Below, in pieces: positions 1 through 64,000 of a stretch of 64,000 bases of DNA. The translations under genes were made by a program, and so were the position numbers. The notes under the pieces are model-generated. The model made no database searches. It saw nothing but the letters and a program-made list of their open reading frames with translations, and had not been told where the DNA came from. Where the stretch lies: contig JAJCXP010000366.1 of NCBI GenBank assembly GCA_029263375.1, positions 2,402-66,401 on the forward strand, written 5' to 3'. The DNA is from Acidobacteriota bacterium. Its GTDB lineage: Bacteria > Acidobacteriota > Thermoanaerobaculia > Multivoradales > JAHEKO01. How positions within the stretch are numbered: the first letter of the stretch is position 1; each line of letters starts with the position of its first letter.

Positions 1-200
1 AAGCGGGACAGGTACAAATGGAGGGCTGGATGTGGGCGCTCGCGCTCGGACTCTAAGAAGGGCGCAGCCGCGCTCCGGGAAGTGGCAGCGACCATCCGGG
101 ACATGGCGTAGAGGGTTCCCTACGGCCCGATCTCGCCGGAGCGAGAGGGGGGCGTGCCTACCGACCAAGGTCGGCGGGAGTAGAGCCATTCTGCGCGGTC

Positions 201-854
201 CTAGGGGAGTCGAGGGGCTTCCCGGTGGAACGCGTGGTAGAGGCCGCGGATCTGCTCCCTAGCTATCTCTCCGAAATCCTGCCCGACGCTCCGAATCTCT
301 CCCGATACACCAGGGTCGGTCGAGAGCTTCCGGAGGAGGTCCGGCGAGCTGACTTGAAATGCAAAGGCCACGATGACGGCCCAGGACACGGTGACCACGC
401 GCATCCAGTACGCGAACCTCTTGATCAATGGGCCATTAGGGCCTTCAAGGCGCCCGAACCGCTCGACGGCGGAGTCGATGGCATGGAGCTGAGGCGCTCC
501 CTGCGCCTTGAGCACTCTCCGTAGATCCTCGGGCTCGCACCAGGACACGTGGGGACCCATAATGCGCCCCATCAGCGAAGTGGGATCCTTCCTTCTCTTT
601 AGCACGGCGATTTCAGGGGAGTTGAGAAGGGTAGCCGCAAGGTTCCGACTGGCGCTCTTCGTCGTCTTGAGCTCTTGCTCGACGACTCCCGCAAGCCCTG
701 ACTGGAGGTTTCGGGCTCGGAGTCGGAGAGCGGCCTGGGTCGCCTGCGACAAGGCAGTGACCATCACGCTGAGGAGCAGCATCACAGCCGAGAACGCGAT
801 CACTATCGCTAGAACATCGAAAAGCGTTGAAGATCCTCCCAACATCGTCTCCAC
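201..854 (-). CDS. hypothetical membrane protein (two hydrophobic segments)
   Basis: 217-aa ORF with TM-like stretches LFDVLAIVIAFSAVMLLLSVMVTAL and WMRVVTVSWAVIVAFAF. No recognisable catalytic motif. Divergent from the SIR2-like gene. Confidence 0.3.
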   Translation of the reverse strand: METMLGGSSTLFDVLAIVIAFSAVMLLLSVMVTALSQATQAALRLRARNLQSGLAGVVEQELKTTKSASRNLAATLLNSPEIAVLKRRKDPTSLMGRIMGPHVSWCEPEDLRRVLKAQGAPQLHAIDSAVERFGRLEGPNGPLIKRFAYWMRVVTVSWAVIVAFAFQVSSPDLLRKLSTDPGVSGEIRSVGQDFGEIAREQIRGLYHAFHREAPRLP

Positions 855-1249
855 CTCCGTCGAATGAGGGCTGTTCCGAGAGGCTCGCGCAGCCCCAACT
901 GTCTTCGAATGTGTCTACTAATAGAGGTTCCACCGAGTCGAGCCGCCTGACGGCGTCGGCGACGCAATAGCTTCGCGCGGCAGACCACACCTCAATCGAT
1001 TGGACGAACACCACGCGCAAGATCCGCCTGCCTAGTACCGCTCGGCAGAACTTTCGCGAACGCGCATTCGTCTGTGTTCAAGCGCATGAAGGGGTGCTGG
1101 TCGGCCAGGGAGTAAGCTCAAGCCACAACTCCCAAGGAGGCGAGGCCCATGGCGAACCCGGAGCAAATGGTGATACTCGAGCAGGGAGAGGACGCGCGGA
1201 ATGTGTGGCGTGAGGACAACCGGCCAGACGGCGGACTCGGAGATGGCCA

Positions 1250-2386
1250 GTGAGCCAACTTGACGTCTATGTCCTTGGTGCCGGCGCTTCCTATGTCCAC
1301 GGTGCCCCGTTGACCGATGGCCTCATCCCCTATGCGCTGACGATCCCTCACCTCAGCGACGACAAGCGGATCGCGCTCGTTCGCAAGTTCCTGGGAAGCG
1401 CATTCCAGTTTCGCGCGCCGACGACGTCACGAGCCAAGACCTGGAAGAGCGTGCCCGGGCTGGTCGACGTGCTGTCCATGGTCGACATGGCTCTCGACCG
1501 AAGGGAGAACCTGGCGTGGGGGTACGGTCAGGATGCACTTCGCGAAGTGCGCAGCGCCCTGGAGTTCTGCATCTTCCAGGCCCTCGAGAGCAGCCTGAGC
1601 TGGAGGCCGAGAGGCCGAAGGAGTGCGGCGACAAAGAAGCTCGTCGAGACGCTCGACCCCGAGCACGCAACCTTCATTTCGATGAACTACGACGTCATCG
1701 TGGACATCGCGCTGGCGGTGCGCGGGAGCCAGTTCGATTCCAGACGCGCCGACTTCGAGATGCTGGCAGAGTCGGGAGCCCACCTAAAGGTCGACTACGG
1801 CGTTCGGTTCACCAATGTCAGGCACGAGCAGGAGCCGGGGGGTGCACCGAAGTTCGAGCTACTCAAACTGCACGGATCCTTCAACTGGCTGAAAAGCGCA
1901 CTGACCGGGAATCTCTACTACGGGGGGCTTCGGAAGGCGATCGGCGCGCTGTTCAGCGATCGGCGCGCCAGGCTCGCAGCCGACCTCTTCAGCTTCTTCG
2001 ACCATCGTAGTGGTGCGACTCGCGCCAGCGACAGTGCACGCGATCTCCAGCCGATTCTGGTGACCCCGACGCATCTCAAAGATCTTCGCGATCCACACCT
2101 GGCGCGCATATGGCGTCGGGCGGAGGAGGTCGTACGTCAAGCTCGCCGAATCACCTTCATCGGTTACTCCCTGCCGGGAGACGACCTGCACGTGAAGTAC
2201 TTGTTCAAGCGGGCGCTGGCCACGCGACCCGCCGGAGTCGCACCGCCGCGGATCGTGGTTGTCGACAAATGTGACGATCCGGAGGACAGCGAGGTGCGGG
2301 CCAACTACGAGACCTTCTTCGGCAAGAAGCTGGTGACCTATCACGCGGACGGCTTCGACGCCTTCGTAGGGGCGCGGGCGCGCTGA
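1250..2386 (+). CDS. SIR2-like domain protein (SIR2_2/DUF4917-type; defence-associated NAD+-binding fold)
   Basis: N-terminal VYVLGAGASYVHGAPLTDGL matches the G-A-G-x-S NAD-binding loop of SIR2-like defence proteins. Downstream LKLHGSFNWL matches the conserved HGS motif. 378 aa. Confidence 0.6.
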   Translation: MSQLDVYVLGAGASYVHGAPLTDGLIPYALTIPHLSDDKRIALVRKFLGSAFQFRAPTTSRAKTWKSVPGLVDVLSMVDMALDRRENLAWGYGQDALREVRSALEFCIFQALESSLSWRPRGRRSAATKKLVETLDPEHATFISMNYDVIVDIALAVRGSQFDSRRADFEMLAESGAHLKVDYGVRFTNVRHEQEPGGAPKFELLKLHGSFNWLKSALTGNLYYGGLRKAIGALFSDRRARLAADLFSFFDHRSGATRASDSARDLQPILVTPTHLKDLRDPHLARIWRRAEEVVRQARRITFIGYSLPGDDLHVKYLFKRALATRPAGVAPPRIVVVDKCDDPEDSEVRANYETFFGKKLVTYHADGFDAFVGARAR

Positions 2387-2718
2387 GCGGCTGACTCTCC
2401 GACGCGGCCGTCTCGGGCCGGAGGCAAAAACACCGAGAATTCTTGTGCTCGGCTTGGGGACCGACCCGGTGCCGGGCTGCTAGGAGCCCCACCTCGGGAC
2501 GCGAGGCAGTGAAGGCTTGCCTGCAGTTCTTATGGCTCCAACCAGTGCGACCTCTTCGTAGTCTGTGGAGCCGCTGGTCAGGCGGCTGGTGCTGGAGACG
2601 ATTGACGGCGTAGCGCAGTCGCTGGAGGGCGAGCGGCGGGAGCGATAGGGCGCTCTCGCCCGTTCGAGTGTAGCGTTGCGAGCGCGCCGGGCGTAGTCAA
2701 AGTCAGCGCTGGCGGTGA

Positions 2719-3252
2719 ATGCCCACGATGACACAGCTTCAGATCATCATCGCAATCGCAGTTGTGGTCGCCGTTGCCACAATCATCTACACGACAAAGT
2801 CACGCCCGGAGAAATCGAAGTACGAAGCTGCGAAGGAGTCGCTGGAGTTTCAACCCGGCGCGATACGTCAGACTGAACTTCCCTCCGAACTGATTGACCG
2901 GATTCGTCGCCTCCAAACAGTATTCTCCGAGGTCTACCCAATTTCACACCAAGAGTGGCTCGATGGATTTCAACGAGATCAGGTGCCGGAGAACGAGGTT
3001 GCGGTTTGGGAGCAGATGGCGTCGGCGTACACTACTTTCCTAGGCGAGAACGACCTTGAGGAAGCTGCGCGTCAGGAGGCGTTCAGGTTGTTACTGGTCC
3101 GGTCTAGCACGTCTTCTGTTGAATCAGAGCTTTCGAAGCTAGAACAACTAACGGTCGATCAAGCAAGGAGCCTCGTTGCCCTTTACCAGGCAACTCCGAA
3201 ACCCATCACGATCCAGGACGCCGAACAAGCGGCTGCGAGCGACGCGGATTGA
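2719..3252 (+). CDS. hypothetical protein with N-terminal TM helix (lower-GC gene)
   Basis: 177-aa ORF. N-terminal segment LQIIIAIAVVVAVATIIY is hydrophobic. Local GC is visibly lower than the surroundings. Confidence 0.4.
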   Translation: MPTMTQLQIIIAIAVVVAVATIIYTTKSRPEKSKYEAAKESLEFQPGAIRQTELPSELIDRIRRLQTVFSEVYPISHQEWLDGFQRDQVPENEVAVWEQMASAYTTFLGENDLEEAARQEAFRLLLVRSSTSSVESELSKLEQLTVDQARSLVALYQATPKPITIQDAEQAAASDAD

Positions 3253-4333
3253 CGCCGGTACTAGAGTCCGCGTGAACGCCCGAGGGCTGTCAAGCAGCTG
3301 GTACTGGACACGATCGCACAGGTGCTAGCACGCCAGGAAGCAGACGACGCTTGTCAAGTGAACCCGCACGACATCGCCGCCTTCGTCTCCGTCTTCGAGC
3401 TCCTGGGTGGGCCGAGATGCCGAGAGCGCTACGTAGCCGGCCAGTACGAGCGGAAGTGCTACCGGGTGCTGGTCGAGGGTTGGATAGCGTGGAAGGCTCG
3501 CGGGTGCAAGGTTAGGGCTTCAAGCACCAGGTAGCCCTGGCCTCAGGACCGGGGCGAGCCCGAGTTCGGGAAGGCGTTTGACTTCGGGGACGGATCAGCG
3601 ACCCCAGTCTTCGGCCGGAACAAGCCCGAGGCCCGAGGGTTGACGAGCGCCGGGACGCTTTCCCTTTTCTTTCCCTGCGCTTTCCCCGAGAGGAGAGGAA
3701 CGTCGGAAGCCTCGGAAAGCCTGGAAGGCTACTAAGTGCTATGAGAGCAGTGGTTTCCACAGAGAGCCGCGTGAAAGCTGGCTCTAGTACGAGGCCCTGT
3801 TCTGGATTAAAAGTCCGCGGCTCCACCGACTGACCTAACGGCCCGTGGGGCGCGAGTAAGCAAGAAGGAGCCAGCTCCCGCGCTTGGCAAGCGCGGCTTC
3901 GAGGCGGCCACCTGTGAGTTCCGCCGAGCGCCACTCTCGGAGAATCGTCTCCTCGCGCCGCGGTCCGCTCAAGACCAGGTCCCTTGCGGGTGCCGACCTC
4001 GTCTTCGATGACGGCGGTGTACTCGCGGGCGGCCTGGGGCAGAACCTCGAACTCGACCGCGGACCACCCTCGCGCGATTCTAGCCTCGTTCGCCTCTTGG
4101 CCCACTTGCCGTCCCCCAGAGTTGGTCGGGACGGCGAGATGTGAACTCGCAACCCGCTGAACTCCATTCAAGGGTACTCCCGCCGATTCGTCGCGCCTGT
4201 CAGCCGAGGCCGAGTGCGACCGACTACGATGAAGCGCGACCCAGAGTGTTTGCTCACTGTTTGCTCAACCCTAGGAGAAGGTCTCCGAGAGGAGCCGCAA
4301 GAGCACTATAACCCGTTGATGGAATTGAGCTTC

Positions 4334-4384
4334 CATGGTGCCCAGGGGCGGATTTGAACCACCGACACCCTGATTTTCAGTCAG
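4334..4384. repeat. attL: 51-bp direct repeat identical to the 3' end of tRNA-Phe (distal island boundary)
   Basis: catggtgcccaggggcggatttgaaccaccgacaccctgattttcagtcag occurs identically at 4334-4384 and 57460-57510. The second copy is the 3' half of an intact tRNA. Confidence 0.8.
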
Positions 4385-4487
4385 TGCATCCAGGTCGCAT
4401 GGAGTCCTATGGAGTTTACAAAAGGCCTGTTTTTCTTAGTTCTTTAGCCAATCGACTCCGACCGAGTCCGCTGGAGTTTGCACCGAG

Positions 4488-4510
4488 TTGATTGCTATAT
4501 GATTGCTAGC
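4488..4510. repeat. arm-type repeat copy 1 (TTGATTGCTATATGATTGCTAGC), immediately upstream of the integrase start
   Basis: Near-identical 23-bp copy at 57392-57414 (one mismatch over 23 bp; 27/30 over a 30-bp alignment including flanks). Contains an internal TGATTGCTA doublet. Both copies lie just inside the att repeats. Confidence 0.5.
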
Positions 4511-4521
4511 CAGGGACCGAG

Positions 4522-5760
4522 ATGCGCAGAAAGATCACCAAGACAGCCGTCGACAACCTCCGATCGGGGTCGCACGACACCTTCCTCTGGGACACGGAGA
4601 TCACTGGCTTCGGCTGCAAGATCACGCCGGCCGGCCGCAAGGTCTACATCCTCCAGTACAGGACCGAAGGCCAGGACTCTCGGAAGGCGCCGAAGCGCGT
4701 CACCCTCGGCAAGCACGGGGACATCACCGCCGACAAGGCTCGCAAGCTGGCCACTCGGGCACTGCTCGAGGTGAAAGAAGGCGGCGATCCCCGTCGGTTC
4801 CGGCAGTCGGAGGCCGATCCAACCATCGCGCTGCTGGCCGACCGCTTCCTCAACGAGTATCTGCCCAACAAGAAGCGCCCTCCCAGGGAACGAACGGTCG
4901 CCTCCTACGAGAGCCTGCTTCGATGCCACATCGTGCCTCGCCTGGGCGACCTGCGGCTCGACGAGCTCACGGTGGCTGACGTCGAATCCCTTCACGTCTC
5001 TCTGCGCGACTCACCGTACGTGGCCAATCGAGCGCTCGTCGTCCTGCAGCAGGCGCTCGATCAGGCAGAGGCCTGGGGTTGGCGCTCCGAGCGCAGCAAC
5101 CCGGCGCGGCATGTGGAGCGCTACCGAGAGGAGCGACGAGGCGCGAAGAAGGAAGTCATGCTATCGCCCGAGCAGATGGCTGCACTCCTTCAGGCTATCG
5201 ATACTGAAGAGGCTGCCGGTGTGAATCCGAGAGCATGCGCCGCGATTCGCGTCGCATTCTGGACGGGTTGGCGTATCGGCGAGGTGCTCCGGCTGGAGTG
5301 GGCCAACCTCGATCTCGAGAAGGGCGTGGCCAAGCTCGTACGGACGAAGACTGCCGACGAGGAGTACCGGCAAGTGCCGGAGGAGGCCATGGCGATCCTC
5401 TCGACGCAGACAAGAGTTGCCGGCTGCCCGTTCGTCTTCCCGAGCCACGACTTCTCGACCCACCTGACAACCGTACGGAAGCCTTGGGTGAAGATCCGGA
5501 CCCAAGCTGGCCTCTCTGATCTCGACGGCTTGGGACCGCTTCGCCTACACGATCTCAGACACAACGTCGTCAGTTGGGATGTGTCTAGAGGTGTTGGTCT
5601 CGAGATCGCCGGCAAGAATGTCGGGCATCGATCTCGGAGCTCCACCGAGACGTACGCTCACTTCGCGCCTGATGCTCTCAAGCGAGCGGCTGACGAGCGA
5701 GCGCAAGCGATGCGGGCAGCATTGGAACAGACCAAACCAGGGTTTGGCTCACTGGGGTAG
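4522..5760 (+). CDS. int: tyrosine site-specific integrase, P4-like (DUF4102 arm-binding N-terminus plus catalytic core)
   Basis: N-terminus DTEITGFGCKITPAGRKVYILQYR is typical of DUF4102. C-terminus HDLRHNVVSW...GHRS..TETYAHF carries the R-H-R-Y catalytic signature. The gene is adjacent to the att repeat. Confidence 0.85.
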   Translation: MRRKITKTAVDNLRSGSHDTFLWDTEITGFGCKITPAGRKVYILQYRTEGQDSRKAPKRVTLGKHGDITADKARKLATRALLEVKEGGDPRRFRQSEADPTIALLADRFLNEYLPNKKRPPRERTVASYESLLRCHIVPRLGDLRLDELTVADVESLHVSLRDSPYVANRALVVLQQALDQAEAWGWRSERSNPARHVERYREERRGAKKEVMLSPEQMAALLQAIDTEEAAGVNPRACAAIRVAFWTGWRIGEVLRLEWANLDLEKGVAKLVRTKTADEEYRQVPEEAMAILSTQTRVAGCPFVFPSHDFSTHLTTVRKPWVKIRTQAGLSDLDGLGPLRLHDLRHNVVSWDVSRGVGLEIAGKNVGHRSRSSTETYAHFAPDALKRAADERAQAMRAALEQTKPGFGSLG

Positions 5761-6044
5761 TCAGTTCGAGGGCCGCTTGGGCGTGGAGCTCCAGAGGCGA
5801 CGGGCTCCTCGGTCACAGGTTCTCGGTCGTGAGGCTCGGGCGTTACGGTGAGGGGGGCCTCGTACGGTTCCCGCCGACCGCCACCTTCTTCTATTTTATA
5901 GCCCGTCCAAGCAGCATGACCTTGTACGCTCGAGTTCCATCGGGCAACGAGCGCCTCCCTGCAGTTCTTGGCACTAGTGCTCTTCCCTTCTCCCTGACTG
6001 TGGTAGCTTGACCCAACAGATCTTCAAACAGGGAGGATTCGTCC

Positions 6045-6779
6045 TTGGCTCTCAATTCGGCGCTCTTAGCCGCGATTGAGTCTTGCCGCAAGTACCCGAC
6101 TATGACTCACCATCATCCTTCAAAGGGCTGGAGTCTAGTCACCGCAGGACTCCTGGTCCTCACTTCGGCCACCTTGATCACATTGGACCCCGGTGAAGCA
6201 GCACCTAGCAGCAACGCACCACCCGCTCACCTGGTGCGAGGTCACGATTCGGTCACCGTCGCTACAGAACGTGCGCGAATCGAAATGTCGGCGTCCTCTA
6301 GCGAGCCTTTCTTGACGCTCATGCAGCATCTTGGCCTCTCCAAGATGGACCCTCTCGTTGTACGACTCTTCCCCAATGGGCAAGGGCAGGCTATTTTTCC
6401 TGCCGGCTACAAGGCCGCTGGTACCTACAGCTTTCGTTTCTCCGACGACTTTCTACTCGCTGTTCTTGGACCAGCTCTCGAACATTCCCTCTTCAACGCG
6501 GACCCTCGCACTTTTTCGTCGGTTATCCCCCTCAGGGGGGCCACCGGCACATCGGACACCGGTAGTACAGCGTTCAGTTTTAGCTTTGCTGCCTACACAT
6601 CTCCGGCAAATGTGCAAGCCCCGTACTCGACCGCTTTCCGGGTCCGAGGCCTAATGACAACCGCTTCAGTCGACCCAGGCGTCGAACGGCTACTGGAGGA
6701 TCTCCGAGTGATGCGGGTGCAGATCAACTACCTTGCGCAGAACGCGAGAGATGGAGCCGCTCGTGGCCTCACTCCCTAG
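6045..6779 (+). CDS. hypothetical secreted protein
   Basis: 244-aa ORF with a hydrophobic N-terminal segment (WSLVTAGLLVLTSATLITL). Ser/Thr/Ala-rich. Overlaps the start of the following large gene, so the true start is uncertain. Confidence 0.35.
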   Translation: MALNSALLAAIESCRKYPTMTHHHPSKGWSLVTAGLLVLTSATLITLDPGEAAPSSNAPPAHLVRGHDSVTVATERARIEMSASSSEPFLTLMQHLGLSKMDPLVVRLFPNGQGQAIFPAGYKAAGTYSFRFSDDFLLAVLGPALEHSLFNADPRTFSSVIPLRGATGTSDTGSTAFSFSFAAYTSPANVQAPYSTAFRVRGLMTTASVDPGVERLLEDLRVMRVQINYLAQNARDGAARGLTP

Positions 6780-9700
6780 GAAGGGTTTCGTCGCAGCCCT
6801 CCTCGGGCTTTGCCTCCCCCTAGCCGCCGCGGAGGCAGGCACATACCTTTGCTCAGTGTTTGACAATGCCTGCACACCCAATGGCGACGAGGCTTCAATA
6901 GTGCATCCTCAGGGCTACAGCGGCTTCGGCAGTTCGCTCGACCTCTCAGTCTGCGTACGTGGTGTGGGACCGCAGGAAGAGGCCGCGGTCGGCCCACTGC
7001 AAAGGGCCATCGATACCTGGGTTCAACTCACGGAAACGCGCGGCAACTATCTTGACGTGGGCGCCAGTGACGTCCCGGCTGGAACGCACGACCTAGAGTC
7101 CGTCTTCCTGCACGAGATTGGGCATTGCCTCGGTGTTGGGCACGCCAATATCGGCACTGACGCGGAGATAAGCGACGGCTGCCCGGCCATCTGTGATGGC
7201 TGCGACGAGGAACAGTACACCGCCTCGTTTTGCGGGAACAATGACGTCTGGGATTTTGACTCCGGACAGCAAGACGGAATCGAGGGGACCTTCGACGATG
7301 ATCGTGGAGATGATGTCAACGTCTTCTGGTTCAACGACAACTTCAATGACCCGTTCTTCGTGATCAACCCCGTTGATGGCCAGACCTATACACGTGACCC
7401 CAGTAACCTACCTAGTTCGCACTCCGCCGCGGCCTGGGGCAGCCTTGCATACTCCCAGTGGCGCGGTCTAGCAGATACAGAGGCAGTAATGGCTGCGAGG
7501 ATAGGGCCGGGTGTGGCGAAGCGCCAATTGTCGGCCGATGAGGTCTCAACGATTCTCTTCGGCCGGACAGGTCTGGACGAATCCGTCGGCACGTCTGACG
7601 ACTATGAAATAGGAATACGCTATTCCTCTGACCCATCTGACTGCGACCTTGAGGTTGAGTTCATCGATGACTCGCTCATCGAAGGGCTTGCTCAATGTTC
7701 TTTCACCGCAACTGAGTTGGCCTCCGACCACTACGCCATAACCTCCAGCAAAATCGAGGTCAACCAGGACATCGACTGGTATACAGGCGAGGGCACTGAT
7801 GGTGATCCCCCGGACACCGCTACCAACCCTGCGTCCGGGGTAACTGACGACTTGGCTGTCCTCAACGGGACCGTCAACCCCAACGGACTCTCGACGGAAG
7901 GCTGGTTCGTCTGGGATGACGACTCCTTTGTCGATGCCTTCTCAACCCCCCGAGTTTCGGTAGGTTCAGGCAGCTCCAGCGTACCAATCGCCTATGGACT
8001 CGCAGCTTTGGACTGCGAGACAACATACTACTTCCAAGCCTGGGGTGAGAACAGCGCGGGCCTTGACTCGGGTACGGTCCGATCCTTCACAACTGGAACC
8101 TGCGGCGGTGGAGGTGGCGACGAAGAGCTCATCACGAACGGCGGCTTCGAACCTGGCAGCGCCGGTTGGGAGCTCTCCGGCGACTTCCAGGCAGACGACC
8201 GCTTTAGCTGTACTCACAGCGGTTCGGGGTATGCGTATCTGGCCCTACCAGACGGAAGCCGGGGCGACAACTTGCACGGCGAGCTGGATCAGGTCGTTTC
8301 GATCCCTGCAGCAGCAGATTCCCCGGAACTCTCCTACTTCTACAGTATCTCCACCGACGACCCGAGCGGGCAGATCGAAGACGCCATGGTCGTGTGGATC
8401 TACGACGAGGCCGGCGACACCGCGCTCGAGGCACTCGCGACATACTCCAACCTAGACGCGCAGAATGGCTGTGGCTCGACGTTCTACGACTCTGCCGGGC
8501 CCTTCGATCTTTCGGACTACATCGGGGAGACAATCCGCGTTCGATTCGAGGCAGCTACCGACTCTCGCAGCGGGACCGGCACGGTTTTTCGTGTGGACGA
8601 CGTCAGCCTCCAAGCGGAGATTCCCCCTGGAAGTGCACCGGACGTGAGCACAGAGTCAGCGGACGAAATCACTAGCCACTCCGCGAACCTCAATCTGCAG
8701 GTGACGGCTAACGGCGCCGCCACGGACGTTTGGTTTGAATGGGACGATGATCCGAATCTAAGCAACCAAACGGATTCCGTCGCGGTCAGCGAGGATGCGG
8801 TGAATCACCCGGTCAGCATCGAGCTGTCGGGGCTCAATTGCGAGGAGACGTACTACTTCGAGGCCTTCGCGTGGAACGTACACGGCGAGGACGACGGTAT
8901 CCAACGGTCGTTCACAACAGGTGCCTGCCCAGGAGGCCCGCCAACGGCGGACACAGACCCGGCGGAGGCGATCACGTCCACTTCGGCCCGGCTTACAGCC
9001 GAGATCCTCCCAAACGGGCTCTCGACTGACGCTTGGTTCGAGTGGGGTGAGACAACCAGCCTAGGCAACTTGACACCTCGGCAGGGCGTCGGCTCCGGGA
9101 CCTCCTGGGTGGACTTCGATGCCGATCTCGCGAGTCTCGACTGCGGGACGACCTACTACTTCGAAGCCCATGCAGAGAACTCTGCCGGCGAGGATGACGG
9201 CGCCACGCACTCGTTCGCGACGCATGACTGCGATCCCGGCAACAGGCCACCCCAGGCGACGGGTGACAGCTACTCAACGCCGGTCGATGCGCCCTTGTCT
9301 GTCGCAGCTCCTGGAGTCCTGGGTAATGACTCCGACCCCGATGGCGACTTCCTTACCGCGGATCTGACAGGAGACGTGCTCCACGGTTCACTGACGCTGC
9401 ATCCGGACGGTTCATTCGATTACTCCCCCGTCGCCGGCTACGAGGGCCCGGACTCGTTCTCCTACGTGGCCAACGACGGCCTCCTCGACTCCAGCCCCGC
9501 CACCGTCAACATCTCGGTCGGCGACGCATCACCAATCCAGTGGCCTGACTTCATAGACCTGAACACTCCGCCCGGGACGGAGTCGGTGCCCACCACTCGC
9601 ATCTACGGGGATTACGAGTTCGGTGATTTCGGCGCTGGCGTGGCCTCGGGCGACTTCAACAATGACGGGTTCATGGACGCCCTGGTGAGCGCCGAGAACG

Positions 9701-11478
9701 AAGAGCCCCTAGGGCGTATCGACGGAGGAGCGGCCTACGTCGTCTGGGGATCCAGCACACTGTCGGAGGTCACAGAACTCACCTCCTCATCGGCAGGAGT
9801 CACCCAGATCTTCGGGCGGACGGACGAGGAACTCGGCTCTTGTGTCGCTGCGGGAGACGTGAACAACGACGGTTTCGATGACCTCATCATCGGAGCCGAG
9901 ACATTCGACGCCGGTACCGACGACAAGGCAGGAAGAGTGCTCATAGTCTACGGCGGGAACTCTCTTCCGGCCATGATCGATATGGAAGCGACATCAGTCG
10001 CGATGACCGAGATCCACGGCCCAGGCCCAACCCACTTCCTCGGCAGGAGTTGCTCCGTGGGCGATGTCAACGGTGACGGCTTCGCAGATGCGGTAGCTGG
10101 CGCCCCAAGCGTAGATATCGGTGGAGACAATGATGTGGGCAAGATCTTCATCGTCTACGGGTCGGCCACTTTGCCCGCGGTAGTCGATCTTGGGAGCGGC
10201 CCGAGCGGCGTTACGGAGATTCGTGGCGCAGGTCACCTAGATTCCATCGGCGACAGCCTGGGTGTCCTCGATCCGAACGCCGATGGTTATGGCGACTTGG
10301 CCTTCGATAGCAGTTTCGCAACTCCGACGAACGTCTTTGTGCTTTGGGGCAGTTCGTCACCACCGAGCTTCATCGACCTAGCGTCCTCGCATGCCGGTAC
10401 CACCAGGATCGAAGAGCCCGACAGCGAGTTGTGGACTGCTTTCGGTGAGAGCCTCGCAGGTGGGGACCTCGACGGCGACGGGGTGCAGGACCTCATCATC
10501 GGGGCTGAGGCGGCTGAATACAACTGCAACGAGGATTGCGGGACAGTGTTTGTTCTATACGGCGACAACACCTTCAGTTCTCATGCCGTTATTGATCTGG
10601 GTGTGCCGCCTGGCACAGAGGCGGTGGCGGTGACGAGGATCCACGGGCTCGCAGATTTGGACTACCTAGGCAATGCCGTGAGTACGGGTGATGTCAACAA
10701 TGACGGATACTCAGACGCGCTCCTCGGAGCCCCTGCCTTTGGAGTGTCAGCGGGTGTCACCTTTGCCATCTTCGGTCGTCCTGAGTTGCGCCAGTTCGTA
10801 GAGGTCCCCCCGGACTACGCCGCGTTCGAGGGCACGCAGATCCTCGGAGTCGACGCCCTAGACGCGATGGGGGACGCTCAGGCGAGTGGAGACATTAACG
10901 GAGACGGTTTTGACGATGCCGTGATCGGCGCAAGCAACGCCGCCCCCGGAGGTGTCACAAACGCCGGTGAGGCTTACATCGTCTATGGCGGTGTCCGATC
11001 TCTCTCACCACCGTTCCGCACATTGACTGTGAACGTCCTTGGCAATGGCGGCGGCACCGTCGTAAGCACGCCTTCAGGAATCACCTGTACCGACTGGTGT
11101 GAGGCCCCTTACCTGGTGGGGTCGCAGCTCGACCTCGATGCAAGCGCTGATCCCGGTTCAGTGTTCGATCGGTGGCTCGGCGGCGGCTGCACGGGTTCTG
11201 CTGCGTGCAGTGTGATCATCGACTCGGACGTATTGATTGGCGCCCTTTTCATTGAGCCTGGCTCGTGTGGCGAAGCGGACACGCTCCACCTCCACGATCT
11301 GGCAATCGAGTCGACTGAAACATTCGAGGCTTGCACTGGGTTGTCTGCCGGCTCGGGGTTCAGCGTCGAGCCCGCGGGCGATGTGACACTTCGCTCGGGC
11401 GGCGGCGTGTCTCTCGAGAACGGCGTCATCGTCGAAGGCATGTTGGCGATCGAGATTGATCCCTCGCTACTGCCTTGA
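6733..11478 (+). CDS. giant secreted zinc metalloprotease (metzincin-type HExxHxxGxxH) with FN3/PKD-like and FG-GAP/VCBS repeats
   Basis: Signal peptide FVAALLGLCLPLAAAEA. HEIGHCLGVGHA zinc-binding motif. Repeated TYYF(Q/E)A..EN.AG modules. At least six GD(V/L/I)N(N/G)DG(F/Y).D..(I/L)GA repeats typical of FG-GAP. 1581 aa. Confidence 0.75.
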   Translation: MRRTREMEPLVASLPRKGFVAALLGLCLPLAAAEAGTYLCSVFDNACTPNGDEASIVHPQGYSGFGSSLDLSVCVRGVGPQEEAAVGPLQRAIDTWVQLTETRGNYLDVGASDVPAGTHDLESVFLHEIGHCLGVGHANIGTDAEISDGCPAICDGCDEEQYTASFCGNNDVWDFDSGQQDGIEGTFDDDRGDDVNVFWFNDNFNDPFFVINPVDGQTYTRDPSNLPSSHSAAAWGSLAYSQWRGLADTEAVMAARIGPGVAKRQLSADEVSTILFGRTGLDESVGTSDDYEIGIRYSSDPSDCDLEVEFIDDSLIEGLAQCSFTATELASDHYAITSSKIEVNQDIDWYTGEGTDGDPPDTATNPASGVTDDLAVLNGTVNPNGLSTEGWFVWDDDSFVDAFSTPRVSVGSGSSSVPIAYGLAALDCETTYYFQAWGENSAGLDSGTVRSFTTGTCGGGGGDEELITNGGFEPGSAGWELSGDFQADDRFSCTHSGSGYAYLALPDGSRGDNLHGELDQVVSIPAAADSPELSYFYSISTDDPSGQIEDAMVVWIYDEAGDTALEALATYSNLDAQNGCGSTFYDSAGPFDLSDYIGETIRVRFEAATDSRSGTGTVFRVDDVSLQAEIPPGSAPDVSTESADEITSHSANLNLQVTANGAATDVWFEWDDDPNLSNQTDSVAVSEDAVNHPVSIELSGLNCEETYYFEAFAWNVHGEDDGIQRSFTTGACPGGPPTADTDPAEAITSTSARLTAEILPNGLSTDAWFEWGETTSLGNLTPRQGVGSGTSWVDFDADLASLDCGTTYYFEAHAENSAGEDDGATHSFATHDCDPGNRPPQATGDSYSTPVDAPLSVAAPGVLGNDSDPDGDFLTADLTGDVLHGSLTLHPDGSFDYSPVAGYEGPDSFSYVANDGLLDSSPATVNISVGDASPIQWPDFIDLNTPPGTESVPTTRIYGDYEFGDFGAGVASGDFNNDGFMDALVSAENEEPLGRIDGGAAYVVWGSSTLSEVTELTSSSAGVTQIFGRTDEELGSCVAAGDVNNDGFDDLIIGAETFDAGTDDKAGRVLIVYGGNSLPAMIDMEATSVAMTEIHGPGPTHFLGRSCSVGDVNGDGFADAVAGAPSVDIGGDNDVGKIFIVYGSATLPAVVDLGSGPSGVTEIRGAGHLDSIGDSLGVLDPNADGYGDLAFDSSFATPTNVFVLWGSSSPPSFIDLASSHAGTTRIEEPDSELWTAFGESLAGGDLDGDGVQDLIIGAEAAEYNCNEDCGTVFVLYGDNTFSSHAVIDLGVPPGTEAVAVTRIHGLADLDYLGNAVSTGDVNNDGYSDALLGAPAFGVSAGVTFAIFGRPELRQFVEVPPDYAAFEGTQILGVDALDAMGDAQASGDINGDGFDDAVIGASNAAPGGVTNAGEAYIVYGGVRSLSPPFRTLTVNVLGNGGGTVVSTPSGITCTDWCEAPYLVGSQLDLDASADPGSVFDRWLGGGCTGSAACSVIIDSDVLIGALFIEPGSCGEADTLHLHDLAIESTETFEACTGLSAGSGFSVEPAGDVTLRSGGGVSLENGVIVEGMLAIEIDPSLLP

Positions 11479-11776
11479 AGCGGAGTCAATCCCGGTATTC
11501 TTGGGGTGGCCCACAAGATCGGGGTTGGTTAAGAACGCCGAGAATTCCAGTCTCCCCTGGCATCAGATCTGGAGCACGTCACCAGTGCGGCCGAGACCTA
11601 GGTGCACTCCAGCGGTACGGGCGGGCCTGTCTCTCCGCCCAGAGCCAGACAGTCTGTTGCTCGACGGCAGCTCGACAATGGGCAACGGTGCCTAGTACAC
11701 TCGCGCCACTTACTTAGCTGTCACTGAGATCTCTTAGGTTCCGCAGCCTGGTTCTGAAGGGCTGGGGGGGACAAGA

Positions 11777-12688
11777 TTGAAAGCCTTCAAGGGCGCGATT
11801 CTCGCATCGCTGAGTTTCACTATTGCGTTTTTCCTTTCCCTGACCGGCTGTATGGCGGGTCAAGCCGCTGGGGTCGAGGCGGATCGAGCCACAACGGCCT
11901 TGGTGCAGGCTGAAGAGCGAGCTCCGAGGGAGCACTGCGACCCGCAGCTGCTGGAAGAGACTAGAGGCGGCGCAAACGGGTACGGCGGATTCGGCGATGC
12001 CTGCCAAGGGTACTTCCGCGAGTTGTCTACAACGGAACCGCTCACCCCTATCTCGTTGCGGTCTCTGTACATCGTCCCCGAATCCGGTGAACCGCTAGAG
12101 GCCATCGCAAGGCGAGAGGGGCAGCGGGTCGTCTGGGTGAACGTCCCTGTCGCTGATGCTCGTCCGGTGATGATTCTGATTCAAGCTGGGAGCCACTCGG
12201 CGAACCGCGCCGGCTTCAGGAAGACCTGGGCAATGACTGCGTGCCGCGACGGGGCTTCCCCCGACCTGCTCTTCAACCGCGGAGAACTGCAGAACCTTAT
12301 GAGAAGGAGGCCACGAGGAACGGTCCACCTTGGGGCTCTTGCGACGACGCCCTCGTTCTGCGAGCCCGTTGAACCTGGCACTCGCCTCTATTTGCCAGTT
12401 GGTTTTCCGGAAAGCAAGGATGCTCATCCCGGCAGCAGCTTTGAAGCGGTTGTTGACTTCCACCCAAAGCCCCTATCCCGGCCCACCTTCCGCCTGCTGA
12501 GGGATAACGGAGATGCCCTAAATGGCTGTACGGATGACCTCAAGCTTGAAGAGAGCCTCGAGCTGCGAATCCGCTGCCCGCTCCCACGTTGCAGGAGCGT
12601 CTATTCTCTGGAAGTCGTCGTTGACCCCGCAACTGGCTCGGACATGGTATTCGAGCTCCTTCTCGGGCGAGAGAACTGCGGACAATGA
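11777..12688 (+). CDS. putative lipoprotein
   Basis: N-terminus MKAFKGAILASLSFTIAFFLSLTGC carries a lipobox-like L-T-G-C. Stop overlaps the start of the next gene (ATGA). Confidence 0.5.
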   Translation: MKAFKGAILASLSFTIAFFLSLTGCMAGQAAGVEADRATTALVQAEERAPREHCDPQLLEETRGGANGYGGFGDACQGYFRELSTTEPLTPISLRSLYIVPESGEPLEAIARREGQRVVWVNVPVADARPVMILIQAGSHSANRAGFRKTWAMTACRDGASPDLLFNRGELQNLMRRRPRGTVHLGALATTPSFCEPVEPGTRLYLPVGFPESKDAHPGSSFEAVVDFHPKPLSRPTFRLLRDNGDALNGCTDDLKLEESLELRIRCPLPRCRSVYSLEVVVDPATGSDMVFELLLGRENCGQ

Positions 12689-14481
12689 GTGGGCTCAAGC
12701 TCCTTCTAGTCATCGTCTTGCTCGTGTTTGCCACCACCGGGCTTCTGCTAGACCGCATTCGACCGAGAGCGGAGGCAATTCTGCTCGTCCCGAGTACTGC
12801 CGGCGGCACGGAAGTGGTCTTTGATATCGCACGGGAGGACATCCTTGAGTCGCCGACGGCCTTGGCGATTGGAACCGCCAATACCTCGGACATTCGTTGC
12901 ATTGACGGTGACCCTGAATGCAACCACGTTTGGCTACCGCCGCAGGGATCCCCTGCAACCACTCTCCGAGCCTTCCGGATCGTCGGGCCCGACCGCTTGG
13001 CACTCCGCCTGCCAGTCAGCGACCTTCGATACACGTTCCAAGAACCCGCTCGCCTGCTCATCGGACTCTCCAACGGGCGGGATGAACAGATCCAACTCTC
13101 ACCACACGGTAGCATCTCAGTTGCTCTATCACGTCAAGACCATTCGGTGCTCTTGCTGCGCGGTCACGTCACCGTTGGCGGGCCCTGCACTACTCACGCC
13201 CGCGTGACATTTCTTCACTTCCCGACGGTAATCCGCGATCTATCCAAGTGCCAATCTGGCTGGGCGCTCTCGAGCGAGCGACCGGCCACAGTCGAGTTGA
13301 CCACGGCTGACATGCAAATCCGAGCTTCGGCCGCGGACCTAACCATCGAAGGAGAGTCAATCATGCCATCGATGCTTGAGCGCCTAAGCGAGAGAGCTCC
13401 TCCATGGATAAACCTACTCGCCATCTTGGCTGGGTTGGTGACTGTCATTGGTGCTTTCCGTAACGCTGTCCGAACCATCGTGATCGCGATTGGTCTCGCC
13501 TCCCTACTTGGGTCAGCAGTAGAGGCGACGGGCATCGAGGACGGGAGCAAGCGCAGAATCAACGTTGAAAAATTCATCGTCGGCATAGGGGTAGACGGGT
13601 CAGTACGCGGTAGCGGGATTCTTATCGGTCAGGACCACATACTGACCGCCTACCATGTCCTTCATGAGAGCAACCCGACGGAAAACAGCCCCGTCATCTG
13701 CGTTCTATCCGCGCCAGTAATAGAGGGTCGTCTTACCCCATCTAACTGCGAGGACAAGGGTGCGACCGGCGAAATCGTGTATCGAAGTGAGGTCTACGAC
13801 TTGGCGGTCGTCAGAGCTTCTATCGCGTTCCCCGACGTTTCCGGCTTCAGATTCCTGGGCAGCAGCAGCCGCTGCGGTCCTGGCTGCCGAGTGCTGCTAT
13901 CCACGTACGACGATCCGTCGAAGCGGCTCTATAGCGACCCAGGGACCATCGCCGTCTCTTCCGGAGACAGGCTCACAATCGACTGGCCAAGTCTGACTGA
14001 GAGCCCGGGGTGGTCGGGCGGCGCGATTCTTGACAAGAAGCTACGACTGGTTGGCCTATACACCGAGGACGACTCGAGCGGACAGCAGAGCTTTGGAGTC
14101 CCATTTGACACGGTGCGGGCCATCCTCCCAGACGACATTCCAATGGAACACAAAGTCAAGCGGAAGCTGGATCGGTGGCTCGTCGCGGGCATCTTGGCAA
14201 CCATCGGCTCAGGCTACGTGCTAAACGAACGGAACGACGATCTCGATCGAGCAGTAAGCGGCATCGAGGTCATGCCGGCCGTTACGCGAGGTCAGGAGAT
14301 CATCCGGAATCGCGCGATCGCTGAGGTGCAGTCACTCGAATCTGAACGGGACATCTGGGCAGCTGTGACAGGCGTGGTGGTGACGGCATCGGCCACGTAC
14401 ATAACCACCAAATACCTGTGGCCTCGTTTTCGCACCTGGAAGAACAACTGCAAGAGAAGGTGGGTCAAGTGCAACTCATGA
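12685..14481 (+). CDS. membrane-anchored trypsin-like (S1 family) serine peptidase
   Basis: N-terminal TM LLLVIVLLVFATTGLLL. His-box GSGILIGQDHILTAYHVL. Ser-box SPGWSGGAIL (GDSGG-like). Additional TM segments near the C-terminus. Confidence 0.55.
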   Translation: MSGLKLLLVIVLLVFATTGLLLDRIRPRAEAILLVPSTAGGTEVVFDIAREDILESPTALAIGTANTSDIRCIDGDPECNHVWLPPQGSPATTLRAFRIVGPDRLALRLPVSDLRYTFQEPARLLIGLSNGRDEQIQLSPHGSISVALSRQDHSVLLLRGHVTVGGPCTTHARVTFLHFPTVIRDLSKCQSGWALSSERPATVELTTADMQIRASAADLTIEGESIMPSMLERLSERAPPWINLLAILAGLVTVIGAFRNAVRTIVIAIGLASLLGSAVEATGIEDGSKRRINVEKFIVGIGVDGSVRGSGILIGQDHILTAYHVLHESNPTENSPVICVLSAPVIEGRLTPSNCEDKGATGEIVYRSEVYDLAVVRASIAFPDVSGFRFLGSSSRCGPGCRVLLSTYDDPSKRLYSDPGTIAVSSGDRLTIDWPSLTESPGWSGGAILDKKLRLVGLYTEDDSSGQQSFGVPFDTVRAILPDDIPMEHKVKRKLDRWLVAGILATIGSGYVLNERNDDLDRAVSGIEVMPAVTRGQEIIRNRAIAEVQSLESERDIWAAVTGVVVTASATYITTKYLWPRFRTWKNNCKRRWVKCNS

Positions 14482-15320
14482 TCGACGGCGGAGTTTGTCT
14501 GCATTGGCGTCGCACGAGCCAGATCTCGTGGATCAACCTCTCCGTAGCATTGGTGATGCTGGGTGCCTCGGTCGGATGCAACTGGAATGACCTTCCCCCC
14601 ACGACGCCAGCCAGAACAGCGATGGCCACCCATGAAGGCAAGTGCTACGTCGATCCAGACTGCAACGCTGCACTGCGCGACGCTGGGACTGCACAGTGCG
14701 TTGGGAAGGACTCTTGCTCGGGTGTTTGGATGTGCCCGCCGCCTCTGGGCGTGGACATCGACCCGGTCACCGGCTGGGACTGCCCAGGGGCTGGCCAGGA
14801 GGACTGCGCGTACAGCGACGGTTGCTTCCTGGTGACCGGCAGCCCACTTCAACAATGCCGCAACGGTGTGTGCGTTGGTGACACATCAGTGTGCAGCGAG
14901 CGAATCAAGATCGACGAGTACATCTTTGGGGTAGCGATCAATAGCTGCAACTGCAACGAGGTGGACCCGGGGTCGGCTCCGGCAATAACCGAGTGCCGAG
15001 AGGAGCCTCCACCGCCTCCTCCCCCACCTCCTGGCCCGCCTGCGGCACCGGAAGCAGTCGTAGTCAGTCCTGTGTCGAGGAAGGCTATCGACGTGACTTG
15101 GCAGGACAAGTCAGACAACGAAAGGAAATTCAGAATTGAGCGGAAGCGAGGCGACGCCGGGCCCTTCCTCGTCGCGGGGGAAACTTCAGCCGACGACACC
15201 AGCTTCCGAGACACTGGCCTCGAGTGCGGAACCTCCTATGCCTACATCGTATTTGCCGTTAACCGCCGAGGTGAGACTCAGTCTACGAACGAGGATCGGA
15301 CCGAGACGAATCCGTGTTGA
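14478..15320 (+). CDS. Cys-rich exported protein with poly-Pro linker and C-terminal fibronectin type III domain
   Basis: ATG at 14478 overlaps the upstream stop (ATGA). Has LGASVGC lipobox-like motif, many Cys, a PPPPPPPPGPP stretch, and an FN3-like end (WQDKSD...GTSYAYIVFAVN). Confidence 0.5.
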   Translation: MIDGGVCLHWRRTSQISWINLSVALVMLGASVGCNWNDLPPTTPARTAMATHEGKCYVDPDCNAALRDAGTAQCVGKDSCSGVWMCPPPLGVDIDPVTGWDCPGAGQEDCAYSDGCFLVTGSPLQQCRNGVCVGDTSVCSERIKIDEYIFGVAINSCNCNEVDPGSAPAITECREEPPPPPPPPPGPPAAPEAVVVSPVSRKAIDVTWQDKSDNERKFRIERKRGDAGPFLVAGETSADDTSFRDTGLECGTSYAYIVFAVNRRGETQSTNEDRTETNPC

Positions 15321-15415
15321 CTGCCGACACTCACCTTTTCTTGATGACCGATGACGTGCTCCCCCCAACTCGGCCCGCTAGACTTTGAGCGATCGGGCCG
15401 CATGGGAGGAGCAAG

Positions 15416-15682
15416 ATGCGCAAGAGTCGCTACAGCGTGGAGAAGATCATCCGGGTGCTGCAGGAGGCGGAGTCCGGCAAGTCGGTGAAGGACGTCTGCC
15501 GGGAGCACGGGATCGCTTCCGGGACGTACTACGCCTGGAAAGCCAAGTACGGAGGGATGGACGTCAACGAGGCTCGCCGGCTCAAGGAGCTGGAGCTCGA
15601 GAACCGTCGTTTGAAGTCGGCGGTCGCCGAGCTGACGCTGGAGAAGCACGCGCTCAAAGACGCTCTGTCAAGAAAATGGTGA
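15416..15682 (+). CDS. IS3-family transposase OrfA (HTH)
   Basis: MRKSRYSVEKIIRVLQEAESGKSVKDVCREHGIASGTYYAWKAKY plus a leucine-zipper-like tail, as in the InsN/OrfA family. Confidence 0.85.
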   Translation: MRKSRYSVEKIIRVLQEAESGKSVKDVCREHGIASGTYYAWKAKYGGMDVNEARRLKELELENRRLKSAVAELTLEKHALKDALSRKW

Positions 15683-16567
15683 CGCCCGCGGCCCGGCGCA
15701 CGGCGGTGAGCCTCTTCCGGGATCGGCACGGTGTGAGCGAGCGTGGAGCGTGTCGGCTGGCGAGCTTTAGTCGCTCCTCGTACCGGCGCAAGAGTCTGCG
15801 TGCGGAAGCGGATCAGCCTCTTCGAGAGCGGCTCATGGAGCTCGCTTCAGAGCGGCCTCGCTTCGGCTATCGGCGTTCTGCACGTGATGCTCAGACGCGA
15901 GGGCTGGGAGATCAACCGCAAGCGTGTCTACCGGGTCTACCGCGAGATGGGCTTGGCCGTGAGGCGCAAGAAGCGCAAGCGCGTGGCTCAGGCGAACCGT
16001 CTGCCACGCGTGGTGCCGATCGCCCCGAACATCCAGTGGTCGATCGATTTCATGCGGGACACGCTTTCGAGCGGCCGGGTGTTTCGGACGCTCAACGTCG
16101 TCGACGATGCGACGCGAGAATGCCTGGCGATCGAGGTCGACACGTCGCTCTCGGGAGCCCGCACGGGCCGAGTGCTCAAACGCATCGCAGAGAAGCGAGG
16201 AAGCTACCCAAGCCGAATCGTGCTCGACAACGGACCTGAGTGCACGAGCAAGGCGCTGGATCAGTGGGCGTACAAGCGCGGCGTGGATCTGGCCTTCATC
16301 CGGCCCGGCAAGCCGATCGAAAACTGCTTCGTAGAGTCATTCAATGGGCGCTTCCGAGACGAGTGTCTCAACGTCCACTGGTTTCTGAGCCTCGACGAAG
16401 CGAGGCGGCGCATCGAGACCTGGCGCGTCGCCTACAACCACGTCCGCCCGCACAGCAGCCTCGGCTACGAGCCGCCCAGCCTGGTGGCCCAGGCGGGGCT
16501 TCAGCCGACTGCGTCGCCTGCAGCCCCGCCCGTTTCCCCCGCCCAAGGAGGGGTGACTCGAGGCTGA
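15670..16567 (+). pseudogene. IS3-family transposase OrfB (rve integrase core) interrupted by an extra frameshift near 15872
   Basis: OrfB N-terminus (VSERGACRLASFSRSSYRRK...RPRFGYRR) is in frame -1 relative to orfA, as expected. The continuation (IGVLHVMLRREGWEINRKRVYR... DDE core with IQWSIDFM, LDNGPE, RPH) is in a different frame. So two shifts are needed to read it. Confidence 0.65.
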
Positions 16568-17018
16568 TGAAAGTTCAGAATTCCAGAAGCCCGTGGTGTC
16601 AGACCGGGGAGCACGTCACGTCGAGCACTACCACCGCGAGAGAAACCACGAGGGACTCGACAACCAGCTGCTGGAACGCGCGTCACCACCAGCGAACCTG
16701 GACGGCGAAGTTCATCGACGTCGACGCCTCGTTGGACTACTCAGCTCCTACCATCGCGATGCCGCGTGAGCCTTCGGCTCATTATTCGCACCCTACGGGG
16801 TGCGAATCGCCGGAAGGTGGCCACGCACGCCATCGCAGTTCCTGGCTGAGATGGGCCTAAGCCCCTAGCTTTGGGAGTTCTGTGTGGACCGCTCTGCACC
16901 CCGCGGCTTGCCACGCCCTCCGCTTGGCCTGGCGCGATGGGGTTATCCACTGTCCACGCTTTGACCTCCTCTGCATGCTCACGCCATCGGTCACGCGAGA
17001 TTCACACTTGGAGAGTAG

Positions 17019-18131
17019 CTATGCAGCCTCTCTCTTCGAGCCAGATTCACTATCGGTAAGGATCCGCTGTGCTTCTTCCATCACAAAAACTCCCATCGGG
17101 TCGACCGGCGCGCTGATCGTCCCGCGCACCTCGTGGAAATACCAATTGCAATCGTCCCATCGTGTTCGCCAGTAAGCGTACCCATCCGGATCGAGTATGT
17201 CCCGTTGAATCTGGTCTGGCGACAGAGGATAGTGCTCGTAGTTTTGCCAAAAAACTTTAAAGTCGGCAGTTGTCATTCCGGCCCCAGTCTGGGTGTTCAG
17301 AACTGAAAGAACGATCTCGGCGCCCGCGTCAACATCATCTTCGACGAAGTTGGCTATCTGAAACCAAACACGTACAAGGCCCTGCAGCACGTTCTCATGC
17401 TTCTCGAGGTACTGCCTCGTAGTTACGATCCCGTTGATCGGAGGAGGCGCCAAATCAGCACCGATCACGATTGCCTTCATGCCTTCCTGGGTCGCACGCG
17501 TTCGCTGTGGTATGCCACCTAGATAGAAGTCTCCGGTTCCTCCCAGGAAAGCGGCAAGACCCTCATCCGGACCCAAGTCAATTACGTTCACATCCGCCAT
17601 GAAATCGAGTCCGGCTCGGTACGCTGCCCCAAGAACGGCCTGCTCCATATCAGTGCTGCTCGTAGTAATGACCGTTCTTCCGCTGAGTTGCGCAATAGCC
17701 CGACGGACTGCGATCTGGCGGTCAACACCTTGCGCCACGAGCTCCTCCACGGACTCGAATTCCGGGCGTGCCATCAGAGCGGCTCCCGCATCGAATATGT
17801 TGAAGCCGTAGTAGTAAACAAATTCCGGCCAGCTCTCATGAGTGGCGATGATTGAGGAAATGTTGTTAATCGCGACGTCGATCTCGCCCGCTGCGAGCGC
17901 TTCTTGCACCTCCGACCAGCCGAGGACCACGAACTCCACGTCGAGGCCTTCGTCCTCATACCAGCCCTTTTCTTCTCCAATGATGGGTAGAAGTGTGTCC
18001 TGGAATGGCGAGACACCAAACCTCACCTTCGTAAGCTCGATCGCTGAGCTCTCTTCAGCCTTCGGCCCGCAAGCTGCCGAGACCAAGACAAGCGTCAGCA
18101 ACCATCCTAGTGCGAATAGTCTCCTGTTCAT
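17019..18131 (-). CDS. ABC transporter substrate-binding lipoprotein (NMT1/SsuA/TauA-like, NitT/TauT family)
   Basis: Lipoprotein signal LVSAACG. The fold looks like a periplasmic binding protein. First gene of an SBP-permease-ATPase operon. Confidence 0.7.
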   Translation of the reverse strand: MNRRLFALGWLLTLVLVSAACGPKAEESSAIELTKVRFGVSPFQDTLLPIIGEEKGWYEDEGLDVEFVVLGWSEVQEALAAGEIDVAINNISSIIATHESWPEFVYYYGFNIFDAGAALMARPEFESVEELVAQGVDRQIAVRRAIAQLSGRTVITTSSTDMEQAVLGAAYRAGLDFMADVNVIDLGPDEGLAAFLGGTGDFYLGGIPQRTRATQEGMKAIVIGADLAPPPINGIVTTRQYLEKHENVLQGLVRVWFQIANFVEDDVDAGAEIVLSVLNTQTGAGMTTADFKVFWQNYEHYPLSPDQIQRDILDPDGYAYWRTRWDDCNWYFHEVRGTISAPVDPMGVFVMEEAQRILTDSESGSKREAA

Positions 18132-18156
18132 CTCACGTCTCCTTTTTCTAAGCTGT

Positions 18157-18945
18157 TCAACGATCTTGGCTGCGGCCAGACCATAGAGTGAGTCGATCGG
18201 TTAGGAGCCGTAGAGCGCGGTCTACCGCCCAGGCTTCGACTCCTATGATTACAAGGCAGAGAAGAATCATGTCGGTGTTTAGACTTCGTCGAGCCACCAT
18301 GACCAGGAATCCAAGGCCCGTTTGAGCACCCATCAACTCTGCGGCAACGGTGAGTGCGAATGAGAGACCTAGGCTCACGCGAAGTGCTCCCACTGACTCC
18401 GGCAGAATTGCAGGCAGGAAGACGGTCCGGTAGGCGTAGGATTGGCTCGCACCAAGTGAACGAGCCGCGTCGATTAACCGCGGCTGAACATTCCTGGCGG
18501 CCTCGATTGACGCCACCGTGAGCGTCATCATGCAACCCAGCCCAGCCAGAATGATCTTTCCGGTGTTGCCAAGCCCGAACCAGAGGATAAAGAACGGGAT
18601 GAGCGCTACGACCGGCAGAGGTCGGAGGCCTTCGACAATTGGCTCGAACAGACCGAAGACTATTTGATACCGGGACATCAGGAGTCCCAAGGCCAGTCCC
18701 ATCAGGGACCCAATCATGAAGCTCGCGAGAACTCGTGCCAAAGTAACGCTGGCGTGAAGCAACAGAGTCTCGCGGACCAGCAGAAGCCGATCGACCAAGG
18801 CCTCTGGGCTTGGGAAAAAGAGTGGCTGCACCACTTGGAACCGCTGGGTCAGCAAGTACCAAGCTAGCCCAAGACTCAGAACGGTGGCCAAGCTCGCTAC
18901 TCTGCGTGGCATACCGCGAGAAGGCCTATCGTTCATCTTCAACAC
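18157..18945 (-). CDS. ABC transporter permease (binding-protein-dependent inner membrane component)
   Basis: Six hydrophobic segments. EAA-like loop region (IEAARNVQPRLIDAARSLGAS). Overlaps the downstream ATPase gene. Confidence 0.8.
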   Translation of the reverse strand: MLKMNDRPSRGMPRRVASLATVLSLGLAWYLLTQRFQVVQPLFFPSPEALVDRLLLVRETLLLHASVTLARVLASFMIGSLMGLALGLLMSRYQIVFGLFEPIVEGLRPLPVVALIPFFILWFGLGNTGKIILAGLGCMMTLTVASIEAARNVQPRLIDAARSLGASQSYAYRTVFLPAILPESVGALRVSLGLSFALTVAAELMGAQTGLGFLVMVARRSLNTDMILLCLVIIGVEAWAVDRALRLLTDRLTLWSGRSQDR

Positions 18946-19729
18946 CCAGTTCTGCGACGTGGAGAACCTCGATTAGTTCTCTTCGAATAAGCTGAAAACC
19001 GTGCTCTGTACGCAGAGTGAGCTCAGGGCTCTTCGGCAGCGGAGCTATGACTTCGCGTAGCACCCTCGCTGGGCGCTTCGTCAAGACAATCAGGCGCTGC
19101 CCCAAGAACAGGGCCTCCTCGATATCGTGAGTCACAAACACAATAGTCCTGGGTCGTTCGAGCCAGGACTCCAGAAGCTCACATTGCATGCGTTCCTTCG
19201 TTGGCAAGTCCAGTCCGGCGAATGGCTCGTCAAGCAAGAGAATTGGGGGGTCATTGATGAACGCTCTCGCAAGATCGACTCGTTTGCGCATTCCCCCTGA
19301 CAGCTGGCGGGGGTAGAGATTTCGATAGCGCTCCAAACGCACATTCCGAAGCAGCTCCTCCACCCTCGCGTCAGTGAAGGTGCGCTCCAAGCCCCTCGCG
19401 CGTGGGCCGTACCTGAGGTTTCCCTCTACAGTCAGCCACGGAAAGAGAGCATCCTCCTGAAACACTACTGCTCTATCCGTGCCAGGCCCCTCGACGGGCT
19501 GCCCGTCGACGCAAACTGACCCCGAGGTCGGTCTCAGGAAGCCAGCCACGAGATTCAGTACAGTCGACTTTCCGCAGCCGGAAGGCCCCAGTAGGGAGAG
19601 AATCTCATTCTCTTTGACACTGACCGAGAGGTTTGAGACTGCCTCGATAGCCCCTTGCCCTGAGTCGAACGTCATGCTCACGTTGTCCAACTCAATGCGT
19701 GCTCTAGCGATGTCCGGAAAGCTAGCCAT
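18926..19729 (-). CDS. ABC transporter ATP-binding protein (SsuB/TauB-like)
   Basis: Walker A GPSGCGKST. ABC signature LSGGMRKRV. Walker B LLLDEPFAGLD. Confidence 0.85.
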   Translation of the reverse strand: MASFPDIARARIELDNVSMTFDSGQGAIEAVSNLSVSVKENEILSLLGPSGCGKSTVLNLVAGFLRPTSGSVCVDGQPVEGPGTDRAVVFQEDALFPWLTVEGNLRYGPRARGLERTFTDARVEELLRNVRLERYRNLYPRQLSGGMRKRVDLARAFINDPPILLLDEPFAGLDLPTKERMQCELLESWLERPRTIVFVTHDIEEALFLGQRLIVLTKRPARVLREVIAPLPKSPELTLRTEHGFQLIRRELIEVLHVAELGVEDER

Positions 19730-21089
19730 CTTCTGCTGCCGAAACGAAGCCTAGGTTCACATTTTCGAGTCTCTCTACATGGGACTCCTCGAGTAGCTGC
19801 ACGTACTGCTGAGGGTCGAGGGGAGCCCCGGCCCCACCAAAGGGCTCGTACTCTGCTGTGATCCAGCCAACAAGCTCTTCGATTCGTTCTTGCGCTAGAG
19901 GGCTCAGCCTTCCAAGGATCTCATCGAAAAGACCTGAGACCTGCGTCAGATCTAGGCCAGCTTCCTCCAGGCGACTCCGACAAGCAAATACCTTGTTGAT
20001 CGGCGCATGCCACTTCGGCGGGATCGACGGCAAGGCCTGCCACAGCTCGGTGTCCTTGACCACAACCTCCAGGCGGGGAGCACGACGACATGAGCTTGCT
20101 GCTATGAGTTGGGGGTGGCCACCCGCGACCAGATAGTGGTCTCGGTAGCCTTTCGCCAAACCCGCCATCGCGGTGCTCGTATTGGCCTCCGTGGCTATGA
20201 CCACCTCATCCTGTCCAACGTTTGGCCAGTCGAAGAAACCTTTCCACTCCTCTTCCTCTATGACCCGGAGATCCTTCGCTAGGCCGAGTAGCAACCGCGC
20301 ATTGGCCTCGATGTCAGAGCCCGCCTCCACGACGATCACCTTGCCACCGAGGTTTCTGAGAATGCGCTGCAGTATCTCGCCCCCGGAGAGGTCTGGATTG
20401 GCACGTTGAAGATCCGAGTAGCTGGTTGGTTCACGATCTTCGCTCGGCTTTTGGCCGATGATGCAAAAGCACGGCTCAAGCCGGATTCGCCAGTGATTCA
20501 GCTTCACGAGACCCGGAGCCCCTCCCAGCGCGAGATGACGTGCTTGTGCCTCATTGCCGAGGCAGAAGAGTGGGCCTTGAGGCTTGGTGATCTCTGACAG
20601 GAGATCGGACCAGGGCCTCGTCTCGACGGCGCCCTCTTTGGCAGCGGCAGAGAGTTGATTGAGCCCGGCGACGAAGTCGCGTGTCGCCCAAGCGAGGATC
20701 AGATTGTCAACAAATGGGCCAATCGCAAGGAACGGTGTTCCCTTCGCGATGACCGCCGCATAGCGGATTTCCTCTCCGGCATCGCTTCTTAGTTCTTGGT
20801 AGTCGAGGCCGACGGCCTTGGCCAGAGCCTCAAGCGTGGTGTCGCTGGGCGATCGCTTGCCGCGAAGTATGAGAGATACCGCTGACTTGGAGAGACCGCT
20901 CTTCGCTTCGATAGCGGACAGCTTCAGTTTCTCCCGCTTCACGGTTGCGTCGATCTGAGCAACGCACCAGTCCTTGAGCTGGATCTCCGAGACCCGCTTT
21001 TCGATCCGGGTTCCTGCGGTCAAGTTCGTCGCCTCCTTGGGCCTCGGTGGAAGAAAACAGGTGCGCCCCGTCCCTGGGTCGGGGCGCAC
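19722..21089 (-). CDS. XRE-type HTH transcriptional regulator with a C-terminal binding-protein-like domain
   Basis: HTH segment LSKSAVSLILRGKRSPSDTTLEALAKAVGLD. Overlaps the ABC ATPase gene start. The C-terminal domain assignment is tentative. Confidence 0.45.
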   Translation of the reverse strand: MRPDPGTGRTCFLPPRPKEATNLTAGTRIEKRVSEIQLKDWCVAQIDATVKREKLKLSAIEAKSGLSKSAVSLILRGKRSPSDTTLEALAKAVGLDYQELRSDAGEEIRYAAVIAKGTPFLAIGPFVDNLILAWATRDFVAGLNQLSAAAKEGAVETRPWSDLLSEITKPQGPLFCLGNEAQARHLALGGAPGLVKLNHWRIRLEPCFCIIGQKPSEDREPTSYSDLQRANPDLSGGEILQRILRNLGGKVIVVEAGSDIEANARLLLGLAKDLRVIEEEEWKGFFDWPNVGQDEVVIATEANTSTAMAGLAKGYRDHYLVAGGHPQLIAASSCRRAPRLEVVVKDTELWQALPSIPPKWHAPINKVFACRSRLEEAGLDLTQVSGLFDEILGRLSPLAQERIEELVGWITAEYEPFGGAGAPLDPQQYVQLLEESHVERLENVNLGFVSAAEDG

Positions 21090-21248
21090 CTGAACGGGCC
21101 GTCTAGGCCCGCGGCGACCTGCGGAGAACCTGGAAGATGTGCGCGCAGATCACGGCGACGTAACTGAGCACTTCCAGGCCCTTGAGCAGAATGGCGGCCA
21201 TAATGGGCCTCCCTTCGGTTTAGGACACGGCGCGGGACACCGGTCAAG

Positions 21249-21284
21249 TTGACAACAGGTGCGGGGCGCCTGTACACTAGACGA
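21249..21284 (+). promoter_or_regulatory. sigma70-like promoter (TTGACA - 18 bp - TACACT)
   Basis: ttgacaacaggtgcggggcgcctgtacact read directly. No long ORF follows for ~500 nt. Confidence 0.3.
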
Positions 21285-21814
21285 CCGGGAGTTTGACAGC
21301 GCCCCCAGGGGGTCGCTGTCGGAGGGACGTCAAGTCCCCGCGGCGCACGCCGCACCCACAGCCAGGGCCTTGCCGCCCTGGTTTTTTCTTGCCTTCTGGC
21401 ATCGTTGTCTCGGAAGCGTCTCATCGTTATCGCGAACGATATAACAACTTGCGCCGATTTGTCAAACGACTTGTTTGCGCCCGCCATCTGCACCCAGTTA
21501 CCTCGCCGAATCCGCCTACCAACTAGGTATGTAGGCTCCGAAATCAAAACCGACACCCGCAAGCCGGTTACGGCCTGGTTCCCCTGGTTCCCCACGTCGT
21601 CGGCCTCACGCCCGACCCCGGACTTTTTCCTCCCTACCAGTCGGACAACGGGCCTGCGGTTTCGCTACCACGAAATCCTCGGCCAAAAGCCCGGGGTCGG
21701 CCGTTCGTCTCCGCCCGCCTGACGGCGGGTTCGCCACCCTATGGGTGGCCGAAGCCAACCGACGACGTGGGGGACTAGCCGTTCCGGGCTAGCGCCCCAC
21801 GAAGGGTTGACTGG

Positions 21815-22141
21815 CTAGGCTTCGATCCCCTCGCAGCTCTCCCCTTCCCCGCCTTCGCTGGCGAGAGCTTCCAGGCACTCTCTAACGAGCTGTGCCTCCT
21901 GGTTTTCGATCGGGACGAATCGTACGTCTTCGTCCTGTCGCACGCTGTCCCGAAGCCTCTTCGCCAGCTCGAGGCGCTCCTCGACTGGTAGCTCCAGCAG
22001 CTTGTTGAGTTCGCTCTTGTTCATGCCATTCAGCATAGGCCTGTCCAGCGACTTTGCAAGTTCTCTTGGGTATACTGATTCCAGATCCCCGTACACGGTT
22101 CGGAAACCGATCCCTACTGCCTTGCTGGCTCGGTCACCCAT
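21815..22141 (-). CDS. hypothetical small acidic protein
   Basis: 108-aa ORF divergent from the T4CP-like gene. No recognised motif. Confidence 0.3.
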   Translation of the reverse strand: MGDRASKAVGIGFRTVYGDLESVYPRELAKSLDRPMLNGMNKSELNKLLELPVEERLELAKRLRDSVRQDEDVRFVPIENQEAQLVRECLEALASEGGEGESCEGIEA

Positions 22142-22217
22142 AACGACCCGGCAAAGCCACCTGCGAATAGGACGTGGGGGCAGGTAGCTTGCGCGGCATG
22201 CGTGGCGTCACGTCCTA

Positions 22218-23528
22218 TTGGCCGCGACTGCGGCGCTAGGAGTAGGGGTCGGCTTCGGAACCATGAGCGAGATCACGTACATCGGCGAACGCACTCCCTG
22301 GGGCGAACCCCGGCTCTTTGGCGTGGAGCGAGTCGATCGGCGGCAGCACCTCTACACCGTCGGCAAGACGGGTCTCGGAAAGACGACACTTCTTCGGAAC
22401 CTCCTCCTCCAGGACATCCACCGGGGAGAAGGAGTCGGCCTGATCGATCCGCACGGCGACCTGGCCGAGGAGATCCTCGATCACATCCCGGCGCATCGCG
22501 CCAACGACGTTCTCTACTTCAACCCTGCCGACCTCGACTTCCCCATCGGCTTCAACATGCTCCGCGCCGCATCACCCGACGAGGAGCACCTGGTCGTCTC
22601 GACGACGGTCTCGGCCTTCAAGCACCTGTGGGCTGATTCCTGGGGACCGCGGCTCGAGTACATCCTCTCGAACGCGCTGGCGGCTCTTGTCGAGCAAGGG
22701 CGGAGCACTCTCATCGACGTGCTGCGGATGCTCTCCGACGAGCGCTACCGCACTCGCGTCGCCCAGCGGATCCGCGACCCCATCGTCCGCCGCTTCTGGC
22801 AAGAGGAGTTCGCCGCCTACGACAAACGGTTTCGCGCCGAAGCCGTGGCGCCGGTGCAGAACAAGCTCGGCCGTTTCCTCGCTTCCGCACCGCTTCGGAA
22901 CATCCTCGGGCAAGTCCGCAACGCTCTCGACCTACCCTTCATCATGGACAACCAACGGATTCTGATTGCCAATCTCTCGAAGGGCACCCTGGGCGAGGAC
23001 AAGGCGGCGCTTCTCGGTTCACTGCTCGTCGCCTCGTTCCACCTCGCCGCCGTTCAGCGCGCGCGAGTTCCGGAGGAAGAGCGGAAGGACTTCTACCTCT
23101 ACATCGACGAGTTCCACAACTTCACCACCGACGCCTTCGCAACGATCCTTTCCGAAGCTCGGAAGTACCGTCTCTGTCTGACACTGGCACACCAGTATCT
23201 GGAGCAGCTCCAGCCGGAAACGCGGGCGGCCGTCTTCGGAAACGCAGGGACCCTTGTCAGCTTTGGCCTGGGTTCGACCGACGCGGAGATTCTCGCTCCC
23301 AACTTCGCGCCGCTTGGGCCGGAGGCTCTGACCGACCTAGCGAAGCATGAGGCGTACGTGCGGCTGCTCTCCGCGGGAGAGGTGAGCTCGCCGTTCCGAG
23401 CCAAGACGCTGCCTCCACTCGACATGTTCTCGGGCCAGAGTGGGCGGCTGATTCGTCACTCTCAGAATCGCCATGGCACGCCGCGGGCCGTTGTAGAGGA
23501 GAAGATCGAGCGCCGCCTCGCGGCCTGA
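22218..23528 (+). CDS. FtsK/HerA-superfamily ATPase, type IV coupling protein-like (TraD/TraG/VirD4-type DNA-binding ATPase)
   Basis: Walker A YTVGKTGLGKTTLL followed by LIDPHGDL. Walker B FYLYIDEFHNF. C-terminal RKYRLCLTLAHQYLEQL resembles the T4CP Q...QL motif. Possible internal start at MSEITY (22263). Confidence 0.55.
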   Translation: MAATAALGVGVGFGTMSEITYIGERTPWGEPRLFGVERVDRRQHLYTVGKTGLGKTTLLRNLLLQDIHRGEGVGLIDPHGDLAEEILDHIPAHRANDVLYFNPADLDFPIGFNMLRAASPDEEHLVVSTTVSAFKHLWADSWGPRLEYILSNALAALVEQGRSTLIDVLRMLSDERYRTRVAQRIRDPIVRRFWQEEFAAYDKRFRAEAVAPVQNKLGRFLASAPLRNILGQVRNALDLPFIMDNQRILIANLSKGTLGEDKAALLGSLLVASFHLAAVQRARVPEEERKDFYLYIDEFHNFTTDAFATILSEARKYRLCLTLAHQYLEQLQPETRAAVFGNAGTLVSFGLGSTDAEILAPNFAPLGPEALTDLAKHEAYVRLLSAGEVSSPFRAKTLPPLDMFSGQSGRLIRHSQNRHGTPRAVVEEKIERRLAA

Positions 23529-23587
23529 GTTGGATTGAGTCTCCCCTGTCGGTACTCTCTTCCGCACGACGCGAAGGGAGGTTCAGC

Positions 23588-24112
23588 ATGCCTCGGAAGA
23601 AGAAGACCGGACGACCCGATCCTAAGTCCAGGGACTACTTCTACCTGTTGGAGGTCACGGGCTTCTCTCTCGCTGGAGGGGCGAGTTCGTGGTACCCGGA
23701 CGAGCTCCCGGATATCCACGACCGCAACTACCGAAAGAAACTAGAGAGGCCGCTCCTCCACGAGGACTTGCGGCTCCATCTGGAGCTCCGCCCCGTCGAT
23801 CCACTCATGCCGGAGGTAACCGATTGCTCCGCCGACCTCCGTGGTCACGAGGCGAATCCAGAGCCCGACTACGAGTCCTTCGGCGGATCCATCACCAAAC
23901 GTAAGGAGAGGCTCAACTACTGGTTCCAATCCACGGTGAATCTGCCCAGAGACCTGGCTTCGGTGCTGTTCGCGGGCCGCGGCGTCTTCATCCGCTTTCA
24001 AGGGTCGAGGATCTACCGTGGCAGCGCAGGTCTTTGTGGGCTTGAGTGGTGGTGCGGTGACCATCCGGATCTGCTTGCGGAGCTTGAGGACACCGACGAT
24101 CACTCGCCCTGA
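23588..24112 (+). CDS. hypothetical protein
   Basis: 174-aa ORF directly downstream of the T4CP-like gene. No recognised motif. Confidence 0.35.
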   Translation: MPRKKKTGRPDPKSRDYFYLLEVTGFSLAGGASSWYPDELPDIHDRNYRKKLERPLLHEDLRLHLELRPVDPLMPEVTDCSADLRGHEANPEPDYESFGGSITKRKERLNYWFQSTVNLPRDLASVLFAGRGVFIRFQGSRIYRGSAGLCGLEWWCGDHPDLLAELEDTDDHSP

Positions 24113-24235
24113 GCTCCGGCGTCTCACTTCCTGTCAGCCGAAAGCTAACCTCGGCTCCAGATGGGCCGGTTCCACTTGTTGTCCTACCCTTGCGAACCCG
24201 TTCGCTTCACGCGATGACTCCCGCGACGCTGCTCG

Positions 24236-25954
24236 CTAGCCTGGTGGACCGACCAACCGGCGCGCCCACCAGGTCAGTCGATTCACCTGTCTTGTCTCAG
24301 TTGATATTTCGGCACCCGTCGATCCAACAACGGAGAGGCGCCCGTCCTGCATCAAGAACCGCTGACCGGATCGTTCGCATTGCCAGTTCCTTCGATTGAA
24401 CACGGCACAAGAGTCGAAGCCCACCGAAGTGGCCACCTTCGCCGATCCGCTCCGCTCCGTACGAAGCTCGATGACGGCCTGTGCCTCGACAACCGCCTTG
24501 AAGCGGATCGGCGACTGGGCCCCGGTCGCCGGGCTCCAGCGATAGACGGTCACGATCCCCCGTGTTGCATCTCGGCTCGGAGGAAGCACAACCACCAAGA
24601 GAACTGCCGCAACCGCGGTCAACAGGGCGGCCGCCAAAGATCGCCGAACGAATCCGGCGCTCGTCGCGCTCCTCCATTGCTCTCTGGCTCTGCGAGCGTC
24701 TTCGGGTAGCGCGAGAGTTCGGTAGCGTTCTCTCCTTTTTCTAAGCAGCTGAGCTATTGCGTCGATGCAGCCAAATACCCGCGCCACCGAGGTAATGAAG
24801 AGCCAGACTACGCCGTTCCACATAGCCCAAATCGGGACCTTCCACACGAACCGACTCGCCCGAACATAGGGGTTCAAGAACATCTTGAGCAGGTTGATTC
24901 CGTACCAAAGTCCCGCCACCAAGACAATGTTCGTCGCGATGACTGCTGGGGCCTCTTCGTTCAGAAGCGCTACTAGGAGTAGAAAACCGATGCCCGCGTA
25001 GATCGAAAGATGGATCACTGTCAGGAGCGCAAGAATCCTGAACGACTTGAAGAGAGAGCCGTAGAACGACCGATCGTTCCAGAGCACCTTGACCGTGCCT
25101 CGTTCCCAGCGCCTGCGCTGCCGAAAATACTCTGGGATTGTTGATGGGACAGTCGTCTGCACCGCGATACTTGGGAGGAAGCCGATTCTCAGGCCGCGTT
25201 TCATCAGGTTGACGCTGATCTGAAGATCCCCCGTCTCAAAGTCGGGTGTCATCGCACGAAGCGCGACCAAGAGCTCGTCCGCCCGGAATAGACCACCCGG
25301 CCCATTTATCACCCAGAGCTGCTGCTGCTTCGCAGTGATCCAGTTGTCGGCCTGCACCGCTGCATAGTCCACGTACACGCACTCTTGGAGTGGGTTGGAA
25401 TCGCCCTCAATTAGTGCGTCAATTCTCAGCGCGAGACCCGCCAGGTCGTTGCGGACCATGAAGTCTCTGGCCCTGCAAAAGACCTCGTCTATCGGCCGAC
25501 CGCTGTTCTCGATGAATGAGTCGGCGTCGAGTAGGAAGACATAGGGTGGTAGCTCCCCTCGTCGATCCATCTGCTCGAGCACCTCGCGAATGGCTCCCTC
25601 CTTGCGCATATTGCGCTCGAGGTGCAGGACATCAACTCCATGCAGGTCCTGCCACCGTTCGAGAATCGCTCGGCTCGAGTCGGTCGACGCGTCATTAACG
25701 AAACTGATCCGGTCGAGGTACCCGGCTTGGTGAATCCGCGTCAGAATCGCGTCCAGAGTGTCGGCCTCGTTGAATACCGGGACTACGATACGAAAGTCCA
25801 CCTTGACCGAATCCATAGCGCACTGTGCGCGCCAGTTCACGTCTGTACCACCCTGGCTGCTGGGTTTGCTTGGCATAGTACTTAAGGGATCCGGGCCCAG
25901 AGTCTGCTGGACCTTGCGAGCTTGTCCCCTTGAAGGCTGACTTGAGTTGTCCAC
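24236..25954 (-). CDS. family 2 glycosyltransferase, processive-synthase type (membrane-embedded, QxxRW motif)
   Basis: FRIVVPVFNEADTL, DASTDSS, LLDADSF, QRRRWERG. Multiple TM helices. C-terminal extension. N-terminal start uncertain (alternative Met at ~25816). Confidence 0.7.
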   Translation of the reverse strand: MDNSSQPSRGQARKVQQTLGPDPLSTMPSKPSSQGGTDVNWRAQCAMDSVKVDFRIVVPVFNEADTLDAILTRIHQAGYLDRISFVNDASTDSSRAILERWQDLHGVDVLHLERNMRKEGAIREVLEQMDRRGELPPYVFLLDADSFIENSGRPIDEVFCRARDFMVRNDLAGLALRIDALIEGDSNPLQECVYVDYAAVQADNWITAKQQQLWVINGPGGLFRADELLVALRAMTPDFETGDLQISVNLMKRGLRIGFLPSIAVQTTVPSTIPEYFRQRRRWERGTVKVLWNDRSFYGSLFKSFRILALLTVIHLSIYAGIGFLLLVALLNEEAPAVIATNIVLVAGLWYGINLLKMFLNPYVRASRFVWKVPIWAMWNGVVWLFITSVARVFGCIDAIAQLLRKRRERYRTLALPEDARRAREQWRSATSAGFVRRSLAAALLTAVAAVLLVVVLPPSRDATRGIVTVYRWSPATGAQSPIRFKAVVEAQAVIELRTERSGSAKVATSVGFDSCAVFNRRNWQCERSGQRFLMQDGRLSVVGSTGAEISTETRQVNRLTWWARRLVGPPG

Positions 25955-25991
25955 ATGCGGCCAAACACCACAGTGGGTATCCTAAAAGTGT

Positions 25992-26930
25992 ATGGCACAG
26001 TACGCACGAAGGCCACGCTTCAAGAGGTCCCTAACCCGCAACTTCCACCTCACCGAACGCGACCTCCAGATAATCCAGCACGTCCAACGACACCGACTGC
26101 TCAACTCCGAGCAGATCGTCTCTTTGCTTGGCTCGGGTAGCCCGCAACAGATTCGCCGCCGACTACAGCTACTCTTCCACAACCGCTACCTCGATCGCCC
26201 GCCGGTTCAGATAGCCGACTTCTACCGGACCCCCGGCACGTTGCCCATGGTCTATGGGTTGGGCAACAAGGGGGCCGAGGTCCTTGCGGAGCAACTCGAG
26301 CGGCCACTCAGCAGAGTCGACTGGACGAGCAAGAACAGGTCGATCGGTCCGCGCTTCTTCCACCACACGCTGATGGTCGCCTCGATCATGGTGGCGTTCG
26401 AGGTCGCCTGCCGGCGGCACGACGACGTGCGGCTCATCCCATGGGAGGAGATTCTCGAGACTACATGCCCGCAGGAGACGAAACGCAAGAAACACCCACT
26501 TACTTGGCGGGTGCGTGTTCCGGATCATGGCCCGCTGGGGATCACTCCCGACGGGGCCTTTGGCCTGCACTTTCTCGACCGGCCGGAGGGCCGGAACCGC
26601 TCCTACTTCTTTCTCGAGGCTGACCGGGCGAGCATGCCTGTCTTTCGCAAGGATCTCCGAGGCACCTCCGTCGTCCGCAAGCTCCTCGCCTACCACCAGA
26701 CTGCGGCCCAGAAACTCCATTCCGAACTCTTCGGAATCAACAACTTTCGTGTCCTGACCGTGACGCGAAGTCCTAATCAAGAACGCGTGAAGTCGATGGT
26801 CGAGGCCGCGCGACGGCTTCAAGGCATGCCTGGCGTCTTCCTCTTTGCCGCCGAGACCTCCGTGACGAGCGAGGATGTCCTCGCGATCATGTGGAGAAAC
26901 GGCCGCGGTGAACTGACAGCGCTCTACTAG
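25992..26930 (+). CDS. replication-relaxation family protein (Replic_Relax-like winged helix), ICE/plasmid-associated
   Basis: N-terminal LTERDLQIIQHVQRHRLLNSEQIVSLLG matches the hallmark of the family. Followed by ITPDGAFGL...YFFLEADRASM. Confidence 0.55.
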   Translation: MAQYARRPRFKRSLTRNFHLTERDLQIIQHVQRHRLLNSEQIVSLLGSGSPQQIRRRLQLLFHNRYLDRPPVQIADFYRTPGTLPMVYGLGNKGAEVLAEQLERPLSRVDWTSKNRSIGPRFFHHTLMVASIMVAFEVACRRHDDVRLIPWEEILETTCPQETKRKKHPLTWRVRVPDHGPLGITPDGAFGLHFLDRPEGRNRSYFFLEADRASMPVFRKDLRGTSVVRKLLAYHQTAAQKLHSELFGINNFRVLTVTRSPNQERVKSMVEAARRLQGMPGVFLFAAETSVTSEDVLAIMWRNGRGELTALY

Positions 26931-27308
26931 GCCCGAGTAGTCGTCAGAGTAGCGGGAACACTGCCATTCGTTAGGCGGTCGGATACTCCGGCCGGCTTGC
27001 CGCGCCTGTCTGGCTGCGCCAACAACCGACAGATCGCGCGTCTCGGGCGTCGATCGCGAAGGCTCCATGCGGTTCTCCCGTGACCGCCGTGACCGGACCT
27101 GGCAGAGGCTCCACGAACATCCGATAGGCCCACCTTTCGGTCTACCCGGCCTATGATTCCTCACTGCGACCACGGTCGCCAACCACCCAGGCCTGCCACC
27201 ACCCGCGCTGACAGCACCACGGTGCTGTCGGGCGCAGACTCGAACCCTGACGAGCGCGAGCGGCCCACAACGGGCCGGCCGGGGGCGGTGAACTAGAATC
27301 GATCCCTT

Positions 27309-28436
27309 ATGGAGCATCAGAGTGTCATCGAGCTGCTTGGGTTGGACCCGTTCGGCAGGGTGTTTCTCGTCTTCAGTTTTGTGCTGCTGTTGGCTCCCTA
27401 CATGCAGGACAAGGATTTTGGGGTCCTCAAGATCCCGAGTTTTTCGGATGCTGCAACTAGGAAGCTGCGGGTCCTCGGTCCCGGCTTGTTCCTTGGAGGA
27501 CTGTTGTTATCGGTCCCATTCCTCTCGCCCAAAACCACTGCTTCTGAGCCTAGGAACGAGGAGCTGCTTCGAGAAGCGCGTTCGGCATACGACTCCGGGG
27601 ACTACTTGTCGGCAGCAGGCTTCTTTGAGCGACTATGTAGCTTAGGTGTATCCGACGCCTGTTACTTCCTCGGGAGGCAATACTCCAATGGTGAAGGCGT
27701 AGCTGAGGATGAGGCGAAGGCGGCCCGTCTCTTCCGCAAGGCGTGCGATAGCGGAAACATGGACGGCTGCAACGGCCTTGGTGTTCACTTCGCCAACGGC
27801 GAGGGCGTAGCTGAAGACGACTGGAAGGCTGTCGAGCTCCTCCGCAAGGCCTGTGATGGCGGCGTTGCAAAAGGGTGCCACAACTTGGCCAACCACTACG
27901 CCTTGGGTGAGGGTGTACCCAAGGACGAGGTGAGGGCCGCCGACTTGTACCGCAGGGCCTGTGACAGTGGATTCATGCCGGGGTGTGAACACCTGGGCGT
28001 TCTCTACGTCGAGGGTGAAGGCGTGGCTGAAGACGACGCGAAGGCCGTCGAACTGTTCCGCAAGGCCTGCGACGGCGGAGACCTTCGCGGCTGCAACAAC
28101 CTGGCCATTCAGTATGCCAATGGCGAGGGTGTCACTGAGGACGACGCGAAGGCTGTCGGGCTTTACCGCAATACCTGTGACCGCGGGGACATGTATGGGT
28201 GCACGAGCTTGGGCATTCACTACGCCAACGGCGAGGGCGTGGCCGAGGATGACGCTAAGGCCGTCGAACTCTTCCGAAAGGCCTGCGACGGCGGAGACGT
28301 GCATGGCTGCAACTACTTGGGAATTCACTACGCAAACGGAGAGGGCGTAGCTGAGGACGAGGCTAAGGCCGCCGATTTCTTCCGCAAGGCCTGCGCCGGA
28401 GGACTCGTGAAAGCGTGCTCCGCGCTATCAGCGTGA
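27309..28436 (+). CDS. Sel1-like repeat (SLR/TPR-family) protein with signal/TM N-terminus
   Basis: At least seven 36-aa repeats of the form A.LFRKACDGGD..GCNNLG.HYANGEGV.EDD.KA. Encoded by 108-bp DNA tandem repeats (~27640-28400). Confidence 0.8.
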   Translation: MEHQSVIELLGLDPFGRVFLVFSFVLLLAPYMQDKDFGVLKIPSFSDAATRKLRVLGPGLFLGGLLLSVPFLSPKTTASEPRNEELLREARSAYDSGDYLSAAGFFERLCSLGVSDACYFLGRQYSNGEGVAEDEAKAARLFRKACDSGNMDGCNGLGVHFANGEGVAEDDWKAVELLRKACDGGVAKGCHNLANHYALGEGVPKDEVRAADLYRRACDSGFMPGCEHLGVLYVEGEGVAEDDAKAVELFRKACDGGDLRGCNNLAIQYANGEGVTEDDAKAVGLYRNTCDRGDMYGCTSLGIHYANGEGVAEDDAKAVELFRKACDGGDVHGCNYLGIHYANGEGVAEDEAKAADFFRKACAGGLVKACSALSA

Positions 28437-28587
28437 GGACTACCAGTCGGCCTCGAGACTCTCGATAACATGTAGTTGTCAGAGTGACTTGCTAGGCGCC
28501 GAACTGGGACTTGGTCATTCAATGGGCGAGTTCATCCGCTCATCCTCCCGCCCCCCCAGTGGGCGAACGGAGCGGGGCCGCGCCGGA

Positions 28588-28854
28588 CTATGTCTCGGGT
28601 AAAGGGTGACGGGGCCACAGCACCAAGATGAGATCCGTGCGCGAAACGTGAGTGTAGGACTGCGTTGTCGTGATCGACGCGTGGCCGAGTAGCTCCTGGA
28701 CCATTCGGAGATCAACGCCGTTCCCCAGAGGGAGAGTAGCTGCAGTGTGGCGGAGCCAGGTGAGGCGACCCTTGGTTGCGGTGGCCCGGCTGACGCGAGC
28801 ACCGGGCAACGCTATATGTCGCCCGAGGAGGGCAAGTGCGTCGAGAGTACGCAT
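28588..28854 (-). pseudogene. C-terminal remnant of a tyrosine recombinase (XerC/XerD-like)
   Basis: [41 protein letters not shown] is the conserved C-terminal catalytic box. Only ~88 codons are open. Confidence 0.55.
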
Positions 28855-28944
28855 CGGCTTGACAACCCCCTCCCCGCGCGTAATGTGAAATCAGCCTAGT
28901 TCCTTCCCACCCCTCCCCCACAACCACCCAGGAAAGGAGTTCAC

Positions 28945-29658
28945 ATGAGTGAACCGCAGGAGAGTTGCATCTCCAGCGGGCCGCTTCTGGTCCGCGATCT
29001 ACCGCTCGACGAGCGCCCACGCGACCGATTGCTCAATAACGGGAGCGCTTCGCTCTCGGACACGGAGCTGCTGTCGATCTTGCTCCGCACCGGCAGGCCC
29101 GGAGTGTCGTCGATCGACGTCGCTCGCGAGCTTCTGCAGCGCTTCGGAAGCCTCGGAGGTCTCCTTAGCGCAACGCCGGAAGGTCTTCGCCGCCCGGGTC
29201 TCGGGCCCGCGAAGGCCGCAACGGTCCTCGCCGCCCTCGAGCTCGCAAGCCGTCTTGCCAAGGCGGCGCTTCCTGAGCGTGAGCCGATGTCCGCTCCCGC
29301 CGAAGTGGCGCGCTATCTCGCGCTTCGCTACGGCCTGAGCGACCAGGAGGTCATGGGTGGGCTGTACCTTGACACCCGCAATCGACTCCTCGCCGAGCGC
29401 GAGATCTATCGCGGCACCCTCAACCGGGCCGCGGCCGAGCCGCGAGCCGTCTTGAAGCAGGGCCTGCTCCGCGACGCAGCGGGCGTGGTCCTCTTCCACA
29501 CGCATCCGAGTGGCGATCCCTCGCCCAGCGCGGAGGATCTCGCCTTCACCCGCCGTCTGGCGGAAGCCGGTGAGACGGTCGGTATCCGACTCGTCGATCA
29601 CCTGATCCTCGGCACCGGCGGCCGCTGGGTTTCGCTCAGACAGCGCGGCACCCTCTAG
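28945..29658 (+). CDS. radC: RadC-like JAB-domain protein
   Basis: SDTELLSILLRTG (HhH-like). HTHPSGDPSPSAEDLAFT is the JAMM-like H-x-H-P-S-G motif. RBS AAAGGAG upstream. Confidence 0.8.
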   Translation: MSEPQESCISSGPLLVRDLPLDERPRDRLLNNGSASLSDTELLSILLRTGRPGVSSIDVARELLQRFGSLGGLLSATPEGLRRPGLGPAKAATVLAALELASRLAKAALPEREPMSAPAEVARYLALRYGLSDQEVMGGLYLDTRNRLLAEREIYRGTLNRAAAEPRAVLKQGLLRDAAGVVLFHTHPSGDPSPSAEDLAFTRRLAEAGETVGIRLVDHLILGTGGRWVSLRQRGTL

Positions 29659-29700
29659 CCGCCACCTCACACCCAATCAGCAACCGAAAGGAGGTTCCCC

Positions 29701-30006
29701 TTGGGCGAGCCACAGGAGAAGTGTGTCCAGAGCAAACCCCTCTTCCCGCTCGGTCGCGTTGTGGCCACGCCGGGAGTGCTCGCGGCCCTCGAGGCCGCGG
29801 GCGAGCTCCCGCACGGCTACCTCGCGCGACACGTTCGGGGCGAGTGGGGCGACATCCCGGAAGAGGATCGCAAGGAGAACGAACTCTCGCTGCGCGAGGG
29901 CTTCCGGATCCTCTCCGCCTACCGCACCCGCCTCGGCACCCGGCTCTGGGTGATCACCGAGGCCGATCGCTCGTCGACCTGTTTCCTCCTGCCGGAGGAG
30001 TACTGA
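29701..30006 (+). CDS. small conserved hypothetical protein (TTG start)
   Basis: 101 aa. RBS GAAAGGAGG 7 nt upstream of TTG. N-terminus MGEPQEKC mirrors the RadC N-terminus MSEPQESC. Confidence 0.4.
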   Translation: MGEPQEKCVQSKPLFPLGRVVATPGVLAALEAAGELPHGYLARHVRGEWGDIPEEDRKENELSLREGFRILSAYRTRLGTRLWVITEADRSSTCFLLPEEY

Positions 30007-30035
30007 ACGTCCATCCACCTGAAAGGAGGTACCCC

Positions 30036-31052
30036 ATGCCGAAAGAGGCACGGAAGCCGTCGACCTACGTCGACTTCAAGGAGGTGAAGGCCGCCGTCAC
30101 GATCGAGGCCGTTCTCGAGCGCTACGAGCTGCTCGACGACCTCGAGCCCAAGGACGACGGCTACACCGGTGATTGCCCCTTCCACGAGGGCGAGAGCGAG
30201 CGGCCGTTTCACGTCTCGCTGTCCAAGAACGCCTGGTACTGCTTCGGCTGTGAGGAGGGCGGCAACGTCCTCGACTTCGTCGCTCAGATGGAGGACGTCT
30301 CCATCAAGGGGGCGGCTCAGCTTCTGGCGGAGTGGTTCGAGGTGGAGTCGACCCGGAAAGGGTCGAAACGGCGTCGTGGCAAGCCGAAGGCCGTTGAGGC
30401 CGACCCGGAGGGTTCAGAGCCAGAAAGCGAGGCCTTGAGCGGCTCTCAGGAGGCCGAAGCTGAGCGCCCTGAGCCGACCGAGAAGGCCTCCGACGCAGAT
30501 CCCGGCGCCCCCGAGTTCAGCAATCGACCGCTAGGCTTCAGCCTCAAAAACCTCGACCCCGGCCACGAGATGCTCGAGCCGCTCGGTTTCGACCGGGCGA
30601 CCGTCGAGCACTTCGAAGCCGGCTACTGCGGCAACGGGATGATGAAGGGTCGCCTGGCGATCCCGATTCACTCCTTCAACGGCGAGCTTCTGGCCTACGC
30701 TGGGAGGGCTCTGGACGGCGACGCCGGGTACAAATACCCGCCGAAGTTCGATCGGAGTCTGGAGCTCTACAACCTGCACCGGGCTATCGAGCCGGCTCAG
30801 GCCGAGGGGCTCATGCTGGTCAGCGACGTCCTCGAGGTCTGGCGGCTGTCCGTAGCCGGCCACGCCAACGCCGTTGCCCTCATGGGCGACGAGATGAGCG
30901 CGGAGCAGGAGGCGCTCCTAACATCGTTCGCCGGCGAGTCGGCGCGAGTTCTAGTTCTTTGGCCTGAGACGGCCGGGCGCGATGCCATCGTCGCTCGTCT
31001 CGTGTCTCAGGTGTACGTGCAGACGATGGAGCTCGAAGAGTTCCTCGCCTGA
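30036..31052 (+). CDS. DNA primase (CHC2 zinc finger plus Toprim-like domain, DnaG-type)
   Basis: CPFHEGESERPFHVSLSKNAWYCFGCEEGGNVLDF is a CHC2 zinc finger. C-terminal Toprim-like region. RBS GAAAGGAGG upstream of ATG 30036. The ORF-track start at 29721 is an in-frame upstream extension. Confidence 0.7.
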   Translation: MPKEARKPSTYVDFKEVKAAVTIEAVLERYELLDDLEPKDDGYTGDCPFHEGESERPFHVSLSKNAWYCFGCEEGGNVLDFVAQMEDVSIKGAAQLLAEWFEVESTRKGSKRRRGKPKAVEADPEGSEPESEALSGSQEAEAERPEPTEKASDADPGAPEFSNRPLGFSLKNLDPGHEMLEPLGFDRATVEHFEAGYCGNGMMKGRLAIPIHSFNGELLAYAGRALDGDAGYKYPPKFDRSLELYNLHRAIEPAQAEGLMLVSDVLEVWRLSVAGHANAVALMGDEMSAEQEALLTSFAGESARVLVLWPETAGRDAIVARLVSQVYVQTMELEEFLA

Positions 31053-31060
31053 ACGACAAA

Positions 31061-31090
31061 CGCCCCCAACTTCGGGGGCGCTTTTCTTTA
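31061..31090. terminator. Rho-independent terminator (CGCCCCC-AACTTC-GGGGGCG then T-run), bidirectional between convergent genes
   Basis: Perfect 7-bp GC stem with 6-nt loop followed by CTTTTCTTT. Lies between the primase stop and the stop of the minus-strand gene. Confidence 0.6.
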
Positions 31091-31765
31091 TGCGGTGTCG
31101 GTCTGCCGATCCGGCGGCTCGAGGCGAAGGAGCTTCTCCTCCAACTTCCCCACCATGCGATTGGACTCGGCAACACGGTCGACGAGCAGCCGTTGCTCCT
31201 CAACGAGCTTCGTCCTGTCCTCTTCAAGTCGCTGGATGAAGTAGTCCTTCCCCTTGTTTGTGATCGTCAGATCGATGATCTTCTGTCTCAGCCCCTTCAC
31301 GTCAGCCGTGTCCTCTGCCTCGCTTGGGGACGGCCTGGAGGGCAAGCTGGCTGAAGGCCCAGGTCGCGCCCCGGCCTTCGCCAGCTCTTCCTGAATCGCG
31401 CGTTCGACGCTCGCCAGCGTGATGAAGTGCTTGCGCTCGTTCGGATCAAAGTAGCTGTCTAGCCGGCTCATACCGGCCGCGTCCTTCCGGCACCAGTTGA
31501 TGACGCTGCGCTCCGTCCGCGCGACCCTAGCGTCCTCGAACATCCTCGCAACCTCTTTCACCGTGAGCGTATGGCTCTCACGAGCTTCGGCGTCGTTCGG
31601 AAGCGTGCGGAACGCTTCGGAAGTCTGCGGAACCGTGCGGAGGTCTTCCGAACCCTGCGGAACGCTGCGGAAGTCTTCCGAATCGTTCCGAACGTTGTTG
31701 GAGTCTTGTGGAGAGTCTGAAGACATGGATGTTGATGACTCCATTGTAGGGAGATGGCGCGGCAA
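31088..31765 (-). CDS. HTH (MerR/excisionase-like) plus coiled-coil protein, KfrA-like. N-terminal repeat region may be non-coding iterons
   Basis: TLTVKEVARMFEDARVARTERSVINWCRK is HTH_17-like. C-terminal heptad-rich coiled coil. N-terminal SEDFRSVPQ x3 peptide repeat corresponds to the DNA tandem repeat. Possible true start at internal Met (~31540). Confidence 0.4.
   Translation of the reverse strand: MPRHLPTMESSTSMSSDSPQDSNNVRNDSEDFRSVPQGSEDLRTVPQTSEAFRTLPNDAEARESHTLTVKEVARMFEDARVARTERSVINWCRKDAAGMSRLDSYFDPNERKHFITLASVERAIQEELAKAGARPGPSASLPSRPSPSEAEDTADVKGLRQKIIDLTITNKGKDYFIQRLEEDRTKLVEEQRLLVDRVAESNRMVGKLEEKLLRLEPPDRQTDTA
31597..31700. repeat. ~3.4 tandem copies of a 30-bp repeat containing TTCCGAA/TTCGGAA palindromic cores (iteron-like)
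   Basis: gcggaacgcttcggaagtctgcggaaccgt / gcggaggtcttccgaaccctgcggaacgct / gcggaagtcttccgaatcgttccgaacgtt. Lies ~130 bp upstream of the Rep-like gene. Confidence 0.6.
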
Positions 31766-31831
31766 CGCAACGCCAGTTATCCACAGTGCAGGCCGGGCTT
31801 CCGAAGCGCATACTGAGAACCACTACAAACC

Positions 31832-32602
31832 GTGTCAGAACACTTCAACCGACAATTTTGGATGCTCGATTTTCGGCTCTTGACGAACCGGGCTTTTCTC
31901 CGCTTCATCGGCACCAGCGAGTTCGCCACCTTCCTCGTTCTCCTTCGCCACGTCTGGCGAGGCGACGTAGAGCACTACATGGGGCTTCGGCAGATGTACC
32001 GCGACAAGCGAAAGCTCGCCTCGTCCCTCACTCGAAAGAAGATCGCCGAATACACCGGCATCGCCGAGGACAACATCTCCCGCCACCTGACGGCACTCCA
32101 GAAGAAAAGCATCATCCAGATCGAGCGCACTGGCAGGCAGAACATCTTTGTCCTAGGCGAGTGGATCGACGTCAAGGGAGATGGCTCCCATCGCGGCGTC
32201 GAGTGGTTTTTCATCGACGGCGTATTTGGGGTCTCCAAGGACGATCTGACGAATTCGTCAGATCAGTCCCGACGCTCAGCGTCAGGTCTGACCAGTCGCC
32301 AAGCGTCAGACACTAATAGAGAAGAGAATAGAGAAAGAACCGTTGGAGGAAACGGTGGCTTGAAAGACCTCCCTGACCTCGAACAGCCAGGAGCCAAGAC
32401 GAACTACATAGCGGACGTGATCCTCCGGGAGCTCGGAGATCAGCATTCGGCAGCATTCTACAGGCTCGTAGCCAGGAAAGTACCGGAACCCGCAATCCGT
32501 CGAGCCCTGGCGGAGATTCGTGCAGACGGCGCAGACCATCCGGCGAAGGTCTTCACGCATCGGATGATGAGATTCGCTCGCGAGGTGAGCCTGGGAGCTT
32601 GA
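31832..32602 (+). CDS. winged-helix DNA-binding protein, putative replication initiator
   Basis: LTRKKIAEYTGIAEDNISRHLTALQKKSIIQIER is HTH/wH-like. Position is immediately downstream of the iteron-like array. Confidence 0.35.
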   Translation: MSEHFNRQFWMLDFRLLTNRAFLRFIGTSEFATFLVLLRHVWRGDVEHYMGLRQMYRDKRKLASSLTRKKIAEYTGIAEDNISRHLTALQKKSIIQIERTGRQNIFVLGEWIDVKGDGSHRGVEWFFIDGVFGVSKDDLTNSSDQSRRSASGLTSRQASDTNREENRERTVGGNGGLKDLPDLEQPGAKTNYIADVILRELGDQHSAAFYRLVARKVPEPAIRRALAEIRADGADHPAKVFTHRMMRFAREVSLGA

Positions 32603-32806
32603 ATAGCAAAGACAGAATCGGTTGGCGTACCAAGCTGGGGCTCGGTGTCCGTGCTGTAGGAGAACGGCGTAGAAGACCGGTTTGGTGGGAGACCGAAAAA
32701 CCAATCAGAGACTCACAGGCCGTGATGCCGGCTCCATGGAACAGCGGGCAAGTGGCTCGCTGGGGCCAGCTTCGCGCCGAGCGCGTACGTATAGGATTGT
32801 GGTGCT

Positions 32807-33232
32807 TTGAGCATTAGACAGCTTGCAGAACTGACCGAAACTCTCCCCAGGGTGACCCGCGACGATGTGATGGGCTACGCCCGCAGCGTGGAACGTGTGC
32901 TTCCTGGCATCTTCAGGGATGCGCGAGTCAGGTACGAGGAGCAGCTGGCGAGTGATCTCGTGTTCTTGGCCGGGGTAAAAAGGCTATACGAAGTTGTCTC
33001 GTCCACCTATTGGTTGGCAGACAATTCGCTGGCGGCGACAGGTCGCAACGAAAGGCCAACCGAGGCCGCGGTTGTCGGCTCCTTGGTGCTGCGTCGAGGC
33101 ACAGGGTTTCACAGGGCCATCGGCCGTCTGCTTGGGGACCTGGAGGAAGTGCTCTCGGAGCTTGAACTGCGAGGTCTGATTCGGGAGCGAAGCCTCACGG
33201 TAGTCCTCCGCGAGCTGGCAGATGGACACTGA
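32807..33232 (+). CDS. hypothetical protein
   Basis: 141-aa ORF. Overlaps the next ORF by 11 nt. Confidence 0.3.
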   Translation: MSIRQLAELTETLPRVTRDDVMGYARSVERVLPGIFRDARVRYEEQLASDLVFLAGVKRLYEVVSSTYWLADNSLAATGRNERPTEAAVVGSLVLRRGTGFHRAIGRLLGDLEEVLSELELRGLIRERSLTVVLRELADGH

Positions 33233-33920
33233 GCAGCTCAAAAGCCAGTTGAAGGGACTCGTCAAGCACCATCGCGAGGTTTTCTCTGAGATTCCCTCAC
33301 GACGGAGCGCGCTTCTTGAGCTGGCGGCGTTTGTTGGCGTCCGCGAACACTATCGCTCGAATGGCTTCGAAGTAGAGACCGTTAACCCTGGCGCCAGCGC
33401 CGTGCTGAAACTCAAGACCTTCAGCAGGGGACATCCCTGGAACTACAGTCGAGCCGTTCTGACCAAGGGCAGGCTCTGCGCAGAGGTGCATTCCAACCTG
33501 ATGACAGAGGGCGCACACGGGGCAGGTCAGTATTGCGTTGACGTTGGCATCTGCAGGGTCGGCCGAGTGCCTGCTGCAAAGCCTAGAAGAGGCTGGCGCT
33601 CTCTTGGGAACAAGGACTTGTTGAGCTTCGTTGAAGTCAAGAGCCTGATGATCTACCCGATGCTCCTCGCGCAGTTCGTCGGCATCGTCCACGAGATCAA
33701 GCCTCGGTTCCTTAGACGGCCAAAGGTGCGTTTGTTCGATCGCTACAACCATCTCCCCCCCAGCTTGCTAGTGCTAGGGCGGTTCTCGGGGACATCTGAC
33801 CAGATCGTGCGGGACTTCATTCAGCGAGGCGTTCAAGTTCACATCGCCGAGCAGTTCGATGGGCGAATGGCCGCCGCTCGGGTCACGCCAGGTCGGTCGC
33901 CTCTCTTCTGGGACGACTAG
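33222..33920 (+). CDS. hypothetical protein (possible PD-(D/E)xK-like fold, speculative)
   Basis: 232-aa ORF. Motif VEVKSLMIY. Coupled to the upstream ORF. Confidence 0.3.
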   Translation: MDTEQLKSQLKGLVKHHREVFSEIPSRRSALLELAAFVGVREHYRSNGFEVETVNPGASAVLKLKTFSRGHPWNYSRAVLTKGRLCAEVHSNLMTEGAHGAGQYCVDVGICRVGRVPAAKPRRGWRSLGNKDLLSFVEVKSLMIYPMLLAQFVGIVHEIKPRFLRRPKVRLFDRYNHLPPSLLVLGRFSGTSDQIVRDFIQRGVQVHIAEQFDGRMAAARVTPGRSPLFWDD

Positions 33921-34207
33921 CAAAGAAGCCGACCGAGGTACTTCATTGACCCTAGGCTGGATAGACCGTGGGCGGCGCAGAATACCCTCGCCGCGCCGGG
34001 GCGAGAGGTTCGCCGCGGCTCCTCCCACAGATCGACAAGGCGATTCGCTCATCTGCGCCACGCGAACCACGACGGGCCGCTCGCTGCGCTCCGGATCTGC
34101 CCCTTACCCACGCGAAGGGATGATGACCATAGAGACGGTGGACTCGAACCAGATCTAGGTCCCCTTCCTCGTTTCTCACCCCTACGGTCATCGCGTCCTG
34201 ACAGAGA

Positions 34208-37200
34208 TCAGGAATCTGGACCACCCACTGCCGTCTTCGTCGCGCCACCATGCTCCGTCACGCGAGGGCGGCACTTCACTTTGATGGCGCCGTTGCTGAA
34301 AGCCTCATCTGTGGATTGGCTGGACCAGAGGTAGGCCTCGCCCGGCCGGAGGTGGGCCATCTTGTCGGGCGTGAGGCCGCGGAGGGCGGCGTTGGCTTTT
34401 TGGATGTGCTTCAGCCAGGCAGGCGAGTTGAACTTGTGCAGGATTATCTGGCTCGAGAGCTCGATGAGGGAGACAGGCACCGAGGGCGGATCCTGGCTGG
34501 CGACCATGATGCTCGTCCCCTTGTGGCGCATTTCGCGAACCACTTCGACGAGGCCGGCCACCAGGTCCGGGCTCTCGATGTACTTGTGGGCTTCGTCGAA
34601 GACCACCAGCTTGTTGAAGGCCTTCCCGTCGTGCCTCGCATCGGCGAAGAGCTGAAGGAGCACAACGAAGAGGCCCAGCGCCTCGTCCTTCTCGATGAAC
34701 TCGTCACGCAAGTCGACGATGATGAGCCGCCCCGGCCGGATGATCTCGGCAAGGCGGACGCTGTCATCGATGTACTCGGCGGCAAGGTCGAGGCGTAGGC
34801 GTGCCATGTCCTTGAGGTGGTCCGGCAGGGGCGAGCCTTCGATTCCCTGGCGTAGGCTGGCCAATGTGAGGTCGTGGCGGAGCGACTTCATCACGCGATT
34901 CAACAGGCGGATGTAGGTCGCCTGGTTGCCTACAGCGCCCATCAGGAATCGCCAGTGGCTCGTCTGGAGCTCGGCGGCGGCGAACTTCAGGGGTTGGACC
35001 TCGATCCCCTCATACTCGCGGCGGCGTTGGTCGAGCTTGTCCGCAGGCACTAGCAGTACAACGTCTGAGAGGGCCTTGGGTTTAGCGCCGAATCTCTCCC
35101 GCAGTAGCGCGATCTGGCCCTCATTCGAGTTGGGGGCCACCATCGACGTGAACTCGGGCTCGTAGTCCATCGTCGGGCTGTAGTGGAAGATGACCGTCGC
35201 CAGTGGCTGTGGCAGCTCGTTGATGTGCGGGATCGGCAGCGACGCCATCTCGGCGATTGTGCCCAGGGTGTAGGACTTACCGCCTCCCTGGACGCCGAAG
35301 AGGCTGATCGTATGCGTCTCGTTGAGATCGAGGGCGACCTTCCGCGCGGCGAGCTCGCCAAGGATCCCGTACTGGGGGGAGGCGCCCGTAGCGCCAATGA
35401 GCACGTCGTAGGGTGGCCAGTCCCGCACACCCGGAGCCTTGGGCTCTCCAGACGTGGGCGGATCTGGCTCGGCGATCGGGGACGTCGGAACCGAGTCTTC
35501 GTTCGTGAGCTTGTCCAACTCCGGTGTCACGGACTGTGGCTCGGTGGCCGAGGCGACGGTTGGCGGCGCCACAGGTCCGCTTCCACCATCGCGGCCGTCC
35601 GCGGGGTCGCTGTCCTCTGCCTCGGAAGCTGTAGAGGCGAGAGACTCCTCACCCAGGGTGTGGCGTGCTCTCAAATCTTCCCAAGAGACGGAGCGGTCGC
35701 GAGACTGCGCCAAGAAGGCCGCCTCGTCCAGCGCGGGCACAGAAGGCGCCCGCTCTCGGCGCGCCGAGAGTTGGGTGGTGCTGGACGTGCCCGGCCTCAT
35801 GAGGACGACATCCTCCGCGGCGTCGACCGCCACCTCGTCGAGGCTTGGCTCCGGCAACGCAGCATCGATGAGTTGCTGAATGAGGTCAGCGCCGATGCGG
35901 TGGTGCTCGATGCCCGACTCATGCTCGGGCGGCTCCGTCCCCGGCTTGTCGAAGTCGAAGATGATAGCCGCCCGTGTGAAGTCGAGCCGATAGCCGCTCT
36001 CGAGGCTCCTGAGGAAGAACCTGGCCTCATCGGCAGCCGCCTCGCTCATCACGCCGTAGCGAATGGCCCGATCCAAGTAGAACTCGAGCAGGGTGACCAG
36101 TTCGCGCATCTTGACTAGACGGTCCGGGCGATCCACCGGGCCGCGCCGCGGGTCAAAGTGGTAGCCGAGCATCTCCTCGCTCTGGGCGATCTGTTCCGCG
36201 ATGGAGTCCTTGAGCTGGTTGAACGCTCCGATATCGCCAACCTGCTTGTAGCACTTCACCTCGACCAGCCGGCAGGTGATGATCCGCGCCTGCGCGTCGA
36301 GGTCGAACAGCGCGAGGTCGGTGCGCTTGAAGCTGACCTCGTCGCCGAGTTCGTCCGCGCTCTTCTTGAGTGCCCGGTACAGATCGAGGTGGGCGTCGAG
36401 AGGTACTACGATCTGATTCTGAAACACTCCCTGGTGCTCGAGGTACATGCGCGAGAGCGCCAGCCCGAGGGCCTCGGCCCGCTGGCTGGGCGAAGAGATG
36501 AGCTTGAGGGCGAGGCGTCCCGATAGGGACCGCAACTGGTCGAGGATGGCCACCGCGTGACGCCCGTCGGCCTTCAAGCAGTACTCCTCGAGGACTGGCT
36601 TGAGCATCGCTTCGAGTTCGGCGACAGACCGCGAGGTGATGACCAGGCGATGGCCGAGCCCGCCCGCAAGGTCTGGCGAATGGTCGATCAGGTACTCGGG
36701 TCGACCGAAGCGCCCGCCGTGGTCGAAGAACTCGATGCCCATGTTGCGGTCGATGGTCAGGACCCAGTCACTGACCTCGTGGACCTTGTGGAGGATGGCC
36801 CGGTCCTCGGCGTCGAGCACTAGCTTCGTCACGGGCCGCAGGCCTAGCCCCGTCTCGCCGGTCGCGACCGTCGCCGCCGCACTGGAGATGAGCGCCGGCA
36901 CCGTGGAGAGCAGGTCGGTCAGCTCCTCGGCTCCGGCGAGCGGCAAGGCCAAGCCGTGCCTCGGCTGCCGTGCCCAAGCGACCGTCGTCTCGTCCTCCCG
37001 GTAGTCCACCAGGAAGTCCTGCACCAGGCCGTGGATGGGTGCCGTCGCCTCCTCGGCCGAGGCGCGCGCGGCCCCTACCTCCTCTGCTGGAAACAGGTCG
37101 AAAAGCAGCGACAGGTGCGCAGCGTGCTCCTCGGGGGCCCGGCGGAAGTCCGTCGTCGGCCGAATCGCTAACGCGAGCTTCGGCCTTAGATGACTCTCTG

Positions 37201-39793
37201 TGGGCGTGGAGAAAGCATCGGCTTCCTTGGCGGCCACTCCCGCCGTAGATGAAAGAAGATCTGCGAGCGACTCGCCGACACCGGGAGCGTCTGGGTCAGG
37301 AACGAAGAGCCGGACGTCGTAACGGATGTTGGCGAAGGCTGGTTGCTTCTGGAGCTGCAGCAGCATGGCAGCCAGCACGTTCGCCCGGCCCGCGTTGAAG
37401 GCGTTGACCACTAGGGTCCGCACGTAGGGGTGCTGAACGAGGTAGCGCAGCGCGCGCGACGCTAGGTACGTGCCGTCAATGGCGGCGCCTCCGATGGCCG
37501 GCTCGGGTAGGCCCAGCGCAGCGCACACGTCTCCCACGAGACTGCGCGGGTCTTCCTCGCGCGGCGGTGCGTACAGAGTCCAGAAGGGGTGGAGGTTGTC
37601 GATAGCCGTCAGTAGCCGACCCGCCGTCGTGGGGAGGACCGGGGGGAAACTCACCGGTGCCAGGAGGCACAGAAGTGCCTCCCGTGTTGGCACCGCGAAT
37701 TCCCTCGGAGCTGTCTTGGCTTCTAGGAGCCAGAGCTCGGACAACTCTGCCCAGGCTGCCATCCAAAGCGCCCGGAGCGGGTGCGTCGGCGCTACGAGAG
37801 CCGCCTCTCTCCGGCGGCCTCGGTGATCGCGAATCGCAAGGGTGATGCTGTCTATGGAGAGCATGTGCCGCAGATCGGCCAGTGCCAGCTTCGTCCCGCT
37901 GCCGCCCCTGGACTCAGCTCGATGGAGAAGCTCCTTAATGACTCGGGTATAGGCGTCCGCGTACTCGGTGATGAGCGGGCGAAGTGCCCGCAGGTCAGCC
38001 CCTTGGGTGACGAGTTCCTTGGTCCCTGATTGAACCGCTTCGAAGTACAGTTCTCTGGCAACGAGGAAGCGGCTCACAGCCTCTCCTTCGGGCCAACGTA
38101 CCGACTCACCGGTGGCTTGGCCTGCAGAGCCCATCGAAATCGGAATCCGCCAGCCAATGGGGCCGTCCGCCGCCCTGAGAATCCTCTGCTCCAGGATCTT
38201 GAGTGGGCGGCTCACCGGCACATTAATCGTGCCCCCGTGCCCGAGCCTGACCTCGAGCACGTCGGCTGTGGCAGCTCGAGCCCGCGACCTGCCCTCTGCC
38301 CATTCGACGGACTTGACCACGATGGCGTCGGGATCCCGGCCGTCGATGAGCGCGGTGAAGCGGGCTCGCGTGCGAGCGTGGACCAGACTGGCCTCGCGCT
38401 GCACGGCCCGCTGAGGCGGATCGACGTCCACCTCGCCATCTGGGAGTACATAAAAGAGGTCGCTCTCGTTCGGGCGGGGGGTAATCTCGTCCTCGTCGAC
38501 GGCCCAGGGGAGCGGGTTGCCTGCAGCGTCCACCAGCGGAATGAGATCGCCCTCTTCGGTCTGGGCGAGCACACGCACGAAGTGCCAGCCTTCCTCCCAG
38601 TCAACGCGCCCCAGCTTGGAGAAGCTCACGTTGGCGGCGGTGCGACTGGACTTCCAGACGGACTTGCTCCTAACGAGGCCCACCGGGCCGTGCTCCTTGG
38701 AGATCACCTGCGCGATGAGCTTGCCCAGGCCCTGGACCTTGGCCGGGTGCGGATCAACGCGGAAAGTGACGTTGAACTTGGCGAGGCTCCGCTTCCCGAG
38801 CGGGAGCACCCGCTGACCGATGAGCCGCCCGAAGCGCTTGTCCTCCTCGTCGCCTTGGACAACCGGCAGGTTGGTTTCGACATCGCCGATGAAGATGCTG
38901 TCGGGCTCTTCGCCGCCGTCGTCGAACTCCCAGCGATTAAAGGCCAGCCCCCACAGGCTTCGGTCCAGCACGATAGACCGCGTCCAGCTGCGCGGGTCCT
39001 CAACGCCGGCCTTGGCAAGGAAGTTCCCGAGCTGGATGCGGAACCCGCGGTTTGCCAGGCCCAGGTCCAGCACGCGTCCTCTCTCGGACTTGGCCGACCA
39101 TGTGAGTTTCGTGACGCAATCCTGGTTGCGCGTCACCCGAGCAGGCGCTTTTTCAGGGTACGCGAGCAGCTCGAAATCTGGCACGAGAGACAGCTCGTAG
39201 AGCGCACCTCCGAGCGCTTCCGCGTCGTACCCGTTGACCTTTGCGGTCAGCAGGAACCGCACCACGGCGACAGGATCGGCGAAGGGCCATGGCGGCACGG
39301 CATCGGTTAGGCGTCGCAGCGCCTCGCTGACTGCTCCACGGAGACCAGGCTCTAGCTCTCCCAGGAGCTGGGCACGCAGCTCGCCATACACGTCGCTGAT
39401 CGCGACATCCTCGAATGTGGCAACACCGAACGAATCCTCGGCTGCCGTCCGGATCTCTGGCGGGATGAACGCGAGCAGGGGTGGCCGCTGCGCTCCGTCC
39501 GGCAGTGGGTTGCGCAGCTCGACGAGCTTGGTGGCACTGACGGTGAGCTCCGGGGGCGTTGAAGGCCTTCGTCCGTCTCCCAGGATGACAACTTCGGCGG
39601 CTGGCACCTCAGCGCGGAGACGGCCGCACAACCGCACCATCACATCCACGTCCAGGTCGGCGATGCGCATGCAATGGCCGGCCGTCCGAGAACGAAGGCG
39701 CTCTGCCAGCTGCGGGAGCAGCATACGCTCGAGCTCAGCGGACACGTCGTAGGGCTGGAGCTCACGTAACCCCACTTGTCCAGCGCGGCTCAC
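34208..39793 (-). CDS. 1861-aa protein with C-terminal HerA/FtsK-like (DUF87-type) P-loop ATPase. Last gene of the RM-like/kinase operon
   Basis: C-terminal Walker A ISLFGVQGGGKSYTLG. Walker B KLVVFDEAHKYI. N-terminal ~1450 aa without recognised motifs. Start overlaps the upstream stop (ATGA). Confidence 0.7.
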   Translation of the reverse strand: MSRAGQVGLRELQPYDVSAELERMLLPQLAERLRSRTAGHCMRIADLDVDVMVRLCGRLRAEVPAAEVVILGDGRRPSTPPELTVSATKLVELRNPLPDGAQRPPLLAFIPPEIRTAAEDSFGVATFEDVAISDVYGELRAQLLGELEPGLRGAVSEALRRLTDAVPPWPFADPVAVVRFLLTAKVNGYDAEALGGALYELSLVPDFELLAYPEKAPARVTRNQDCVTKLTWSAKSERGRVLDLGLANRGFRIQLGNFLAKAGVEDPRSWTRSIVLDRSLWGLAFNRWEFDDGGEEPDSIFIGDVETNLPVVQGDEEDKRFGRLIGQRVLPLGKRSLAKFNVTFRVDPHPAKVQGLGKLIAQVISKEHGPVGLVRSKSVWKSSRTAANVSFSKLGRVDWEEGWHFVRVLAQTEEGDLIPLVDAAGNPLPWAVDEDEITPRPNESDLFYVLPDGEVDVDPPQRAVQREASLVHARTRARFTALIDGRDPDAIVVKSVEWAEGRSRARAATADVLEVRLGHGGTINVPVSRPLKILEQRILRAADGPIGWRIPISMGSAGQATGESVRWPEGEAVSRFLVARELYFEAVQSGTKELVTQGADLRALRPLITEYADAYTRVIKELLHRAESRGGSGTKLALADLRHMLSIDSITLAIRDHRGRRREAALVAPTHPLRALWMAAWAELSELWLLEAKTAPREFAVPTREALLCLLAPVSFPPVLPTTAGRLLTAIDNLHPFWTLYAPPREEDPRSLVGDVCAALGLPEPAIGGAAIDGTYLASRALRYLVQHPYVRTLVVNAFNAGRANVLAAMLLQLQKQPAFANIRYDVRLFVPDPDAPGVGESLADLLSSTAGVAAKEADAFSTPTESHLRPKLALAIRPTTDFRRAPEEHAAHLSLLFDLFPAEEVGAARASAEEATAPIHGLVQDFLVDYREDETTVAWARQPRHGLALPLAGAEELTDLLSTVPALISSAAATVATGETGLGLRPVTKLVLDAEDRAILHKVHEVSDWVLTIDRNMGIEFFDHGGRFGRPEYLIDHSPDLAGGLGHRLVITSRSVAELEAMLKPVLEEYCLKADGRHAVAILDQLRSLSGRLALKLISSPSQRAEALGLALSRMYLEHQGVFQNQIVVPLDAHLDLYRALKKSADELGDEVSFKRTDLALFDLDAQARIITCRLVEVKCYKQVGDIGAFNQLKDSIAEQIAQSEEMLGYHFDPRRGPVDRPDRLVKMRELVTLLEFYLDRAIRYGVMSEAAADEARFFLRSLESGYRLDFTRAAIIFDFDKPGTEPPEHESGIEHHRIGADLIQQLIDAALPEPSLDEVAVDAAEDVVLMRPGTSSTTQLSARRERAPSVPALDEAAFLAQSRDRSVSWEDLRARHTLGEESLASTASEAEDSDPADGRDGGSGPVAPPTVASATEPQSVTPELDKLTNEDSVPTSPIAEPDPPTSGEPKAPGVRDWPPYDVLIGATGASPQYGILGELAARKVALDLNETHTISLFGVQGGGKSYTLGTIAEMASLPIPHINELPQPLATVIFHYSPTMDYEPEFTSMVAPNSNEGQIALLRERFGAKPKALSDVVLLVPADKLDQRRREYEGIEVQPLKFAAAELQTSHWRFLMGAVGNQATYIRLLNRVMKSLRHDLTLASLRQGIEGSPLPDHLKDMARLRLDLAAEYIDDSVRLAEIIRPGRLIIVDLRDEFIEKDEALGLFVVLLQLFADARHDGKAFNKLVVFDEAHKYIESPDLVAGLVEVVREMRHKGTSIMVASQDPPSVPVSLIELSSQIILHKFNSPAWLKHIQKANAALRGLTPDKMAHLRPGEAYLWSSQSTDEAFSNGAIKVKCRPRVTEHGGATKTAVGGPDS

Positions 39794-41481
39794 GGCTGAC
39801 CTCCTTCACTCGAGGTGTCGGTAGGCGAGCCGTTACGACCGATCCGGTAACGGGGAACAACCGTCTGGGTGACGTAGGCGTCGGATAGGTCCTGGTAAAA
39901 GCCGACGTCCCGAAGACGCGCCATGAAGGCCTCCAGATTGGACCGTAGCGCGGCGCGATCCGCGATCGACGGAGCGTCGAAGCCGTCTCCATGGGGCAGC
40001 CGATCGATATGCAGGCCGTAGCGCTCGCGCAGGAAAGTCAACAGCGCGTCGATGCGAAGCTCACCGGTGTAGTAGCCCAGCGCTCCTCCCGGTCGCAGAA
40101 CGGCGATCTGAAGCAGCACCTCTAGGAGGCGGCTGTCGAGTACGAACCGGCGCGGTGCTTTCTTGACGCGGGGTTGAGCGATGACGGCACCGGCGCGGTT
40201 CTTCAGCAGAAGCGAGTCGATGCATTCGGTAATGTACTGGCGGTGGAACCGGCCACGCAGCGCGACGAGCATCTCGATGTAGGTCTCGAACTCGTCTAGA
40301 CCCATCTCGGTAACAGCCTTCAGCTCGGGGTCCAGGTCGGCGTCAGGCGCACCGCTGGAGTCTTGGATGAGCCCGTAAACCCGCTGGCCGAAGAACTTCT
40401 CGCGCTCGGCTTTGTGCATCGGCTCGAGGAGCTGGTGGACCTCGGCCACAGTGAAAGTCCCGCTAGGCGGGCTGGTCAGCTTGCCTCGACGCACGAGGTC
40501 GGTGGCGAACTCGTCGAGCTTCCGCGTCGCGAAATAGGCCTTTACGAAGGAGGGAACGCGGCGGTAGTGCATGTCAGCGCTCCGCTCGGCGAGCACCGCC
40601 ATGGTGGTGCCAGGCTGGCTCACGACGTCCAGCAGCAGCCCTACGCGATGCGGGCAGTCACCATGGGGATCGTCCGCGCTTTTCGAGTTCATGGGACAGG
40701 CGGCGCAGGTCGGGTCCTCACCCTTCCGCCGGACTAGCGCCGGCAGCAGCTTGAACAAGCGGAGGTGGTAGAGAGCCAAGTGAAAAGAGAACAGCACCTT
40801 CAGGTAATCGACCATCACCGATCGCGGCACGAAGCGCTGGTAGAAGAGGAGCCGCATCACGTCCTCGGCTAGCAGGTCCGCAGCCCCGACGCAGAGCGGC
40901 GGGTGGCTCTCGCGCCCCGCGCGGGTGTCCGCCGCGTCGTCCACCTGGTCGAGCAAGCGCAGCAGCGCCTGCGTCTCCACGTCGAGAATCGCCCCCTGGT
41001 CGGCACGCCCGGTGACTTTGTCGTGACCCTGGAAGAAAAAGTGGTCGAGGTGCTCGAGCGCCTTCTGCCCAGCCCCGCCGCGGGCGCCGGAGATCAGGTC
41101 ATAGAGGTGCTGCGCGGCGCCGTAGTCACGAGAGTGCTTTGGGTTGCGGAAGCGATAAGTGAATCCGTGCAACGGTCGTGGCGCGGCGATAGCCTGGTTG
41201 GCCTTGCCCCGATTGACCACGTCCATCAAATGAGTCTCGATCCAACGGAACAAGATGTCACGATGGTCGGCAAACCCGGTGAACCACTCGGGGTGCTCGA
41301 GGAACTCCTCCACGAAGGCCTCAGTCGACAGCTCAGCCTTGCGTCGTAGCCGACTCGGGAAGCCGTTGTGGGCCAAGCGCGCAAAAAAGGCCGTCAAGAC
41401 CCGGTCCATCTCGAGCTGCTTGAAGTCGAGGTGACTGATCTTGGGGAGACGAAACTCCCGGTCGCGCTTCGACAAAGCCAT
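39790..41481 (-). CDS. 563-aa conserved hypothetical protein (operon member)
   Basis: Translationally coupled on both sides. Cys cluster CAACPMNSKSADDPHGDCPH could bind metal. No family recognised. Confidence 0.5.
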   Translation of the reverse strand: MALSKRDREFRLPKISHLDFKQLEMDRVLTAFFARLAHNGFPSRLRRKAELSTEAFVEEFLEHPEWFTGFADHRDILFRWIETHLMDVVNRGKANQAIAAPRPLHGFTYRFRNPKHSRDYGAAQHLYDLISGARGGAGQKALEHLDHFFFQGHDKVTGRADQGAILDVETQALLRLLDQVDDAADTRAGRESHPPLCVGAADLLAEDVMRLLFYQRFVPRSVMVDYLKVLFSFHLALYHLRLFKLLPALVRRKGEDPTCAACPMNSKSADDPHGDCPHRVGLLLDVVSQPGTTMAVLAERSADMHYRRVPSFVKAYFATRKLDEFATDLVRRGKLTSPPSGTFTVAEVHQLLEPMHKAEREKFFGQRVYGLIQDSSGAPDADLDPELKAVTEMGLDEFETYIEMLVALRGRFHRQYITECIDSLLLKNRAGAVIAQPRVKKAPRRFVLDSRLLEVLLQIAVLRPGGALGYYTGELRIDALLTFLRERYGLHIDRLPHGDGFDAPSIADRAALRSNLEAFMARLRDVGFYQDLSDAYVTQTVVPRYRIGRNGSPTDTSSEGGQP

Positions 41482-44400
41482 CAGACCACGTCCGCCGGGA
41501 GCGCCACCGGCGCAGTATCGACAGGTCCGAGAGCCTTCATCTCCAGGCGGCCGTCGCCGTGGCGCTCGATACGGTAGAAATCGTGGCCGGTCGTCGTCAA
41601 TAGGACCTCCTGGTACGGCTCGGAGCCGAGCAGATTCTTGAAGACAGCGAGGCTCAGGTAATGCCCCTGCTCCTCCTCAATGCTCGGTCGGTAGCCCTCA
41701 CCCACCCGCTCCAGCATCTCAAAGACGTCGAGGTTGATCTGGATTTCTGCCTCGTTCCCGGCCTCACCCCGGTAGCGCAAGACCAGGCCGATAGGCATGT
41801 GCTCGATGAAGAGCGCGCTGCCGGCAGAGTCGCTGATAGCCAACGAGAATCGCTCGGGTGGGAACACGCGGTAGCTGCGCACCGTGCCGCGTTCTACCTC
41901 CCGCACACGCAGCGCAAGCCTTCCGTCGAGGCGGCCGGGGTCGCTCAACCCCTCTCCGCGGTTAATAGCCCGGAGGATCCGCGGAAGCACCTCATGCAAT
42001 GGTGCCTCGCCCCGCACCAGGCCCAACATCTGCTCGGCGGAGCGGTAGGGGAGCATCTGGCGCCAGCCGGAGTCCCGCCGCTCGAAGAAGGCGCGGCGCC
42101 GGACCATTTCCACATACCCCTGGTGCGCGCCAAGGCGGTGCTCGGTGGGTCGGCCTGAATAGTCACGGGGGAGGTCGTCGAACAGACGCTGGATCACCTC
42201 GCGGTCGTAGTCGGCGCGGCGGGCAAAGCGGAACAGACTTCGGTCGACGACGGGCGACACGAAGTCTATGGCCCGGTCGAACCGCGGATCGCTGACGTGG
42301 CCAACATCGACCTCCTGGAGTAACGCGAGCAACCGATCGGCGTTGGCCGTATCGCCGCCCATCCAGGAGTTGAAGTAAAAGCCCTGGACCACGGCCGCCC
42401 GGTCACCTGCCTTGTAGAGATCGTGGATGGCCTGGCAGTCGCGTGTTCCGGCCAGCATGTATGCGACGGCAGAGCGTAGATCCCTCATCGTGATGTGGAG
42501 TCGACCACGCAGATGCGTGATCGCGTAGAGGGTCTTGAGGCGCTCGATGACCTTGTGTCCCGCGGTCTCGTCCTGGAAGGTCCGCGCATTGTGGAGTACG
42601 TAGCAGCGCTCCTTCAGGTCACAGCTGTTGCAGGGCTCCCAAAAGGCCTCGTGCGTCAGCCGGCGAATGAGCCTCGCGAAGATCGACTCGTCGCCGCCCT
42701 TGGGATCCCCTTCGAAGAGCTCCAGACCACCGGTGGCGGTCACAACGCTGCGGAGGTTGAGGTTGACGACCGCCACGCGGTGCTCTGGCGTGCCGCTGAC
42801 CAACCCCACGCGAACTACTCGTTCGAGGAGCGGGAAGCGCTCGCGCTCCGTGGTGAGGAAGTCGACGAGGCGGCCTTCGTTGATGGCGATGAGGCGGACC
42901 TCGTCGTCTGGCCAGGCGTCCGCGTCCGCGCCGGCGAACGGCGCAAAGAAGTCCCCGAGAACCTCGTCGCTCTTCTGGTCGCCCTCGTCCTGGCTGCCGT
43001 CGTAGTTGGTCAAGTAGGTCCGGTCTTGAAGTCGAAACCGGCGGCCGTTGACTAGCGGCGGGTCAAAGGCCGCCTGGTTGCCATGAGCCCGCTGCTCCAG
43101 CCGCTGCAGGAATGCGGTCTTGCCGTCGCCGGCGTTGCCCGTGATCAACACTAGCCGGAACTCTCCGCGGAGAACCGCGGGCTCCAGCTGCCGGTCGAGC
43201 GCGGTCTCGACGTAGGTTCTCTCACCAAGCGCGTCCAGTCCGCGTGTGCCCACGTTGCTCTGTTGGCTCTGGCTATAGAGCGTCAACAGGCGGGCGACAA
43301 AGGGGTTGGTATTGGGGGGCGTCGAGCCACCGTCGTCGAGCCCGACGGTGGCCCAGGTCTCGGTGGTTTCGGATCTGGCCCGCCGGGCTTGCTGGACTCC
43401 GGCGAGCGATGCCTGCAACTCAGCGATGGACGCGAAGCGGTCGGCGCGCTTCGGCGCGATGGCCTTCACCGCGACTTCGGCGAGCTCGGGTGCCAAATCC
43501 GAGAGCCCGGAGATTGAGCGGGGGTCCAAGGGTGGCTCACCCGGCGGCGGCGTCGCGGCCAGCCAAGGGTATGCCCCCGTGATCGCTTCGTAGAGTGTTA
43601 CCCCGAGAGCGTAAAGGTCGCGATCGGCGAGGTCCGAAGGGCGCGGAACGGCGTTGAGATCGATGTCAGGCGGCAGGTAGCGCCGGGAACCGCCGCCGCG
43701 TCCATTGTCAGCGGCGGCGAGCACGGACACGTTGAAGTCGATGATCCTCACGCCACGGTCGGTCCAGATCAGGTTCCGCGGCTTGATGTCGCAGTGGTAT
43801 ACGCCGTGCCTGTGCAGGTGGGCGAGCCCCTCGGCTACCTGGCGGGCTAGCTCGAGCGCGTCCTCGGGGGCGAAGAGACCGCCCTCGACCATCTCGCCGA
43901 CATCCAGCCCCTCGATGTACTCGAAGACGATGAATGGCGGCCCGCCGCGCGGCAGCAGATCGGCGTCGATGACCTTCACGACGTTCGGGTGCTCGGGCAC
44001 ACGGAGCAACGTCCGGTACTCCTTCTTGAGGCGGTCGAGTGTCGAGTGGCGGTCGCGCAGGATGAGCTTCATCGCGCGCGAGACATCGCCGAGGGTATCG
44101 ATGACCTTGTAGACCACTCCGAATGAGCCGGGGCGGCCGAGGCGGCGATCCACCAGGTACTTGTGCGTCAGATGCGTACCCGGCGCGAGCTGGCTGTAGT
44201 CGACCTCGGGCCGAGGCTCGGTCTCTGGCTCGGGCGCTGTCGGCTCGTTCTCCGCGCTTGCCTCCGCAGCCAGCAGCGTCGCCAGCTCGGTAGCGGCCTT
44301 TCCCGCGGTCGGACGCCGGTCCGGGTCGAAGGCGCAAAGCCGCTGCAGCCAGTTGTCGAAAGCGCTGGCCTGACCGCTTTCCGATGCGTTTCCGTCCCCG

Positions 44401-45707
44401 CCCCGTGGGGTCGCCAGCTCCGGCCGATGCTCCGAGGGCTTCACCGAGAACACGCCGCCCTGATCAAAGACCTCGGTGGGACTGGCGAAAGGCTTATCGC
44501 CGGTGAAGAGCTCGTAGAGCACGAGCCCGGCGCTGAACACGTCAGAGGCCGCGCTCGCTTTCTGGGGCTCCCGGAATGCCTCGGGAGCCGTGTACAGGGG
44601 CTCCAGCTCGTCGACGATCTCGTGCGCGATGGTGCGGGAGCGATCGGTGCCTGCGCGGGCGAAGTCGAAGCCGATGAGCCGCACGCGCTCGTCAGTGCCG
44701 ATCAGAATCGTGCTCGGTGTCAGGTTGCGATGAACGACGTCGTGCTGATGCGCGTGAGCCAGGGCACCGAGCAGTTCCGACGCCACGCGCAGCTTCTGAT
44801 CAAGAGTGAGCGCAAGGTTTGCCTTGTCGATGTGCACGCGTAATGCCTGGCCGCGGACATCCTCGGTAACCAGAACGAAACGATCCTCGTGCTCGTCTAC
44901 AGGGGCGAAGTCCCGTACCCCCACGATAGCGGGATGCCCGGGCATCTGGTTTAGCGCGTTGTAGGCGTTAGCGATCCGGGCCCGCTGCTGGGCAATCTCA
45001 CCTGGGTCCGTGAGATACGGGTCTGCCTTGTAGACTCGCAGCAGGATGCGCCCCGAGCGCTTGCCGGCGAAGGTATTGAATCCGCGGTATTCCGTATACG
45101 CGTCGGTCCCACCGAGGCGCTCCTCGACCTCCCAGTTGCCGAAGCGCAGCGGCCCGGTGCGAGGCCGTGCCACACCCTGGAGCGCCTTGAGCACCATGCT
45201 GTGCAGGATGCTGATGTTCTTGGAGAAGCGACCGCCGATCCGGGCAGCGTTCTGGAATAGCCCGGGAGCCTTGAGGAGTGTGGTGACGCTCGGCGCGTCT
45301 CGACCGCTGGGATCCTGGAGCACGGCCCCGGGGGACGCGAGCAGCACCACCGCATCGACATAGACTCCTTCGAGGTCGCGACGCCCACGCTGGCTATCAG
45401 TGATGATTCCCTTGAGGCTACGCGCGTGGGCGCGGAGTTTGATGAGCGGCGAAGTGTAGGGCTGCCGTCCGTCCGGGTGCCACTTGGGCCCGTAGACGTC
45501 GATGAGCCCGCGCGTGCCCTTCACGTCGACCAGGTACACCGCGTGCGGGGCGATGACTGCCAGGTCCACCTCGAAGAGCTCTCCGCCGCGCACGATCTCG
45601 AAGTTGTGGACGAGCAAGTAGCCGTCCGGAAGGCGGTCCCGTAGGTGGCGAATGGCCCGGCGCTCGGCCTCGTTGACCGGCTCGCCGATGGGGATCACTC
45701 TTGCCAT
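41481..45707 (-). CDS. NERD-domain plus tandem protein-kinase (pseudokinase then kinase) plus P-loop NTPase protein, 1408 aa
   Basis: N-terminal NERD-like segment (VIPIGEPVNEAERRAIRHL...DLAVIAPHAVYLVDVKG). Kinase 1 has HRNLTPSTIL/GFDFAR/YTAPE, with the catalytic Asp replaced by Asn. Kinase 2 has GRPGSFGVVYKV, AMKLI, YHCDIKPRNL, DFN. Then a P-loop LVLITGNAGDGKTAFL. Confidence 0.75.
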   Translation of the reverse strand: MARVIPIGEPVNEAERRAIRHLRDRLPDGYLLVHNFEIVRGGELFEVDLAVIAPHAVYLVDVKGTRGLIDVYGPKWHPDGRQPYTSPLIKLRAHARSLKGIITDSQRGRRDLEGVYVDAVVLLASPGAVLQDPSGRDAPSVTTLLKAPGLFQNAARIGGRFSKNISILHSMVLKALQGVARPRTGPLRFGNWEVEERLGGTDAYTEYRGFNTFAGKRSGRILLRVYKADPYLTDPGEIAQQRARIANAYNALNQMPGHPAIVGVRDFAPVDEHEDRFVLVTEDVRGQALRVHIDKANLALTLDQKLRVASELLGALAHAHQHDVVHRNLTPSTILIGTDERVRLIGFDFARAGTDRSRTIAHEIVDELEPLYTAPEAFREPQKASAASDVFSAGLVLYELFTGDKPFASPTEVFDQGGVFSVKPSEHRPELATPRGGDGNASESGQASAFDNWLQRLCAFDPDRRPTAGKAATELATLLAAEASAENEPTAPEPETEPRPEVDYSQLAPGTHLTHKYLVDRRLGRPGSFGVVYKVIDTLGDVSRAMKLILRDRHSTLDRLKKEYRTLLRVPEHPNVVKVIDADLLPRGGPPFIVFEYIEGLDVGEMVEGGLFAPEDALELARQVAEGLAHLHRHGVYHCDIKPRNLIWTDRGVRIIDFNVSVLAAADNGRGGGSRRYLPPDIDLNAVPRPSDLADRDLYALGVTLYEAITGAYPWLAATPPPGEPPLDPRSISGLSDLAPELAEVAVKAIAPKRADRFASIAELQASLAGVQQARRARSETTETWATVGLDDGGSTPPNTNPFVARLLTLYSQSQQSNVGTRGLDALGERTYVETALDRQLEPAVLRGEFRLVLITGNAGDGKTAFLQRLEQRAHGNQAAFDPPLVNGRRFRLQDRTYLTNYDGSQDEGDQKSDEVLGDFFAPFAGADADAWPDDEVRLIAINEGRLVDFLTTERERFPLLERVVRVGLVSGTPEHRVAVVNLNLRSVVTATGGLELFEGDPKGGDESIFARLIRRLTHEAFWEPCNSCDLKERCYVLHNARTFQDETAGHKVIERLKTLYAITHLRGRLHITMRDLRSAVAYMLAGTRDCQAIHDLYKAGDRAAVVQGFYFNSWMGGDTANADRLLALLQEVDVGHVSDPRFDRAIDFVSPVVDRSLFRFARRADYDREVIQRLFDDLPRDYSGRPTEHRLGAHQGYVEMVRRRAFFERRDSGWRQMLPYRSAEQMLGLVRGEAPLHEVLPRILRAINRGEGLSDPGRLDGRLALRVREVERGTVRSYRVFPPERFSLAISDSAGSALFIEHMPIGLVLRYRGEAGNEAEIQINLDVFEMLERVGEGYRPSIEEEQGHYLSLAVFKNLLGSEPYQEVLLTTTGHDFYRIERHGDGRLEMKALGPVDTAPVALPADVV

Positions 45708-47110
45708 CAGGCGGCCTCCTCGATAGCGGCCTCGACGAGGGAGACTGCTTCGTCTTCGGCTGCCGTCGCACGAATCCGAGCCTCGAAGGCGTCTTGTACC
45801 CGTTTGTCCACGTTTTCCATGAAATCCTCAGGCGCCCGGACGATGGGGACGCTGGCCAGAAAGGAAGGCCAGAGCGCCGGAACCGACGCCCCGGTCATGG
45901 TCCTCGTGAGCAGCGGGTACCCGATGCTCGGTGCAGCCAAGTACGCGAAGAGATATCCTGCCGGGACTTGGTCTCCCTTCGGGACAATCCGAATCACATG
46001 ATCGGACGTCGCCGCACCATCCAGCGCCGCATCCACGAACTGGGGGCGGCCAATGATGCCACCTAGCTGCCCGGACCTCGCCAGAAGCACCCACCCCGTG
46101 TGGATGATGTACTTGTAGAGGTCCTTTGTCCGCCTCCGGGAGAGATGCTTGTCCGCCTTGCGGTTGAGCCGGAACAGCTCTCCGCTTGTGAAGAACGGGA
46201 TCCCGTACCCCGCATCTACGTAGATGTGCTTGAAAAGCGGGACATCGAAGACGTCGGCTATCAGGCCGAGTTCCCAGAAGCCGCTCGCATGCGTGGTCGC
46301 CCAGCGGTCGAGCATTGTCGCCACGGGGTTATGGAAGAAAGCATCAAAGCGACGGGAAGAACTCAGTGCGCCGACACTGACTCCATGCCCGAACCGATGG
46401 ATGTCTGACTCCCTAGGCGGAGGCGTTGGCGGACAGAGTCGGCGCTCAACCTCAGCGACGACTCCCGCCAGCCTCCTTGCTGCCGCGGTCCGCAGCCTTG
46501 CGGCTTCGCTCACCAGTTCGTGTGCTCGCCTTTCGGTTGTGTCCGCCAGTCGCGGCACCGGAAGGTCGTAGATTCTGGCGGGCGGCAGGAATGGAACAGT
46601 CCCGCCCGTCGTCCCCACAGCTACAATGGCGACTCCAAGACGCGACGCCAGGAATGCGAACAAGTAGCCGGGCCTAATCTTGCTTCGGTCAGGCACGACT
46701 TTCATCACGTTGTCCGACCCGACTTTCCCAGCCATGTCCGGTCGGACGAAGGCTACCCGTCCGACCGTGCCATACGAGGTAATGAGGGTCGTGCCTTCCT
46801 CCAACAACATGAACGGCATCGCCGTGGCTTGGCTTCTCGCGATGAGCGGAGCCGAGCTGATGTCTGCTGCCAACATCTCGGAACCAGAGAGCAGCGCGAC
46901 GCCGTGGTCAGGCGAGTCTGTATACCGCCGCGCGAACCGCGGTCCGTTGAAGATCCCCTCCTTGCCACCCCTAGTAAGGTGCGAGAGGCCTGTAGTCCGA
47001 AGCCGCCTCAGAGTCGCCCGCGCTTCGCGGGCTGCAGAAAGGTACGGGGCCGCAGACAAGCGATGACCTGACTCGAGTAGCCAGTCACTCGGCACAGACT
47101 TGTCCCTCAT
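45707..47110 (-). CDS. type I RM specificity subunit-like protein (HsdS-like, two TRDs), copy 2
   Basis: Conserved N-terminal, central (DLPVPRLADTTERRAHELV) and C-terminal (EDEAVSLVEAAIEEAA) regions, shared with copy 1, flanking two divergent TRDs. Start Met chosen by ATGA coupling at 47110. Confidence 0.6.
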   Translation of the reverse strand: MRDKSVPSDWLLESGHRLSAAPYLSAAREARATLRRLRTTGLSHLTRGGKEGIFNGPRFARRYTDSPDHGVALLSGSEMLAADISSAPLIARSQATAMPFMLLEEGTTLITSYGTVGRVAFVRPDMAGKVGSDNVMKVVPDRSKIRPGYLFAFLASRLGVAIVAVGTTGGTVPFLPPARIYDLPVPRLADTTERRAHELVSEAARLRTAAARRLAGVVAEVERRLCPPTPPPRESDIHRFGHGVSVGALSSSRRFDAFFHNPVATMLDRWATTHASGFWELGLIADVFDVPLFKHIYVDAGYGIPFFTSGELFRLNRKADKHLSRRRTKDLYKYIIHTGWVLLARSGQLGGIIGRPQFVDAALDGAATSDHVIRIVPKGDQVPAGYLFAYLAAPSIGYPLLTRTMTGASVPALWPSFLASVPIVRAPEDFMENVDKRVQDAFEARIRATAAEDEAVSLVEAAIEEAA

Positions 47111-47391
47111 GCCCCGTCCCGCGGGCACCACCGCCGTAGTGTGTCGAATAGCGAGGGACCCCTGCAGGGTGAGGTGGCGCTCAGCGCCTCCCAACCGCCA
47201 GTGCGCTGGGGCGCGGCCCCGAGAGCCGTGAGTGGCACGACTGCATCGACGGATACCCCCAGCCTTTCGCCGAGAGCGGTTTCGGAGTTAAGCATGAGGA
47301 GCTGGTCGCCCGACAGGTGATCCCGTAGGTGGCAAATGGTCCGTCGCTCGGCCTCATTGACCGGCTTGCCGATGGGGATCACCGTCGCCAT
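47107..47391 (-). pseudogene. duplicated 5' fragment of the NERD-kinase gene (first ~70 bp, then divergent)
   Basis: MATVIPIGKPVNEAERR matches kinase N-terminus MARVIPIGEPVNEAERR. The DNA at 47320-47394 nearly duplicates 45640-45710, including the junction TGATGGC. Confidence 0.5.
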
Positions 47392-48791
47392 CAGGCGGCT
47401 TCCTCGATGGCGCTCTCAACGAGGTCGACAGCTTCGTCCTCGAGAGCGACAGCCCTCTGCCTGTCGACGTACGCGCTGACTACTTCTTCGTGCACAGACC
47501 TTTGCATGTGTCGAGACGGGTAGGGCACCGGTATTTGCGCACGGTAAACGTTGTGATGGTCCTGCTGCTTGGTGCCCACTGAGATCGAGCGGAGCATCCG
47601 AAAGGCGCTTTCCGAGCGCATGAACGCGAACAAGGCTCCCCGCGGCATTATCCTCTCGTCGGCGACGATGCGAAGGATGTCCTCCGAGTAGGCGAGGCCT
47701 ACGGCCGACCCCCAAGCGAACTCAGCGCGGCAGTAGAGCTCAGATTCGCCGAGGGTGCCTCGGGCCGCCACAAGCGTAGTTCCAGCATCGACAAGAATGT
47801 CGTCCGCGACCGACGTTCTCGCAATCCACCGTCCACGAGGGCGAAGCCTAAACAGCTGCTTCTGCCCTATGAGCTCGTATGCGTACTCAGGCTCGGCGTC
47901 AATCCGCCTGTATCGACCTCCGCGCTTGAGAGTTCCTGGGACACAGATCTCGCCGAGCGGCTTCCAGGGCCCACTCCGGATGCGATCGCAAAGGCGCCTG
48001 AACCTCGGGTTGAAGTTGAGCGCGCGCAAGGACTCCACTTTTGGAAAGGTCGCCTGGAACCCGACGTCAGGGCCCTCTGACTGCCACTCGCGTGCAGTGA
48101 TGTCCTGGAGGCCAACCGAGGCGAAGAACTGAGCCGTCGTATCGGAAAGCGCACGCTGAGCTCCTGTCAGGGTAGTGCCGGCTTCGACTACGAGCGCATG
48201 CGCTCTCTCCTCCATGGCTGCGTCGAGCCGTGGGACCGGAATATCTGCGAGTTGCTCTGGCTCTACATGCTTGATGTTTCCACCATAGATCTGCTTCCGG
48301 ATCCATGCGTGCCCGAAACGACTGGCGAGAAAGGCATGGACGTAGCCGGGAGGCACTCTTGCCGAATCTGGGCGAACCCGAATGAGGTCGTGCGTTCCAC
48401 AGAGCCGATCAAAGTCTCCGCGAGCCCAGATTGCGCGGCCTAGGTTCATTCCCGAGCAGGTCACCAGGATCATCCCTGGTTGGAGCATGAGGAGGTCCAA
48501 GACGCTGCCCAACCGGAACGACAAGAAGGCCGATGGCCGGACATCCGCCTGAAGCAAAGCATTGCCAGAAACGTAGGGGCGACCATACTCCGGGCCTGCG
48601 GCGTAGATCCTCTTGAAGATCGGCCCCCTAAAGACTCCGCCGGGCGGGCAAAGGTCTCCAAGCGGGGTCGCCTTTCGGCCCAATTCTCGGAGGCGCGCTA
48701 CCGCTTGCTGGTCCTCGGACAGGTGGAAGCCACCCGTGAGCCGAGTCCCTTCGGACATGATGTCCGACGCCGAGACCGGGCCGACCCTCAT
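47391..48791 (-). CDS. type I RM specificity subunit-like protein (HsdS-like, two TRDs), copy 1
   Basis: DIPVPRLDAAMEERAHALV. C-terminus EDEAVDLVESAIEEAA. TRDs unrelated to copy 2. Start at 48791 overlaps the upstream stop (ATGA). Confidence 0.6.
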   Translation of the reverse strand: MRVGPVSASDIMSEGTRLTGGFHLSEDQQAVARLRELGRKATPLGDLCPPGGVFRGPIFKRIYAAGPEYGRPYVSGNALLQADVRPSAFLSFRLGSVLDLLMLQPGMILVTCSGMNLGRAIWARGDFDRLCGTHDLIRVRPDSARVPPGYVHAFLASRFGHAWIRKQIYGGNIKHVEPEQLADIPVPRLDAAMEERAHALVVEAGTTLTGAQRALSDTTAQFFASVGLQDITAREWQSEGPDVGFQATFPKVESLRALNFNPRFRRLCDRIRSGPWKPLGEICVPGTLKRGGRYRRIDAEPEYAYELIGQKQLFRLRPRGRWIARTSVADDILVDAGTTLVAARGTLGESELYCRAEFAWGSAVGLAYSEDILRIVADERIMPRGALFAFMRSESAFRMLRSISVGTKQQDHHNVYRAQIPVPYPSRHMQRSVHEEVVSAYVDRQRAVALEDEAVDLVESAIEEAA

Positions 48792-49420
48792 GCGCCAGCC
48801 TCCTGCGGGAACCAACGCCTTATCGAGCCCGCAAGCAGTTCGAAGGATGGATCTGTACAGCCGTGGACCGATATCGAGTCCGCGATTCGTGTGTAGACTA
48901 CTTTCGTCTTAAGCGACCTCTGTCTAACCAGCGCCTGGATCGTCTCCTTAGGCTCAGTCGGTTTGGGGGCGTCGGCTGGCCAAGCGCCCGTTCCTTCTAG
49001 GTGCCGCCGAAGGGAACCACCTGAGAAGTTCAGGGCTCGCTCCACATTTGGGTTGTCCTGCCAGAGCCAGATCTCGAGCTCCGGGTCGATCACGACCACT
49101 TCGCAGCGATCCCCCCACCCAGTCTGGCTCAACCGGGCGACGATTTCGTCGTGCACCTCATGAGCAGGGAGCTCGCCGCCATACTGTTGGTCGAGCACGA
49201 CAAGGGCGCGTCTGTGTGTGTTGAGGTAGGGCCGCAGTAGCTCGTGGGCGCTTTTGTGCACGCCACCGTCGGTGTGCATCGGATCGTGAAAAATATCTTC
49301 TTGGGGCCAAACGTCGAACCGTTGGCACTGCAGCGTCAGGTCCCACCTCTCCCGCCCAAAGAACGAGCGAAGTACTGCCACCATGGTGCTGTCAGCGCCA
49401 AGGATGACAAGCTCCCTCAT
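48788..49420 (-). CDS. small partner protein of the AAA ATPase (family unassigned; DUF4276/RloB-type partners are candidates)
   Basis: 210 aa. Coupled to the ATPase gene by a 4-nt overlap. N-terminus MRELVILGADST. Confidence 0.45.
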   Translation of the reverse strand: MRELVILGADSTMVAVLRSFFGRERWDLTLQCQRFDVWPQEDIFHDPMHTDGGVHKSAHELLRPYLNTHRRALVVLDQQYGGELPAHEVHDEIVARLSQTGWGDRCEVVVIDPELEIWLWQDNPNVERALNFSGGSLRRHLEGTGAWPADAPKPTEPKETIQALVRQRSLKTKVVYTRIADSISVHGCTDPSFELLAGSIRRWFPQEAGA

Positions 49421-50697
49421 CCTAAGATACCTGCCGCGAACAGCGTTCCGAGGTCGAGCGACTCCTTCCAGCCCACTAGGCGGGGATGCTGTGGCCCAGG
49501 CACGACCGTCGCCGCTCCATTGCGGCCGAGCCTGGCCGCCAGTAGCTGGTCAAGCTCGACGTTGGCCACAACGACAGGCGAGTGGGATGAGACGAGGACT
49601 TGACTCTCCTGCATCGAGGAAAGCGCCTCGAGTACCGTCTCGATTGCTTGAGGGTGGATTCCGTTCTCCGGCTCTTCCACCAGAAGGAGTCGAGGGGGCC
49701 GTTGGAGGTAGGTCAGCAGCGTGAGCGCGAGCACGCGCAGGGTACCGTCGGACAGGCCGGACGACGTAACGACGTGCCCGCCGTGGTAGGTCACACGGAA
49801 GTACGCGTGGTGGTCCTCCTCCCGCTCGACGGCCTCGATATCCGTCACCTGAGGTAGCGCTATGGCAACGTGCTCCTTCCAGGCAGCGAACTGATCGGGC
49901 GTCTCTTGCTGCAGCGACATGGCGAGCCACGGCAGGTTTGTCCCATCGGGCCTCACACGATCCGTCAAGCCCGGTGGGCTAGCCTTTCGCAGTTCACTCC
50001 ACACTGGGTCGAAGAGCACTGCATCCTCGGTCAGACTGTCGACAAGCCATCGGGCCGCCGGGAAATCCTCACGTGCCTCGAAACGGACCTTTGGGAGCGC
50101 CAGCAGGTCGGGTTCGAGTGCCGTGTTGCGGGCCTTGGCTCTAGGCTTGGATTCGACGCGGAGCTCGATCTCGCTGCCGTACTCGCGCCGAATGGCGAAG
50201 CGCCACTGGGGCCGTGGGCTAATCTCGCCGTGCAACCGTGCTTGGCCTCGCGGCGGTGAGTGCTGGTCGGAGAATGTAAAGAGGTACTCGTTCTGTACCT
50301 GCAGCGCCCTCTTGTCGAAGACTTGGAGGCGGAGTTCGTACCGGATGTACCTCGGCCAGCGCTGCTCGTTGCTCCGGACAGCATCAGTCGTTCCTTCGAG
50401 GAGGTCCCGTACGACACGCTCTGGGAGCCGTGCCTCGACGGCGAAGATGAACCAGTCTGCCCGTTCCTTGTGTACGAGTTCCACTAGCGAGCCCGCACGT
50501 GAACCACGCGGCTGTGTGCTCCTAAGGAACGCTGTCGAGATGTTGTCCGCCTCGATGAGATCTCCGAGCAAGATCGGAATGTCTAACAGCGTTGTCTTCC
50601 CGGCTCCGTTGGCCCCGATGATTACCCCGAAGTGGCCTAGATCCACGTCGAGCTGGTCGAAGCAGCGATAGCCGGTGGCCTCGATGCGCGTGATCAT
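49417..50697 (-). CDS. AAA/ABC-type (SMC-like) ATPase of the AAA_15/AAA_21 kind
   Basis: Walker A GANGAGKTTLL. Signature-like LSDGTLRVLAL. Walker B LLLVEEPENGIHP. Confidence 0.75.
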   Translation of the reverse strand: MITRIEATGYRCFDQLDVDLGHFGVIIGANGAGKTTLLDIPILLGDLIEADNISTAFLRSTQPRGSRAGSLVELVHKERADWFIFAVEARLPERVVRDLLEGTTDAVRSNEQRWPRYIRYELRLQVFDKRALQVQNEYLFTFSDQHSPPRGQARLHGEISPRPQWRFAIRREYGSEIELRVESKPRAKARNTALEPDLLALPKVRFEAREDFPAARWLVDSLTEDAVLFDPVWSELRKASPPGLTDRVRPDGTNLPWLAMSLQQETPDQFAAWKEHVAIALPQVTDIEAVEREEDHHAYFRVTYHGGHVVTSSGLSDGTLRVLALTLLTYLQRPPRLLLVEEPENGIHPQAIETVLEALSSMQESQVLVSSHSPVVVANVELDQLLAARLGRNGAATVVPGPQHPRLVGWKESLDLGTLFAAGILG

Positions 50698-52733
50698 GTT
50701 CCTGGCTCCCTATTCTCCTCGCGGAACTCGCGGTAGGCCTGGGCGATGCGCGGCAGGTCGTCGTCGACGATCTTCTGCTTCCGACGAAGCTCCCGCTCCA
50801 CGAAGTTCCCATTGACCCGAATCCGCTCGATGACCTTGACCTCCTCGATCCGCTCCTCGCCATCAGGGCTGCGCTTGTACAGCGTGTTGCCGCGCCGATC
50901 GAAGCCGACTCTCTCGGCAACTGCCATGAAGACCGGGTAGTCGCTAGCCGCACCCAGATCCTCGGCCTGGATTTCCTCCTGGGTCTTCTTCTTGAGGAAG
51001 AGCAAGCTCGTCAGAATGTTGACGTTGGCCTCGACGATAAACACTTCGACGGGTAGGTCAACGCTTGCGAGCACCCAGCAGTGCCGCAGGATCCACCAGC
51101 GAATGTACTCATCACCTGGGTTGCCGAGAATGCCGTCAGGCAGCACAATGCCCGTGCGCCCACCCGGCCGCAGCCAGTCGATACAGCGCTCGATAAATAG
51201 AACCTCGGGCGAGACGCTGCCGTGGTGCTTGCCGCTGTTGACGAACCCACCGCCTTCAACAGCCGCCCACCGGTTGGCCAACTCGAAGTGCTGCAGGATG
51301 TTGGGGTCTGTGACCGGGATCTCCGACCCGAAGGGCGGGTTTGTCATCACGACATCCATGGTGCCGAGACCGGCCTGCTCTCCCGCGGCTTCGACGCCCC
51401 CCAAGTGCCCGGAGGGAAATTCCAGCGAGTTCATATTATAGACGTGTCCCTGAGCGTTCGAAGCCATCACCACGTTCATCTGGGCTGCGCGAACCAGGAA
51501 AGGATCGAAGTCGGCTCCAAACAGCTTGGAGTTGGCCCATGCTGCAAGGCGGTCGCGAATTGAGAGGAACTCGTCCGTTGACTCTGCACCAGGCTGGACA
51601 GCCGCTTCCTGATGAAAGCGGCGATCCATGTGGCTGAGCACCGATACGAGGAAGCCACCCGTACCGCAAGCGGGATCGAGGACGCGTTCGCTCTCCTGCG
51701 GATCCAGCATATCGACCATCAGATCGACAGCTCCGCGGGGTGTGAAGTACTGCCCCCTGTCGCCTCGGAGGTTGTTCTTGACAATTTCTTGATACGCCGC
51801 CCCCTTGGCGTCGATGGCCGTGCGGCCGAAGTCGTACTTCGCAAGCTCCGCGACCATGAAGGCAAGGGCTCGGTCCGAGAGGGTGATCTCCTCGTTCCCG
51901 CGAAAGATGGTGTCGTAGTGTCGCTTGACTTCCTCGAAGAGCGGCTCGATCCTCGCTCGGATGGCCTGACGCCCCTCCGGATCGAACTGCTCAGTGGCGC
52001 CCGCCCAGAAGCGAGGCTCATCGTCCCTGCTGCGCTTCTCGTCGTGCATCTTCGTAAAGATCAGGTACAGAAACTGCCAGAACGCCGCGTCCTTTGGCAT
52101 GCCCTCGTTGCCGTGGATGAAGTTGTGGCAGCGCCGGAACGCGGTTCGTAGCATCTCCGGATCGGCCCTTCGCAAGCGAGCGTGCGAGACAACATCGCGT
52201 GTGCCGATGGACTCGTCGGCCATCGGCCAATCCCCAATAGGCTTGAACTTCACATCGAAGCGGCTGACCTCTTTGTCAAAGAAGAAGAAGTCGAGGCCGT
52301 TGGTCCACAGCCCGTAGCGACAGGCGGGCGCGTCGGTCATCGCGGCGTGGAGCAGGCTGAATTCCATCTTGGCCTGGTCGTGGTCTCGCATCTTGTAGGC
52401 GCCCTTCTTGGTGCGAGGTGGTTCCTTCTGGCAAACCACTAGCCGCCGGACGTTCTCGACCTCGTGGGGCTGGTCCGACTCGAAGATCGCCAGGTCGATC
52501 TTTCTCATTCGCCCGTCCACTCGCATGCGGAAGTCGGGTGCCATGTCCTCGAGCGAGATGCCGTACTCGTGGAAGAACGCACGCGCGATGCGCTGGCGCA
52601 CCTTTTCCTTTAGGGTGTCCTTGACGGGTTTGCCGGTGATGTAGTCGACGACCTGTCCCTCCTCGATAGACATGGCGTCGGTGGACTCGCCGTTTTCGCT
52701 GGTGTCGCCAGCGCGGTCCTGTGGGTCAGTCAT
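50694..52733 (-). CDS. N6-adenine DNA methyltransferase, HsdM-like, with N-terminal HSDR_N-like (restriction-endonuclease-fold) extension
   Basis: Motif I LDPACGTGGFL. Motif IV NPPFG. N-terminal KIDLAIFE...RRLVVCQKE resembles a PD-(D/E)xK domain. ATG at 52733 is preceded by AAGGAGG and overlaps the end of the upstream HTH gene. Confidence 0.8.
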   Translation of the reverse strand: MTDPQDRAGDTSENGESTDAMSIEEGQVVDYITGKPVKDTLKEKVRQRIARAFFHEYGISLEDMAPDFRMRVDGRMRKIDLAIFESDQPHEVENVRRLVVCQKEPPRTKKGAYKMRDHDQAKMEFSLLHAAMTDAPACRYGLWTNGLDFFFFDKEVSRFDVKFKPIGDWPMADESIGTRDVVSHARLRRADPEMLRTAFRRCHNFIHGNEGMPKDAAFWQFLYLIFTKMHDEKRSRDDEPRFWAGATEQFDPEGRQAIRARIEPLFEEVKRHYDTIFRGNEEITLSDRALAFMVAELAKYDFGRTAIDAKGAAYQEIVKNNLRGDRGQYFTPRGAVDLMVDMLDPQESERVLDPACGTGGFLVSVLSHMDRRFHQEAAVQPGAESTDEFLSIRDRLAAWANSKLFGADFDPFLVRAAQMNVVMASNAQGHVYNMNSLEFPSGHLGGVEAAGEQAGLGTMDVVMTNPPFGSEIPVTDPNILQHFELANRWAAVEGGGFVNSGKHHGSVSPEVLFIERCIDWLRPGGRTGIVLPDGILGNPGDEYIRWWILRHCWVLASVDLPVEVFIVEANVNILTSLLFLKKKTQEEIQAEDLGAASDYPVFMAVAERVGFDRRGNTLYKRSPDGEERIEEVKVIERIRVNGNFVERELRRKQKIVDDDLPRIAQAYREFREENREPGT

Positions 52734-52965
52734 CCAGCCCCTCCTTCGGTGTCGCGTCGCTGCTCGACTCGGCGCCGCCTTCGCGAACCCACGCGTCGAC
52801 GTCATCCTTCTTGAACTTCCAGAAGCGCCCAACCTTGTAACCGGGCATTCCCTTCCGGGTAACCCAAACGTACACAGTGTCCTTGCTCACGCCGAGGTAC
52901 TCGGCGATCTGGTCTACGGACATCCACCGGTCGTCCATCGGTCGTGCGCTCCCGTGCTGAGGCAT
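52726..52965 (-). CDS. HTH_17 (excisionase/MerR-like) DNA-binding protein. Either Xis of the island or a controller of the downstream operon
   Basis: MSVDQIAEYLGVSKDTVYVWVTRKGMPGYKVGRFWKFKKDDVDAW is an excisionase-family HTH. Translationally coupled to the MTase. Confidence 0.7.
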   Translation of the reverse strand: MPQHGSARPMDDRWMSVDQIAEYLGVSKDTVYVWVTRKGMPGYKVGRFWKFKKDDVDAWVREGGAESSSDATPKEGLDD

Positions 52966-53290
52966 GCCGTTATGTAGGCTTCCTACCTAATTAATCAGAA
53001 GGGCGAGGAAGTGTCAACCGGCTTGAGTATGATTTGGTTTGATTTGAATAGGAATGGAGTGTTTTGGTTTGGTCTAGCCTTGCCTAGTGGACTTGGCAGC
53101 GTTGGTGGCCACTATCGACGAGAGGGTAACGAACGCGCCAGCGAGGTCTGACACTCGCCGGACAGACAAGCGGGAGATGCCTTCCCGAGGCCATCGGCGA
53201 CTTTCGCCAGTAGCATCGAGCTACGTGACGACGAGCCGAGCGGCGCAACCGCCAAGGCGCTAGGATGCGCTCAAACGAAAGGAGATCCTC

Positions 53291-53950
53291 ATGCCACGAG
53301 GCGGCCCAGTCATTTCGAACTGGCACACCCTGGTCGACGGGTTCAACACGTCGAGCCTCGATTTCTACAACGCCGTCGAGGAAGCGGTGAAGGCCCGGGA
53401 AGTGCCTGAAGCCGCTTTCTCCCTCGTCGAGTTCAAGGAGGGCGGTTTCGCTTCCGCCAGGCGCGAGTATCTACGGGTCGAGCGCGGCAACGTCGCCTTC
53501 GACATAGGCGCCGCTCCCTATGGCAATGGCTTCTTCTTCTCCTGGTGGCTCACGCGGCTGGGTCCGAAGCACCCGTTCCTCTATGTGCTTGCGTTCCTCG
53601 TCGCCGTTTTCTTTCTTCCCCCGATTCTCGCGTACCCCTTTCGAGATTCTTGCGGGTACTTCTTCATCGTGCCGGTGATGTTCGTTGGCGTCATTGCCGG
53701 CCTGGCTTTCCTCGCCCGCAAGGAGATCTTCGGCCCCGAGGAGCACATCCTCGCCATCCCGATCCTGGGTTGGATCTACGAGAAGATCTTCAACCCGAAC
53801 ACCTACTACGCGCTCGACACGGCGCTGATGTTCCAGGAGTCCATCCGGCGGGCCGTCAACGACGTGATGGATGGCCTGATGTCGGGTCAAGGCCTCAGAG
53901 CTCTGACTGAAGATCAGAAGAAGCCCACCATTCGTGATCTTTCGCGGTAG
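53291..53950 (+). CDS. hypothetical integral membrane protein
   Basis: 219 aa with about four hydrophobic helices. Immediately upstream of the large T4CP-like gene. Confidence 0.45.
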   Translation: MPRGGPVISNWHTLVDGFNTSSLDFYNAVEEAVKAREVPEAAFSLVEFKEGGFASARREYLRVERGNVAFDIGAAPYGNGFFFSWWLTRLGPKHPFLYVLAFLVAVFFLPPILAYPFRDSCGYFFIVPVMFVGVIAGLAFLARKEIFGPEEHILAIPILGWIYEKIFNPNTYYALDTALMFQESIRRAVNDVMDGLMSGQGLRALTEDQKKPTIRDLSR

Positions 53951-53955
53951 GGACC

Positions 53956-56900
53956 GTGCTTGTTGACACCCGCACCGTCGAGCTGACCCGCGGCTTCTAC
54001 GAGTGGGAGCTGCGAGGTCGGGGTTGGGCGCGCTACCCGCGACACGTGGCGCTCGAGCCGGCGTTCCAGCCCTTCCTTGGTCACTCGCCGCCGACTACGC
54101 AGCGAGTCGATGACGCGAGGCGAGAGACCTGGCTCTCGTCGCTTGTGAGCCGGTTGCCAGGTCGACAGCAGACCGTCTCCTCTGAGCTGCATGAGATCAA
54201 GGCGCCTGCTCCAGAGCCGCGACCGCCTGAACTCGCAGAGCTGTCCGAGTTTGTGATCGCCCTCCCGAAGGACGCTCGTGTGCCCAGGGCTGCCGTCCTC
54301 GCATGGCTTCGTGCTCTGTCCACCATCTCGGGGCCTGTCTCCTTCGAGCTACTCGGAGGCACAGAGCGGGTCGAGGTGCGACTCGCTGTTGGCAATCCCG
54401 ATGTCAGTCAGGTCATTGGGCAGCTTCAAGCGGTACTACCCTCGGCCATCGTCCTCGAGGCTCCCGAGCGGCTCGAAGAACGATGGTTCGAGGTCATTGG
54501 CGACCACTTCGCGGCGATCGAGTTTGGCCTCGCGAGCGAGTTCATGATCCCCTTGGCGCGTTTTGGATCCGGGGATGAGCCGCTACTGCCATCGATCGCG
54601 GCGCTCGCCAACGTCGGCGCTGACGAGCTCGGCCTCGTCCAGGTGCTTTTCGAGGAGACTCGCGAGTCCTGGGAGCGCAGCCTCCTGCGGGCCGTGGTCA
54701 CGCCAAGCGGCAAGCCCTTCTTCGCCGATGCACCCGAGATCACCGCGGCGGCGAGGGACAAGGTGGCCACTCCGCTGTTCGCAGTTGCGGTGCGGGTCGC
54801 GGCAGTAGCCCAGACCACAGATAGAACCTGGGAGGTCCTGCAGCAGCTGGCCGGGGGGCTCTCACACTTCGGCAATCCCCAGGCGAACGAGCTGATGCCG
54901 TTGCCGACCGGCGATCTCGAATTGCTGGAGAGCGATCTAATCGACCGAACGACGCATCGCTCCGGAATGCTGCTCTCAACCGAGGAACTCATCTCTCTTG
55001 TCCAGTTCCCCGGAACAGGCGTTCAGGTGCCTGAGCTCTGGCGAGCGAGCGAGAAGAGCAAGGCGGCCCCCGCCGAGGTGATCGGCCAGGGCTGCTTTCT
55101 CGGGAAGAACGAGCACCAAAGTCAGGCTTCCGACGTCCGGCTCCCCGTCGATGCCAAGACGAAGCACGTGCATGTGGTCGGCGGCTCGGGAACAGGCAAA
55201 TCGACGCTTCTTGTGCGCATGATCCTCGAGGACATCGAGGCGGGTCACGGCGTCGGCGTCCTCGATCCGCACGGCGATCTGATCGACGAAGTAGCGTCCC
55301 GAATACCCGAGGACCGCTTCACCGATGTTGTCTTCTTCGATCCGAGCGAAGAGGAGACCGCGATTGGCTGGAACATCCTGGGCGCTCAGTCGGAGACCGA
55401 GAAGGATCTCCTAGCATCGGATCTGGTGGGAGTCTTCCGACGGCTCTCGACCTCCTGGGGCGACCAGATGACGGCGGTGCTCGCGAACGCCATTCTCGTC
55501 TTCTTGGAATCGGACCGGGGCGGGATCTCCTGGACCTCAGGCGCTTCCTCGTTGATGCCGAGTTCCGAAAGGAGATCCTGCAGACCGTCGACGACGAATA
55601 CGTTGGATCGTTCTGGGAAACGGAGTTTCCGCTTCTCATCGGTCGCAAGCCCCAGGCCCCAATCCTGACGCGGCTCGACATGTTCCTCCGCTCCAAGCTG
55701 ATCCGGCGGGTCGTCACCGTACGGAATCCGAAGCTCGACTTCGCAAGAGTGACCGACAGCGGGCACATCTTCCTCGGCAAGCTGGCGACGGGCGCCATCG
55801 GCGAGGAGAATGCGGCGTTGCTGGGGTCCCTTCTCGTCTCGAAGTTTCACCAGGTCACACTTGCGCGCGAAGCGCAGACCGTCGAGCAGCGGCGGCCGTT
55901 CTTCCTCTACATCGACGAGTTCCATCACGTGGCGACGCCCTCGATGGCATCGCTGTTCTCAGGCATGCGGAAGTACCGACTCGGTCTGACGGTGGCACAC
56001 CAGGACCTCTACCAGCTTCACAAGTCGGTCCCGGAGGTCGAGCGTTCGCTGTTGGCGAACGCGTACACGCGGATCTGTTTCCGCGTCGGAGAGGAGGACG
56101 CACGAGGTCTGGCGAAGGGCTTCAGCTTCTTCGAGGCCGAGGACTTGATGGGTCTTGGGCTCGGAGAAGCTATCTGCCGGGTCGGCGGGCGCGACGCCGA
56201 CTTCAATCTCCGGACGGAGAAGCTGCCGCCGGTTGATCGTGAAGAGGCGCAGGCCCGGGTAGCGATTCTCCGAAGCCTCTCAGGACAGAGGTGGCGAGGA
56301 AGCGACGATGGAGACTCTGAACCTCCGCCGCGCACGAAGAAAGCGCCGAGGAAGACGGCCGAGACTGCTAGTCGCGAGCCCAAGGAGGAGGCCACTTCCC
56401 TGCCGCCTGACAAGCAAGAGTCGGTCGACAAGCCTCAGGTGGAACCGGCTCCGCGGCCGCAATTGGACAAGGAGGTGCTCGACTACCTCGAGCTTGTCGC
56501 AACGGCGCCTTTCCTTTCCGTCCGCGAACGCAACGACCACCTCAGCCTGAGCGCGTGGAAGGGTGACCAGGTCAAGAAGACTCTTCTCGACGGGGATCTG
56601 GTGCGCGAGGTGGCGGTCAATCCAGGCGGCCGAGGAGCGCGGTTCAAGCTTCTCGAGTTCACAGCGGCTGGGCGAGGAGCCCTTGCGGACTATGGGATCA
56701 AATCTCCTTCCGGGCACGGGCGGGGTGGAATCGCCCATCAGTGGTGGGTGAACACCATCGCCGCATGGCTCCAGGAGCAAGGCTTCTCCCCCGTGATCGA
56801 GGATGAGTCCTCGGGCGCCAGAGTAGACCTTTCCTTCTCGGTCAAGCGCAAGAGGGTAGCCGTCGAGGTCGAGATGGCCGAAGGCCACGCCCTTGAGAAC

Positions 56901-57395
56901 GTCCGGAAGGACCTGGAAGCGGGCTACGACCTTGTCGTCAGTCTTCTGGATGACTCCACTTCCTTAGGGCGCATCGAGAAGGCTCTTGCCTCTGAGTCGG
57001 GAGACCTACCTTTGAGCGTCCGGGTGGGGAGGGTTCAGGATTACACGGAGCTCCTCGCCCCGCCCCTCATCCCCCACCCTCCTCCCTTACGAGCGCCGAA
57101 CCAAAACAAAGAACCAAGAGCGCAACGCCAGCGACGGCCGCGGACGGCACACGGCGAATCGGCCGGCAAGCGGCAGGCGGATGTCCCCCCAGAGCCAGGC
57201 GCCCTGTCGACGCCCTGGGCCGCGGAGTACCTGGGGCTGAGCCCGGCGACCTTGGAGGCGCTGCGTTCGCGTGGCGGCGGCCCCGCTTTTGCCAAGCTCG
57301 GCAGGCGCGTCGTCTATCGCCGGGAAGACCTCGACGCATGGCTCGCTGAGCGCCGCCGCAAGTCAACGAGTGACGATGGGTCGCCTTCGACTTGA
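53956..57395 (+). pseudogene. large (~1146 codon) T4CP-like FtsK/TraD-family ATPase with N-terminal extension, frameshifted near 55527. C-terminal tail carries an AlpA-like HTH
   Basis: Paralog of 22218-23528 (HVHVVGGSGTGKSTLL, LDPHGDL, FFLYIDEFHHV, LTVAHQDLYQL). Reading continues in another frame after ESDRGG (-1 relative shift). C-terminus LSPATLEALRSRGGGPAFAKLGRRVVYRREDLDAWL is an AlpA/Xis-like HTH. Confidence 0.5.
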
Positions 57396-57414
57396 TTGCT
57401 ATGTGATTGCTAGC
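57392..57414. repeat. arm-type repeat copy 2 (TTGATTGCTATGTGATTGCTAGC)
   Basis: See copy 1 at 4488-4510. Located 46 bp inside attR. Confidence 0.5.
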
Positions 57415-57459
57415 AAGAAAACGGCTCGCCAATCGGCGAGCCCTAAGTTATTGATTCTT

Positions 57460-57510
57460 CATGGTGCCCAGGGGCGGATTTGAACCACCGACACCCTGAT
57501 TTTCAGTCAG
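57460..57510. repeat. attR: 51-bp direct repeat, overlapping the 3' end of tRNA-Phe
   Basis: Identical to 4334-4384. Confidence 0.8.
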
Positions 57511-57537
57511 GTGCTCTACCAACTGAGCTACCTGGGC
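57462..57537 (-). tRNA. tRNA-Phe: tRNA-Phe (anticodon GAA)
   Basis: The reverse complement reads GCCCAGGTAGCTCAGTTGGTAGAGCACCTGACTGAAAATCAGGGTGTCGGTGGTTCAAATCCGCCCCTGGGCACCA. It forms a 7-bp acceptor stem and a T-arm GGTGG/CCGCC, carries anticodon GAA, and has an encoded CCA. Confidence 0.9.
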
Positions 57538-57633
57538 ACTGGGACAGGGGTCGTGACGACCGGGTTGTCCCAGGCGGTTTATAGCGGCTCTTTGAGCCGG
57601 GAGTCAAGGCGGATCGCGCGCCCCCCCTTCCCC

Positions 57634-59019
57634 CTAAGGCTGAGTCGCCTCCGCCCTCGGTACCCAGACCGGCGCCTGCTCGAACCCCGCCGCATCCGTC
57701 AGCCGGGTGAGCTCGCTGCCATCCGGCCGTATGACGAACAGATCGATGGCGCCATACCGGTCCGAATCGAAGGCGATCCACTGGCCGTCGGGCGACCACG
57801 AGGGGTAGCCGTCGTCTGCGAGGTGGTCGGTCAGGCGGGTGACGTCGGAGCCGTCGATGGCCATGGTGTAGATATCGAAATCGCGGCCGTCGCGGGTGGC
57901 CATCCACACGATGCGCTGGCCGTCGGGAGAGATCCGGGCGGGGCCTTCGCCGCCGTAGTGGTGCGCGGGCGCGTTGTCGTTGCCGGGGAAATGGGTGAGC
58001 TGGCGGGCTTCGCCGCCGGCGAGGGGCAGGGACCAGATCTCGGCGCTGCCGCCGCGGTCGGACCAGAAGACGATGGTCTGGCCGTCGGGGGTGACGTCGG
58101 GCTGGCAGTCGTTGGCGTCGTTGTCGGTGAGTTGGCGCACGATGGCGCCGTCGGCGTCCAATAGATAGAGCTCGCGGTCGCCGGCCTGTTGTGCGCAGAC
58201 GACGAGGCCGCCGTCGGGCAGGACGCCGACCCAGGAGTCTGCGACCGGCAGATCGTTGACGAGCTCGAACTCGCCGCCGTTCGGGTCGAGCCGGTAGAGG
58301 CGATAGCCCGGCTCGGTGCCCGCCGGACGATCGGAGACGACGAGCAGCTTGGCGCCGGCGGCGTAGACCCACTCGGTATCCGGAGCCGTCGTCAGATTGC
58401 GCTCTTCACCGGTGCGCAGGTCGCGGCGGTAGACCTCGTAGTTGCCGTCGCGCTGCGTGTTGAACACCAGGTCCCACGCCTCGGCCCAGGCGCCGCCGAG
58501 CGCGACCTCTTTGGAGCCGACGCGGGTGAAGGCGATGTTCATGAACGGCTGCCAGGATTCGTCGACGAGCTTCTCGCTGACCATGGTGAATCGGTCGGGA
58601 CCGTCGAAGTCGATCCGGCTCCGGATGTGCGTGTCCTGCGACTCGTCGCCGTACGACTCGTAGAAGACGGGGCGGCCGTCCTCCTCGCCGAGCTCACCTT
58701 TGCTGACGCCGCCGAGGCTGTTGAAGTACCAGAACCTCACCGTCTCGGTCTCGGCGTCCCAGCCGTAAAAGGTCTCACCGGAGTAGGGGCTCGGAGCGCC
58801 GGTCACCCGGTGTTCGTTGCGAAGGAAGCGATCCTGGTGCACCCACTCCCAGCACTGGAGATCACGGATCTCGGTGCCCTCGAACTGCCCGATCCAACAC
58901 TTGCCGACCAGCGGCGCGAGCGGATCGAAGTGGGCCTTCCAGGCGGCGGCGTCATCACCTTCGGCCAGGCCGGCAGCCGGCAGGGCCAGAAGCGCCGCGA
59001 GCAGCCACGGCACGGTCAT
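57634..59019 (-). CDS. secreted TolB-like beta-propeller (PD40/WD40-like repeat) protein
   Basis: Signal peptide MTVPWLLAALLALPAAGLA. Repeated P.VSPDG..I.F.SDR.G modules. Confidence 0.6.
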   Translation of the reverse strand: MTVPWLLAALLALPAAGLAEGDDAAAWKAHFDPLAPLVGKCWIGQFEGTEIRDLQCWEWVHQDRFLRNEHRVTGAPSPYSGETFYGWDAETETVRFWYFNSLGGVSKGELGEEDGRPVFYESYGDESQDTHIRSRIDFDGPDRFTMVSEKLVDESWQPFMNIAFTRVGSKEVALGGAWAEAWDLVFNTQRDGNYEVYRRDLRTGEERNLTTAPDTEWVYAAGAKLLVVSDRPAGTEPGYRLYRLDPNGGEFELVNDLPVADSWVGVLPDGGLVVCAQQAGDRELYLLDADGAIVRQLTDNDANDCQPDVTPDGQTIVFWSDRGGSAEIWSLPLAGGEARQLTHFPGNDNAPAHHYGGEGPARISPDGQRIVWMATRDGRDFDIYTMAIDGSDVTRLTDHLADDGYPSWSPDGQWIAFDSDRYGAIDLFVIRPDGSELTRLTDAAGFEQAPVWVPRAEATQP

Positions 59020-59155
59020 CCTCGCTCTCAGTTCTCCATCCATACCTACATCCATGCCTACGACCATCGATCGTCTCCCTTGGGTCGAACCCGAACCGAG
59101 AAGCTATCAGTGAGGGACCTGGACGACCGCGTAGACTAGGGTCGGGAGGCATTCC

Positions 59156-60268
59156 ATGACACGCACGCTAGAGATCCCGCTGCTGACGATCGCCCTGCTC
59201 GTTGCTCTCCCCCTTCGCGCTCAGGAACAGCCCGCTGAGCGCTTCGAAGAGGCGCTCGACGTGATCGAAGTTCTGGTCGACGTCCTGGCCACGGACCGGC
59301 GCGGCAAGGTGGTCAAGGGGCTCACGGCGAGCGACTTCGTCGTTGAGGAGGACGGCCAGCCGCGCGAGATCACCGGTGTCACGTTTTACACCTCACGCTA
59401 CGAGGATCTGGCGCCGCGTCCTGACGACGCTCCGGCGCCGCCCGCGGGCTTCCCGCCGCCGGATCTGCCGGCGAGCCGCTACTTCGTGCTCTTCTTCCAC
59501 GACCAGACGGTCGAGACCGACAACCGCGCGCAGCTGACCAGCAATCGACTGCGGGCGGCGCGCGAGGCGCGGCTGTGGGTCGAGACCGAAATGGCGCCGT
59601 CGGACTGGATCGCAGTCGTGCGGTTCGACTTCCAGCTCTCGGTGCAGCTCGACTTCAGCCAGGAACGCATGGCGATCCAGGACGCGATCGAAGCGGCGAC
59701 GCTGAACAAGAAGACCCGGGCGATGACCCCGTCCGTGCGCGCTCGCCGTGAGCACCCGGGACGCGGCCCGTCGCTGACCGCGAACCTCCCGCACGTCGCG
59801 GACCTCGACAGCGCGAGCCTGCGCATCGAGGACGGAGTGCGCATCGTGGCCGAAGCCGCGCGGCCGATCATCGGCCGCAAGAACATGATCCTGTTCACGC
59901 TCGGCTTCGGCCGAACCGAATCACCGCTCGGCTCGCCGGACGAGCGCTACTACCCGGCGATGGAGGCCGCCCTCAACACGTCGAACGTGGCGGTCTATCC
60001 GATCGACATGAGCGGCTCGGGCAACCAGACGCCGCAGAACAACTTCCTGAGCCAGCTCGCGGACGAGACCGGCGGGGTCTACTTTGCGACCTTCAATCGC
60101 TTCCTCGATCCGCTGCGCGACATCTCGCGCTACAACACCGGCTACTACCTCTTGAGCTTCAGATCCCAAGCGCCGCCGGGTGAGCTCGGCTACCGGCACT
60201 TCAAGGTCAAGGCGGTCGACAAGAAAGTCCGCGTCAAGGCGCGGCGCGGGTACTCGTACGGCGGGTAA
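59156..60268 (+). CDS. VWA-domain-containing exported protein
   Basis: Signal peptide. VWA-like Rossmann segment (RYFVLFFHDQ...NMILFTLGFGRTE...NVAVYPIDMSG). Confidence 0.55.
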   Translation: MTRTLEIPLLTIALLVALPLRAQEQPAERFEEALDVIEVLVDVLATDRRGKVVKGLTASDFVVEEDGQPREITGVTFYTSRYEDLAPRPDDAPAPPAGFPPPDLPASRYFVLFFHDQTVETDNRAQLTSNRLRAAREARLWVETEMAPSDWIAVVRFDFQLSVQLDFSQERMAIQDAIEAATLNKKTRAMTPSVRARREHPGRGPSLTANLPHVADLDSASLRIEDGVRIVAEAARPIIGRKNMILFTLGFGRTESPLGSPDERYYPAMEAALNTSNVAVYPIDMSGSGNQTPQNNFLSQLADETGGVYFATFNRFLDPLRDISRYNTGYYLLSFRSQAPPGELGYRHFKVKAVDKKVRVKARRGYSYGG

Positions 60269-60271
60269 CCG

Positions 60272-60559
60272 TCAGTAGTGGTACCGGGCCTGCAGGAAGT
60301 CGATCTGACCTTCCCGCACTAGATAGACCAGCCGGTGCTCCTGCGTGATCCGGCGCGACCAGCAGCCGCGTAGGTGGAACTTCAGCGGCTCGGGTTTGCC
60401 GAGACCGGAAGTCGGATCTCGGAGCACCGCCTCGACGAGATCGACCACCCTGAGCGCGGTCTTGCGATCAACTCGGATCCAGTGACGTAGGTCGTCGCGG
60501 AACTCAGGGTGGAAGACCGCCTGTGGCGCGCGCCCTCCCTTACTCCGGCGAGTCGTCAA
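60272..60559 (-). CDS. yoeB: YoeB/Txe-family toxin
   Basis: LRVVDLVEAVLRDP..GLGKPEPLK...WSRRITQEHRLVY. Confidence 0.8.
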   Translation of the reverse strand: MTTRRSKGGRAPQAVFHPEFRDDLRHWIRVDRKTALRVVDLVEAVLRDPTSGLGKPEPLKFHLRGCWSRRITQEHRLVYLVREGQIDFLQARYHY

Positions 60560-60830
60560 GTCCCAGCTCCCGACGCAACTCGTCCAGGGACGACGGCTTG
60601 GGCGCGTCGCCGAGAGCCCGCTCTAGAGCTGTCGCGAGCCGCTGCGCGTTGCGCGGCGAGCGCAGGAGATGCGCGGTCTCGAGCAGCGAGTCGAGCTCGG
60701 CCTCCGAGATCAGCGCCACAGTCTCCCCGTTGCGACGCTCGATCAGATACGGCTCGCGGGTCTCCGCCACCTCATCGCACAAGCTGGCGAGATTGGCGCG
60801 AGCTCGGGTGTATGTCGTTCGGTTCGCCAT
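60540..60830 (-). CDS. yefM: YefM/Phd-family antitoxin
   Basis: MANRTTYTRARANLASLCDEVAETREPYLIERRNGETVALIS. Overlaps the yoeB start. Confidence 0.7.
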   Translation of the reverse strand: MANRTTYTRARANLASLCDEVAETREPYLIERRNGETVALISEAELDSLLETAHLLRSPRNAQRLATALERALGDAPKPSSLDELRRELGLDDSPE

Positions 60831-61081
60831 GGCTTCAACCTGTACAGTCATACTGTACGTGTTCTCACCGCAGTCTTCAAGCCCCGCCCGCTACCCCGCT
60901 ACCCCCAACCACCCATACCCAAATCGACAAGCATCGATTGAGTTTTTTAGGTATCCTTACTTGTCTGAGCATTGATACAGGTTCCTGGGGGGATCCGAGG
61001 GTCAGGTAAGTCAGGGGCCGAGCGGCTGCTGGCCGGAGCGGCCTCCCCGAGATCAGATTTGGAACGGATCGAGGGCACGGG

Positions 61082-62374
61082 GTGAATGGTACGCAAGCGC
61101 TGGCGGTAGGCGCGGGACTCGTGGTGGCGGTGGTCCTGATTGGGGTGGTGAGCCTCTTCCGGCGCCGCTTCCGGCTCGTGCGTCAGCTGAGCTTCCCGCT
61201 GACGATCTCGGCGATCGCGGCCGGGCTCAAGGTGGTCACGCTGTTTCGGGTGCCCGAGTTCGCGATCATCGAGCCGAAGCTCAACTTCCTGTTCATCTTC
61301 GCCGCGGCGCTGATCGCGATCCGGCTGGTGGCGACGTACTACTTCGACGTCCACCTGTTCCACACCCGCGGCGTGCGGCTGCCACCGCTCCTGCCGCCGG
61401 TGTTCGTGTCGGTCGGCTACCTGATCACCGCCTTCCTGATCCTGAAGTCGATGGGCGTCAGCCTGACCGGCATCGTCGCGACCAGCGCGATCACCTCGCT
61501 GGTCCTCGGCCTGGCGCTGCAACCGATCCTCGGGAACTTCTTCTCCGGTCTGGTGATCTCACTCGAGAGACCGTACCGGATCAACGACTGGATCAAGGTC
61601 GGCGACATCGAGGCTCGGGTGGTCGACATCACCTGGCGCACGACGCACCTGCGGACTCGGGACAACGACAACCTGATCTATCCGAATTCCGAGATTGCCA
61701 ACCGCGAGATCATCAACTACTACTATCCGCACCCACTTCACCTGGAGCGGATCTACGTCGGCGTCCACTACCGCACGCCCCCCTACCGCGCCAAGGCGGC
61801 GATCCTCGCCGCCGCCCACCGCGTCGACGGCGTTCTCGAGAAGCCCTCACCCGAGTGCTTCGTGATCGACTTCGGCGACAGCGCGATCACCTACGAGATG
61901 CGGGTGTGGATCGAGGACATCGCGCGCCGTCCGAAGATCGAGAGCGACGCGCGCACCGAGATCTGGGAAGAGTTCCATCGCCGCGGCATCACCATCCCGT
62001 TCCCGATCCGCACGCTCGAGATCGAGCCGCGGGCCTCCACGCTCGGCATCAAGCGCGCGACAGACCCGAGCACGGCGGTTCCGCAGGCTCGGATCTACGT
62101 GTCGGCCGGGCCCGACCACGGGCGCACGCTCCACCTCTCCGAGGAGCCGGTGCTGATCGGACGCTCGAGCAAGTGCGACATGAAACTCAAGGTGCCTCAG
62201 GCGAGCAAGGAGCACTGTCGCATCGAGTGGCGCGAGGACGGATACTGGATCGTCGACGTCGGCAGCCAATTCGGTACCATAGTCAACGGAAGAAAGGTGG
62301 AGGAGGAGCGCCTGACCGATCTCGACGACATCTCGATCGGTGAGGACGAGCTCCGTTTCGAAACCCATGGCTAG
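61082..62374 (+). CDS. MscS-family mechanosensitive channel fused to a C-terminal FHA domain
   Basis: TM3/beta-domain LVLGLALQPILGNFFSGLVISLERPYRINDWIKVGDIEARV. C-terminal FHA (LIGRSSKCDMKL...HCRIEW..DGYWIVDVGSQFGTIVNG). Confidence 0.75.
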   Translation: MNGTQALAVGAGLVVAVVLIGVVSLFRRRFRLVRQLSFPLTISAIAAGLKVVTLFRVPEFAIIEPKLNFLFIFAAALIAIRLVATYYFDVHLFHTRGVRLPPLLPPVFVSVGYLITAFLILKSMGVSLTGIVATSAITSLVLGLALQPILGNFFSGLVISLERPYRINDWIKVGDIEARVVDITWRTTHLRTRDNDNLIYPNSEIANREIINYYYPHPLHLERIYVGVHYRTPPYRAKAAILAAAHRVDGVLEKPSPECFVIDFGDSAITYEMRVWIEDIARRPKIESDARTEIWEEFHRRGITIPFPIRTLEIEPRASTLGIKRATDPSTAVPQARIYVSAGPDHGRTLHLSEEPVLIGRSSKCDMKLKVPQASKEHCRIEWREDGYWIVDVGSQFGTIVNGRKVEEERLTDLDDISIGEDELRFETHG

Positions 62375-64000
62375 CAGCGAAGAGCACCCACGGCGAATCG
62401 GTCAGTACGAAGTCCTGGGCGCCATCGGCAAGGGCGCGATGGGTCAGGTATACAAGGCGGTCCAACCGTCGCTCAATCGGATCGTGGCGGTCAAGATCCT
62501 GCCGCACGAGTTCCTGGAGGACGCGACACGGGTGGAGCGCTTCAACCGCGAGGCGAAGGCCGTCGCCCTGTTGAGCCATCCCAACATCGTCCAGATCATC
62601 GACAAGGACCAGGACGAGGACACCCTCTTCTTCGTCATGGAGTACGTGCCGGGCTCGTCACTCGACGAGGTCATGCGCAAGCGGCGGCTGTCGCTCCAGG
62701 AGGCGTTCGCGGTCTTCCGTGGAGTCTGCAGCGGACTCGAGGCGGCGCACCGTCAGAACGTGATCCACCGCGATCTCAATCCGCGCAACATCCTGATCTC
62801 GGACGACTTCTCGGTGGTCAAGCTGGCCGACTTCGGGATCTCCAAGGTCGAGTCGATCTCGCGCGAGATGGGCACGCTGTCGACCGCCGAGGCGAGCATG
62901 GGCACCCTCCACTACATGTCCCCGGAGCAGGCGATCAGCGCCGGCACGGTCGATCACCGCACCGACATCTACTCGGCCGGCGTGGTGCTCTACGAGATGC
63001 TCACCGGACGGGTACCGGTCGGCCGGTTCAATCTGCCGAGCCAGATCAACAGTGAGGTCCCCTCCGAGATCGACCCGATCGTCCTCAAGTGCCTGGCGAC
63101 CGAGCCCGAGGATCGATACGCGACGGCCACCCAGCTGATCAAGAGCGTGAGTCTCCTCGAGGACCAGCTGCGGCTCGGACTGGTCAACGAGTTGCGCGGC
63201 ATCTCGCGCGGGACCTCGAGAATCTTCCGGAGCTCGACCCAGACTTTCAAGAACAAGAAGGTGCTGATCGGCGGCGCGGCGGTACTCGCTCTCGCCGCGG
63301 TTGCCACGGCCGTGGTGCTCCTGTTGCCGTCCAAGCCGGCCGCCGAGGACGCACAGGCCGCGGCGCCCGCGGGCAGTGCGTTTCGGGTCGAGGCGGCGCC
63401 GGGTTTCGACCCCGATGCCGTGTCCACCGGGGTCGTGACCTCGTCGGACCTCGACCTGCCCGACGACGATTCCGGGCCGCCTGCCGCGGCCCAGGCTCGC
63501 ACCGAGCCGCCGGTGGCTGCGCAGCCCGCCCCGGCCGAGCCGCAACCGCGTCCAGCTCAACCCGATCCGGCACCGGTACGCGCAGCTCCGACCGGTGACG
63601 GCGAGTACAAAGTCGCCCTGGACAAGCTCAAGGCGGGCCTCTTCGACCCCGCGATCAAGGACTTCGAGGATTTCCTCAAGAGGTTCCCGAACAGCCCCCG
63701 CATACCGGGCGCGTATCTGGCGATCGCCGAGTCGCACGTAGGCGCCGGCCGGATCGAGGAGGCGTTGGCGGGCTTCGTCGAGGTCCAGAGCCGCTTCCCC
63801 ACTGCCCGTGAATCGGGTCAGGCGAGCTACCGCCAGGGTGAATTGATGATGTTGAGCAGTCGCGCCAACAAGGAGGTCCAGGCGCGCGAGACCTTCGATC
63901 GAACGGCGACGAATTTCCCGAACTCGACCTGGGCGCCGCTGGCGCTGATGGCCAAGGCGTCGATCGAGCTCAACGGCAAGATCACGGCGAACGACCCGGT
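62367..64000 (+). CDS. Ser/Thr protein kinase (Hanks-type) with TM segment and TPR-like tail. Runs off the window end
   Basis: GKGAMGQVYKA, VAVKIL, HRDLNPRNIL, DFG, SPEQ. ATG overlaps the FHA-gene stop. Confidence 0.8.
   Translation, partial: MASSEEHPRRIGQYEVLGAIGKGAMGQVYKAVQPSLNRIVAVKILPHEFLEDATRVERFNREAKAVALLSHPNIVQIIDKDQDEDTLFFVMEYVPGSSLDEVMRKRRLSLQEAFAVFRGVCSGLEAAHRQNVIHRDLNPRNILISDDFSVVKLADFGISKVESISREMGTLSTAEASMGTLHYMSPEQAISAGTVDHRTDIYSAGVVLYEMLTGRVPVGRFNLPSQINSEVPSEIDPIVLKCLATEPEDRYATATQLIKSVSLLEDQLRLGLVNELRGISRGTSRIFRSSTQTFKNKKVLIGGAAVLALAAVATAVVLLLPSKPAAEDAQAAAPAGSAFRVEAAPGFDPDAVSTGVVTSSDLDLPDDDSGPPAAAQARTEPPVAAQPAPAEPQPRPAQPDPAPVRAAPTGDGEYKVALDKLKAGLFDPAIKDFEDFLKRFPNSPRIPGAYLAIAESHVGAGRIEEALAGFVEVQSRFPTARESGQASYRQGELMMLSSRANKEVQARETFDRTATNFPNSTWAPLALMAKASIELNGKITANDP

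Follow-up and report, generated by a model that had tools for sequence, protein, structure and literature searches.

What kind of mobile element occupies the 3′ part of a tRNA-Phe gene in a soil acidobacterium, and by which machinery could it enter, leave, and travel? The question is raised by a 64-kb stretch of an uncultured Acidobacteriota (Thermoanaerobaculia-like) genome from a soil-type bacterium, referred to herein as the window, in which an initial annotation had placed a ∼53-kb integrative element. Acidobacteriota are a dominant, mostly uncultured soil phylum whose mobile elements are poorly charted. We describe the ends, genes, and relatives of this island and weigh what they suggest about its mechanism.

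Boundaries and target site

The sole tRNA in the window, as called by ARAGORN, is tRNA-Phe(GAA), a 76-nt gene with an encoded CCA at 57462–57537 on the minus strand, which served as the integration target and was rebuilt by the element. Sequence reading and a repeat search revealed an exact 51-bp direct repeat, with the attL core at 4334–4384 and the attR core, which makes up the 3′ portion of the functional tRNA gene, at 57460–57510. The repeat is perfect over 51 bp, as annotated initially, and is composed of tRNA-Phe nucleotides 28–76 (49 nt, including the encoded CCA) and 2 downstream nt rather than 48 nt and 3 flanking nt. The two copies enclose 53,126 bp, the repeat search found no further long exact repeats in the window, and simple arithmetic puts the chance expectation of a 51-mer pair in 64 kb at ∼1e-21. 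With direct repeats at both ends, one copy supplying the 3′ portion of an intact tRNA gene, the ∼53-kb integrative element is confirmed.

The genes flanking the island offer little for an empty-site comparison. For the PD40 gene in the flank, the nearest homologues reach just 60–68% identity and are thus too distant, the contigs that carry flank homologues (L002–L004) contain neither tRNA-Phe nor island genes, and the collections held no sufficiently close genome. A search of JGI metagenomes for the tRNA-Phe attP junction (P arm, core, and P′ arm) gave 0 matches with an exact-match pattern that was maybe too strict. Logan contigs of the source sample end inside the repeat (L001 begins at 4355 and L058 runs to 57489), as expected for k = 31, and circles are therefore not visible in them. 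Neither an unoccupied attB nor an excised circle was seen. We also considered whether the island is made up of two elements in tandem; a search for att remnants within the island, for another integrase, or for extra doublets found none, and thus this make-up is unsupported. Separately, the contig L070 resembles a tRNA-Phe attP junction with a slightly different P arm.

The integrase and the attP arms

Just inside the left end, a gene at 4522–5760 on the plus strand encodes a 412-aa tyrosine integrase. Pfam analysis identified an Arm-DNA-bind_3 domain (DUF4102, PF13356, 4.8e-13), a SAM-like domain (PF14659, 8.2e-9), and a catalytic domain (PF00589, 6.5e-20), all above gathering cut-offs, which is the heterobivalent architecture of P4-type/DUF4102 integrases. 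The catalytic set is complete (R251, K276, H343, R346, H369, and Y378), and the presence of an intact P4-type integrase beside one repeat copy is therefore borne out. The nearest integrases among GenBank phages share only about 25–34% identity, and IMG/VR contained no integrase relative above 35% partial identity. A sigma-70-like promoter for int was not found, and the promoter scan was blank at both island ends.

The 137 bp between the left core and int constitute the P′ arm (4385–4521, plus strand), which is conserved in relatives by alignment and contains GGAGT-type short repeats at 4399–4419 and 4466–4487 followed by a doublet. This P′ doublet, TTGATTGCTATATGATTGCTAGC (4488–4510, plus strand), begins at a distance of 104 nt from the core, and 11 nt separate its end from the int ATG at 4522. 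Its counterpart in the P arm, TTGATTGCTATGTGATTGCTAGC (57392–57414, plus strand), starts 68 nt before the right core and overlaps the stop codon of the ORF at 55680–57395. The two sites are the two exact copies in the window of the 23-mer TTGATTGCTATRTGATTGCTAGC, for which 0 pairs were expected from 100 shuffles, and confirm the paired 23-bp repeats that had been placed just inside each end. Each consists of the 9-mer TGATTGCTA written twice with an 11-bp period, one doublet per arm, and exact copies of the 9-mer occur in the window only within these two sites.

The stretch from the P-arm doublet to the core contains two further features. The first is a perfect IHF consensus, AATCAATAACTTA (57444–57456, minus strand), which ends 3 nt before the core; the consensus matches just 2 sites in the 64 kb, and L026, L050, L059, and L069 have the motif as well. 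The second, just downstream of tRNA-Phe, is a terminator-like element, a GC-rich hairpin that leads into a T-run when read on the minus strand (57423–57442), which is kept in L026 and L050.

A further doublet was seen outside attL, at 4247–4267. It was considered as the trace of an older neighboring element, an explanation that was dropped when alignment to the real P arm gave no register.

Relatives of the island

A scan of 185,579 species genomes yielded 39 loci, almost all of them from Acidobacteriota MAGs; a single genome contained as many as seven loci (paralogs). The integrases of P0005 (15 contigs) and P0004 are 87–88% identical to that of the island, and their loci share the same tRNA-Phe fragment, a conserved P′ arm, and a nearly invariant doublet. 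The genes behind the arm differ, with a mer operon in one and PNP_UDP in the other. Five complete small elements of 4–10 kb were also found, targeting tRNA-Ala (L018 and L026), tRNA-Lys (L030), tRNA-Thr (L031), and, in L050, a tRNA-like core where no tRNA gene was called. Their common layout is a 46–50-bp tRNA-derived direct repeat with int at the tRNA-distal end and on the opposite strand. Metagenomes additionally contain orphan P′ arms without int (L070 and L073), and int is truncated in L017. Among the relatives, the att architecture is conserved and the cargo turns over.

A period-11 doublet of the form TGATT[GA]C[TC] is present in 23 of the 30 related integrase loci. It stays 130–135 nt from the tRNA T-arm fragment, whereas the spacing between it and the int ATG ranges from 30 to 114 nt. 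Across elements, the doublet starts 66–73 nt before the core in the P arm and 101–107 nt after it in the P′ arm; L050 has a single repeat copy in its P arm, 57 nt before the core, and L018 has no P-arm doublet. The repeat itself varies between elements (TGATTGCTA, GTGATTGCC, or GTGATTACC), the same variant occupies both arms in five of the six elements seen with both ends (window included), and the variant changes at the L027 tandem junction, where two elements meet. The motif also occurs at a tRNA-Lys P arm (L069) and with a 35%-identical integrase (L071 and L072). Both L030 and L031 carry doublets, and no HTH_17 gene was found in either. The fixed distance to the core, the variable distance to the int start, the match from arm to arm, and the presence without an Xis-like gene are the behavior of arm-type sites. 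From their position in both attP arms, apart from the core, and their co-varying sequence, the doublets behave as integrase arm-type sites. The left doublet had been proposed as an arm site or an operator; the constant core distance favors the former, and the 30–114 nt range to the int start in relatives speaks against the latter.

Backbone genes and class of element

The interior of the island contains a putative mobilization and replication backbone. A small conserved ORF (21815–22141, minus strand), 67% identical to its counterpart in L019, is followed by a 436-aa soluble T4CP-like ATPase (22218–23528, plus strand; 83% identical in L019), a Replic_Relax protein (PF13814; 25992–26930, plus strand; 73.5% identical in L019), a RadC-like JAB protein (28945–29658, plus strand), and a CHC2 zinc-finger DnaG-type primase (29721–31052, plus strand). 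The order 436-aa ATPase, Replic_Relax, RadC is kept in L019 with 58–83% identity. Replic_Relax corresponds to the MOBC class of relaxases (PMC5357655), and the match (3.3e-22, Pfam search) suggests a candidate MOBC-type relaxase of the restriction-endonuclease fold (PMC5357655, PMC3424549). The T4CP-like ATPases match TrwB (E = 1.2e-6) and DotL profiles far below NCBIfam equivalog cut-offs, and the relaxase and T4CP assignments alike represent weak, domain-level homology well below those cut-offs. Plasmids with homologues of the 436-aa ATPase are mostly typed as non-mobilizable, and the plasmid surroundings of these homologues and of those of Replic_Relax were uninformative.

The genes named in the initial annotation (integrase, Replic_Relax, CHC2 primase, two T4CP-like ATPases, RadC, and HTH_17) are all present. 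It had also listed iterons, and tandem repeats of 10/30 bp do exist at 31598–31694; these repeats are in the 5′ part of an ORF with an HTH-like center (31088–31765, minus strand), where they encode, in frame, three 10-aa peptide repeats. Their status as iterons is thus unproven, and they may represent an iteron-like origin or else a peptide repeat.

Among likely-gene ORFs of at least 90 aa, searches with Pfam, NCBIfam, and PHROGs found no VirB4/TraU-type ATPase, mating-pore, or other T4SS genes. Capsid, portal, tail, and true terminase domains were likewise absent by Pfam and PHROGs, the "terminase" matches being weak P-loop matches of the T4CP-like proteins only. No oriT was recognized in the element. 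The island therefore has its own integration/excision module together with a relaxase candidate and a T4CP-like backbone, as judged by sequence and fold homology only, and has no mating-pair formation genes, which indicates an IME-like island and not an ICE. This narrows the original label of ICE/IME to its second half. Virion or packaging genes and viral-contig relatives, as would mark a prophage or phage satellite, were not found.

A gene with fused T4CP-like, nuclease-like, and RdfS-type domains at the right end

The right end of the island is occupied by a single gene (53956–57395, plus strand) that is split by a 1-nt frameshift near 55525. The frameshift was seen in two independent assemblies of the same sample; in L027 the gene is intact as a 1142-aa ORF. 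Its predicted domain order is an N-terminal domain, a T4CP-family ATPase, a winged helix, a restriction-endonuclease-like domain, and an RdfS-type excisionase (HTH_17). The 571-aa downstream ORF retains the complete winged-helix, nuclease-like, and RdfS-like part, and the 4-kb element L026 consists of this same part, int, and one cargo gene. In the window, L017, L026, and L027, the fusion gene extends right up to the P arm and ends there, and in L059 it stops ∼140 bp before the tRNA gene. Conserved upstream of it is a membrane protein with hydrophobic segments (53291–53950, plus strand), which is 51% identical in L027.

Compared to RdfS (8dgl), the C-terminal domain has 47–48% identity and an rmsd of 0.6–1.2 Å, and a profile search gave E = 6.8e-13, which places it in the RdfS family of excisionases at the domain level. 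The Xis-like HTH reported at first is thus an excisionase-type domain and not a small gene; it is the C-terminal part of the frameshifted T4CP-like protein. The nuclease domain is relaxase-like by fold and motif only, and profile comparison detected no similarity between the C-terminal module and the Replic_Relax protein of the window. A literature search for a described T4CP–HTH_17 fusion returned nothing relevant. One tentative and rather doubtful reading is that the fusion protein unites a T4CP-family ATPase, a winged helix with a MOBC-relaxase-like nuclease of the restriction-endonuclease fold, and an RdfS-type excisionase as an all-in-one transfer protein that, with the distal integrase and its arm doublets of fixed geometry, defines a new lineage of minimal mobilizable elements. 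If so, this lineage would be spread over many tRNA genes in Acidobacteriota, and a single polypeptide would physically tie excision and nicking to coupling with a foreign pore.

Proposed mechanism and alternatives

We consider it likely that the island is an integrated IME-like element that combines integration into tRNA-Phe, arm doublets, a putative RdfS-driven excision, and helper-dependent transfer. We infer its protein–DNA contacts, excision, replication, and mobilization as follows. The element would have entered by site-specific recombination of its attP with the tRNA-Phe gene, catalyzed by the DUF4102/P4-type integrase. The segment of tRNA-Phe that runs from the anticodon stem through the CCA end would be present as a copy in the attP, so that the element-borne copy rebuilds the tRNA, which would then be followed by the terminator hairpin supplied by the element. 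With its catalytic domain on the core, the integrase would contact the pairs of TGATTGCTA sites, one helical turn apart and one pair per attP arm, through its N-terminal arm-binding domain. Beside the core in the P arm, an IHF-type bend would join arm and core in the intasome style of lambda, P4, and ICEMlSymR7A. The RdfS-type excisionase domain, encoded at the extreme end of the element, would probably direct excision, the excised circle could persist by means of the primase module, and transfer could use a foreign mating pore together with the MOBC-type relaxase candidate and the T4CP-like ATPases of the element.

Parts of this mechanism can be read differently. The doublets could be binding sites of the RdfS-like excisionase or an operator of int rather than integrase arm sites. 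The direct repeats to which winged-helix RDFs bind are typically spaced by one helical turn (PMC7498355), which the 11-bp doublet spacing fits; in ICEMlSymR7A, the binding site of RdfS is immediately upstream of intS, and PintS is subject to autoregulation by IntS (PMC11963761), and the left doublet of the island is only 11 nt from the int ATG. We nevertheless regard this assignment as unlikely, given that the doublet is in both arms where RDF sites are usually in one, that its distance is fixed to the core and not to the int start, that L030 and L031 have doublets and no HTH_17 gene was found in them, and that the integrase possesses a dedicated Arm-DNA-bind_3 domain. The doublet may also have a dual role as arm site and in int autoregulation. 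A separate matter is whether the island is a fossil that integrated once by this mechanism and is now unable to excise or move. The fusion gene is frameshifted in both assemblies and an IS3 element has inserted, so this copy may be partly disabled, and the orphan P′ arms (L070 and L073) and truncated int (L017) suggest that decay of such elements is common. That the island has lost all mobility is possible, if somewhat improbable: the 51-bp repeats are still perfect, the two doublets differ by at most one base, int is full length with all catalytic residues, and the 571-aa ORF keeps as much of the winged-helix/nuclease-like/RdfS-like part as L026 has.

Other readings concern the class of the element. 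Two T4CP-like ATPases, a relaxase candidate, ∼10 ORFs without family assignment, and the poor knowledge of Acidobacteriota conjugation systems would accommodate a self-transmissible ICE with a mating apparatus of its own that escaped recognition. Such an apparatus is very improbable, as no VirB4/TraU-type ATPase was found, the sole ORFs longer than 550 aa are assigned other functions, hydrophobic segments occur in only 3 of the 15 proteins tested, and the related 4–10-kb elements with the same ends cannot encode a pore. With its P4-type integrase, its primase, and its excisionase-like domain, the island recalls P4-like satellites. Against the background of absent capsid, portal, tail, and true terminase domains and of IMG/VR integrases that stay within 35% partial identity, there is scarcely any likelihood that it is a prophage or phage satellite, and we retain the IME-like assignment.

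Comparison with known systems

The closest parallel in mechanism is ICEMlSymR7A of Mesorhizobium, which targets tRNA-Phe through the tyrosine integrase IntS, has a multi-site attP with arm repeats on both sides of the core, and uses the winged-helix RDF RdfS, which is genetically linked to transfer genes as the separate first gene of a traF–rlxS operon with T4SS (PMC11963761). The island is alike in its tRNA-Phe target, tyrosine integrase, arm repeats flanking the core, and RdfS-type domain. IntS is P4-like as well. The arm motifs differ, with five copies of TGKTGGTATC in ICEMlSymR7A and two pairs of TGATTGCTA in the island, as do the identity blocks, which measure 51 bp from the anticodon stem in the island and a short 17 bp at the 3′ end in ICEMlSymR7A. 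Unlike in ICEMlSymR7A, int of the island is at the tRNA-distal end, and the RDF, instead of being a small protein, is a domain within a larger fusion with T4CP-like and nuclease-like parts. The island is from Acidobacteriota and has no T4SS, whereas ICEMlSymR7A is from Alphaproteobacteria and has one. Neither the five TGKTGGTATC sites nor an rdfS-led traF–rlxS operon with T4SS is found in the island, where traF is absent.

P4/DUF4102 integrases share with the island their domain architecture, tRNA target, and heterobivalent recombination at arm and core sites. In P4, Int and Vis autoregulate int, to which the doublet adjoining the int start is a parallel. Unlike P4, the island has no phage or satellite genes, and its crossover region includes the anticodon stem-loop. 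IMEs that encode a relaxase and a coupling protein themselves, along with the MOBC plasmid CloDF13 (for which MobB and MobC are the proteins of comparison), resemble the island in the Replic_Relax relaxase candidate and its own T4CP-like ATPase; as in those IMEs, int and an RDF are present and mating-pore genes are absent. The island differs in the weak relaxase and T4CP homology and in having two T4CP-like paralogues, one of which is fused to nuclease-like and RDF domains. The pSAM2/SLP1-type elements of actinomycetes are small to medium in size, insert into tRNA genes with an identity block from the anticodon loop to the 3′ end, have int/xis at their ends and a replication module, and, having no T4SS, are transferred by the FtsK-like TraB. 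Their tRNA insertion, identity block, int/xis ends, replication module, and want of a T4SS are like those of the island, whose ATPases are instead TrwB/VirD4-like, whose Rep proteins are different, and in which no Spd or Nudix genes were seen.

The kind of element is thus ordinary, and the island is a well-documented example of it; the one part that exceeds textbook expectation is the T4CP, nuclease-like, RdfS fusion protein. Together with its ∼40 relatives, the island provides a comparative definition of one Acidobacteriota integration system, spanning the target (anticodon stem to 3′ end in a variety of tRNAs), the arm motif and geometry, the IHF site, the terminator, and the RdfS-type RDF. 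This system moves defense (MADS), mercury resistance, and other cargo, and its definition is usable for delimiting islands in MAGs and for building integration tools for these bacteria.

Cargo

Next to int, the island carries a secreted-protein operon (6045–15320, plus strand) that encodes a 1581-aa FG-GAP/cadherin-like protein, a trypsin-like protease, and an fn3 protein. The inserted IS3-family transposase (rve/rve_3; 15385–16567, plus strand) and an ABC transporter with an NMT1-type binding protein, a permease, and an ATPase (17019–19729, minus strand) follow. The defense operon that had been noted as cargo proved to be a complete MADS anti-phage system (34208–52965, minus strand) with mad1, mad2, mad3, mad4, two copies of mad5, mad6, mad7, and mad8 in one operon. 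The PADLOC mad2–mad8 models match consecutive genes (mad7, 4.6e-165; mad6, 3.7e-130; mad2, 3.3e-99), with mad5 matched twice. The HTH_17 ORF upstream of mad2 (52726–52965; 79 aa, called as 70 aa in L058) was taken as mad1, and it is the second HTH_17 gene in the island.

Integration Site and Integrase

A tRNA-Phe(GAA) gene (57462-57537, minus strand) is the sole tRNA gene in the 64-kb window, and both a direct reading of the end sequences and a repeat search (family D5) bear out the perfect 51-bp direct repeat of the initial annotation, with identical copies at 4334-4384 and 57460-57510. The repeat consists of nt 28-76 of the 76-nt tRNA, starting at base 2 of the anticodon stem and including the encoded CCA, together with 2 nt downstream; its make-up is therefore 49+2 and not the 48+3 first proposed. 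Directly inside the left repeat, int (4522-5760, plus strand) encodes a tyrosine integrase of 412 aa. It has an Arm-DNA-bind_3 (DUF4102), a SAM-like, and a catalytic domain and a complete catalytic set (R251, K276, H343, R346, H369, and Y378), in agreement with its earlier assignment as P4-type.

The window's genes were located on a single NCBI contig of 67 kb and among the Logan contigs from SRR15505514; the host is a Thermoanaerobaculia-like MAG of the Acidobacteriota. Two related integrases, P0005 (15 contigs) and P0004, are 87-88% identical, and the same fragment of tRNA-Phe lies ahead of each. Their P′ arm, the stretch on the int side of the core, is conserved with a nearly invariant doublet, and the genes behind these integrases are unrelated, with a mer operon in one and PNP_UDP in the other. 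A scan of one genome per species recovered 39 integrase loci, nearly all in Acidobacteriota MAGs, with as many as seven paralogs in one genome. Five complete small elements lie within the fetched flanks (4-10 kb, with 46-50-bp tRNA-derived repeats), at tRNA-Ala (L018 and L026), tRNA-Lys (L030), tRNA-Thr (L031), and a tRNA-like core in which ARAGORN calls no tRNA gene (L050). In all five, as in the window and in the related locus L017, int is tRNA-distal and on the opposite strand.

Predicted Arm-type Sites and Other Att-site Features

The 23-mer TTGATTGCTATRTGATTGCTAGC, a doublet of two units, occurs exactly twice in the window, at 4488-4510 and 57392-57414, both on the plus strand, where chance predicts no copy, and its 9-mer unit has zero other exact occurrences. 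The paired 23-bp repeats noted earlier, one near each end, are thus real. A search of the element interior gave no further doublet, no second integrase, and no internal att remnant.

The initial annotation had allowed the copy ahead of int to be either an arm site or an operator. Of 30 relatives, 23 have a period-11 TGATT[GA]C[TC] doublet ahead of int, always 130-135 nt from the tRNA T-arm fragment and anywhere from 30 to 114 nt from the ATG. Relative to the core, the P′ doublet starts 101-107 nt past it and the P-arm doublet, on the tRNA side, 66-73 nt before it, the exception being L050 (57 nt, with a single copy there). Both arms of one element carry the same variant (TGATTGCTA, GTGATTGCC, or GTGATTACC), and the variants are mismatched at the L027 junction, where one element's right end stands against another's left end. 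An int operator or sites for a recombination directionality factor (RDF) would explain this pattern across relatives less well than arm-type sites, since the fixed core distance and the arm-to-arm covariation favor an arm site and the variable distance to the ATG speaks against an operator. The doublets are kept in L030 although the search there gave no HTH_17 gene. Moreover, the exact 23-mer was matched in metagenomes at a tRNA-Lys P arm (L069) and with integrases that are only 35% identical (L071 and L072), and therefore the motif appears tied to the integrase's arm-binding domain rather than to the target. Taken together, the geometry and sequence pattern are those predicted for arm-type sites, and the assignment of the doublets as predicted integrase arm-type sites, not an operator, is essentially supported.

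Between the P doublet and the core are a conserved hairpin, terminator-like as read on the tRNA strand, and a perfect IHF consensus (2 matches in 64 kb versus 0.37 expected), which is also present in L026, L050, L059, and L069. The P′ arm holds two clusters of short GGAGT(T/C)(T/C)-type repeats with ∼10-11-bp spacing (4399-4419 and 4466-4487), which are clearer in relatives (CTGGAGTTTG twice and GAGTTTGC twice in P′ arm alignment A1) and are candidate binding sites for an RDF or a second protein.

Several loci show variant junctions. At L027 (9700-10010), a right end with P doublet GTGATTACC runs through a shared tRNA-like core into a second element in tandem, whose P′ arm (GTGATTGCC) and int follow. 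Further tandem arrays are L023 and L032 on contig CBDCXF010000002.1, and one Ca. Multivoradales MAG contains seven integrase paralogues, including a pair separated by 14 kb. At L016 (5350-5590), an 88%-identical integrase follows only ∼23 nt of tRNA-Phe identity, in the anticodon stem-loop region, and not 51. This is suggestive of either a secondary site or an attL with a deletion, and it hints at the anticodon stem-loop as the essential core. The JGI metagenome contigs L070 and L073 carry orphan left ends, in which a tRNA-Phe core and conserved P′ arm with the exact doublet have no integrase downstream; in L070 a P-arm-like hairpin precedes the core, and this looks like an attP-type or tandem junction. 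L071 and L072 carry the identical TTGATTGCTATATGATTGCTAGC site, together with a third upstream unit, ahead of their integrase, adjoining a different tRNA fragment, and L072 has an RdfS-like HTH_17 gene after int.

A T4CP-like, Nuclease-like, and RdfS-type Fusion at the Right End

The ORFs 53956-55668 and 55680-57395 (570 aa and 571 aa) represent a single gene with a 1-nt frameshift near 55525. This is because T4CP436, a paralogous soluble T4CP-like ATPase of 436 aa, and PHROG 5156 each align collinearly over both frames, and because the L027 counterpart is an intact 1142-aa ORF. The frameshift lies in a G-rich run in the region 55500-55540, and the sequence there, GGCGGGA-TCTCC at the position at which homologues encode GG-T-L, is a fourth line of support. 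The split product is common to the NCBI MAG and an independent Logan assembly of the sample, and homologues are unbroken in L027 and L059.

The family profile matched the solved structures of TrwB (E = 1.2e-6), DotL, and RdfS (E = 6.8e-13). Modelled with AlphaFold (pLDDT 80.6), the last 317 residues divide into a winged helix; an alpha-beta-beta-beta-alpha-beta domain in which H99, E120, D129, E142, N153, and K156 are invariant and whose Foldseek neighbours are nucleases (Bax1, Can2, and R2 restriction-like endonuclease); and a terminal domain, which can be superposed on the ICEMlSymR7A excisionase RdfS at 0.6 Å and is 47-48% identical to it. Based on these matches, the "Xis-like HTH" of the initial annotation is indeed of excisionase type, reinterpreted as an RdfS-type RDF domain fused to a large T4CP-like, nuclease-like protein. 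What is left of it in L026, a 4-kb element, is only a protein of 213 aa that is homologous to the C-terminal ∼270 residues including HTH_17. The recurrent fusion of a T4CP-family ATPase with nuclease-like and RdfS-type domains at the element end is the one feature that exceeds expectation; a literature search found no description of such a fusion, and a prior one may exist.

Backbone Genes and Classification

The backbone comprises T4CP436, a Replic_Relax protein (PF13814), RadC, a CHC2/DnaG-type primase, and HTH regulators. Replic_Relax is the Pfam counterpart of the MOBC relaxase class (PMC5357655, Table 1) and has a restriction endonuclease fold (PMC3424549). The same order of g21815, T4CP436 (83%), Replic_Relax (73.5%), and RadC (58%) recurs in L019, whose integrase is 65% identical. 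Parts of the set are found elsewhere: g53291 (51%) and the intact fusion gene (47-50%) in L027, the C-terminal part of the fusion gene (65%) at tRNA-Phe in L017, an intact fusion gene ∼140 bp before a tRNA-Lys gene in L059, and a short T4CP-like gene, RadC, and the fusion gene together in L060. The 10/30-bp repeats previously called iterons (31598-31694) are present; they fall within the reading frame of ORF 31088-31765 (minus strand), in its 5′ part, and encode three 10-aa repeats, and they may be an origin or simply a peptide repeat.

The plausible ORFs of the window gave no match to a VirB4-type ATPase, to any other component of a mating pore, or to a structural domain of phages. Of the proposed ICE/IME designation, the IME-like half is retained, and neither an ICE, for which the mating-pore genes are absent, nor a prophage describes the gene content. 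The reading of this DNA as an IME-like genomic island that has a P4-type integrase and is integrated at a tRNA gene, which is a known kind of element, is essentially supported by its sequence. The closest characterized recombination module is that of ICEMlSymR7A, which shares tRNA-Phe, a P4-like integrase (IntS), multiple arm sites, and RdfS. The island differs in arm motif and arm-site number, in the length and position of the identity block, in int placement, in RDF architecture, in the absence of a T4SS, and in host phylum.

Proposed Mechanism and Competence of This Copy

Most likely, a heterobivalent DUF4102 integrase would join an ∼260-bp attP, predicted to be ordered as P doublet, terminator, IHF site, 51-bp core, and P′ arm (short GAGT-type repeats and P′ doublet), with the tRNA-Phe segment from the anticodon stem to the 3′ end, and the element-borne copy would restore the tRNA-Phe gene. 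For all steps after integration, we infer from homology. Excision is probably directed by the RdfS-like domain encoded at the element end, by the precedent of ICEMlSymR7A, in which RdfS binds attP beside an arm site upstream of intS and has a genetic link to transfer genes (PMC11963761). Once excised, the circle may replicate via the primase module, and a foreign pore may serve mobilization, with the MOBC-type relaxase candidate and the element's own T4CP-like ATPases. Neither an attB, an attP, nor a circular form was seen. A scan of JGI metagenomes for the attP junction gave zero matches, and among the genomes searched with flanking sequence no relative was near enough to show an empty site.

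Given the frameshift in the fusion gene and an IS3 insertion, this copy may be in decay. Against that reading, the repeats are perfect, and int and the C-terminal RDF part are intact, which argues for an element that is recent or still competent.

Cargo and Flanks

The defense operon proposed as cargo lies between the repeats and is a complete MADS operon, with mad8 to mad2 on the minus strand (PADLOC models) and a 79-aa HTH_17 ORF upstream of mad2 taken as mad1. The remaining cargo includes an operon for secreted proteins (FG-GAP/cadherin-like, trypsin, and fn3), a transposase of the IS3 family, an ABC transporter, a GT2 glycosyltransferase, and a protein with Sel1 repeats. The specificity subunit gene mad5 is present twice, with a 53-aa fragment like the mad6 N terminus (54% identical) between the copies, and a 182-nt repeat at 78% (45577-45758 versus 47233-47442) matches this fragment. 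The mad5/mad6 junction thus looks duplicated, possibly as a specificity-switching arrangement.

Outside the left repeat by 67 bp is a perfect 11-bp tandem doublet (4247-4267; TGTTTGCTCAC TGTTTGCTCAA), whose style recalls both the arm doublet and the GTTTGC repeats that relatives carry in their P′ arms. An earlier element may have left it behind, but alignment to the true P arm gave no register. The ∼1 kb left of attL (3300-4333) holds no convincing gene, a SIR2_2-domain protein lies further left (1250-2386), and this flank may be accessory or defense DNA and not core genome. On the right, the Logan contig L005 ends at 57510, versus 57481 predicted for a k=31 break at the repeat, which points to a further branch within the 5′ half of the tRNA, probably because the sample contains a second tRNA-Phe locus or a second organism. 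Gene calls on L005 place a Phd/YoeB toxin-antitoxin pair in the right flank (59156-63737), which also encodes an MscS-FHA channel protein and a Ser/Thr kinase-like ORF that resembles mad6 kinase domains.

Follow-up and report, generated by a model that had tools for sequence, protein, structure and literature searches.

A putative complete MADS operon carrying two mad5 genes within an integrative element at tRNA-Phe of an Acidobacteriota bacterium

The minus-strand operon described here, found in a window of 64,000 nt (the whole stretch of DNA that was analysed), is very probably a complete methylation-associated defense system (MADS, mad1-mad8) that carries two mad5 genes and resides on a 53-kb integrative element at tRNA-Phe. 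An earlier note had proposed a novel system outside any canonical one. The profile searches which that note had itself suggested were run, and they place every gene in an already defined system, MADS. Its general description, a methylation-associated defence operon combining a type-I-like methyltransferase/specificity pair with kinase, ATPase and HerA components but no HsdR, was right in kind; the ‘MADS-like’ resemblance it mentioned was a true kinship, understated in that the operon is assigned to MADS itself and not to a mere likeness of it. Nothing in the locus is categorically new, MADS being already represented in PADLOC, NCBIfam and Pfam, and its value, as an example from Acidobacteriota of the full eight-gene type carried by an integrative element at tRNA-Phe, is modest. 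The operon contains the following genes and one bridging open reading frame (ORF):

52965-52726, minus strand: mad1, HTH_17/excisionase-like DNA-binding protein, probable regulator (79 aa)
52733-50694, minus strand: mad2, N6-adenine DNA methyltransferase with an N-terminal HSDR_N_2-like domain (679 aa)
50697-49417, minus strand: mad3, ABC/OLD-type AAA_21 ATPase (426 aa)
49420-48788, minus strand: mad4, Mad3 partner (210 aa)
48791-47391, minus strand: mad5a, first HsdS-like specificity subunit (466 aa, ATG at 48791)
47391-47107, minus strand: bridging ORF, putative decayed mad6 5′ end (94 codons)
47110-45707, minus strand: mad5b, second HsdS-like specificity subunit (467 aa, ATG at 47110)
45707-41481, minus strand: mad6, NERD, pseudokinase, Ser/Thr kinase and DndF/SspF-like P-loop domain (1408 aa)
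41481-39790, minus strand: mad7, most conserved component (563 aa)
39793-34208, minus strand: mad8, putatively DndH/DptH-like, restriction-endonuclease-fold domain and C-terminal HerA/FtsK ATPase (1861 aa)

The nine genes of the earlier note were real, all on the minus strand, and their frames were open, with no internal stop in any of them. The overlaps of 1-8 nt by which all of them had been said to be joined were observed everywhere except between mad5a and mad5b: the former ends at 47391, the latter starts at 47110, and the 281 nt separating them are filled by the tenth ORF. The chain of overlaps is continuous only when this bridging ORF is counted, and then measures 8, 4, 4, 4, 1, 4, 1, 1 and 4 nt down the operon. 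The 8-nt overlap joins mad1 and mad2, mad2/mad3 and mad4/mad5a share ATGA, and the bridging ORF has 1 nt in common with mad5a (TGATG) and 4 nt with mad5b (ATGA). Promoter and terminator scans gave counts not above those of shuffled sequence. Upstream of mad1, a perfect TTGACA (53017-53012) followed 17 nt on by TTAATT was seen by eye and is not taken as evidence.

Identity was assessed with the curated equivalog cut-offs of NCBIfam (MADS1-8) and the PADLOC mad1-mad8 models. All nine proteins, both Mad5 copies included, scored above the NCBIfam MAD1-MAD8 cut-offs, and the PADLOC mad1-mad8 models were all matched in canonical order. The NCBIfam scores were 90 bits for Mad1 (antiphage_MADS1, cut-off 80), 1034 for Mad2 (MADS2, 720), 527.7 for Mad3 (MADS3, 420), 229 for Mad4 (MADS4, 160), 465 and 403.9 for Mad5a and Mad5b, each over model positions 1-461 of 461 (MADS5, 400), 792 for Mad6 (MADS6, 460), 678 for Mad7 (MADS7, 410) and 228 for Mad8 (MADS8, 175), with PADLOC E-values of 4e-15 (mad1), 3.7e-130 (mad6), 4.6e-165 (mad7) and 1.1e-44 (mad8). 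MAD6, MAD7 and MAD8, mandatory in the MacSyFinder model of the MADS authors, are all present, as are the accessory MAD1, MAD2 and MAD5; MAD3 and MAD4 are there too, which corresponds to the eight-gene form. The genes form one co-directional operon in the order mad1-2-3-4-5-6-7-8 with mad5 doubled, an order shared by three related loci (L007, L008 and L015). In NCBI and UniRef, homologues already bear the name ‘methylation-associated defense system protein MAD7/MAD8’; Mad7 homologues carry Pfam PF26611 ‘MAD7’. The first reading, a new methylation-associated defence system outside the defined families, could appeal to the silence of Pfam on Mad4, both Mad5, Mad7 and Mad8, to the lack of HsdR, PglZ and PglX and to the extra S gene and tenth ORF. 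Against nine of nine proteins over the cut-offs, PADLOC matches in order, homologues annotated as MADS proteins and a system published in 2023/2024, we find it barely credible, and the NCBIfam and PADLOC profile results rule it out. What the operon holds beyond canonical MADS is the second mad5 only, and operons with several matches to one mad gene have already been reported (Maestri et al.).

Pfam agreed with the domains that had been read from the first three genes, namely HTH_17 in Mad1 (E 1.2e-17), an HsdM-like methyltransferase in Mad2 (N6_Mtase, 5.5e-34) with an HSDR_N-type N-terminal domain (HSDR_N_2, 1.4e-7) and an SMC/ABC-like AAA ATPase in Mad3 (AAA_21, 5.7e-30, AAA_15 and SMC_N also matching). 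Both motif I (DPACGTGGF) and motif IV (NPPF) of Mad2 are intact. Nuclease activity of its N-terminal domain is doubtful because the acidic position of the would-be (D/E)xK motif varies in relatives (C-D/Q/E/G-K), being D, Q, E or G, and this domain is unlikely to be the missing nuclease. Mad3 carries Walker A GANGAGKT, the signature LSDGT and LLLVEEPENGIHP. The Mad4 homologue of P. aeruginosa has been reported as a DUF4276, Toprim-like protein (Maestri supplementary notes; PMC12065111); Mad4 here had no Pfam match. Among four Mad4 sequences compared, the motifs AD(G/S)T, LDQQ and (D/E)PELE were conserved, and the canonical Toprim E and DxD were not found.

The two divergent HsdS-like specificity genes recognized in the earlier note both pass the MADS5 model and share 30% identity, and Pfam Methylase_S matched neither product. 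Functionality of Mad5b is uncertain, judging from the narrow margin by which it passed the cut-off (403.9 vs 400). The nearest Mad5 among the related loci differs between the copies: that of L006 for Mad5a (55%), that of L009 for Mad5b (46%). Over its first 43 residues the bridging ORF matches MADS6 model positions 1-43 (E 2.2e-7), its N-terminus reading MATVIPIGKPVNEAERRTICHLRDHL where Mad6 reads MARVIPIGEPVNEAERRAIRHLRDRL. At the DNA level it shares 79% identity with the start of mad6 across 132 nt, and a further piece of 105 nt shares 72% with the mad6 region around codons 117-150. On this similarity, the bridging ORF is best read as a decayed copy of the mad6 5′ end that stayed behind when the second mad5 was acquired. 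The junction itself is repeated directly:

45577-45758 (182 nt): direct repeat copy 1, mad5b 3′ end and mad6 5′ end
47261-47442 (182 nt): direct repeat copy 2, mad5a 3′ end and mad6 remnant

These 182-nt repeats are 78% identical, with a spacing of 1684 nt, and recombination between them would be expected to remove the mad6 remnant and mad5b. Another Acidobacteriota locus, L015, showed the same two-mad5 layout with an open bridging ORF, plus a remnant of the mad2 3′ end. Remnant ORFs between mad5 copies were observed in two cases, with a chance of an open frame of about 0.13 and 0.23.

The mad6 5′ remnant between the mad5 genes suggests that two MADS operons recombined and that a second specificity cassette was captured in this way. 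The locus would thereby show how a second specificity gene arrived, L015 providing an independent parallel. We tentatively extend this, with somewhat less than even confidence, to a general route by which MADS operons may diversify their targets: capture of mad5 cassettes via the conserved mad5-3′/mad6-5′ junction, with the mad6 fragment kept open to couple the second mad5. If true, the 182-nt repeat could later delete the second cassette, resulting in a slow gain-and-loss switch of specificity. A rearranged and partly decaying MADS, in which a mobile element carries the second mad5, or else the entire operon, as functionless cargo, would suit the gene remnant within the operon, the score of Mad5b just over the cut-off and the metagenome-type contig as source. 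We judge it unlikely: ten ORFs are open and retain their start/stop overlaps, the catalytic motifs are intact, Mad5a and Mad5b align over the full length of the model, and an independent locus retains this arrangement of two S genes, its bridging ORF likewise open.

The operon is carried on a 53.1-kb integrative element between tRNA-Phe repeats, with these boundaries:

4324-4384 (61 nt): island boundary, duplicated 3′ part of tRNA-Phe, att-like repeat
57462-57537, minus strand: tRNA-Phe (GAA), other island boundary (ARAGORN)

The boundary repeats (4324-4384 and 57450-57510) are 61 nt long, 93% identical and spaced by 53,126 nt. A tyrosine integrase (4522-5760) with Phage_integrase, Arm-DNA-bind_3 and SAM_3 domains adjoins the 4324-4384 repeat. 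PADLOC revealed no convincing other defence gene among ten further ORFs, nine inside the island and one outside; a SIR2-like ORF (1250-2386), outside the island, was among the ten scanned. The named homologues of a flanking VWA gene are from Thermoanaerobaculia or Acidobacteriota.

Pfam and motifs agreed with the domain order that had been read from the 1408-aa protein, NERD-pseudokinase-kinase-P-loop. In Mad6 Pfam found NERD and two Pkinase stretches; the NERD motif is D48..D61-V-K63, kinase 1 has HRN in place of HRD and is a pseudokinase, kinase 2 looks active (HCDIKPRN and DFN), and a Walker A motif, GNAGDGKT, is present. Residues 816-1408 matched the PADLOC models of SspF (1.6e-23) and DndF (6.7e-9). 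The architecture is that of a DndF variant, ‘NERD + inactive and active S/T/Y kinase + P-loop kinase core’ (PMC10853773). Mad7 may be related to DndG: its P. aeruginosa homologue has been reported as DndG/DptG-like (Maestri supplementary notes), and Mad7 here gave a weak SspG match (PADLOC, 2.6e-5). Neither phmmer nor a 17-sequence profile matched it to PDB sequences, and its AF2 model (pLDDT 41.8) was unusable. The C-terminal HerA/FtsK ATPase previously read from the 1861-aa protein was borne out in Mad8 by Walker A GVQGGGKS (lysine K1506) and Walker B LVVFDE, and it is preceded by a predicted restriction-endonuclease-fold domain at about residues 1057-1316. An invariant nuclease motif, LFDLD ... 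EVK (about D1164, E1178 and K1180), is an obvious target for mutagenesis. The sequence match of Mad8 to DndH was weak (E 5e-4 and 0.011), and Foldseek against the PDB returned nothing significant for a model in which about 260 of 638 modelled residues were confident.

A simple model of the system can be proposed from these domain assignments. Mad2 would pair with Mad5a or Mad5b in the manner of a type I M2S complex, and since Mad5a and Mad5b are only 30% identical, two distinct bipartite motifs are probably marked in the cell. Unmarked DNA would be the target of a DndFGH/SspFGH-homologous module made of the C-terminal P-loop domain of Mad6, Mad7 and Mad8. Mad8, a presumed PD-(D/E)xK restriction-endonuclease domain joined to a HerA/FtsK DNA translocase, is by virtue of these nuclease and translocase domains most likely the DNA-damaging effector. 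The N-terminal NERD nuclease and active kinase of Mad6 may act as regulators or back-up effectors, Mad1 as a regulator, and Mad3 (ABC/OLD-type ATPase) with Mad4 as a separable add-on module. The second mad5 would have been captured between MADS operons, the mad6 5′ remnant serving as an open, translationally coupled bridge.

Experimental evidence on MADS function comes from the homologue of P. aeruginosa SMC4386 only (Maestri et al., bioRxiv 10.1101/2023.03.30.534895; Cell Host Microbe 2024, 32:1412). There, MADS protected against several phages and plasmids; Mad2 deposited m6A on both strands of the bipartite site TCAGN4TCC; restriction required unmethylated sites, and methylated phages escaped; each of mad2-4 and mad6-8 was needed for defence (Maestri et al.). 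The mad5 gene could be deleted only when mad2 or mad3 was also deleted (Maestri et al.), a constraint that points to a Mad2/Mad3-dependent toxicity and does not agree with a simple model of Mad8 as the sole effector. Reviews of 2026 still list the restriction mechanism of MADS as unsolved.

The same genes might instead be neighbours that merely share one transcript: an orphan type-I-like methyltransferase/specificity pair, an OLD/PARIS-like ATPase-Toprim pair (Mad3/4) and a stand-alone DndFGH-type Mad6-8 blind to the methyl mark. DndFGH has been argued to be commonly decoupled from modification genes and to act alone (PMC10853773), Mad3 also matched the AriA, HEC-01A and GajA models (PADLOC), and most relatives are devoid of mad3 and mad4, both absent from seven related loci and from the two nearest relatives (Mad7 identities of 86% and 83%). 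However, mad2, mad5 and mad6 were adjacent, with overlapping stop/start codons, in every related locus extending that far, in several phyla; in P. aeruginosa none of the genes named above is dispensable, and restriction requires that the Mad2 site be unmethylated. We consider an assembly of independent neighbours very unlikely and retain the reading of a single MADS.

Comparison with other systems places these features in context. MANTIS, a system of a 2026 preprint, is unrelated. As in type I restriction-modification, a gamma-class N6-adenine methyltransferase has motif I before NPPF, the S subunit consists of two half-domains, and the bipartite site of the Pseudomonas homologue is methylated on both strands; in contrast to type I, HsdR is missing and Pfam Methylase_S is silent on both Mad5. 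The absence of HsdR, PglZ and PglX-type genes described in the earlier note was upheld in the operon and the scanned window ORFs: HsdR (REase_I, ResIII) had no match in the operon proteins or the other window ORFs scanned, and neither PglZ nor PglX was found in the operon or the other scanned window ORFs of at least 150 aa. Type I membership was rejected for lack of HsdR and because Mad2 lies far under the hsdM cut-off (TIGR00497, 24.2 bits vs 242.75). With BREX type 2/Pgl, the operon shares the PglW-like NERD and tandem kinase of the N-terminal half of Mad6 (PADLOC E 5.9e-64) but differs by the absence of PglZ and PglY. Membership was rejected here too, the BREX_PglW model scoring 194.5 against a cut-off of 990 and the PglX models 17-18 against 400 and 900, with no PglZ.

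The resemblance to DndFGH/SspFGH concerns the restriction arm. SspFGH damages unmodified DNA, and DndFGH is reported to nick and translocate DNA (PMC11662687). Mad8 has the same order as DndH, a restriction-endonuclease-fold domain followed by a HerA/FtsK ATPase, whereas sequence similarity of Mad7 to SspG and of Mad8 to DndH is marginal and self-marking is assigned to an N6-adenine methyltransferase with an S subunit. Pfam, PADLOC and NCBIfam scans detected no dndABCDE or sspABCD genes in window ORFs of at least 150 aa, and Dnd/Ssp membership was rejected, the PT modification genes being missing. The comparison supports a MADS restriction arm that is a DndFGH-family module.

The closest likeness is to MADS of SMC4386 itself, with an identical set and order of eight gene families on a single strand, similar side-matches of Mad5/Mad6 to PglW and SspF, and comparable sizes (Mad5 470 aa there vs 466/467 aa here, Mad6 1391 vs 1408 aa). 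The present operon differs in its two divergent mad5 genes with the mad6 5′ remnant between them, and in its location, an integrative element at tRNA-Phe, where that of P. aeruginosa occupies the pheT hotspot. Across phyla, Mad7 identity ranges from 73 to 89%, and the Mad6-8 core here is closest to six-gene MADS forms without mad3 and mad4.

Long ORFs lie head-to-tail from 34208 to 52965, all on the minus strand. Start codons were picked at the stop/start overlaps. All nine genes of the Methylation-Associated Defence System (MADS) proved open, each starting with ATG except mad8 (GTG), and a tenth ORF was found between the two HsdS-like specificity genes, mad5a and mad5b. The scores are those of the NCBIfam models.

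52965-52726, minus strand: mad1, 79 aa; MADS1, 90 bits (cut-off 80)
52733-50694, minus strand: mad2, 679 aa; MADS2, 1034 bits (cut-off 720)
50697-49417, minus strand: mad3, 426 aa; MADS3, 528 bits (cut-off 420)
49420-48788, minus strand: mad4, 210 aa; MADS4, 229 bits (cut-off 160)
48791-47391, minus strand: mad5a, 466 aa; MADS5, 465 bits (cut-off 400)
47391-47107, minus strand: bridging ORF, 94 codons, between mad5a and mad5b
47110-45707, minus strand: mad5b, 467 aa; MADS5, 403.9 bits (cut-off 400)
45707-41481, minus strand: mad6, 1408 aa; MADS6, 792 bits (cut-off 460)
41481-39790, minus strand: mad7, 563 aa; MADS7, 678 bits (cut-off 410)
39793-34208, minus strand: mad8, 1861 aa; MADS8, 228 bits (cut-off 175)

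PADLOC-DB labelled the nine proteins, in order, mad1, mad2, mad3, mad4, mad5, mad5, mad6, mad7 and mad8, and all nine exceeded the curated equivalog cut-offs of the NCBIfam 'antiphage_MADS' models, a stricter test. In the databases the names 'methylation-associated defense system protein MAD7' and '... ATP-binding protein MAD8' are already in use for homologues of Mad7 and Mad8, among which Pfam PF26611 'MAD7' also occurs. Membership of a type I restriction-modification system via hsdM (24 bits against a cut-off of 243, with HsdR absent) and of BREX type 2/Pgl (PglW 194.5 against 990, PglX 17-18 against 400 and 900, PglZ absent) was rejected. The earlier note had offered the operon as a candidate novel system, a reading to be dropped if profile searches assigned every gene to a defined one. 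Since all MADS cut-offs were passed and the rival memberships failed on curated scores, the nine genes belong to the already defined MADS: the operon exists and its description was accurate, yet it is part of a known system. Maestri et al. (bioRxiv 10.1101/2023.03.30.534895; Cell Host Microbe 2024) described MADS from P. aeruginosa SMC4386, where the operon has eight genes; the Mad5 (470 aa) and Mad6 (1391 aa) of that strain are judged the same size as the window proteins and share PglW and SspF side-hits with them.

The domain list of the earlier note was upheld by Pfam and motif inspection. Mad1 carries HTH_17, Mad2 an N6_Mtase and an N-terminal HSDR_N_2 domain, and Mad3 an AAA_21/AAA_15/SMC_N-type ATPase. 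Mad6 runs from NERD through a kinase-like domain (HRN replacing HRD) and a kinase (HCDIKPRN, DFN) to a Walker A motif (GNAGDGKT); the Mad8 C-terminus has HerA/FtsK-type Walker A and B motifs. HsdR, PglZ and PglX, said to be lacking, were indeed not found. The nine genes do exist on the minus strand as claimed, but no short overlap links the two specificity genes: the 94-codon ORF intervenes, sharing 1 nt with mad5a and 4 nt with mad5b.

This bridging ORF is a decayed copy of the mad6 start. Its first residues, MATVIPIGKPVNEAERRTICHLRDHL, compare with MARVIPIGEPVNEAERRAIRHLRDRL in Mad6; it matches MADS6 model positions 1-43 (E 2e-7), at the DNA level it shares 79% identity with the mad6 start across 132 nt, and a second piece corresponds to mad6 around codons 117-150. 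Together the mad6 start and the conserved mad5 3' end, which encodes ...LVE(S/A)AIEEAA*, form a direct repeat of 182 nt at 45577-45758 and 47261-47442. Mad5a and Mad5b are only 30% identical. Among related loci, mad5a is closest to that of L006 (55%) and mad5b to that of L009 (46%); each being nearer to the Mad5 of another locus than to its neighbour, they are not a recent in-place duplication. The same order, mad5, mad6 5' remnant, mad5, mad6, was observed in L015, an Acidobacteriota locus. There a trace of the mad2 3' end (blastx E 0.002) comes after the remnant, suggesting that the L015 cassette came from a six-gene MADS where mad2 abuts mad5. In both loci (window 47107-47391; L015 4163-4420) the remnant is an open frame that begins precisely at the TGATG junction and ends precisely at the ATGA junction with the following mad5; shuffled sequences give an open frame with a chance of about 0.13 and 0.23. 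Preservation of translational coupling may be why the frame stays open; selection for such coupling would fit, though two cases are no proof.

A Mad7 scan of species-representative genomes gave 15 loci (L001-L015), from Polyangiaceae, Nannocystaceae, Planctomycetota, Acidobacteriota, Thermoanaerobaculales, Methylibium, Rubrivivax, Trueperaceae and others; the phyla assigned include Myxococcota, Planctomycetota, Acidobacteriota, Pseudomonadota and Deinococcota. Across them identity was 73-89% for Mad7, 63-77% for Mad8, 62-75% for Mad6 and only 22-69% for Mad5, the pattern that would be expected of a variable specificity subunit. So high a Mad7 identity across phyla points to strong constraint or recent horizontal spread, or to the two combined. 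The six-gene form mad1-2-5-6-7-8 occurs in seven of the 15 loci, and the closest relatives by exact look-up (Mad7 86% and 83%) are six-gene forms too. Both mad3 and mad4 are present in L007, L008 and L015 and missing from L003, L005, L006, L009, L010, L012, L013, L017 and L019, in agreement with the accessory status given to them by Maestri et al. (bioRxiv 10.1101/2023.03.30.534895). As most close relatives lack this pair, the eight-gene form in the window combines, as a mosaic, a conserved Mad6-8 core with a separable Mad3/4 module. The closest relatives adjoin CBASS, TIR, SIR2 or KAP-NTPase genes and so lie in defence islands. Beside MADS we observed a CBASS-like set (SAVED, SMODS, Cap2/ThiF) in L017 (17285-21692), TIR_2 and SIR2_2 proteins in L019 (17399-20955) and a KAP NTPase in L016 (12128-16435). 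The L019 Mad6 (5190-10001) is longer, 1603 aa, with a weak SLFN_AlbA_2 match listed amid kinase-domain matches, and may be an extra-domain variant.

The operon lies in a 53.1-kb integrative element, window 4324-57537.

4324-4384 and 57450-57510: 61-nt direct repeat of the tRNA-Phe 3' end
4336-4384: tRNA-Phe 3' 49 nt, recurring 53,126 nt off
4522-5760: P4-type tyrosine integrase with Arm-binding domain, adjoining the 4336-4384 repeat copy
22218-23528, 53956-55668 and 55680-57395: TraD/TrwB/TraG-like coupling-protein ORFs
28945-29658: RadC
29721-31052: DnaG-like primase
57462-57537, minus strand: intact tRNA-Phe

Further cargo includes a glycosyltransferase and an ABC transporter ATPase. The repeats, integrase, coupling proteins, RadC and primase together identify the MADS operon as part of the cargo that an integrative and possibly mobilisable element carries; no conjugation genes other than the three coupling-protein ORFs were seen in the island, which may thus be capable of mobilisation but not of self-transmission. 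The two coupling-protein ORFs on the MADS promoter side resemble one split gene, the second ending with HTH_17. Five tandem 108-nt repeats (27656-28387, 63-71% identical) are Sel1 repeats of ORF 27309-28436. Unusually for an element that carries defence genes, the island also has a 1581-aa ORF (6733-11478) encoding FG-GAP, bacterial Ig and cadherin-like domains, followed by trypsin-like protease (12685-14481) and fn3 (14418-15320) ORFs. Just beyond the boundary, a SIR2_2-like ORF (1250-2386; weak Pfam SIR2_2 and PADLOC SIR2 matches) may be another defence gene of the tRNA-Phe hotspot. Also outside the island is a TIGR03436 'acidobact_VWFA' protein, whose named homologues come from MAGs of Thermoanaerobaculia and Acidobacteriota; an Acidobacteriota genome is thus the probable source of the window.

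[quoted passage not shown] The P. aeruginosa system defends against plasmids and at least four phages, Mad2 methylates N6-adenine in TCAGN4TCC on both strands, DNA with an unmethylated site is restricted, and defence requires mad2-4 and mad6-8 (Maestri et al., bioRxiv 10.1101/2023.03.30.534895). For the window operon, we infer every step of the mechanism that follows. Mad2, whose motifs I (DPACGTGGF) and IV (NPPF) are intact, would probably mark two bipartite motifs with the two full-length Mad5 proteins. Mad6 residues 816-1408 match SspF (1.6e-23) and DndF (6.7e-9), and its whole architecture is exactly that of a catalogued DndF variant, with NERD, inactive and active S/T/Y kinase and a P-loop-kinase core (PMC10853773). 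Mad8, annotated as DptH by JGI, has weak DndH and HerA matches; TDL.LFDLD...RLVEVKC is invariant in 27 aligned homologues and forms a PD-(D/E)xK signature (D1164, E1178 and K1180, approximate positions). Listed next for Mad8 were DdmD and many type II restriction endonucleases. DndFGH reportedly nicks and translocates DNA (PMC11662687). SspFGH damages unmodified DNA. In the most economical model, Mad6C, Mad7 and Mad8 would form a DndFGH-type motor-nuclease licensed on DNA without the Mad2/Mad5 methyl mark. The Mad6 NERD and kinase domains would be regulatory or back-up effectors, and Mad3/Mad4 (ABC/OLD-type ATPase and DUF4276-like partner) a separable auxiliary module. Canonical Toprim E and DxD were absent from the four Mad4 sequences compared, and the residue at the would-be catalytic position of the Mad2 HSDR_N_2 domain varies. 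In P. aeruginosa, mad5 could be deleted only together with mad2 or mad3 (Maestri et al., bioRxiv 10.1101/2023.03.30.534895), pointing to a Mad2/Mad3-dependent toxicity that the DndFGH-type model leaves unexplained.

The candidate nuclease motif of Mad8 is a pointer for testing the MADS restriction step, and the mechanism of S-cassette capture visible at this operon is part of its residual value. The operon is MADS with two specificity genes, and Maestri et al. already mention variation of this type in general terms.

Follow-up and report, generated by a model that had tools for sequence, protein, structure and literature searches.

A MAD8 protein related to DptH/DndH ends a complete MADS operon in an Acidobacteriota contig and carries a predicted nuclease-like domain

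The Methylation-Associated Defence System (MADS) is a described eight-gene anti-phage system, and the facts on it given here come from the preprint that Maestri et al. posted in 2023, with the accompanying supplement (bioRxiv 10.1101/2023.03.30.534895). In Pseudomonas aeruginosa SMC4386 the deletion of any of mad2-4 or mad6-8 abolishes defence, and mad5 can be deleted only when mad2 or mad3 is deleted as well. MAD6, MAD7 and MAD8 are the mandatory components of the MacSyFinder model by which MADS is detected. Cultures carrying MADS grew like phage-free ones when phage was added at an MOI of 10, and phage escape from the system is epigenetic. A Toprim/OLD relationship and DUF4276 were noted for Mad3/Mad4, MAD7 was matched to DndG (7EXX) by HHpred at 99.5%, and the supplement labels Mad8 as HerA-like only (all bioRxiv 10.1101/2023.03.30.534895). 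No biochemical mechanism for MADS was found in the literature searched. For DndH, the published domain order is an inactive helicase lobe, HTH, beta-sandwiches, TRD, inactive methylase, REase and HerA/FtsK, and the REase domain is described as keeping all of its catalytic residues (PMC10853773). DndFGH is reported to be a 2:2:1 complex that performs translocation-coupled nicking (PMC11662687).

The window analysed here is a stretch of 64,000 nucleotides from an Acidobacteriota contig. All coordinates are positions within it, and those given for the mad genes and for the parts of mad8 are on the minus strand (-). The gene mad8 (34208..39793) encodes a protein of 1861 aa and was recognised from the ORF listing, NCBIfam, PADLOC and full-length relatives. 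It starts with GTG, has an AAGGAGG Shine-Dalgarno sequence 6 nt 5′ of the start, and overlaps the stop codon of mad7 as GTGA (translational coupling). The longest out-of-frame ORF overlapping it is 426 aa, and mad8 is not a chance ORF. NCBIfam NF047742 (MAD8) matched residues 39-246 with 227.9 bits (cut-off 175), and PADLOC mad8 (PDLC04140) matched residues 1479-1856 at 1.1e-44, covering model positions 13-314 of 314; two independent models, one at the N-terminus and one at the C-terminus, agree on the MAD8 family. A database search returned 932 homologues. The best 120 of these 932 each match over the full length with 63-81% identity, and some of them bear the name MAD8; three full-length relatives (P0105, P0059 and P0072) named 'methylation-associated defense system ATP-binding protein MAD8' share 64-65% identity. 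The protein is MAD8 of MADS. Because the family has already been named, and deletion in P. aeruginosa showed that it is required for defence, there is nothing new in the identity of the gene. No Pfam family was found anywhere in MAD8 at E<=0.01, and at E<=10 the only match, in MAD8 and in four distant relatives, was a sub-threshold HerA_C (11 bits). The initial annotation had called the ~1450 residues ahead of the ATPase unannotatable. This holds for Pfam at E<=0.01, but not for NCBIfam, since NF047742 lies within them, nor for the AlphaFold models, in which domains can be discerned.

NCBIfam equivalogs above their cut-offs identified MAD1, 2, 3, 4, 5 (twice), 6, 7 and 8 in one co-directional cluster (39790-52965 plus mad8), and PADLOC models for mad2-mad8 also match the ORFs of the operon. 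The operon is a complete MADS, mad1-mad8, with two copies of mad5. It begins with mad1 (52726..52965; NF047737, 90 bits, cut-off 80), encoding a 79-aa excisionase-type HTH protein. The N6-adenine DNA methyltransferase gene mad2 (NF047738, 1034 bits; Pfam N6_Mtase) spans 50694..52832 as its longest ORF; the NF047738 match begins at residue 56, and the real start is probably Met34 or Met54, downstream of mad1. It is followed by mad3 (49417..50697; NF047739, 527.7 bits; Pfam AAA_21 and AAA_15), which encodes an ABC/OLD-type AAA ATPase, and by mad4 (48788..49420; NF047734, 229 bits, cut-off 160). The two specificity (S) subunits, mad5 copy 1 (47391..48815; NF047740, 464.9 bits) and copy 2 (45707..47194; NF047740, 403.6 bits, cut-off 400), share only 31% identity. 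The 1408-aa MAD6 (41481..45707; NF047741, 792 bits) combines a NERD nuclease domain (Pfam, 1.8e-14), two kinase domains (Pkinase) and an SspF/DndF-like C-terminal half that matched SspF best (1.6e-23) and DndF at 7e-9. MAD7 (39790..41481; NF047733, 678 bits, cut-off 410) is a DptG/DndG/SspG-like protein of 563 aa, to which PADLOC assigned mad7 (4.6e-165) and SspG (2.6e-5); a phmmer search of the PDB gave no match. Both mad6 and mad7 lie directly upstream of mad8, and their stop codons overlap the start that follows. On the downstream side the next ORF (33222-33920) sits on the opposite strand, and mad8 is therefore the terminal gene of the operon, as had been proposed at the outset. Apart from MAD8, the nuclease candidates in the operon are the NERD domain of MAD6 and the OLD-like MAD3/MAD4 pair.

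The last place in the operon, after mad6 and mad7 and with the same partners mad1-mad7, is also that of mad8 in P. aeruginosa SMC4386. Unlike the SMC4386 system, the present operon has two divergent mad5 genes and a high-GC host (~62-66% GC). The gene order MTase-S-kinase-MAD7-MAD8 recurs at the locus of a homologue with 70% identity and at that of one with 30% identity. The genes mad3 and mad4 are missing from otherwise complete homologous loci, and MAD6-7-8 are always there. Also encoded in the window are an integrase, two ATPases like TrwB/TraD and a primase-like protein.

The HerA/FtsK-type P-loop ATPase of MAD8 comprises residues 1461-1861 (34211..35413), as delimited by PADLOC mad8, PDB matches and conservation. 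Direct translation confirmed the Walker A (GVQGGGKS, residues 1500-1507, 35273..35296) and Walker B (VVFDEAHKY, residues 1730-1738, 34580..34606) motifs that the initial annotation had placed in the last ~360 residues of the 1861-aa ORF. K1506 of Walker A, D1733/E1734 of Walker B, R1753/R1756 and Q1767 are kept in 194-202 of 202 sequences. MAD8 has the features that define the HerA/FtsK class, namely Walker A and B, an arginine finger ahead of strand 4 and, at the end of that strand, a sensor glutamine (PMC10853773). At the C-terminus, searches of the PDB gave weak matches (E 4e-4 to 3e-2) to HerA, TdpA and DUF87 proteins, and in the profile search of the PDB the solved C-terminal domain of DndH was unmatched at E<=10. 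In its Walker A, Walker B and sensor regions MAD8 resembles the HerA ATPases of Sir2-HerA, TdpA of TdpAB and DUF87 proteins. However, it is too dissimilar to pass the Pfam DUF87/HerA_C thresholds and, unlike the other defence HerA ATPases, it is fused to a body of 1380 residues via a disordered linker. This Pro/Ser/Glu-rich, variable linker (residues 1381-1460, 35414..35653), seen in the alignment of 120 homologues, has a column conservation of 0.21-0.39 and many gaps. In about 11 of 202 members of the MAD8 family the body is conserved but the HerA module attached to it is strongly divergent.

An ATPase of the HerA/FtsK class, in a window with an integrase, TrwB/TraD-like ATPases and a primase-like gene, could in principle serve the mobile island that contains mad8 as a housekeeping or conjugation translocase (FtsK, TraD or VirB4-like). 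MAD8, however, lacks transmembrane and FtsK-alpha/gamma features and is matched by neither FtsK nor TraD of Pfam, and the link of its family to MTase-S-kinase neighbours extends across unrelated taxa. The initial annotation had named homology to such an ATPase as the finding that would speak against a defence role; when this was looked at, MADS family membership and synteny were found instead. Given the coupling of mad8 to mad7 within a MADS operon and the conserved synteny, the translocase explanation is refuted, and we rate its likelihood as next to nil.

The initial annotation had also likened the protein to the DptH-like giant HerA ATPases of modification-dependent defence, a comparison upheld both by its identity as MAD8 of MADS and by profile homology to 37 DptH sequences. 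Each of the 37 genuine DptH sequences is matched by regional MAD8 HMMs, and the matches are collinear. MAD8 ~980-1065 falls on DptH 920-1018 with up to 20 bits and MAD8 ~794-930 on DptH 745-885 with up to 17 bits, compared with <=4.9 bits for shuffled sequences in both cases, and the ATPase profile scores 48-51 bits against the 37 DptH sequences. These regional searches with shuffled controls took the place of hhalign, whose MAD8-DptH probabilities were low; the low-probability hhalign alignment is likewise collinear (576-1212 on 572-1140). The two proteins are of similar size (~1700-1860 aa) and have the same domain order, with collinear homology over a methyltransferase-like and nuclease-like body and a C-terminal HerA/FtsK ATPase, though the match is at superfamily level only. 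Outside short blocks their sequence similarity is very low, and the HerA module of MAD8 belongs to a different clade. Judged by profile homology, MAD8 is a paralogue of DptH/DndH. Its partners MAD6 and MAD7 are in turn homologous to DndF and DndG, and their SspF and SspG matches extend the comparison to SspFGH. P0177, a member of the MAD8 family, shows weak, partial similarity to SspH, where it aligns to 967-1338. Unlike SspFGH systems, the present operon is without sspABCD genes.

Collinear homology to DptH, together with a weak PADLOC DndH match (5.4e-4 over 130 residues) and the label DptH that JGI gives to many MAD8 homologues, might suggest that MAD8 belongs to a Dnd/Ssp system as a true DptH/DndH (or SspH) dependent on phosphorothioation. 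However, the MAD8 equivalog passes its cut-off whereas the NCBIfam DptH model has no match to MAD8 at E<=0.01, and outside the ATPase the identity between MAD8 and DptH is below BLAST-level detection. The modification genes point the same way. MAD8 sits with m6A-type methylation genes, an N6-adenine methyltransferase and S subunits, whereas the true dpt-dnd locus that was compared has dndBCDE; neither the operon nor the further ORFs of the window that were scanned yielded dndBCDE or ssp genes for phosphorothioation. With the dnd/ssp genes not found and the DptH model unmatched, a true DptH identity is effectively refuted and must be considered extremely improbable.

For the N-terminal body of MAD8, neither sequence nor profile searches turned up a solved relative in the PDB. 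The structures described here are AlphaFold (AF2) models with a pLDDT of 89.9 (model A) and 88.9 (model B), and a pTM of 0.90 for residues 570-1380. The domain reading that follows goes beyond the HerA-like label of the preprint and is a prediction from these models. Residues 14-125 (39419..39754; model A, DSSP) are predicted to form an alpha/beta domain with three parallel strands. Following the published description of DndH it is possibly akin to the second lobe of SF2 helicases; Foldseek matched it weakly to LlaGI and to the helicase cassettes of Brr2. An all-helical domain, either a helical bundle or HTH-like, is modelled at residues 135-283 (38945..39391; model A), and DndH has an HTH/helical-bundle domain at the equivalent position (PMC10853773). 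A first beta-sandwich domain is predicted at residues 300-450 (38444..38896; model A, Foldseek) and a second beta-rich (alpha+beta) domain at residues 470-565 (38099..38386; model A); Foldseek with residues 1-620 returned beta-sandwiches of the FN3 and macroglobulin types, including 2p9r at a probability of 1.0. The alpha/beta, helical and two beta-rich domains are putative binders of DNA or of partner proteins. A helical and hairpin region is modelled at residues 571-780 (37454..38083; model B), and within it P669-x-H671-P672 is kept in 201-202 of 202 sequences. It takes the position of the TRD-like region of DndH, and may be read as a TRD by analogy with DndH only.

Residues ~790-1055 (36629..37426; model B, Foldseek) are predicted to form a Rossmann methyltransferase-like domain, with a Rossmann-like fold of seven strands and an insertion after strand 4; its limits were read from the DSSP string by the author. 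Among the 50 best Foldseek PDB matches to residues 570-1380, almost every one is a class I SAM methyltransferase, at probabilities of 0.97-0.99 and a borderline best E of 1e-3. The canonical FxGxG and (D/N/S)PP(Y/F/W) motifs were not found in the sequence of this domain, which has NAFNAGRA after strand 1 (NAFNxGR) and DLFPAEE after strand 4 (D899-x-F901-P). It is probably not a methyltransferase, because the canonical SAM-binding and catalytic motifs are missing. H788-P789-Y790, N797, G802, F901, H1005, W1010, D1015 and D1024 are kept in 197-202 of 202 relatives (down to ~24% identity), and D833 and D899 are mostly conserved among the same 202. In Aliivibrio DptH, by contrast, NAVNQDE and FFRNNEK are aligned where MAD8 keeps the near-invariant N797/G802/D899/F901. 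Conceivably, the domain is a pocket for a ligand or base, binding SAM or telling a flipped adenine from N6-methyladenine, which would gate the motor and the D...ExK nuclease and make MAD8 a methylation reader. If so, the domain would be no dead relic, although we consider this proposal unlikely.

The following domain, residues ~1057-1310 (35864..36625), is predicted from model B, conservation and hhalign to be PD-(D/E)xK restriction-endonuclease-like, with a helix-strand-strand-strand-helix pattern. Direct translation gives a candidate catalytic motif, D1159-x18-E1178-V-K1180 (DLALFDLDAQARIITCRLVEVK; 36254..36319). In the model D1159 opens strand 1160-1166, E1178/K1180 lie within strand 1171-1182, and helices flank them, in keeping with the alpha-beta-beta-beta-alpha-beta core of the PD-(D/E)xK fold, which has D...(D/E)xK on neighbouring beta-strands. 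D1159, E1178 and K1180 are each kept in 199/202 relatives, and the wider set that includes E1059, D1133, H1135, R1157 and Q1201 in 196-200/202 (down to ~24% identity). The low-probability hhalign alignment places D1159/E1178-V-K1180 on DD...VEVK of DptH. The N-terminal region had been singled out at the start as the place to look for a nuclease fold. The predicted domain with the conserved D...ExK lies there, and there was no significant nuclease match in the Foldseek PDB search of residues 570-1380 or in the viral fold library, which gave no significant match at all. A role of MAD8 as restriction effector is suggested by the invariant D...ExK and by the likeness to DndFGH.

MAD8 might instead be a motor and scaffold only, with the cutting done by the NERD domain of MAD6 or by the OLD-like MAD3/MAD4, and with the D...ExK domain binding DNA or regulating. 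This would accommodate the missing fold match, the Pfam evidence for NERD (1.8e-14), the ABC/OLD type of MAD3 and the Toprim/OLD and DUF4276 link of Mad3/Mad4; moreover, that mad5 can be deleted only upon loss of mad2 or mad3 points to MAD2/MAD3-dependent toxicity (bioRxiv 10.1101/2023.03.30.534895). However, D1133, D1159, E1178 and K1180 are kept in 199-200/202 relatives, a degree of conservation seldom seen in a dead nuclease, and the equivalent domain of DndH is said to keep all catalytic residues (PMC10853773). The constant presence of MAD6-7-8 at homologous loci without mad3/mad4 also argues against it. We regard a MAD8 without a cutting role as possible, albeit doubtful.

Our main reading, to which we give a probability of roughly 0.6, is that mad8 is the end gene of a complete MADS, and a signature gene of that system, and encodes a DptH/DndH paralogue, and that MAD6-7-8 form a DndFGH-like translocating nuclease directed against DNA without the methyl mark. 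In the mechanism that we infer, MAD2 and MAD5 would methylate host DNA at sites set by MAD5. MAD6, with its NERD, kinase and DndF/SspF-like parts, would assemble with the DndG/SspG-like MAD7 and with MAD8 as a DndFGH-like complex, within which the MAD8 ATPase would power movement along DNA and the nuclease-like domain would nick or cut DNA that lacks the mark. The likeness to type I R-M lies in MAD2 and MAD5, which are HsdM-like and HsdS-like. For MAD8 the analogy is functional only, that of an ATP-driven translocating nuclease acting on DNA left unmethylated by the M+S complex. Unlike HsdR, which is an SF2 helicase, MAD8 would have a motor of the HerA/FtsK type, accompanied by DndF-like and DndG-like partners and kinases.

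Rakesh et al. propose that the HerA modules of DndH-like proteins serve in capture (PMC10853773). Accordingly, MAD8 could chiefly sense or intercept invader DNA in replication, transfer or packaging ('HerA/FtsK capture'), with MAD6 kinase signalling or abortive infection as the output. The two kinase domains of MAD6 would suit such an output, and the divergent HerA modules on conserved bodies in ~11/202 family members are also in keeping with it. However, growth at an MOI of 10 and epigenetic phage escape (bioRxiv 10.1101/2023.03.30.534895) are more in line with restriction-like exclusion than with abortive infection, and the nuclease-like motif of MAD8 is invariant. We therefore think it improbable that capture is the chief role of MAD8, and return to the translocating nuclease as the preferred reading.

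That MADS works has been shown by genetics, and the domain map now names residues that can be tested: the D1159/E1178/K1180 nuclease-like site, the intact HerA ATPase and the conserved, non-canonical methyltransferase-like pocket. Together with the map, the correspondence of MAD6/7/8 to DndF/G/H suggests that MADS may unite two modules, one for type I-like methylation and one for DndFGH-like restriction.

The gene mad8 (34208-39793, minus strand) comprises 1861 codons with a GTG start, which shares bases with the mad7 stop codon (GTGA) and lies 6 nt 3′ of a Shine-Dalgarno sequence (AAGGAGG). The longest out-of-frame ORF overlapping it encodes 426 aa, and a database search returned 932 homologues, the best 120 of which are 63-81% identical and all full length (1825-1889 aa). 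It is therefore not one of the spurious reading frames that arise in GC-rich genomes. Moreover, the ORF downstream lies on the opposite strand, making mad8 the last gene of its operon. The initial annotation thus held in describing a terminal 1861-aa ORF with both Walker motifs in its last ~360 residues: Walker A (GVQGGGKS) occupies residues 1500-1507 and Walker B (VVFDEAHKY) residues 1730-1738.

A Pfam scan of MAD8 returned no family. However, two independent models built for defence genes did recognise it. NCBIfam model NF047742 (‘methylation-associated defense system ATP-binding protein MAD8’) matched residues 39-246 with 227.9 bits (cut-off 175), and the PADLOC mad8 model matched residues 1479-1856 (1.1e-44). 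Several close homologues already carry the name MAD8 in NCBI or UniRef (P0105 from Polyangium aurulentum, P0059 from Myxococcus, P0072 from Pseudoxanthomonas), and many are labelled DptH by JGI. The family proved large, a search with residues 1-1184 yielding 914 clusters (50% identity level); full-length relatives as distant as 24-30% identity were still collinear. Every testable feature of MAD8 and of its defence system was found. An assignment to DptH proper was rejected, there being no match to a DptH model, and neither the operon nor the remaining ORFs scanned across the window yielded any dnd or ssp gene. The relationship to DptH (DndH) is at the superfamily level. The earlier description of a giant DptH-like HerA ATPase in a modification-dependent defence operon is borne out. 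The gene was correctly read but is already catalogued, its family being the subject of an experimental paper and covered by curated models in both NCBIfam and PADLOC.

The operon is a complete Methylation-Associated Defence System (MADS) as defined by Maestri et al. (bioRxiv 10.1101/2023.03.30.534895). Upstream of mad8 on the minus strand, each above its NCBIfam equivalog cut-off, are MAD7 (39790-41481, DptG-like), MAD6 (41481-45707, a NERD/kinase protein of 1408 aa), two MAD5 S subunits (copy 2, 45707-47194; copy 1, 47391-48815), MAD4 (48788-49420), MAD3 (49417-50697, an AAA ATPase), MAD2 (50694-52832, an N6-adenine methyltransferase) and MAD1 (52726-52965, a 79-aa HTH protein). Most junctions overlap by 1-4 nt, a sign of translational coupling. 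In the work defining the system, deletions of mad2-4 and mad6-8 abolished defence against phage, and the signature proteins treated as mandatory are MAD6/7/8 (Maestri et al., bioRxiv 10.1101/2023.03.30.534895). The order MTase-S-kinase-MAD7-MAD8, with MAD8 last, was found again in two other loci: one from Micromonospora (L004; MAD8 homologue 70% identical), which lacks mad3/mad4 and adjoins an integrase and a Replic_Relax gene, and a metagenomic one (30% identical).

The two mad5 copies, both above the equivalog cut-off, are separated by 196 nt and share 31% identity, which suggests two different target motifs for methylation and restriction. The longest mad2 ORF (TTG at 52832) overlaps mad1 in a different frame (region 52673-52965, minus strand); since the MAD2 model begins at residue 56, the true start is probably Met34 or Met54. 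The NCBIfam MAD6 model spans only residues 1-636 (NERD and two kinase domains).

Around the operon are genes for a tyrosine integrase, an IS3 transposase remnant, two TrwB/TraD-like coupling ATPases, a DnaG-primase-like protein and an excisionase-domain protein (4522-5760, 15385-16239, 22218-23528, 29721-31052, 53956-55668 and 55680-57395, plus strand). The operon appears to belong to an integrative island that may be conjugative. Two further products appear unrelated to the defence operon: one of 1581 aa (6733-11478, plus strand) that combines FG-GAP repeats with Ig/cadherin-like domains of bacterial type and, downstream of it, a trypsin-like peptidase (12685-14481). Also encoded are a TolB-like beta-propeller protein (57634-59067, minus strand) and a VWA protein (59156-60268, plus strand) that scores 135 bits on the ‘acidobact_VWFA’ model, whose cut-off is 81; these two weakly suggest a Gram-negative host, which may belong to Acidobacteriota or a similar group.

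The ~1450 residues before the ATPase had been called unannotatable, which is true of Pfam but not of NF047742 nor of an AlphaFold domain map. Using alignments of 87 sequences (30-80% identity), two overlapping pieces were predicted, residues 1-620 (pLDDT 89.9) and 570-1380 (pLDDT 88.9, pTM 0.90), and domain limits were read by us from DSSP strings. The predicted order is an alpha/beta domain with three parallel strands (14-125), an all-helical domain (135-283), a beta-sandwich (300-450), a second beta-rich domain (470-565), a helical/hairpin region containing the invariant motif P-x-H-P (571-780), a Rossmann-type domain of seven strands that has an insertion following strand 4 (~790-1055), an alpha/beta domain (~1057-1310), a disordered linker (1381-1460) and a HerA/FtsK-type ATPase (1461-1861). 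Conservation across 120 homologues is high throughout except in the linker, a variable, gappy, Pro/Ser/Glu-rich segment dividing body from ATPase. Between the nuclease-like domain and this linker sits a well-conserved segment of ~40 residues, QLSARRERAPSVPALDEAAFLAQSRDRSVSWEDLRARHTL (residues 1341-1380; window 35654-35773, minus strand), predicted as two short helices within low-confidence surroundings, which may be an interaction motif.

Foldseek against PDB gave only weak matches for residues 1-620 (Brr2 helicase cassettes, LlaGI and FN3/macroglobulin sandwiches; 2p9r probability 1.0). For residues 570-1380 the top 50 were almost all class I SAM methyltransferases (best E 1e-3, probability 0.97-0.99). 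In the methyltransferase-like domain of MAD8 itself the canonical motifs are missing: strand 1 is followed by NAFNAGRA and strand 4 by DLFPAEE. In the domain at ~1057-1310, D1159 opens one strand and E1178-V-K1180 lies in the following strand, in the model the classical PD-(D/E)xK arrangement. D1133, H1135, R1157, D1159, E1178 and K1180 are kept in 199-200 of 202 relatives, and the ATPase residues K1506, D1733, E1734, R1753, R1756 and Q1767 in 194-202 of 202. The putative HerA/FtsK assignment draws on motifs and weak matches to solved HerA proteins, Pfam models being below threshold.

The predicted order is that published for DndH: an inactive SWI2/SNF2 lobe, HTH, a pair of beta-sandwiches, a TRD, an adenine methylase described as inactive and holding a nested TRD after strand 4, an REase described as active and a terminal HerA/FtsK ATPase ‘captured’ from various sources (PMC10853773; Rakesh, Aravind and Krishnan). 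A direct test of homology drew on the genuine dptFGH-dndBCDE genes of an Aliivibrio plasmid and on 120 DptH homologues. Regional MAD8-superfamily HMMs were run against 37 DptH sequences and five shuffles of each. All 37 were matched by MAD8 ~980-1065 (DptH 920-1018; best 20 bits, best shuffle 3.5), MAD8 ~794-930 (DptH 745-885; 17 and 4.9 bits) and the ATPase (1460-1861; 48-51 bits against the C-terminal ATPase, best shuffle 0.9); MAD8 250-575 gave no signal against the 37. With hhalign, MAD8 576-1212 aligned collinearly on DptH 572-1140 at low probability (pairwise E 0.006), setting TD1159...E1178VK1180 on DptH DD...VEVK.

The partners also fit DndF/SspF and DndG/SspG. The C-terminal half of MAD6 (800-1408) matched SspF (1.6e-23) and DndF (7e-9); given the span of its NCBIfam model, MAD6 looks like a NERD-kinase-DndF fusion, and a DndF variant with NERD, pseudokinase and kinase extension has already been described. 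MAD7 matched SspG (PADLOC) and is related to DndG by HHpred (Maestri et al., bioRxiv 10.1101/2023.03.30.534895). An intermediate trio, apparently a MADS-like or DndFGH-like variant, lies on Rhizobium anhuiense plasmid pRA_T24_3 (L001, 450-15841). Its products are NERD-kinase-SspF-like (1330 aa), MAD7-like (607 aa) and DndH-like (1646 aa), the last bearing a HerA module of DndH type; genes for two DNA methyltransferases and a member of the phospholipase D family come next. The third product matched MAD8 891-1470 (BLASTP 7e-17), keeping the SDWV-T-DRN and VEVK motifs.

Approximately 11 of 202 family members (P0177, P0238, P0201, P0250, P0246, P0247 and others) combine a conserved methylase-like/nuclease-like body with a HerA module that diverges strongly and reaches 50-140 bits with the MAD8 ATPase HMM (median 654). 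That of P0177 matches DndH models (1e-48) as well as VirB4 and CedB-type models. These sequences point to motor-domain swapping inside the family, echoing the ‘HerA capture’ pattern.

DndFGH reportedly forms a 2:2:1 complex whose translocation-coupled nicking is repressed on modified DNA (PMC11662687). By homology, MAD6-7-8 would be the restriction module of MADS, acting on DNA without the protective, sequence-specific m6A mark that MAD2 would lay with MAD5. MAD8 would supply the motor, through its HerA/FtsK ATPase, and the nuclease, through D1159/E1178/K1180. The main rival reading is that MAD8 is a motor or scaffold only and another nuclease cuts. Sequence specificity probably resides in MAD2/MAD5 rather than MAD8, as MAD8 is highly conserved across phyla whereas the MAD5 copies diverge. 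In the literature searched there was no published domain map of the MAD8 N-terminal body, and in the supplement to the preprint Mad8 is described only as HerA-like (Maestri et al., bioRxiv 10.1101/2023.03.30.534895). The map is a modest addition that follows what was published for DndH. The least ordinary possibility is a role as SAM sensor or methyl-adenine reader for the methyltransferase-like pocket, which is conserved but non-canonical.
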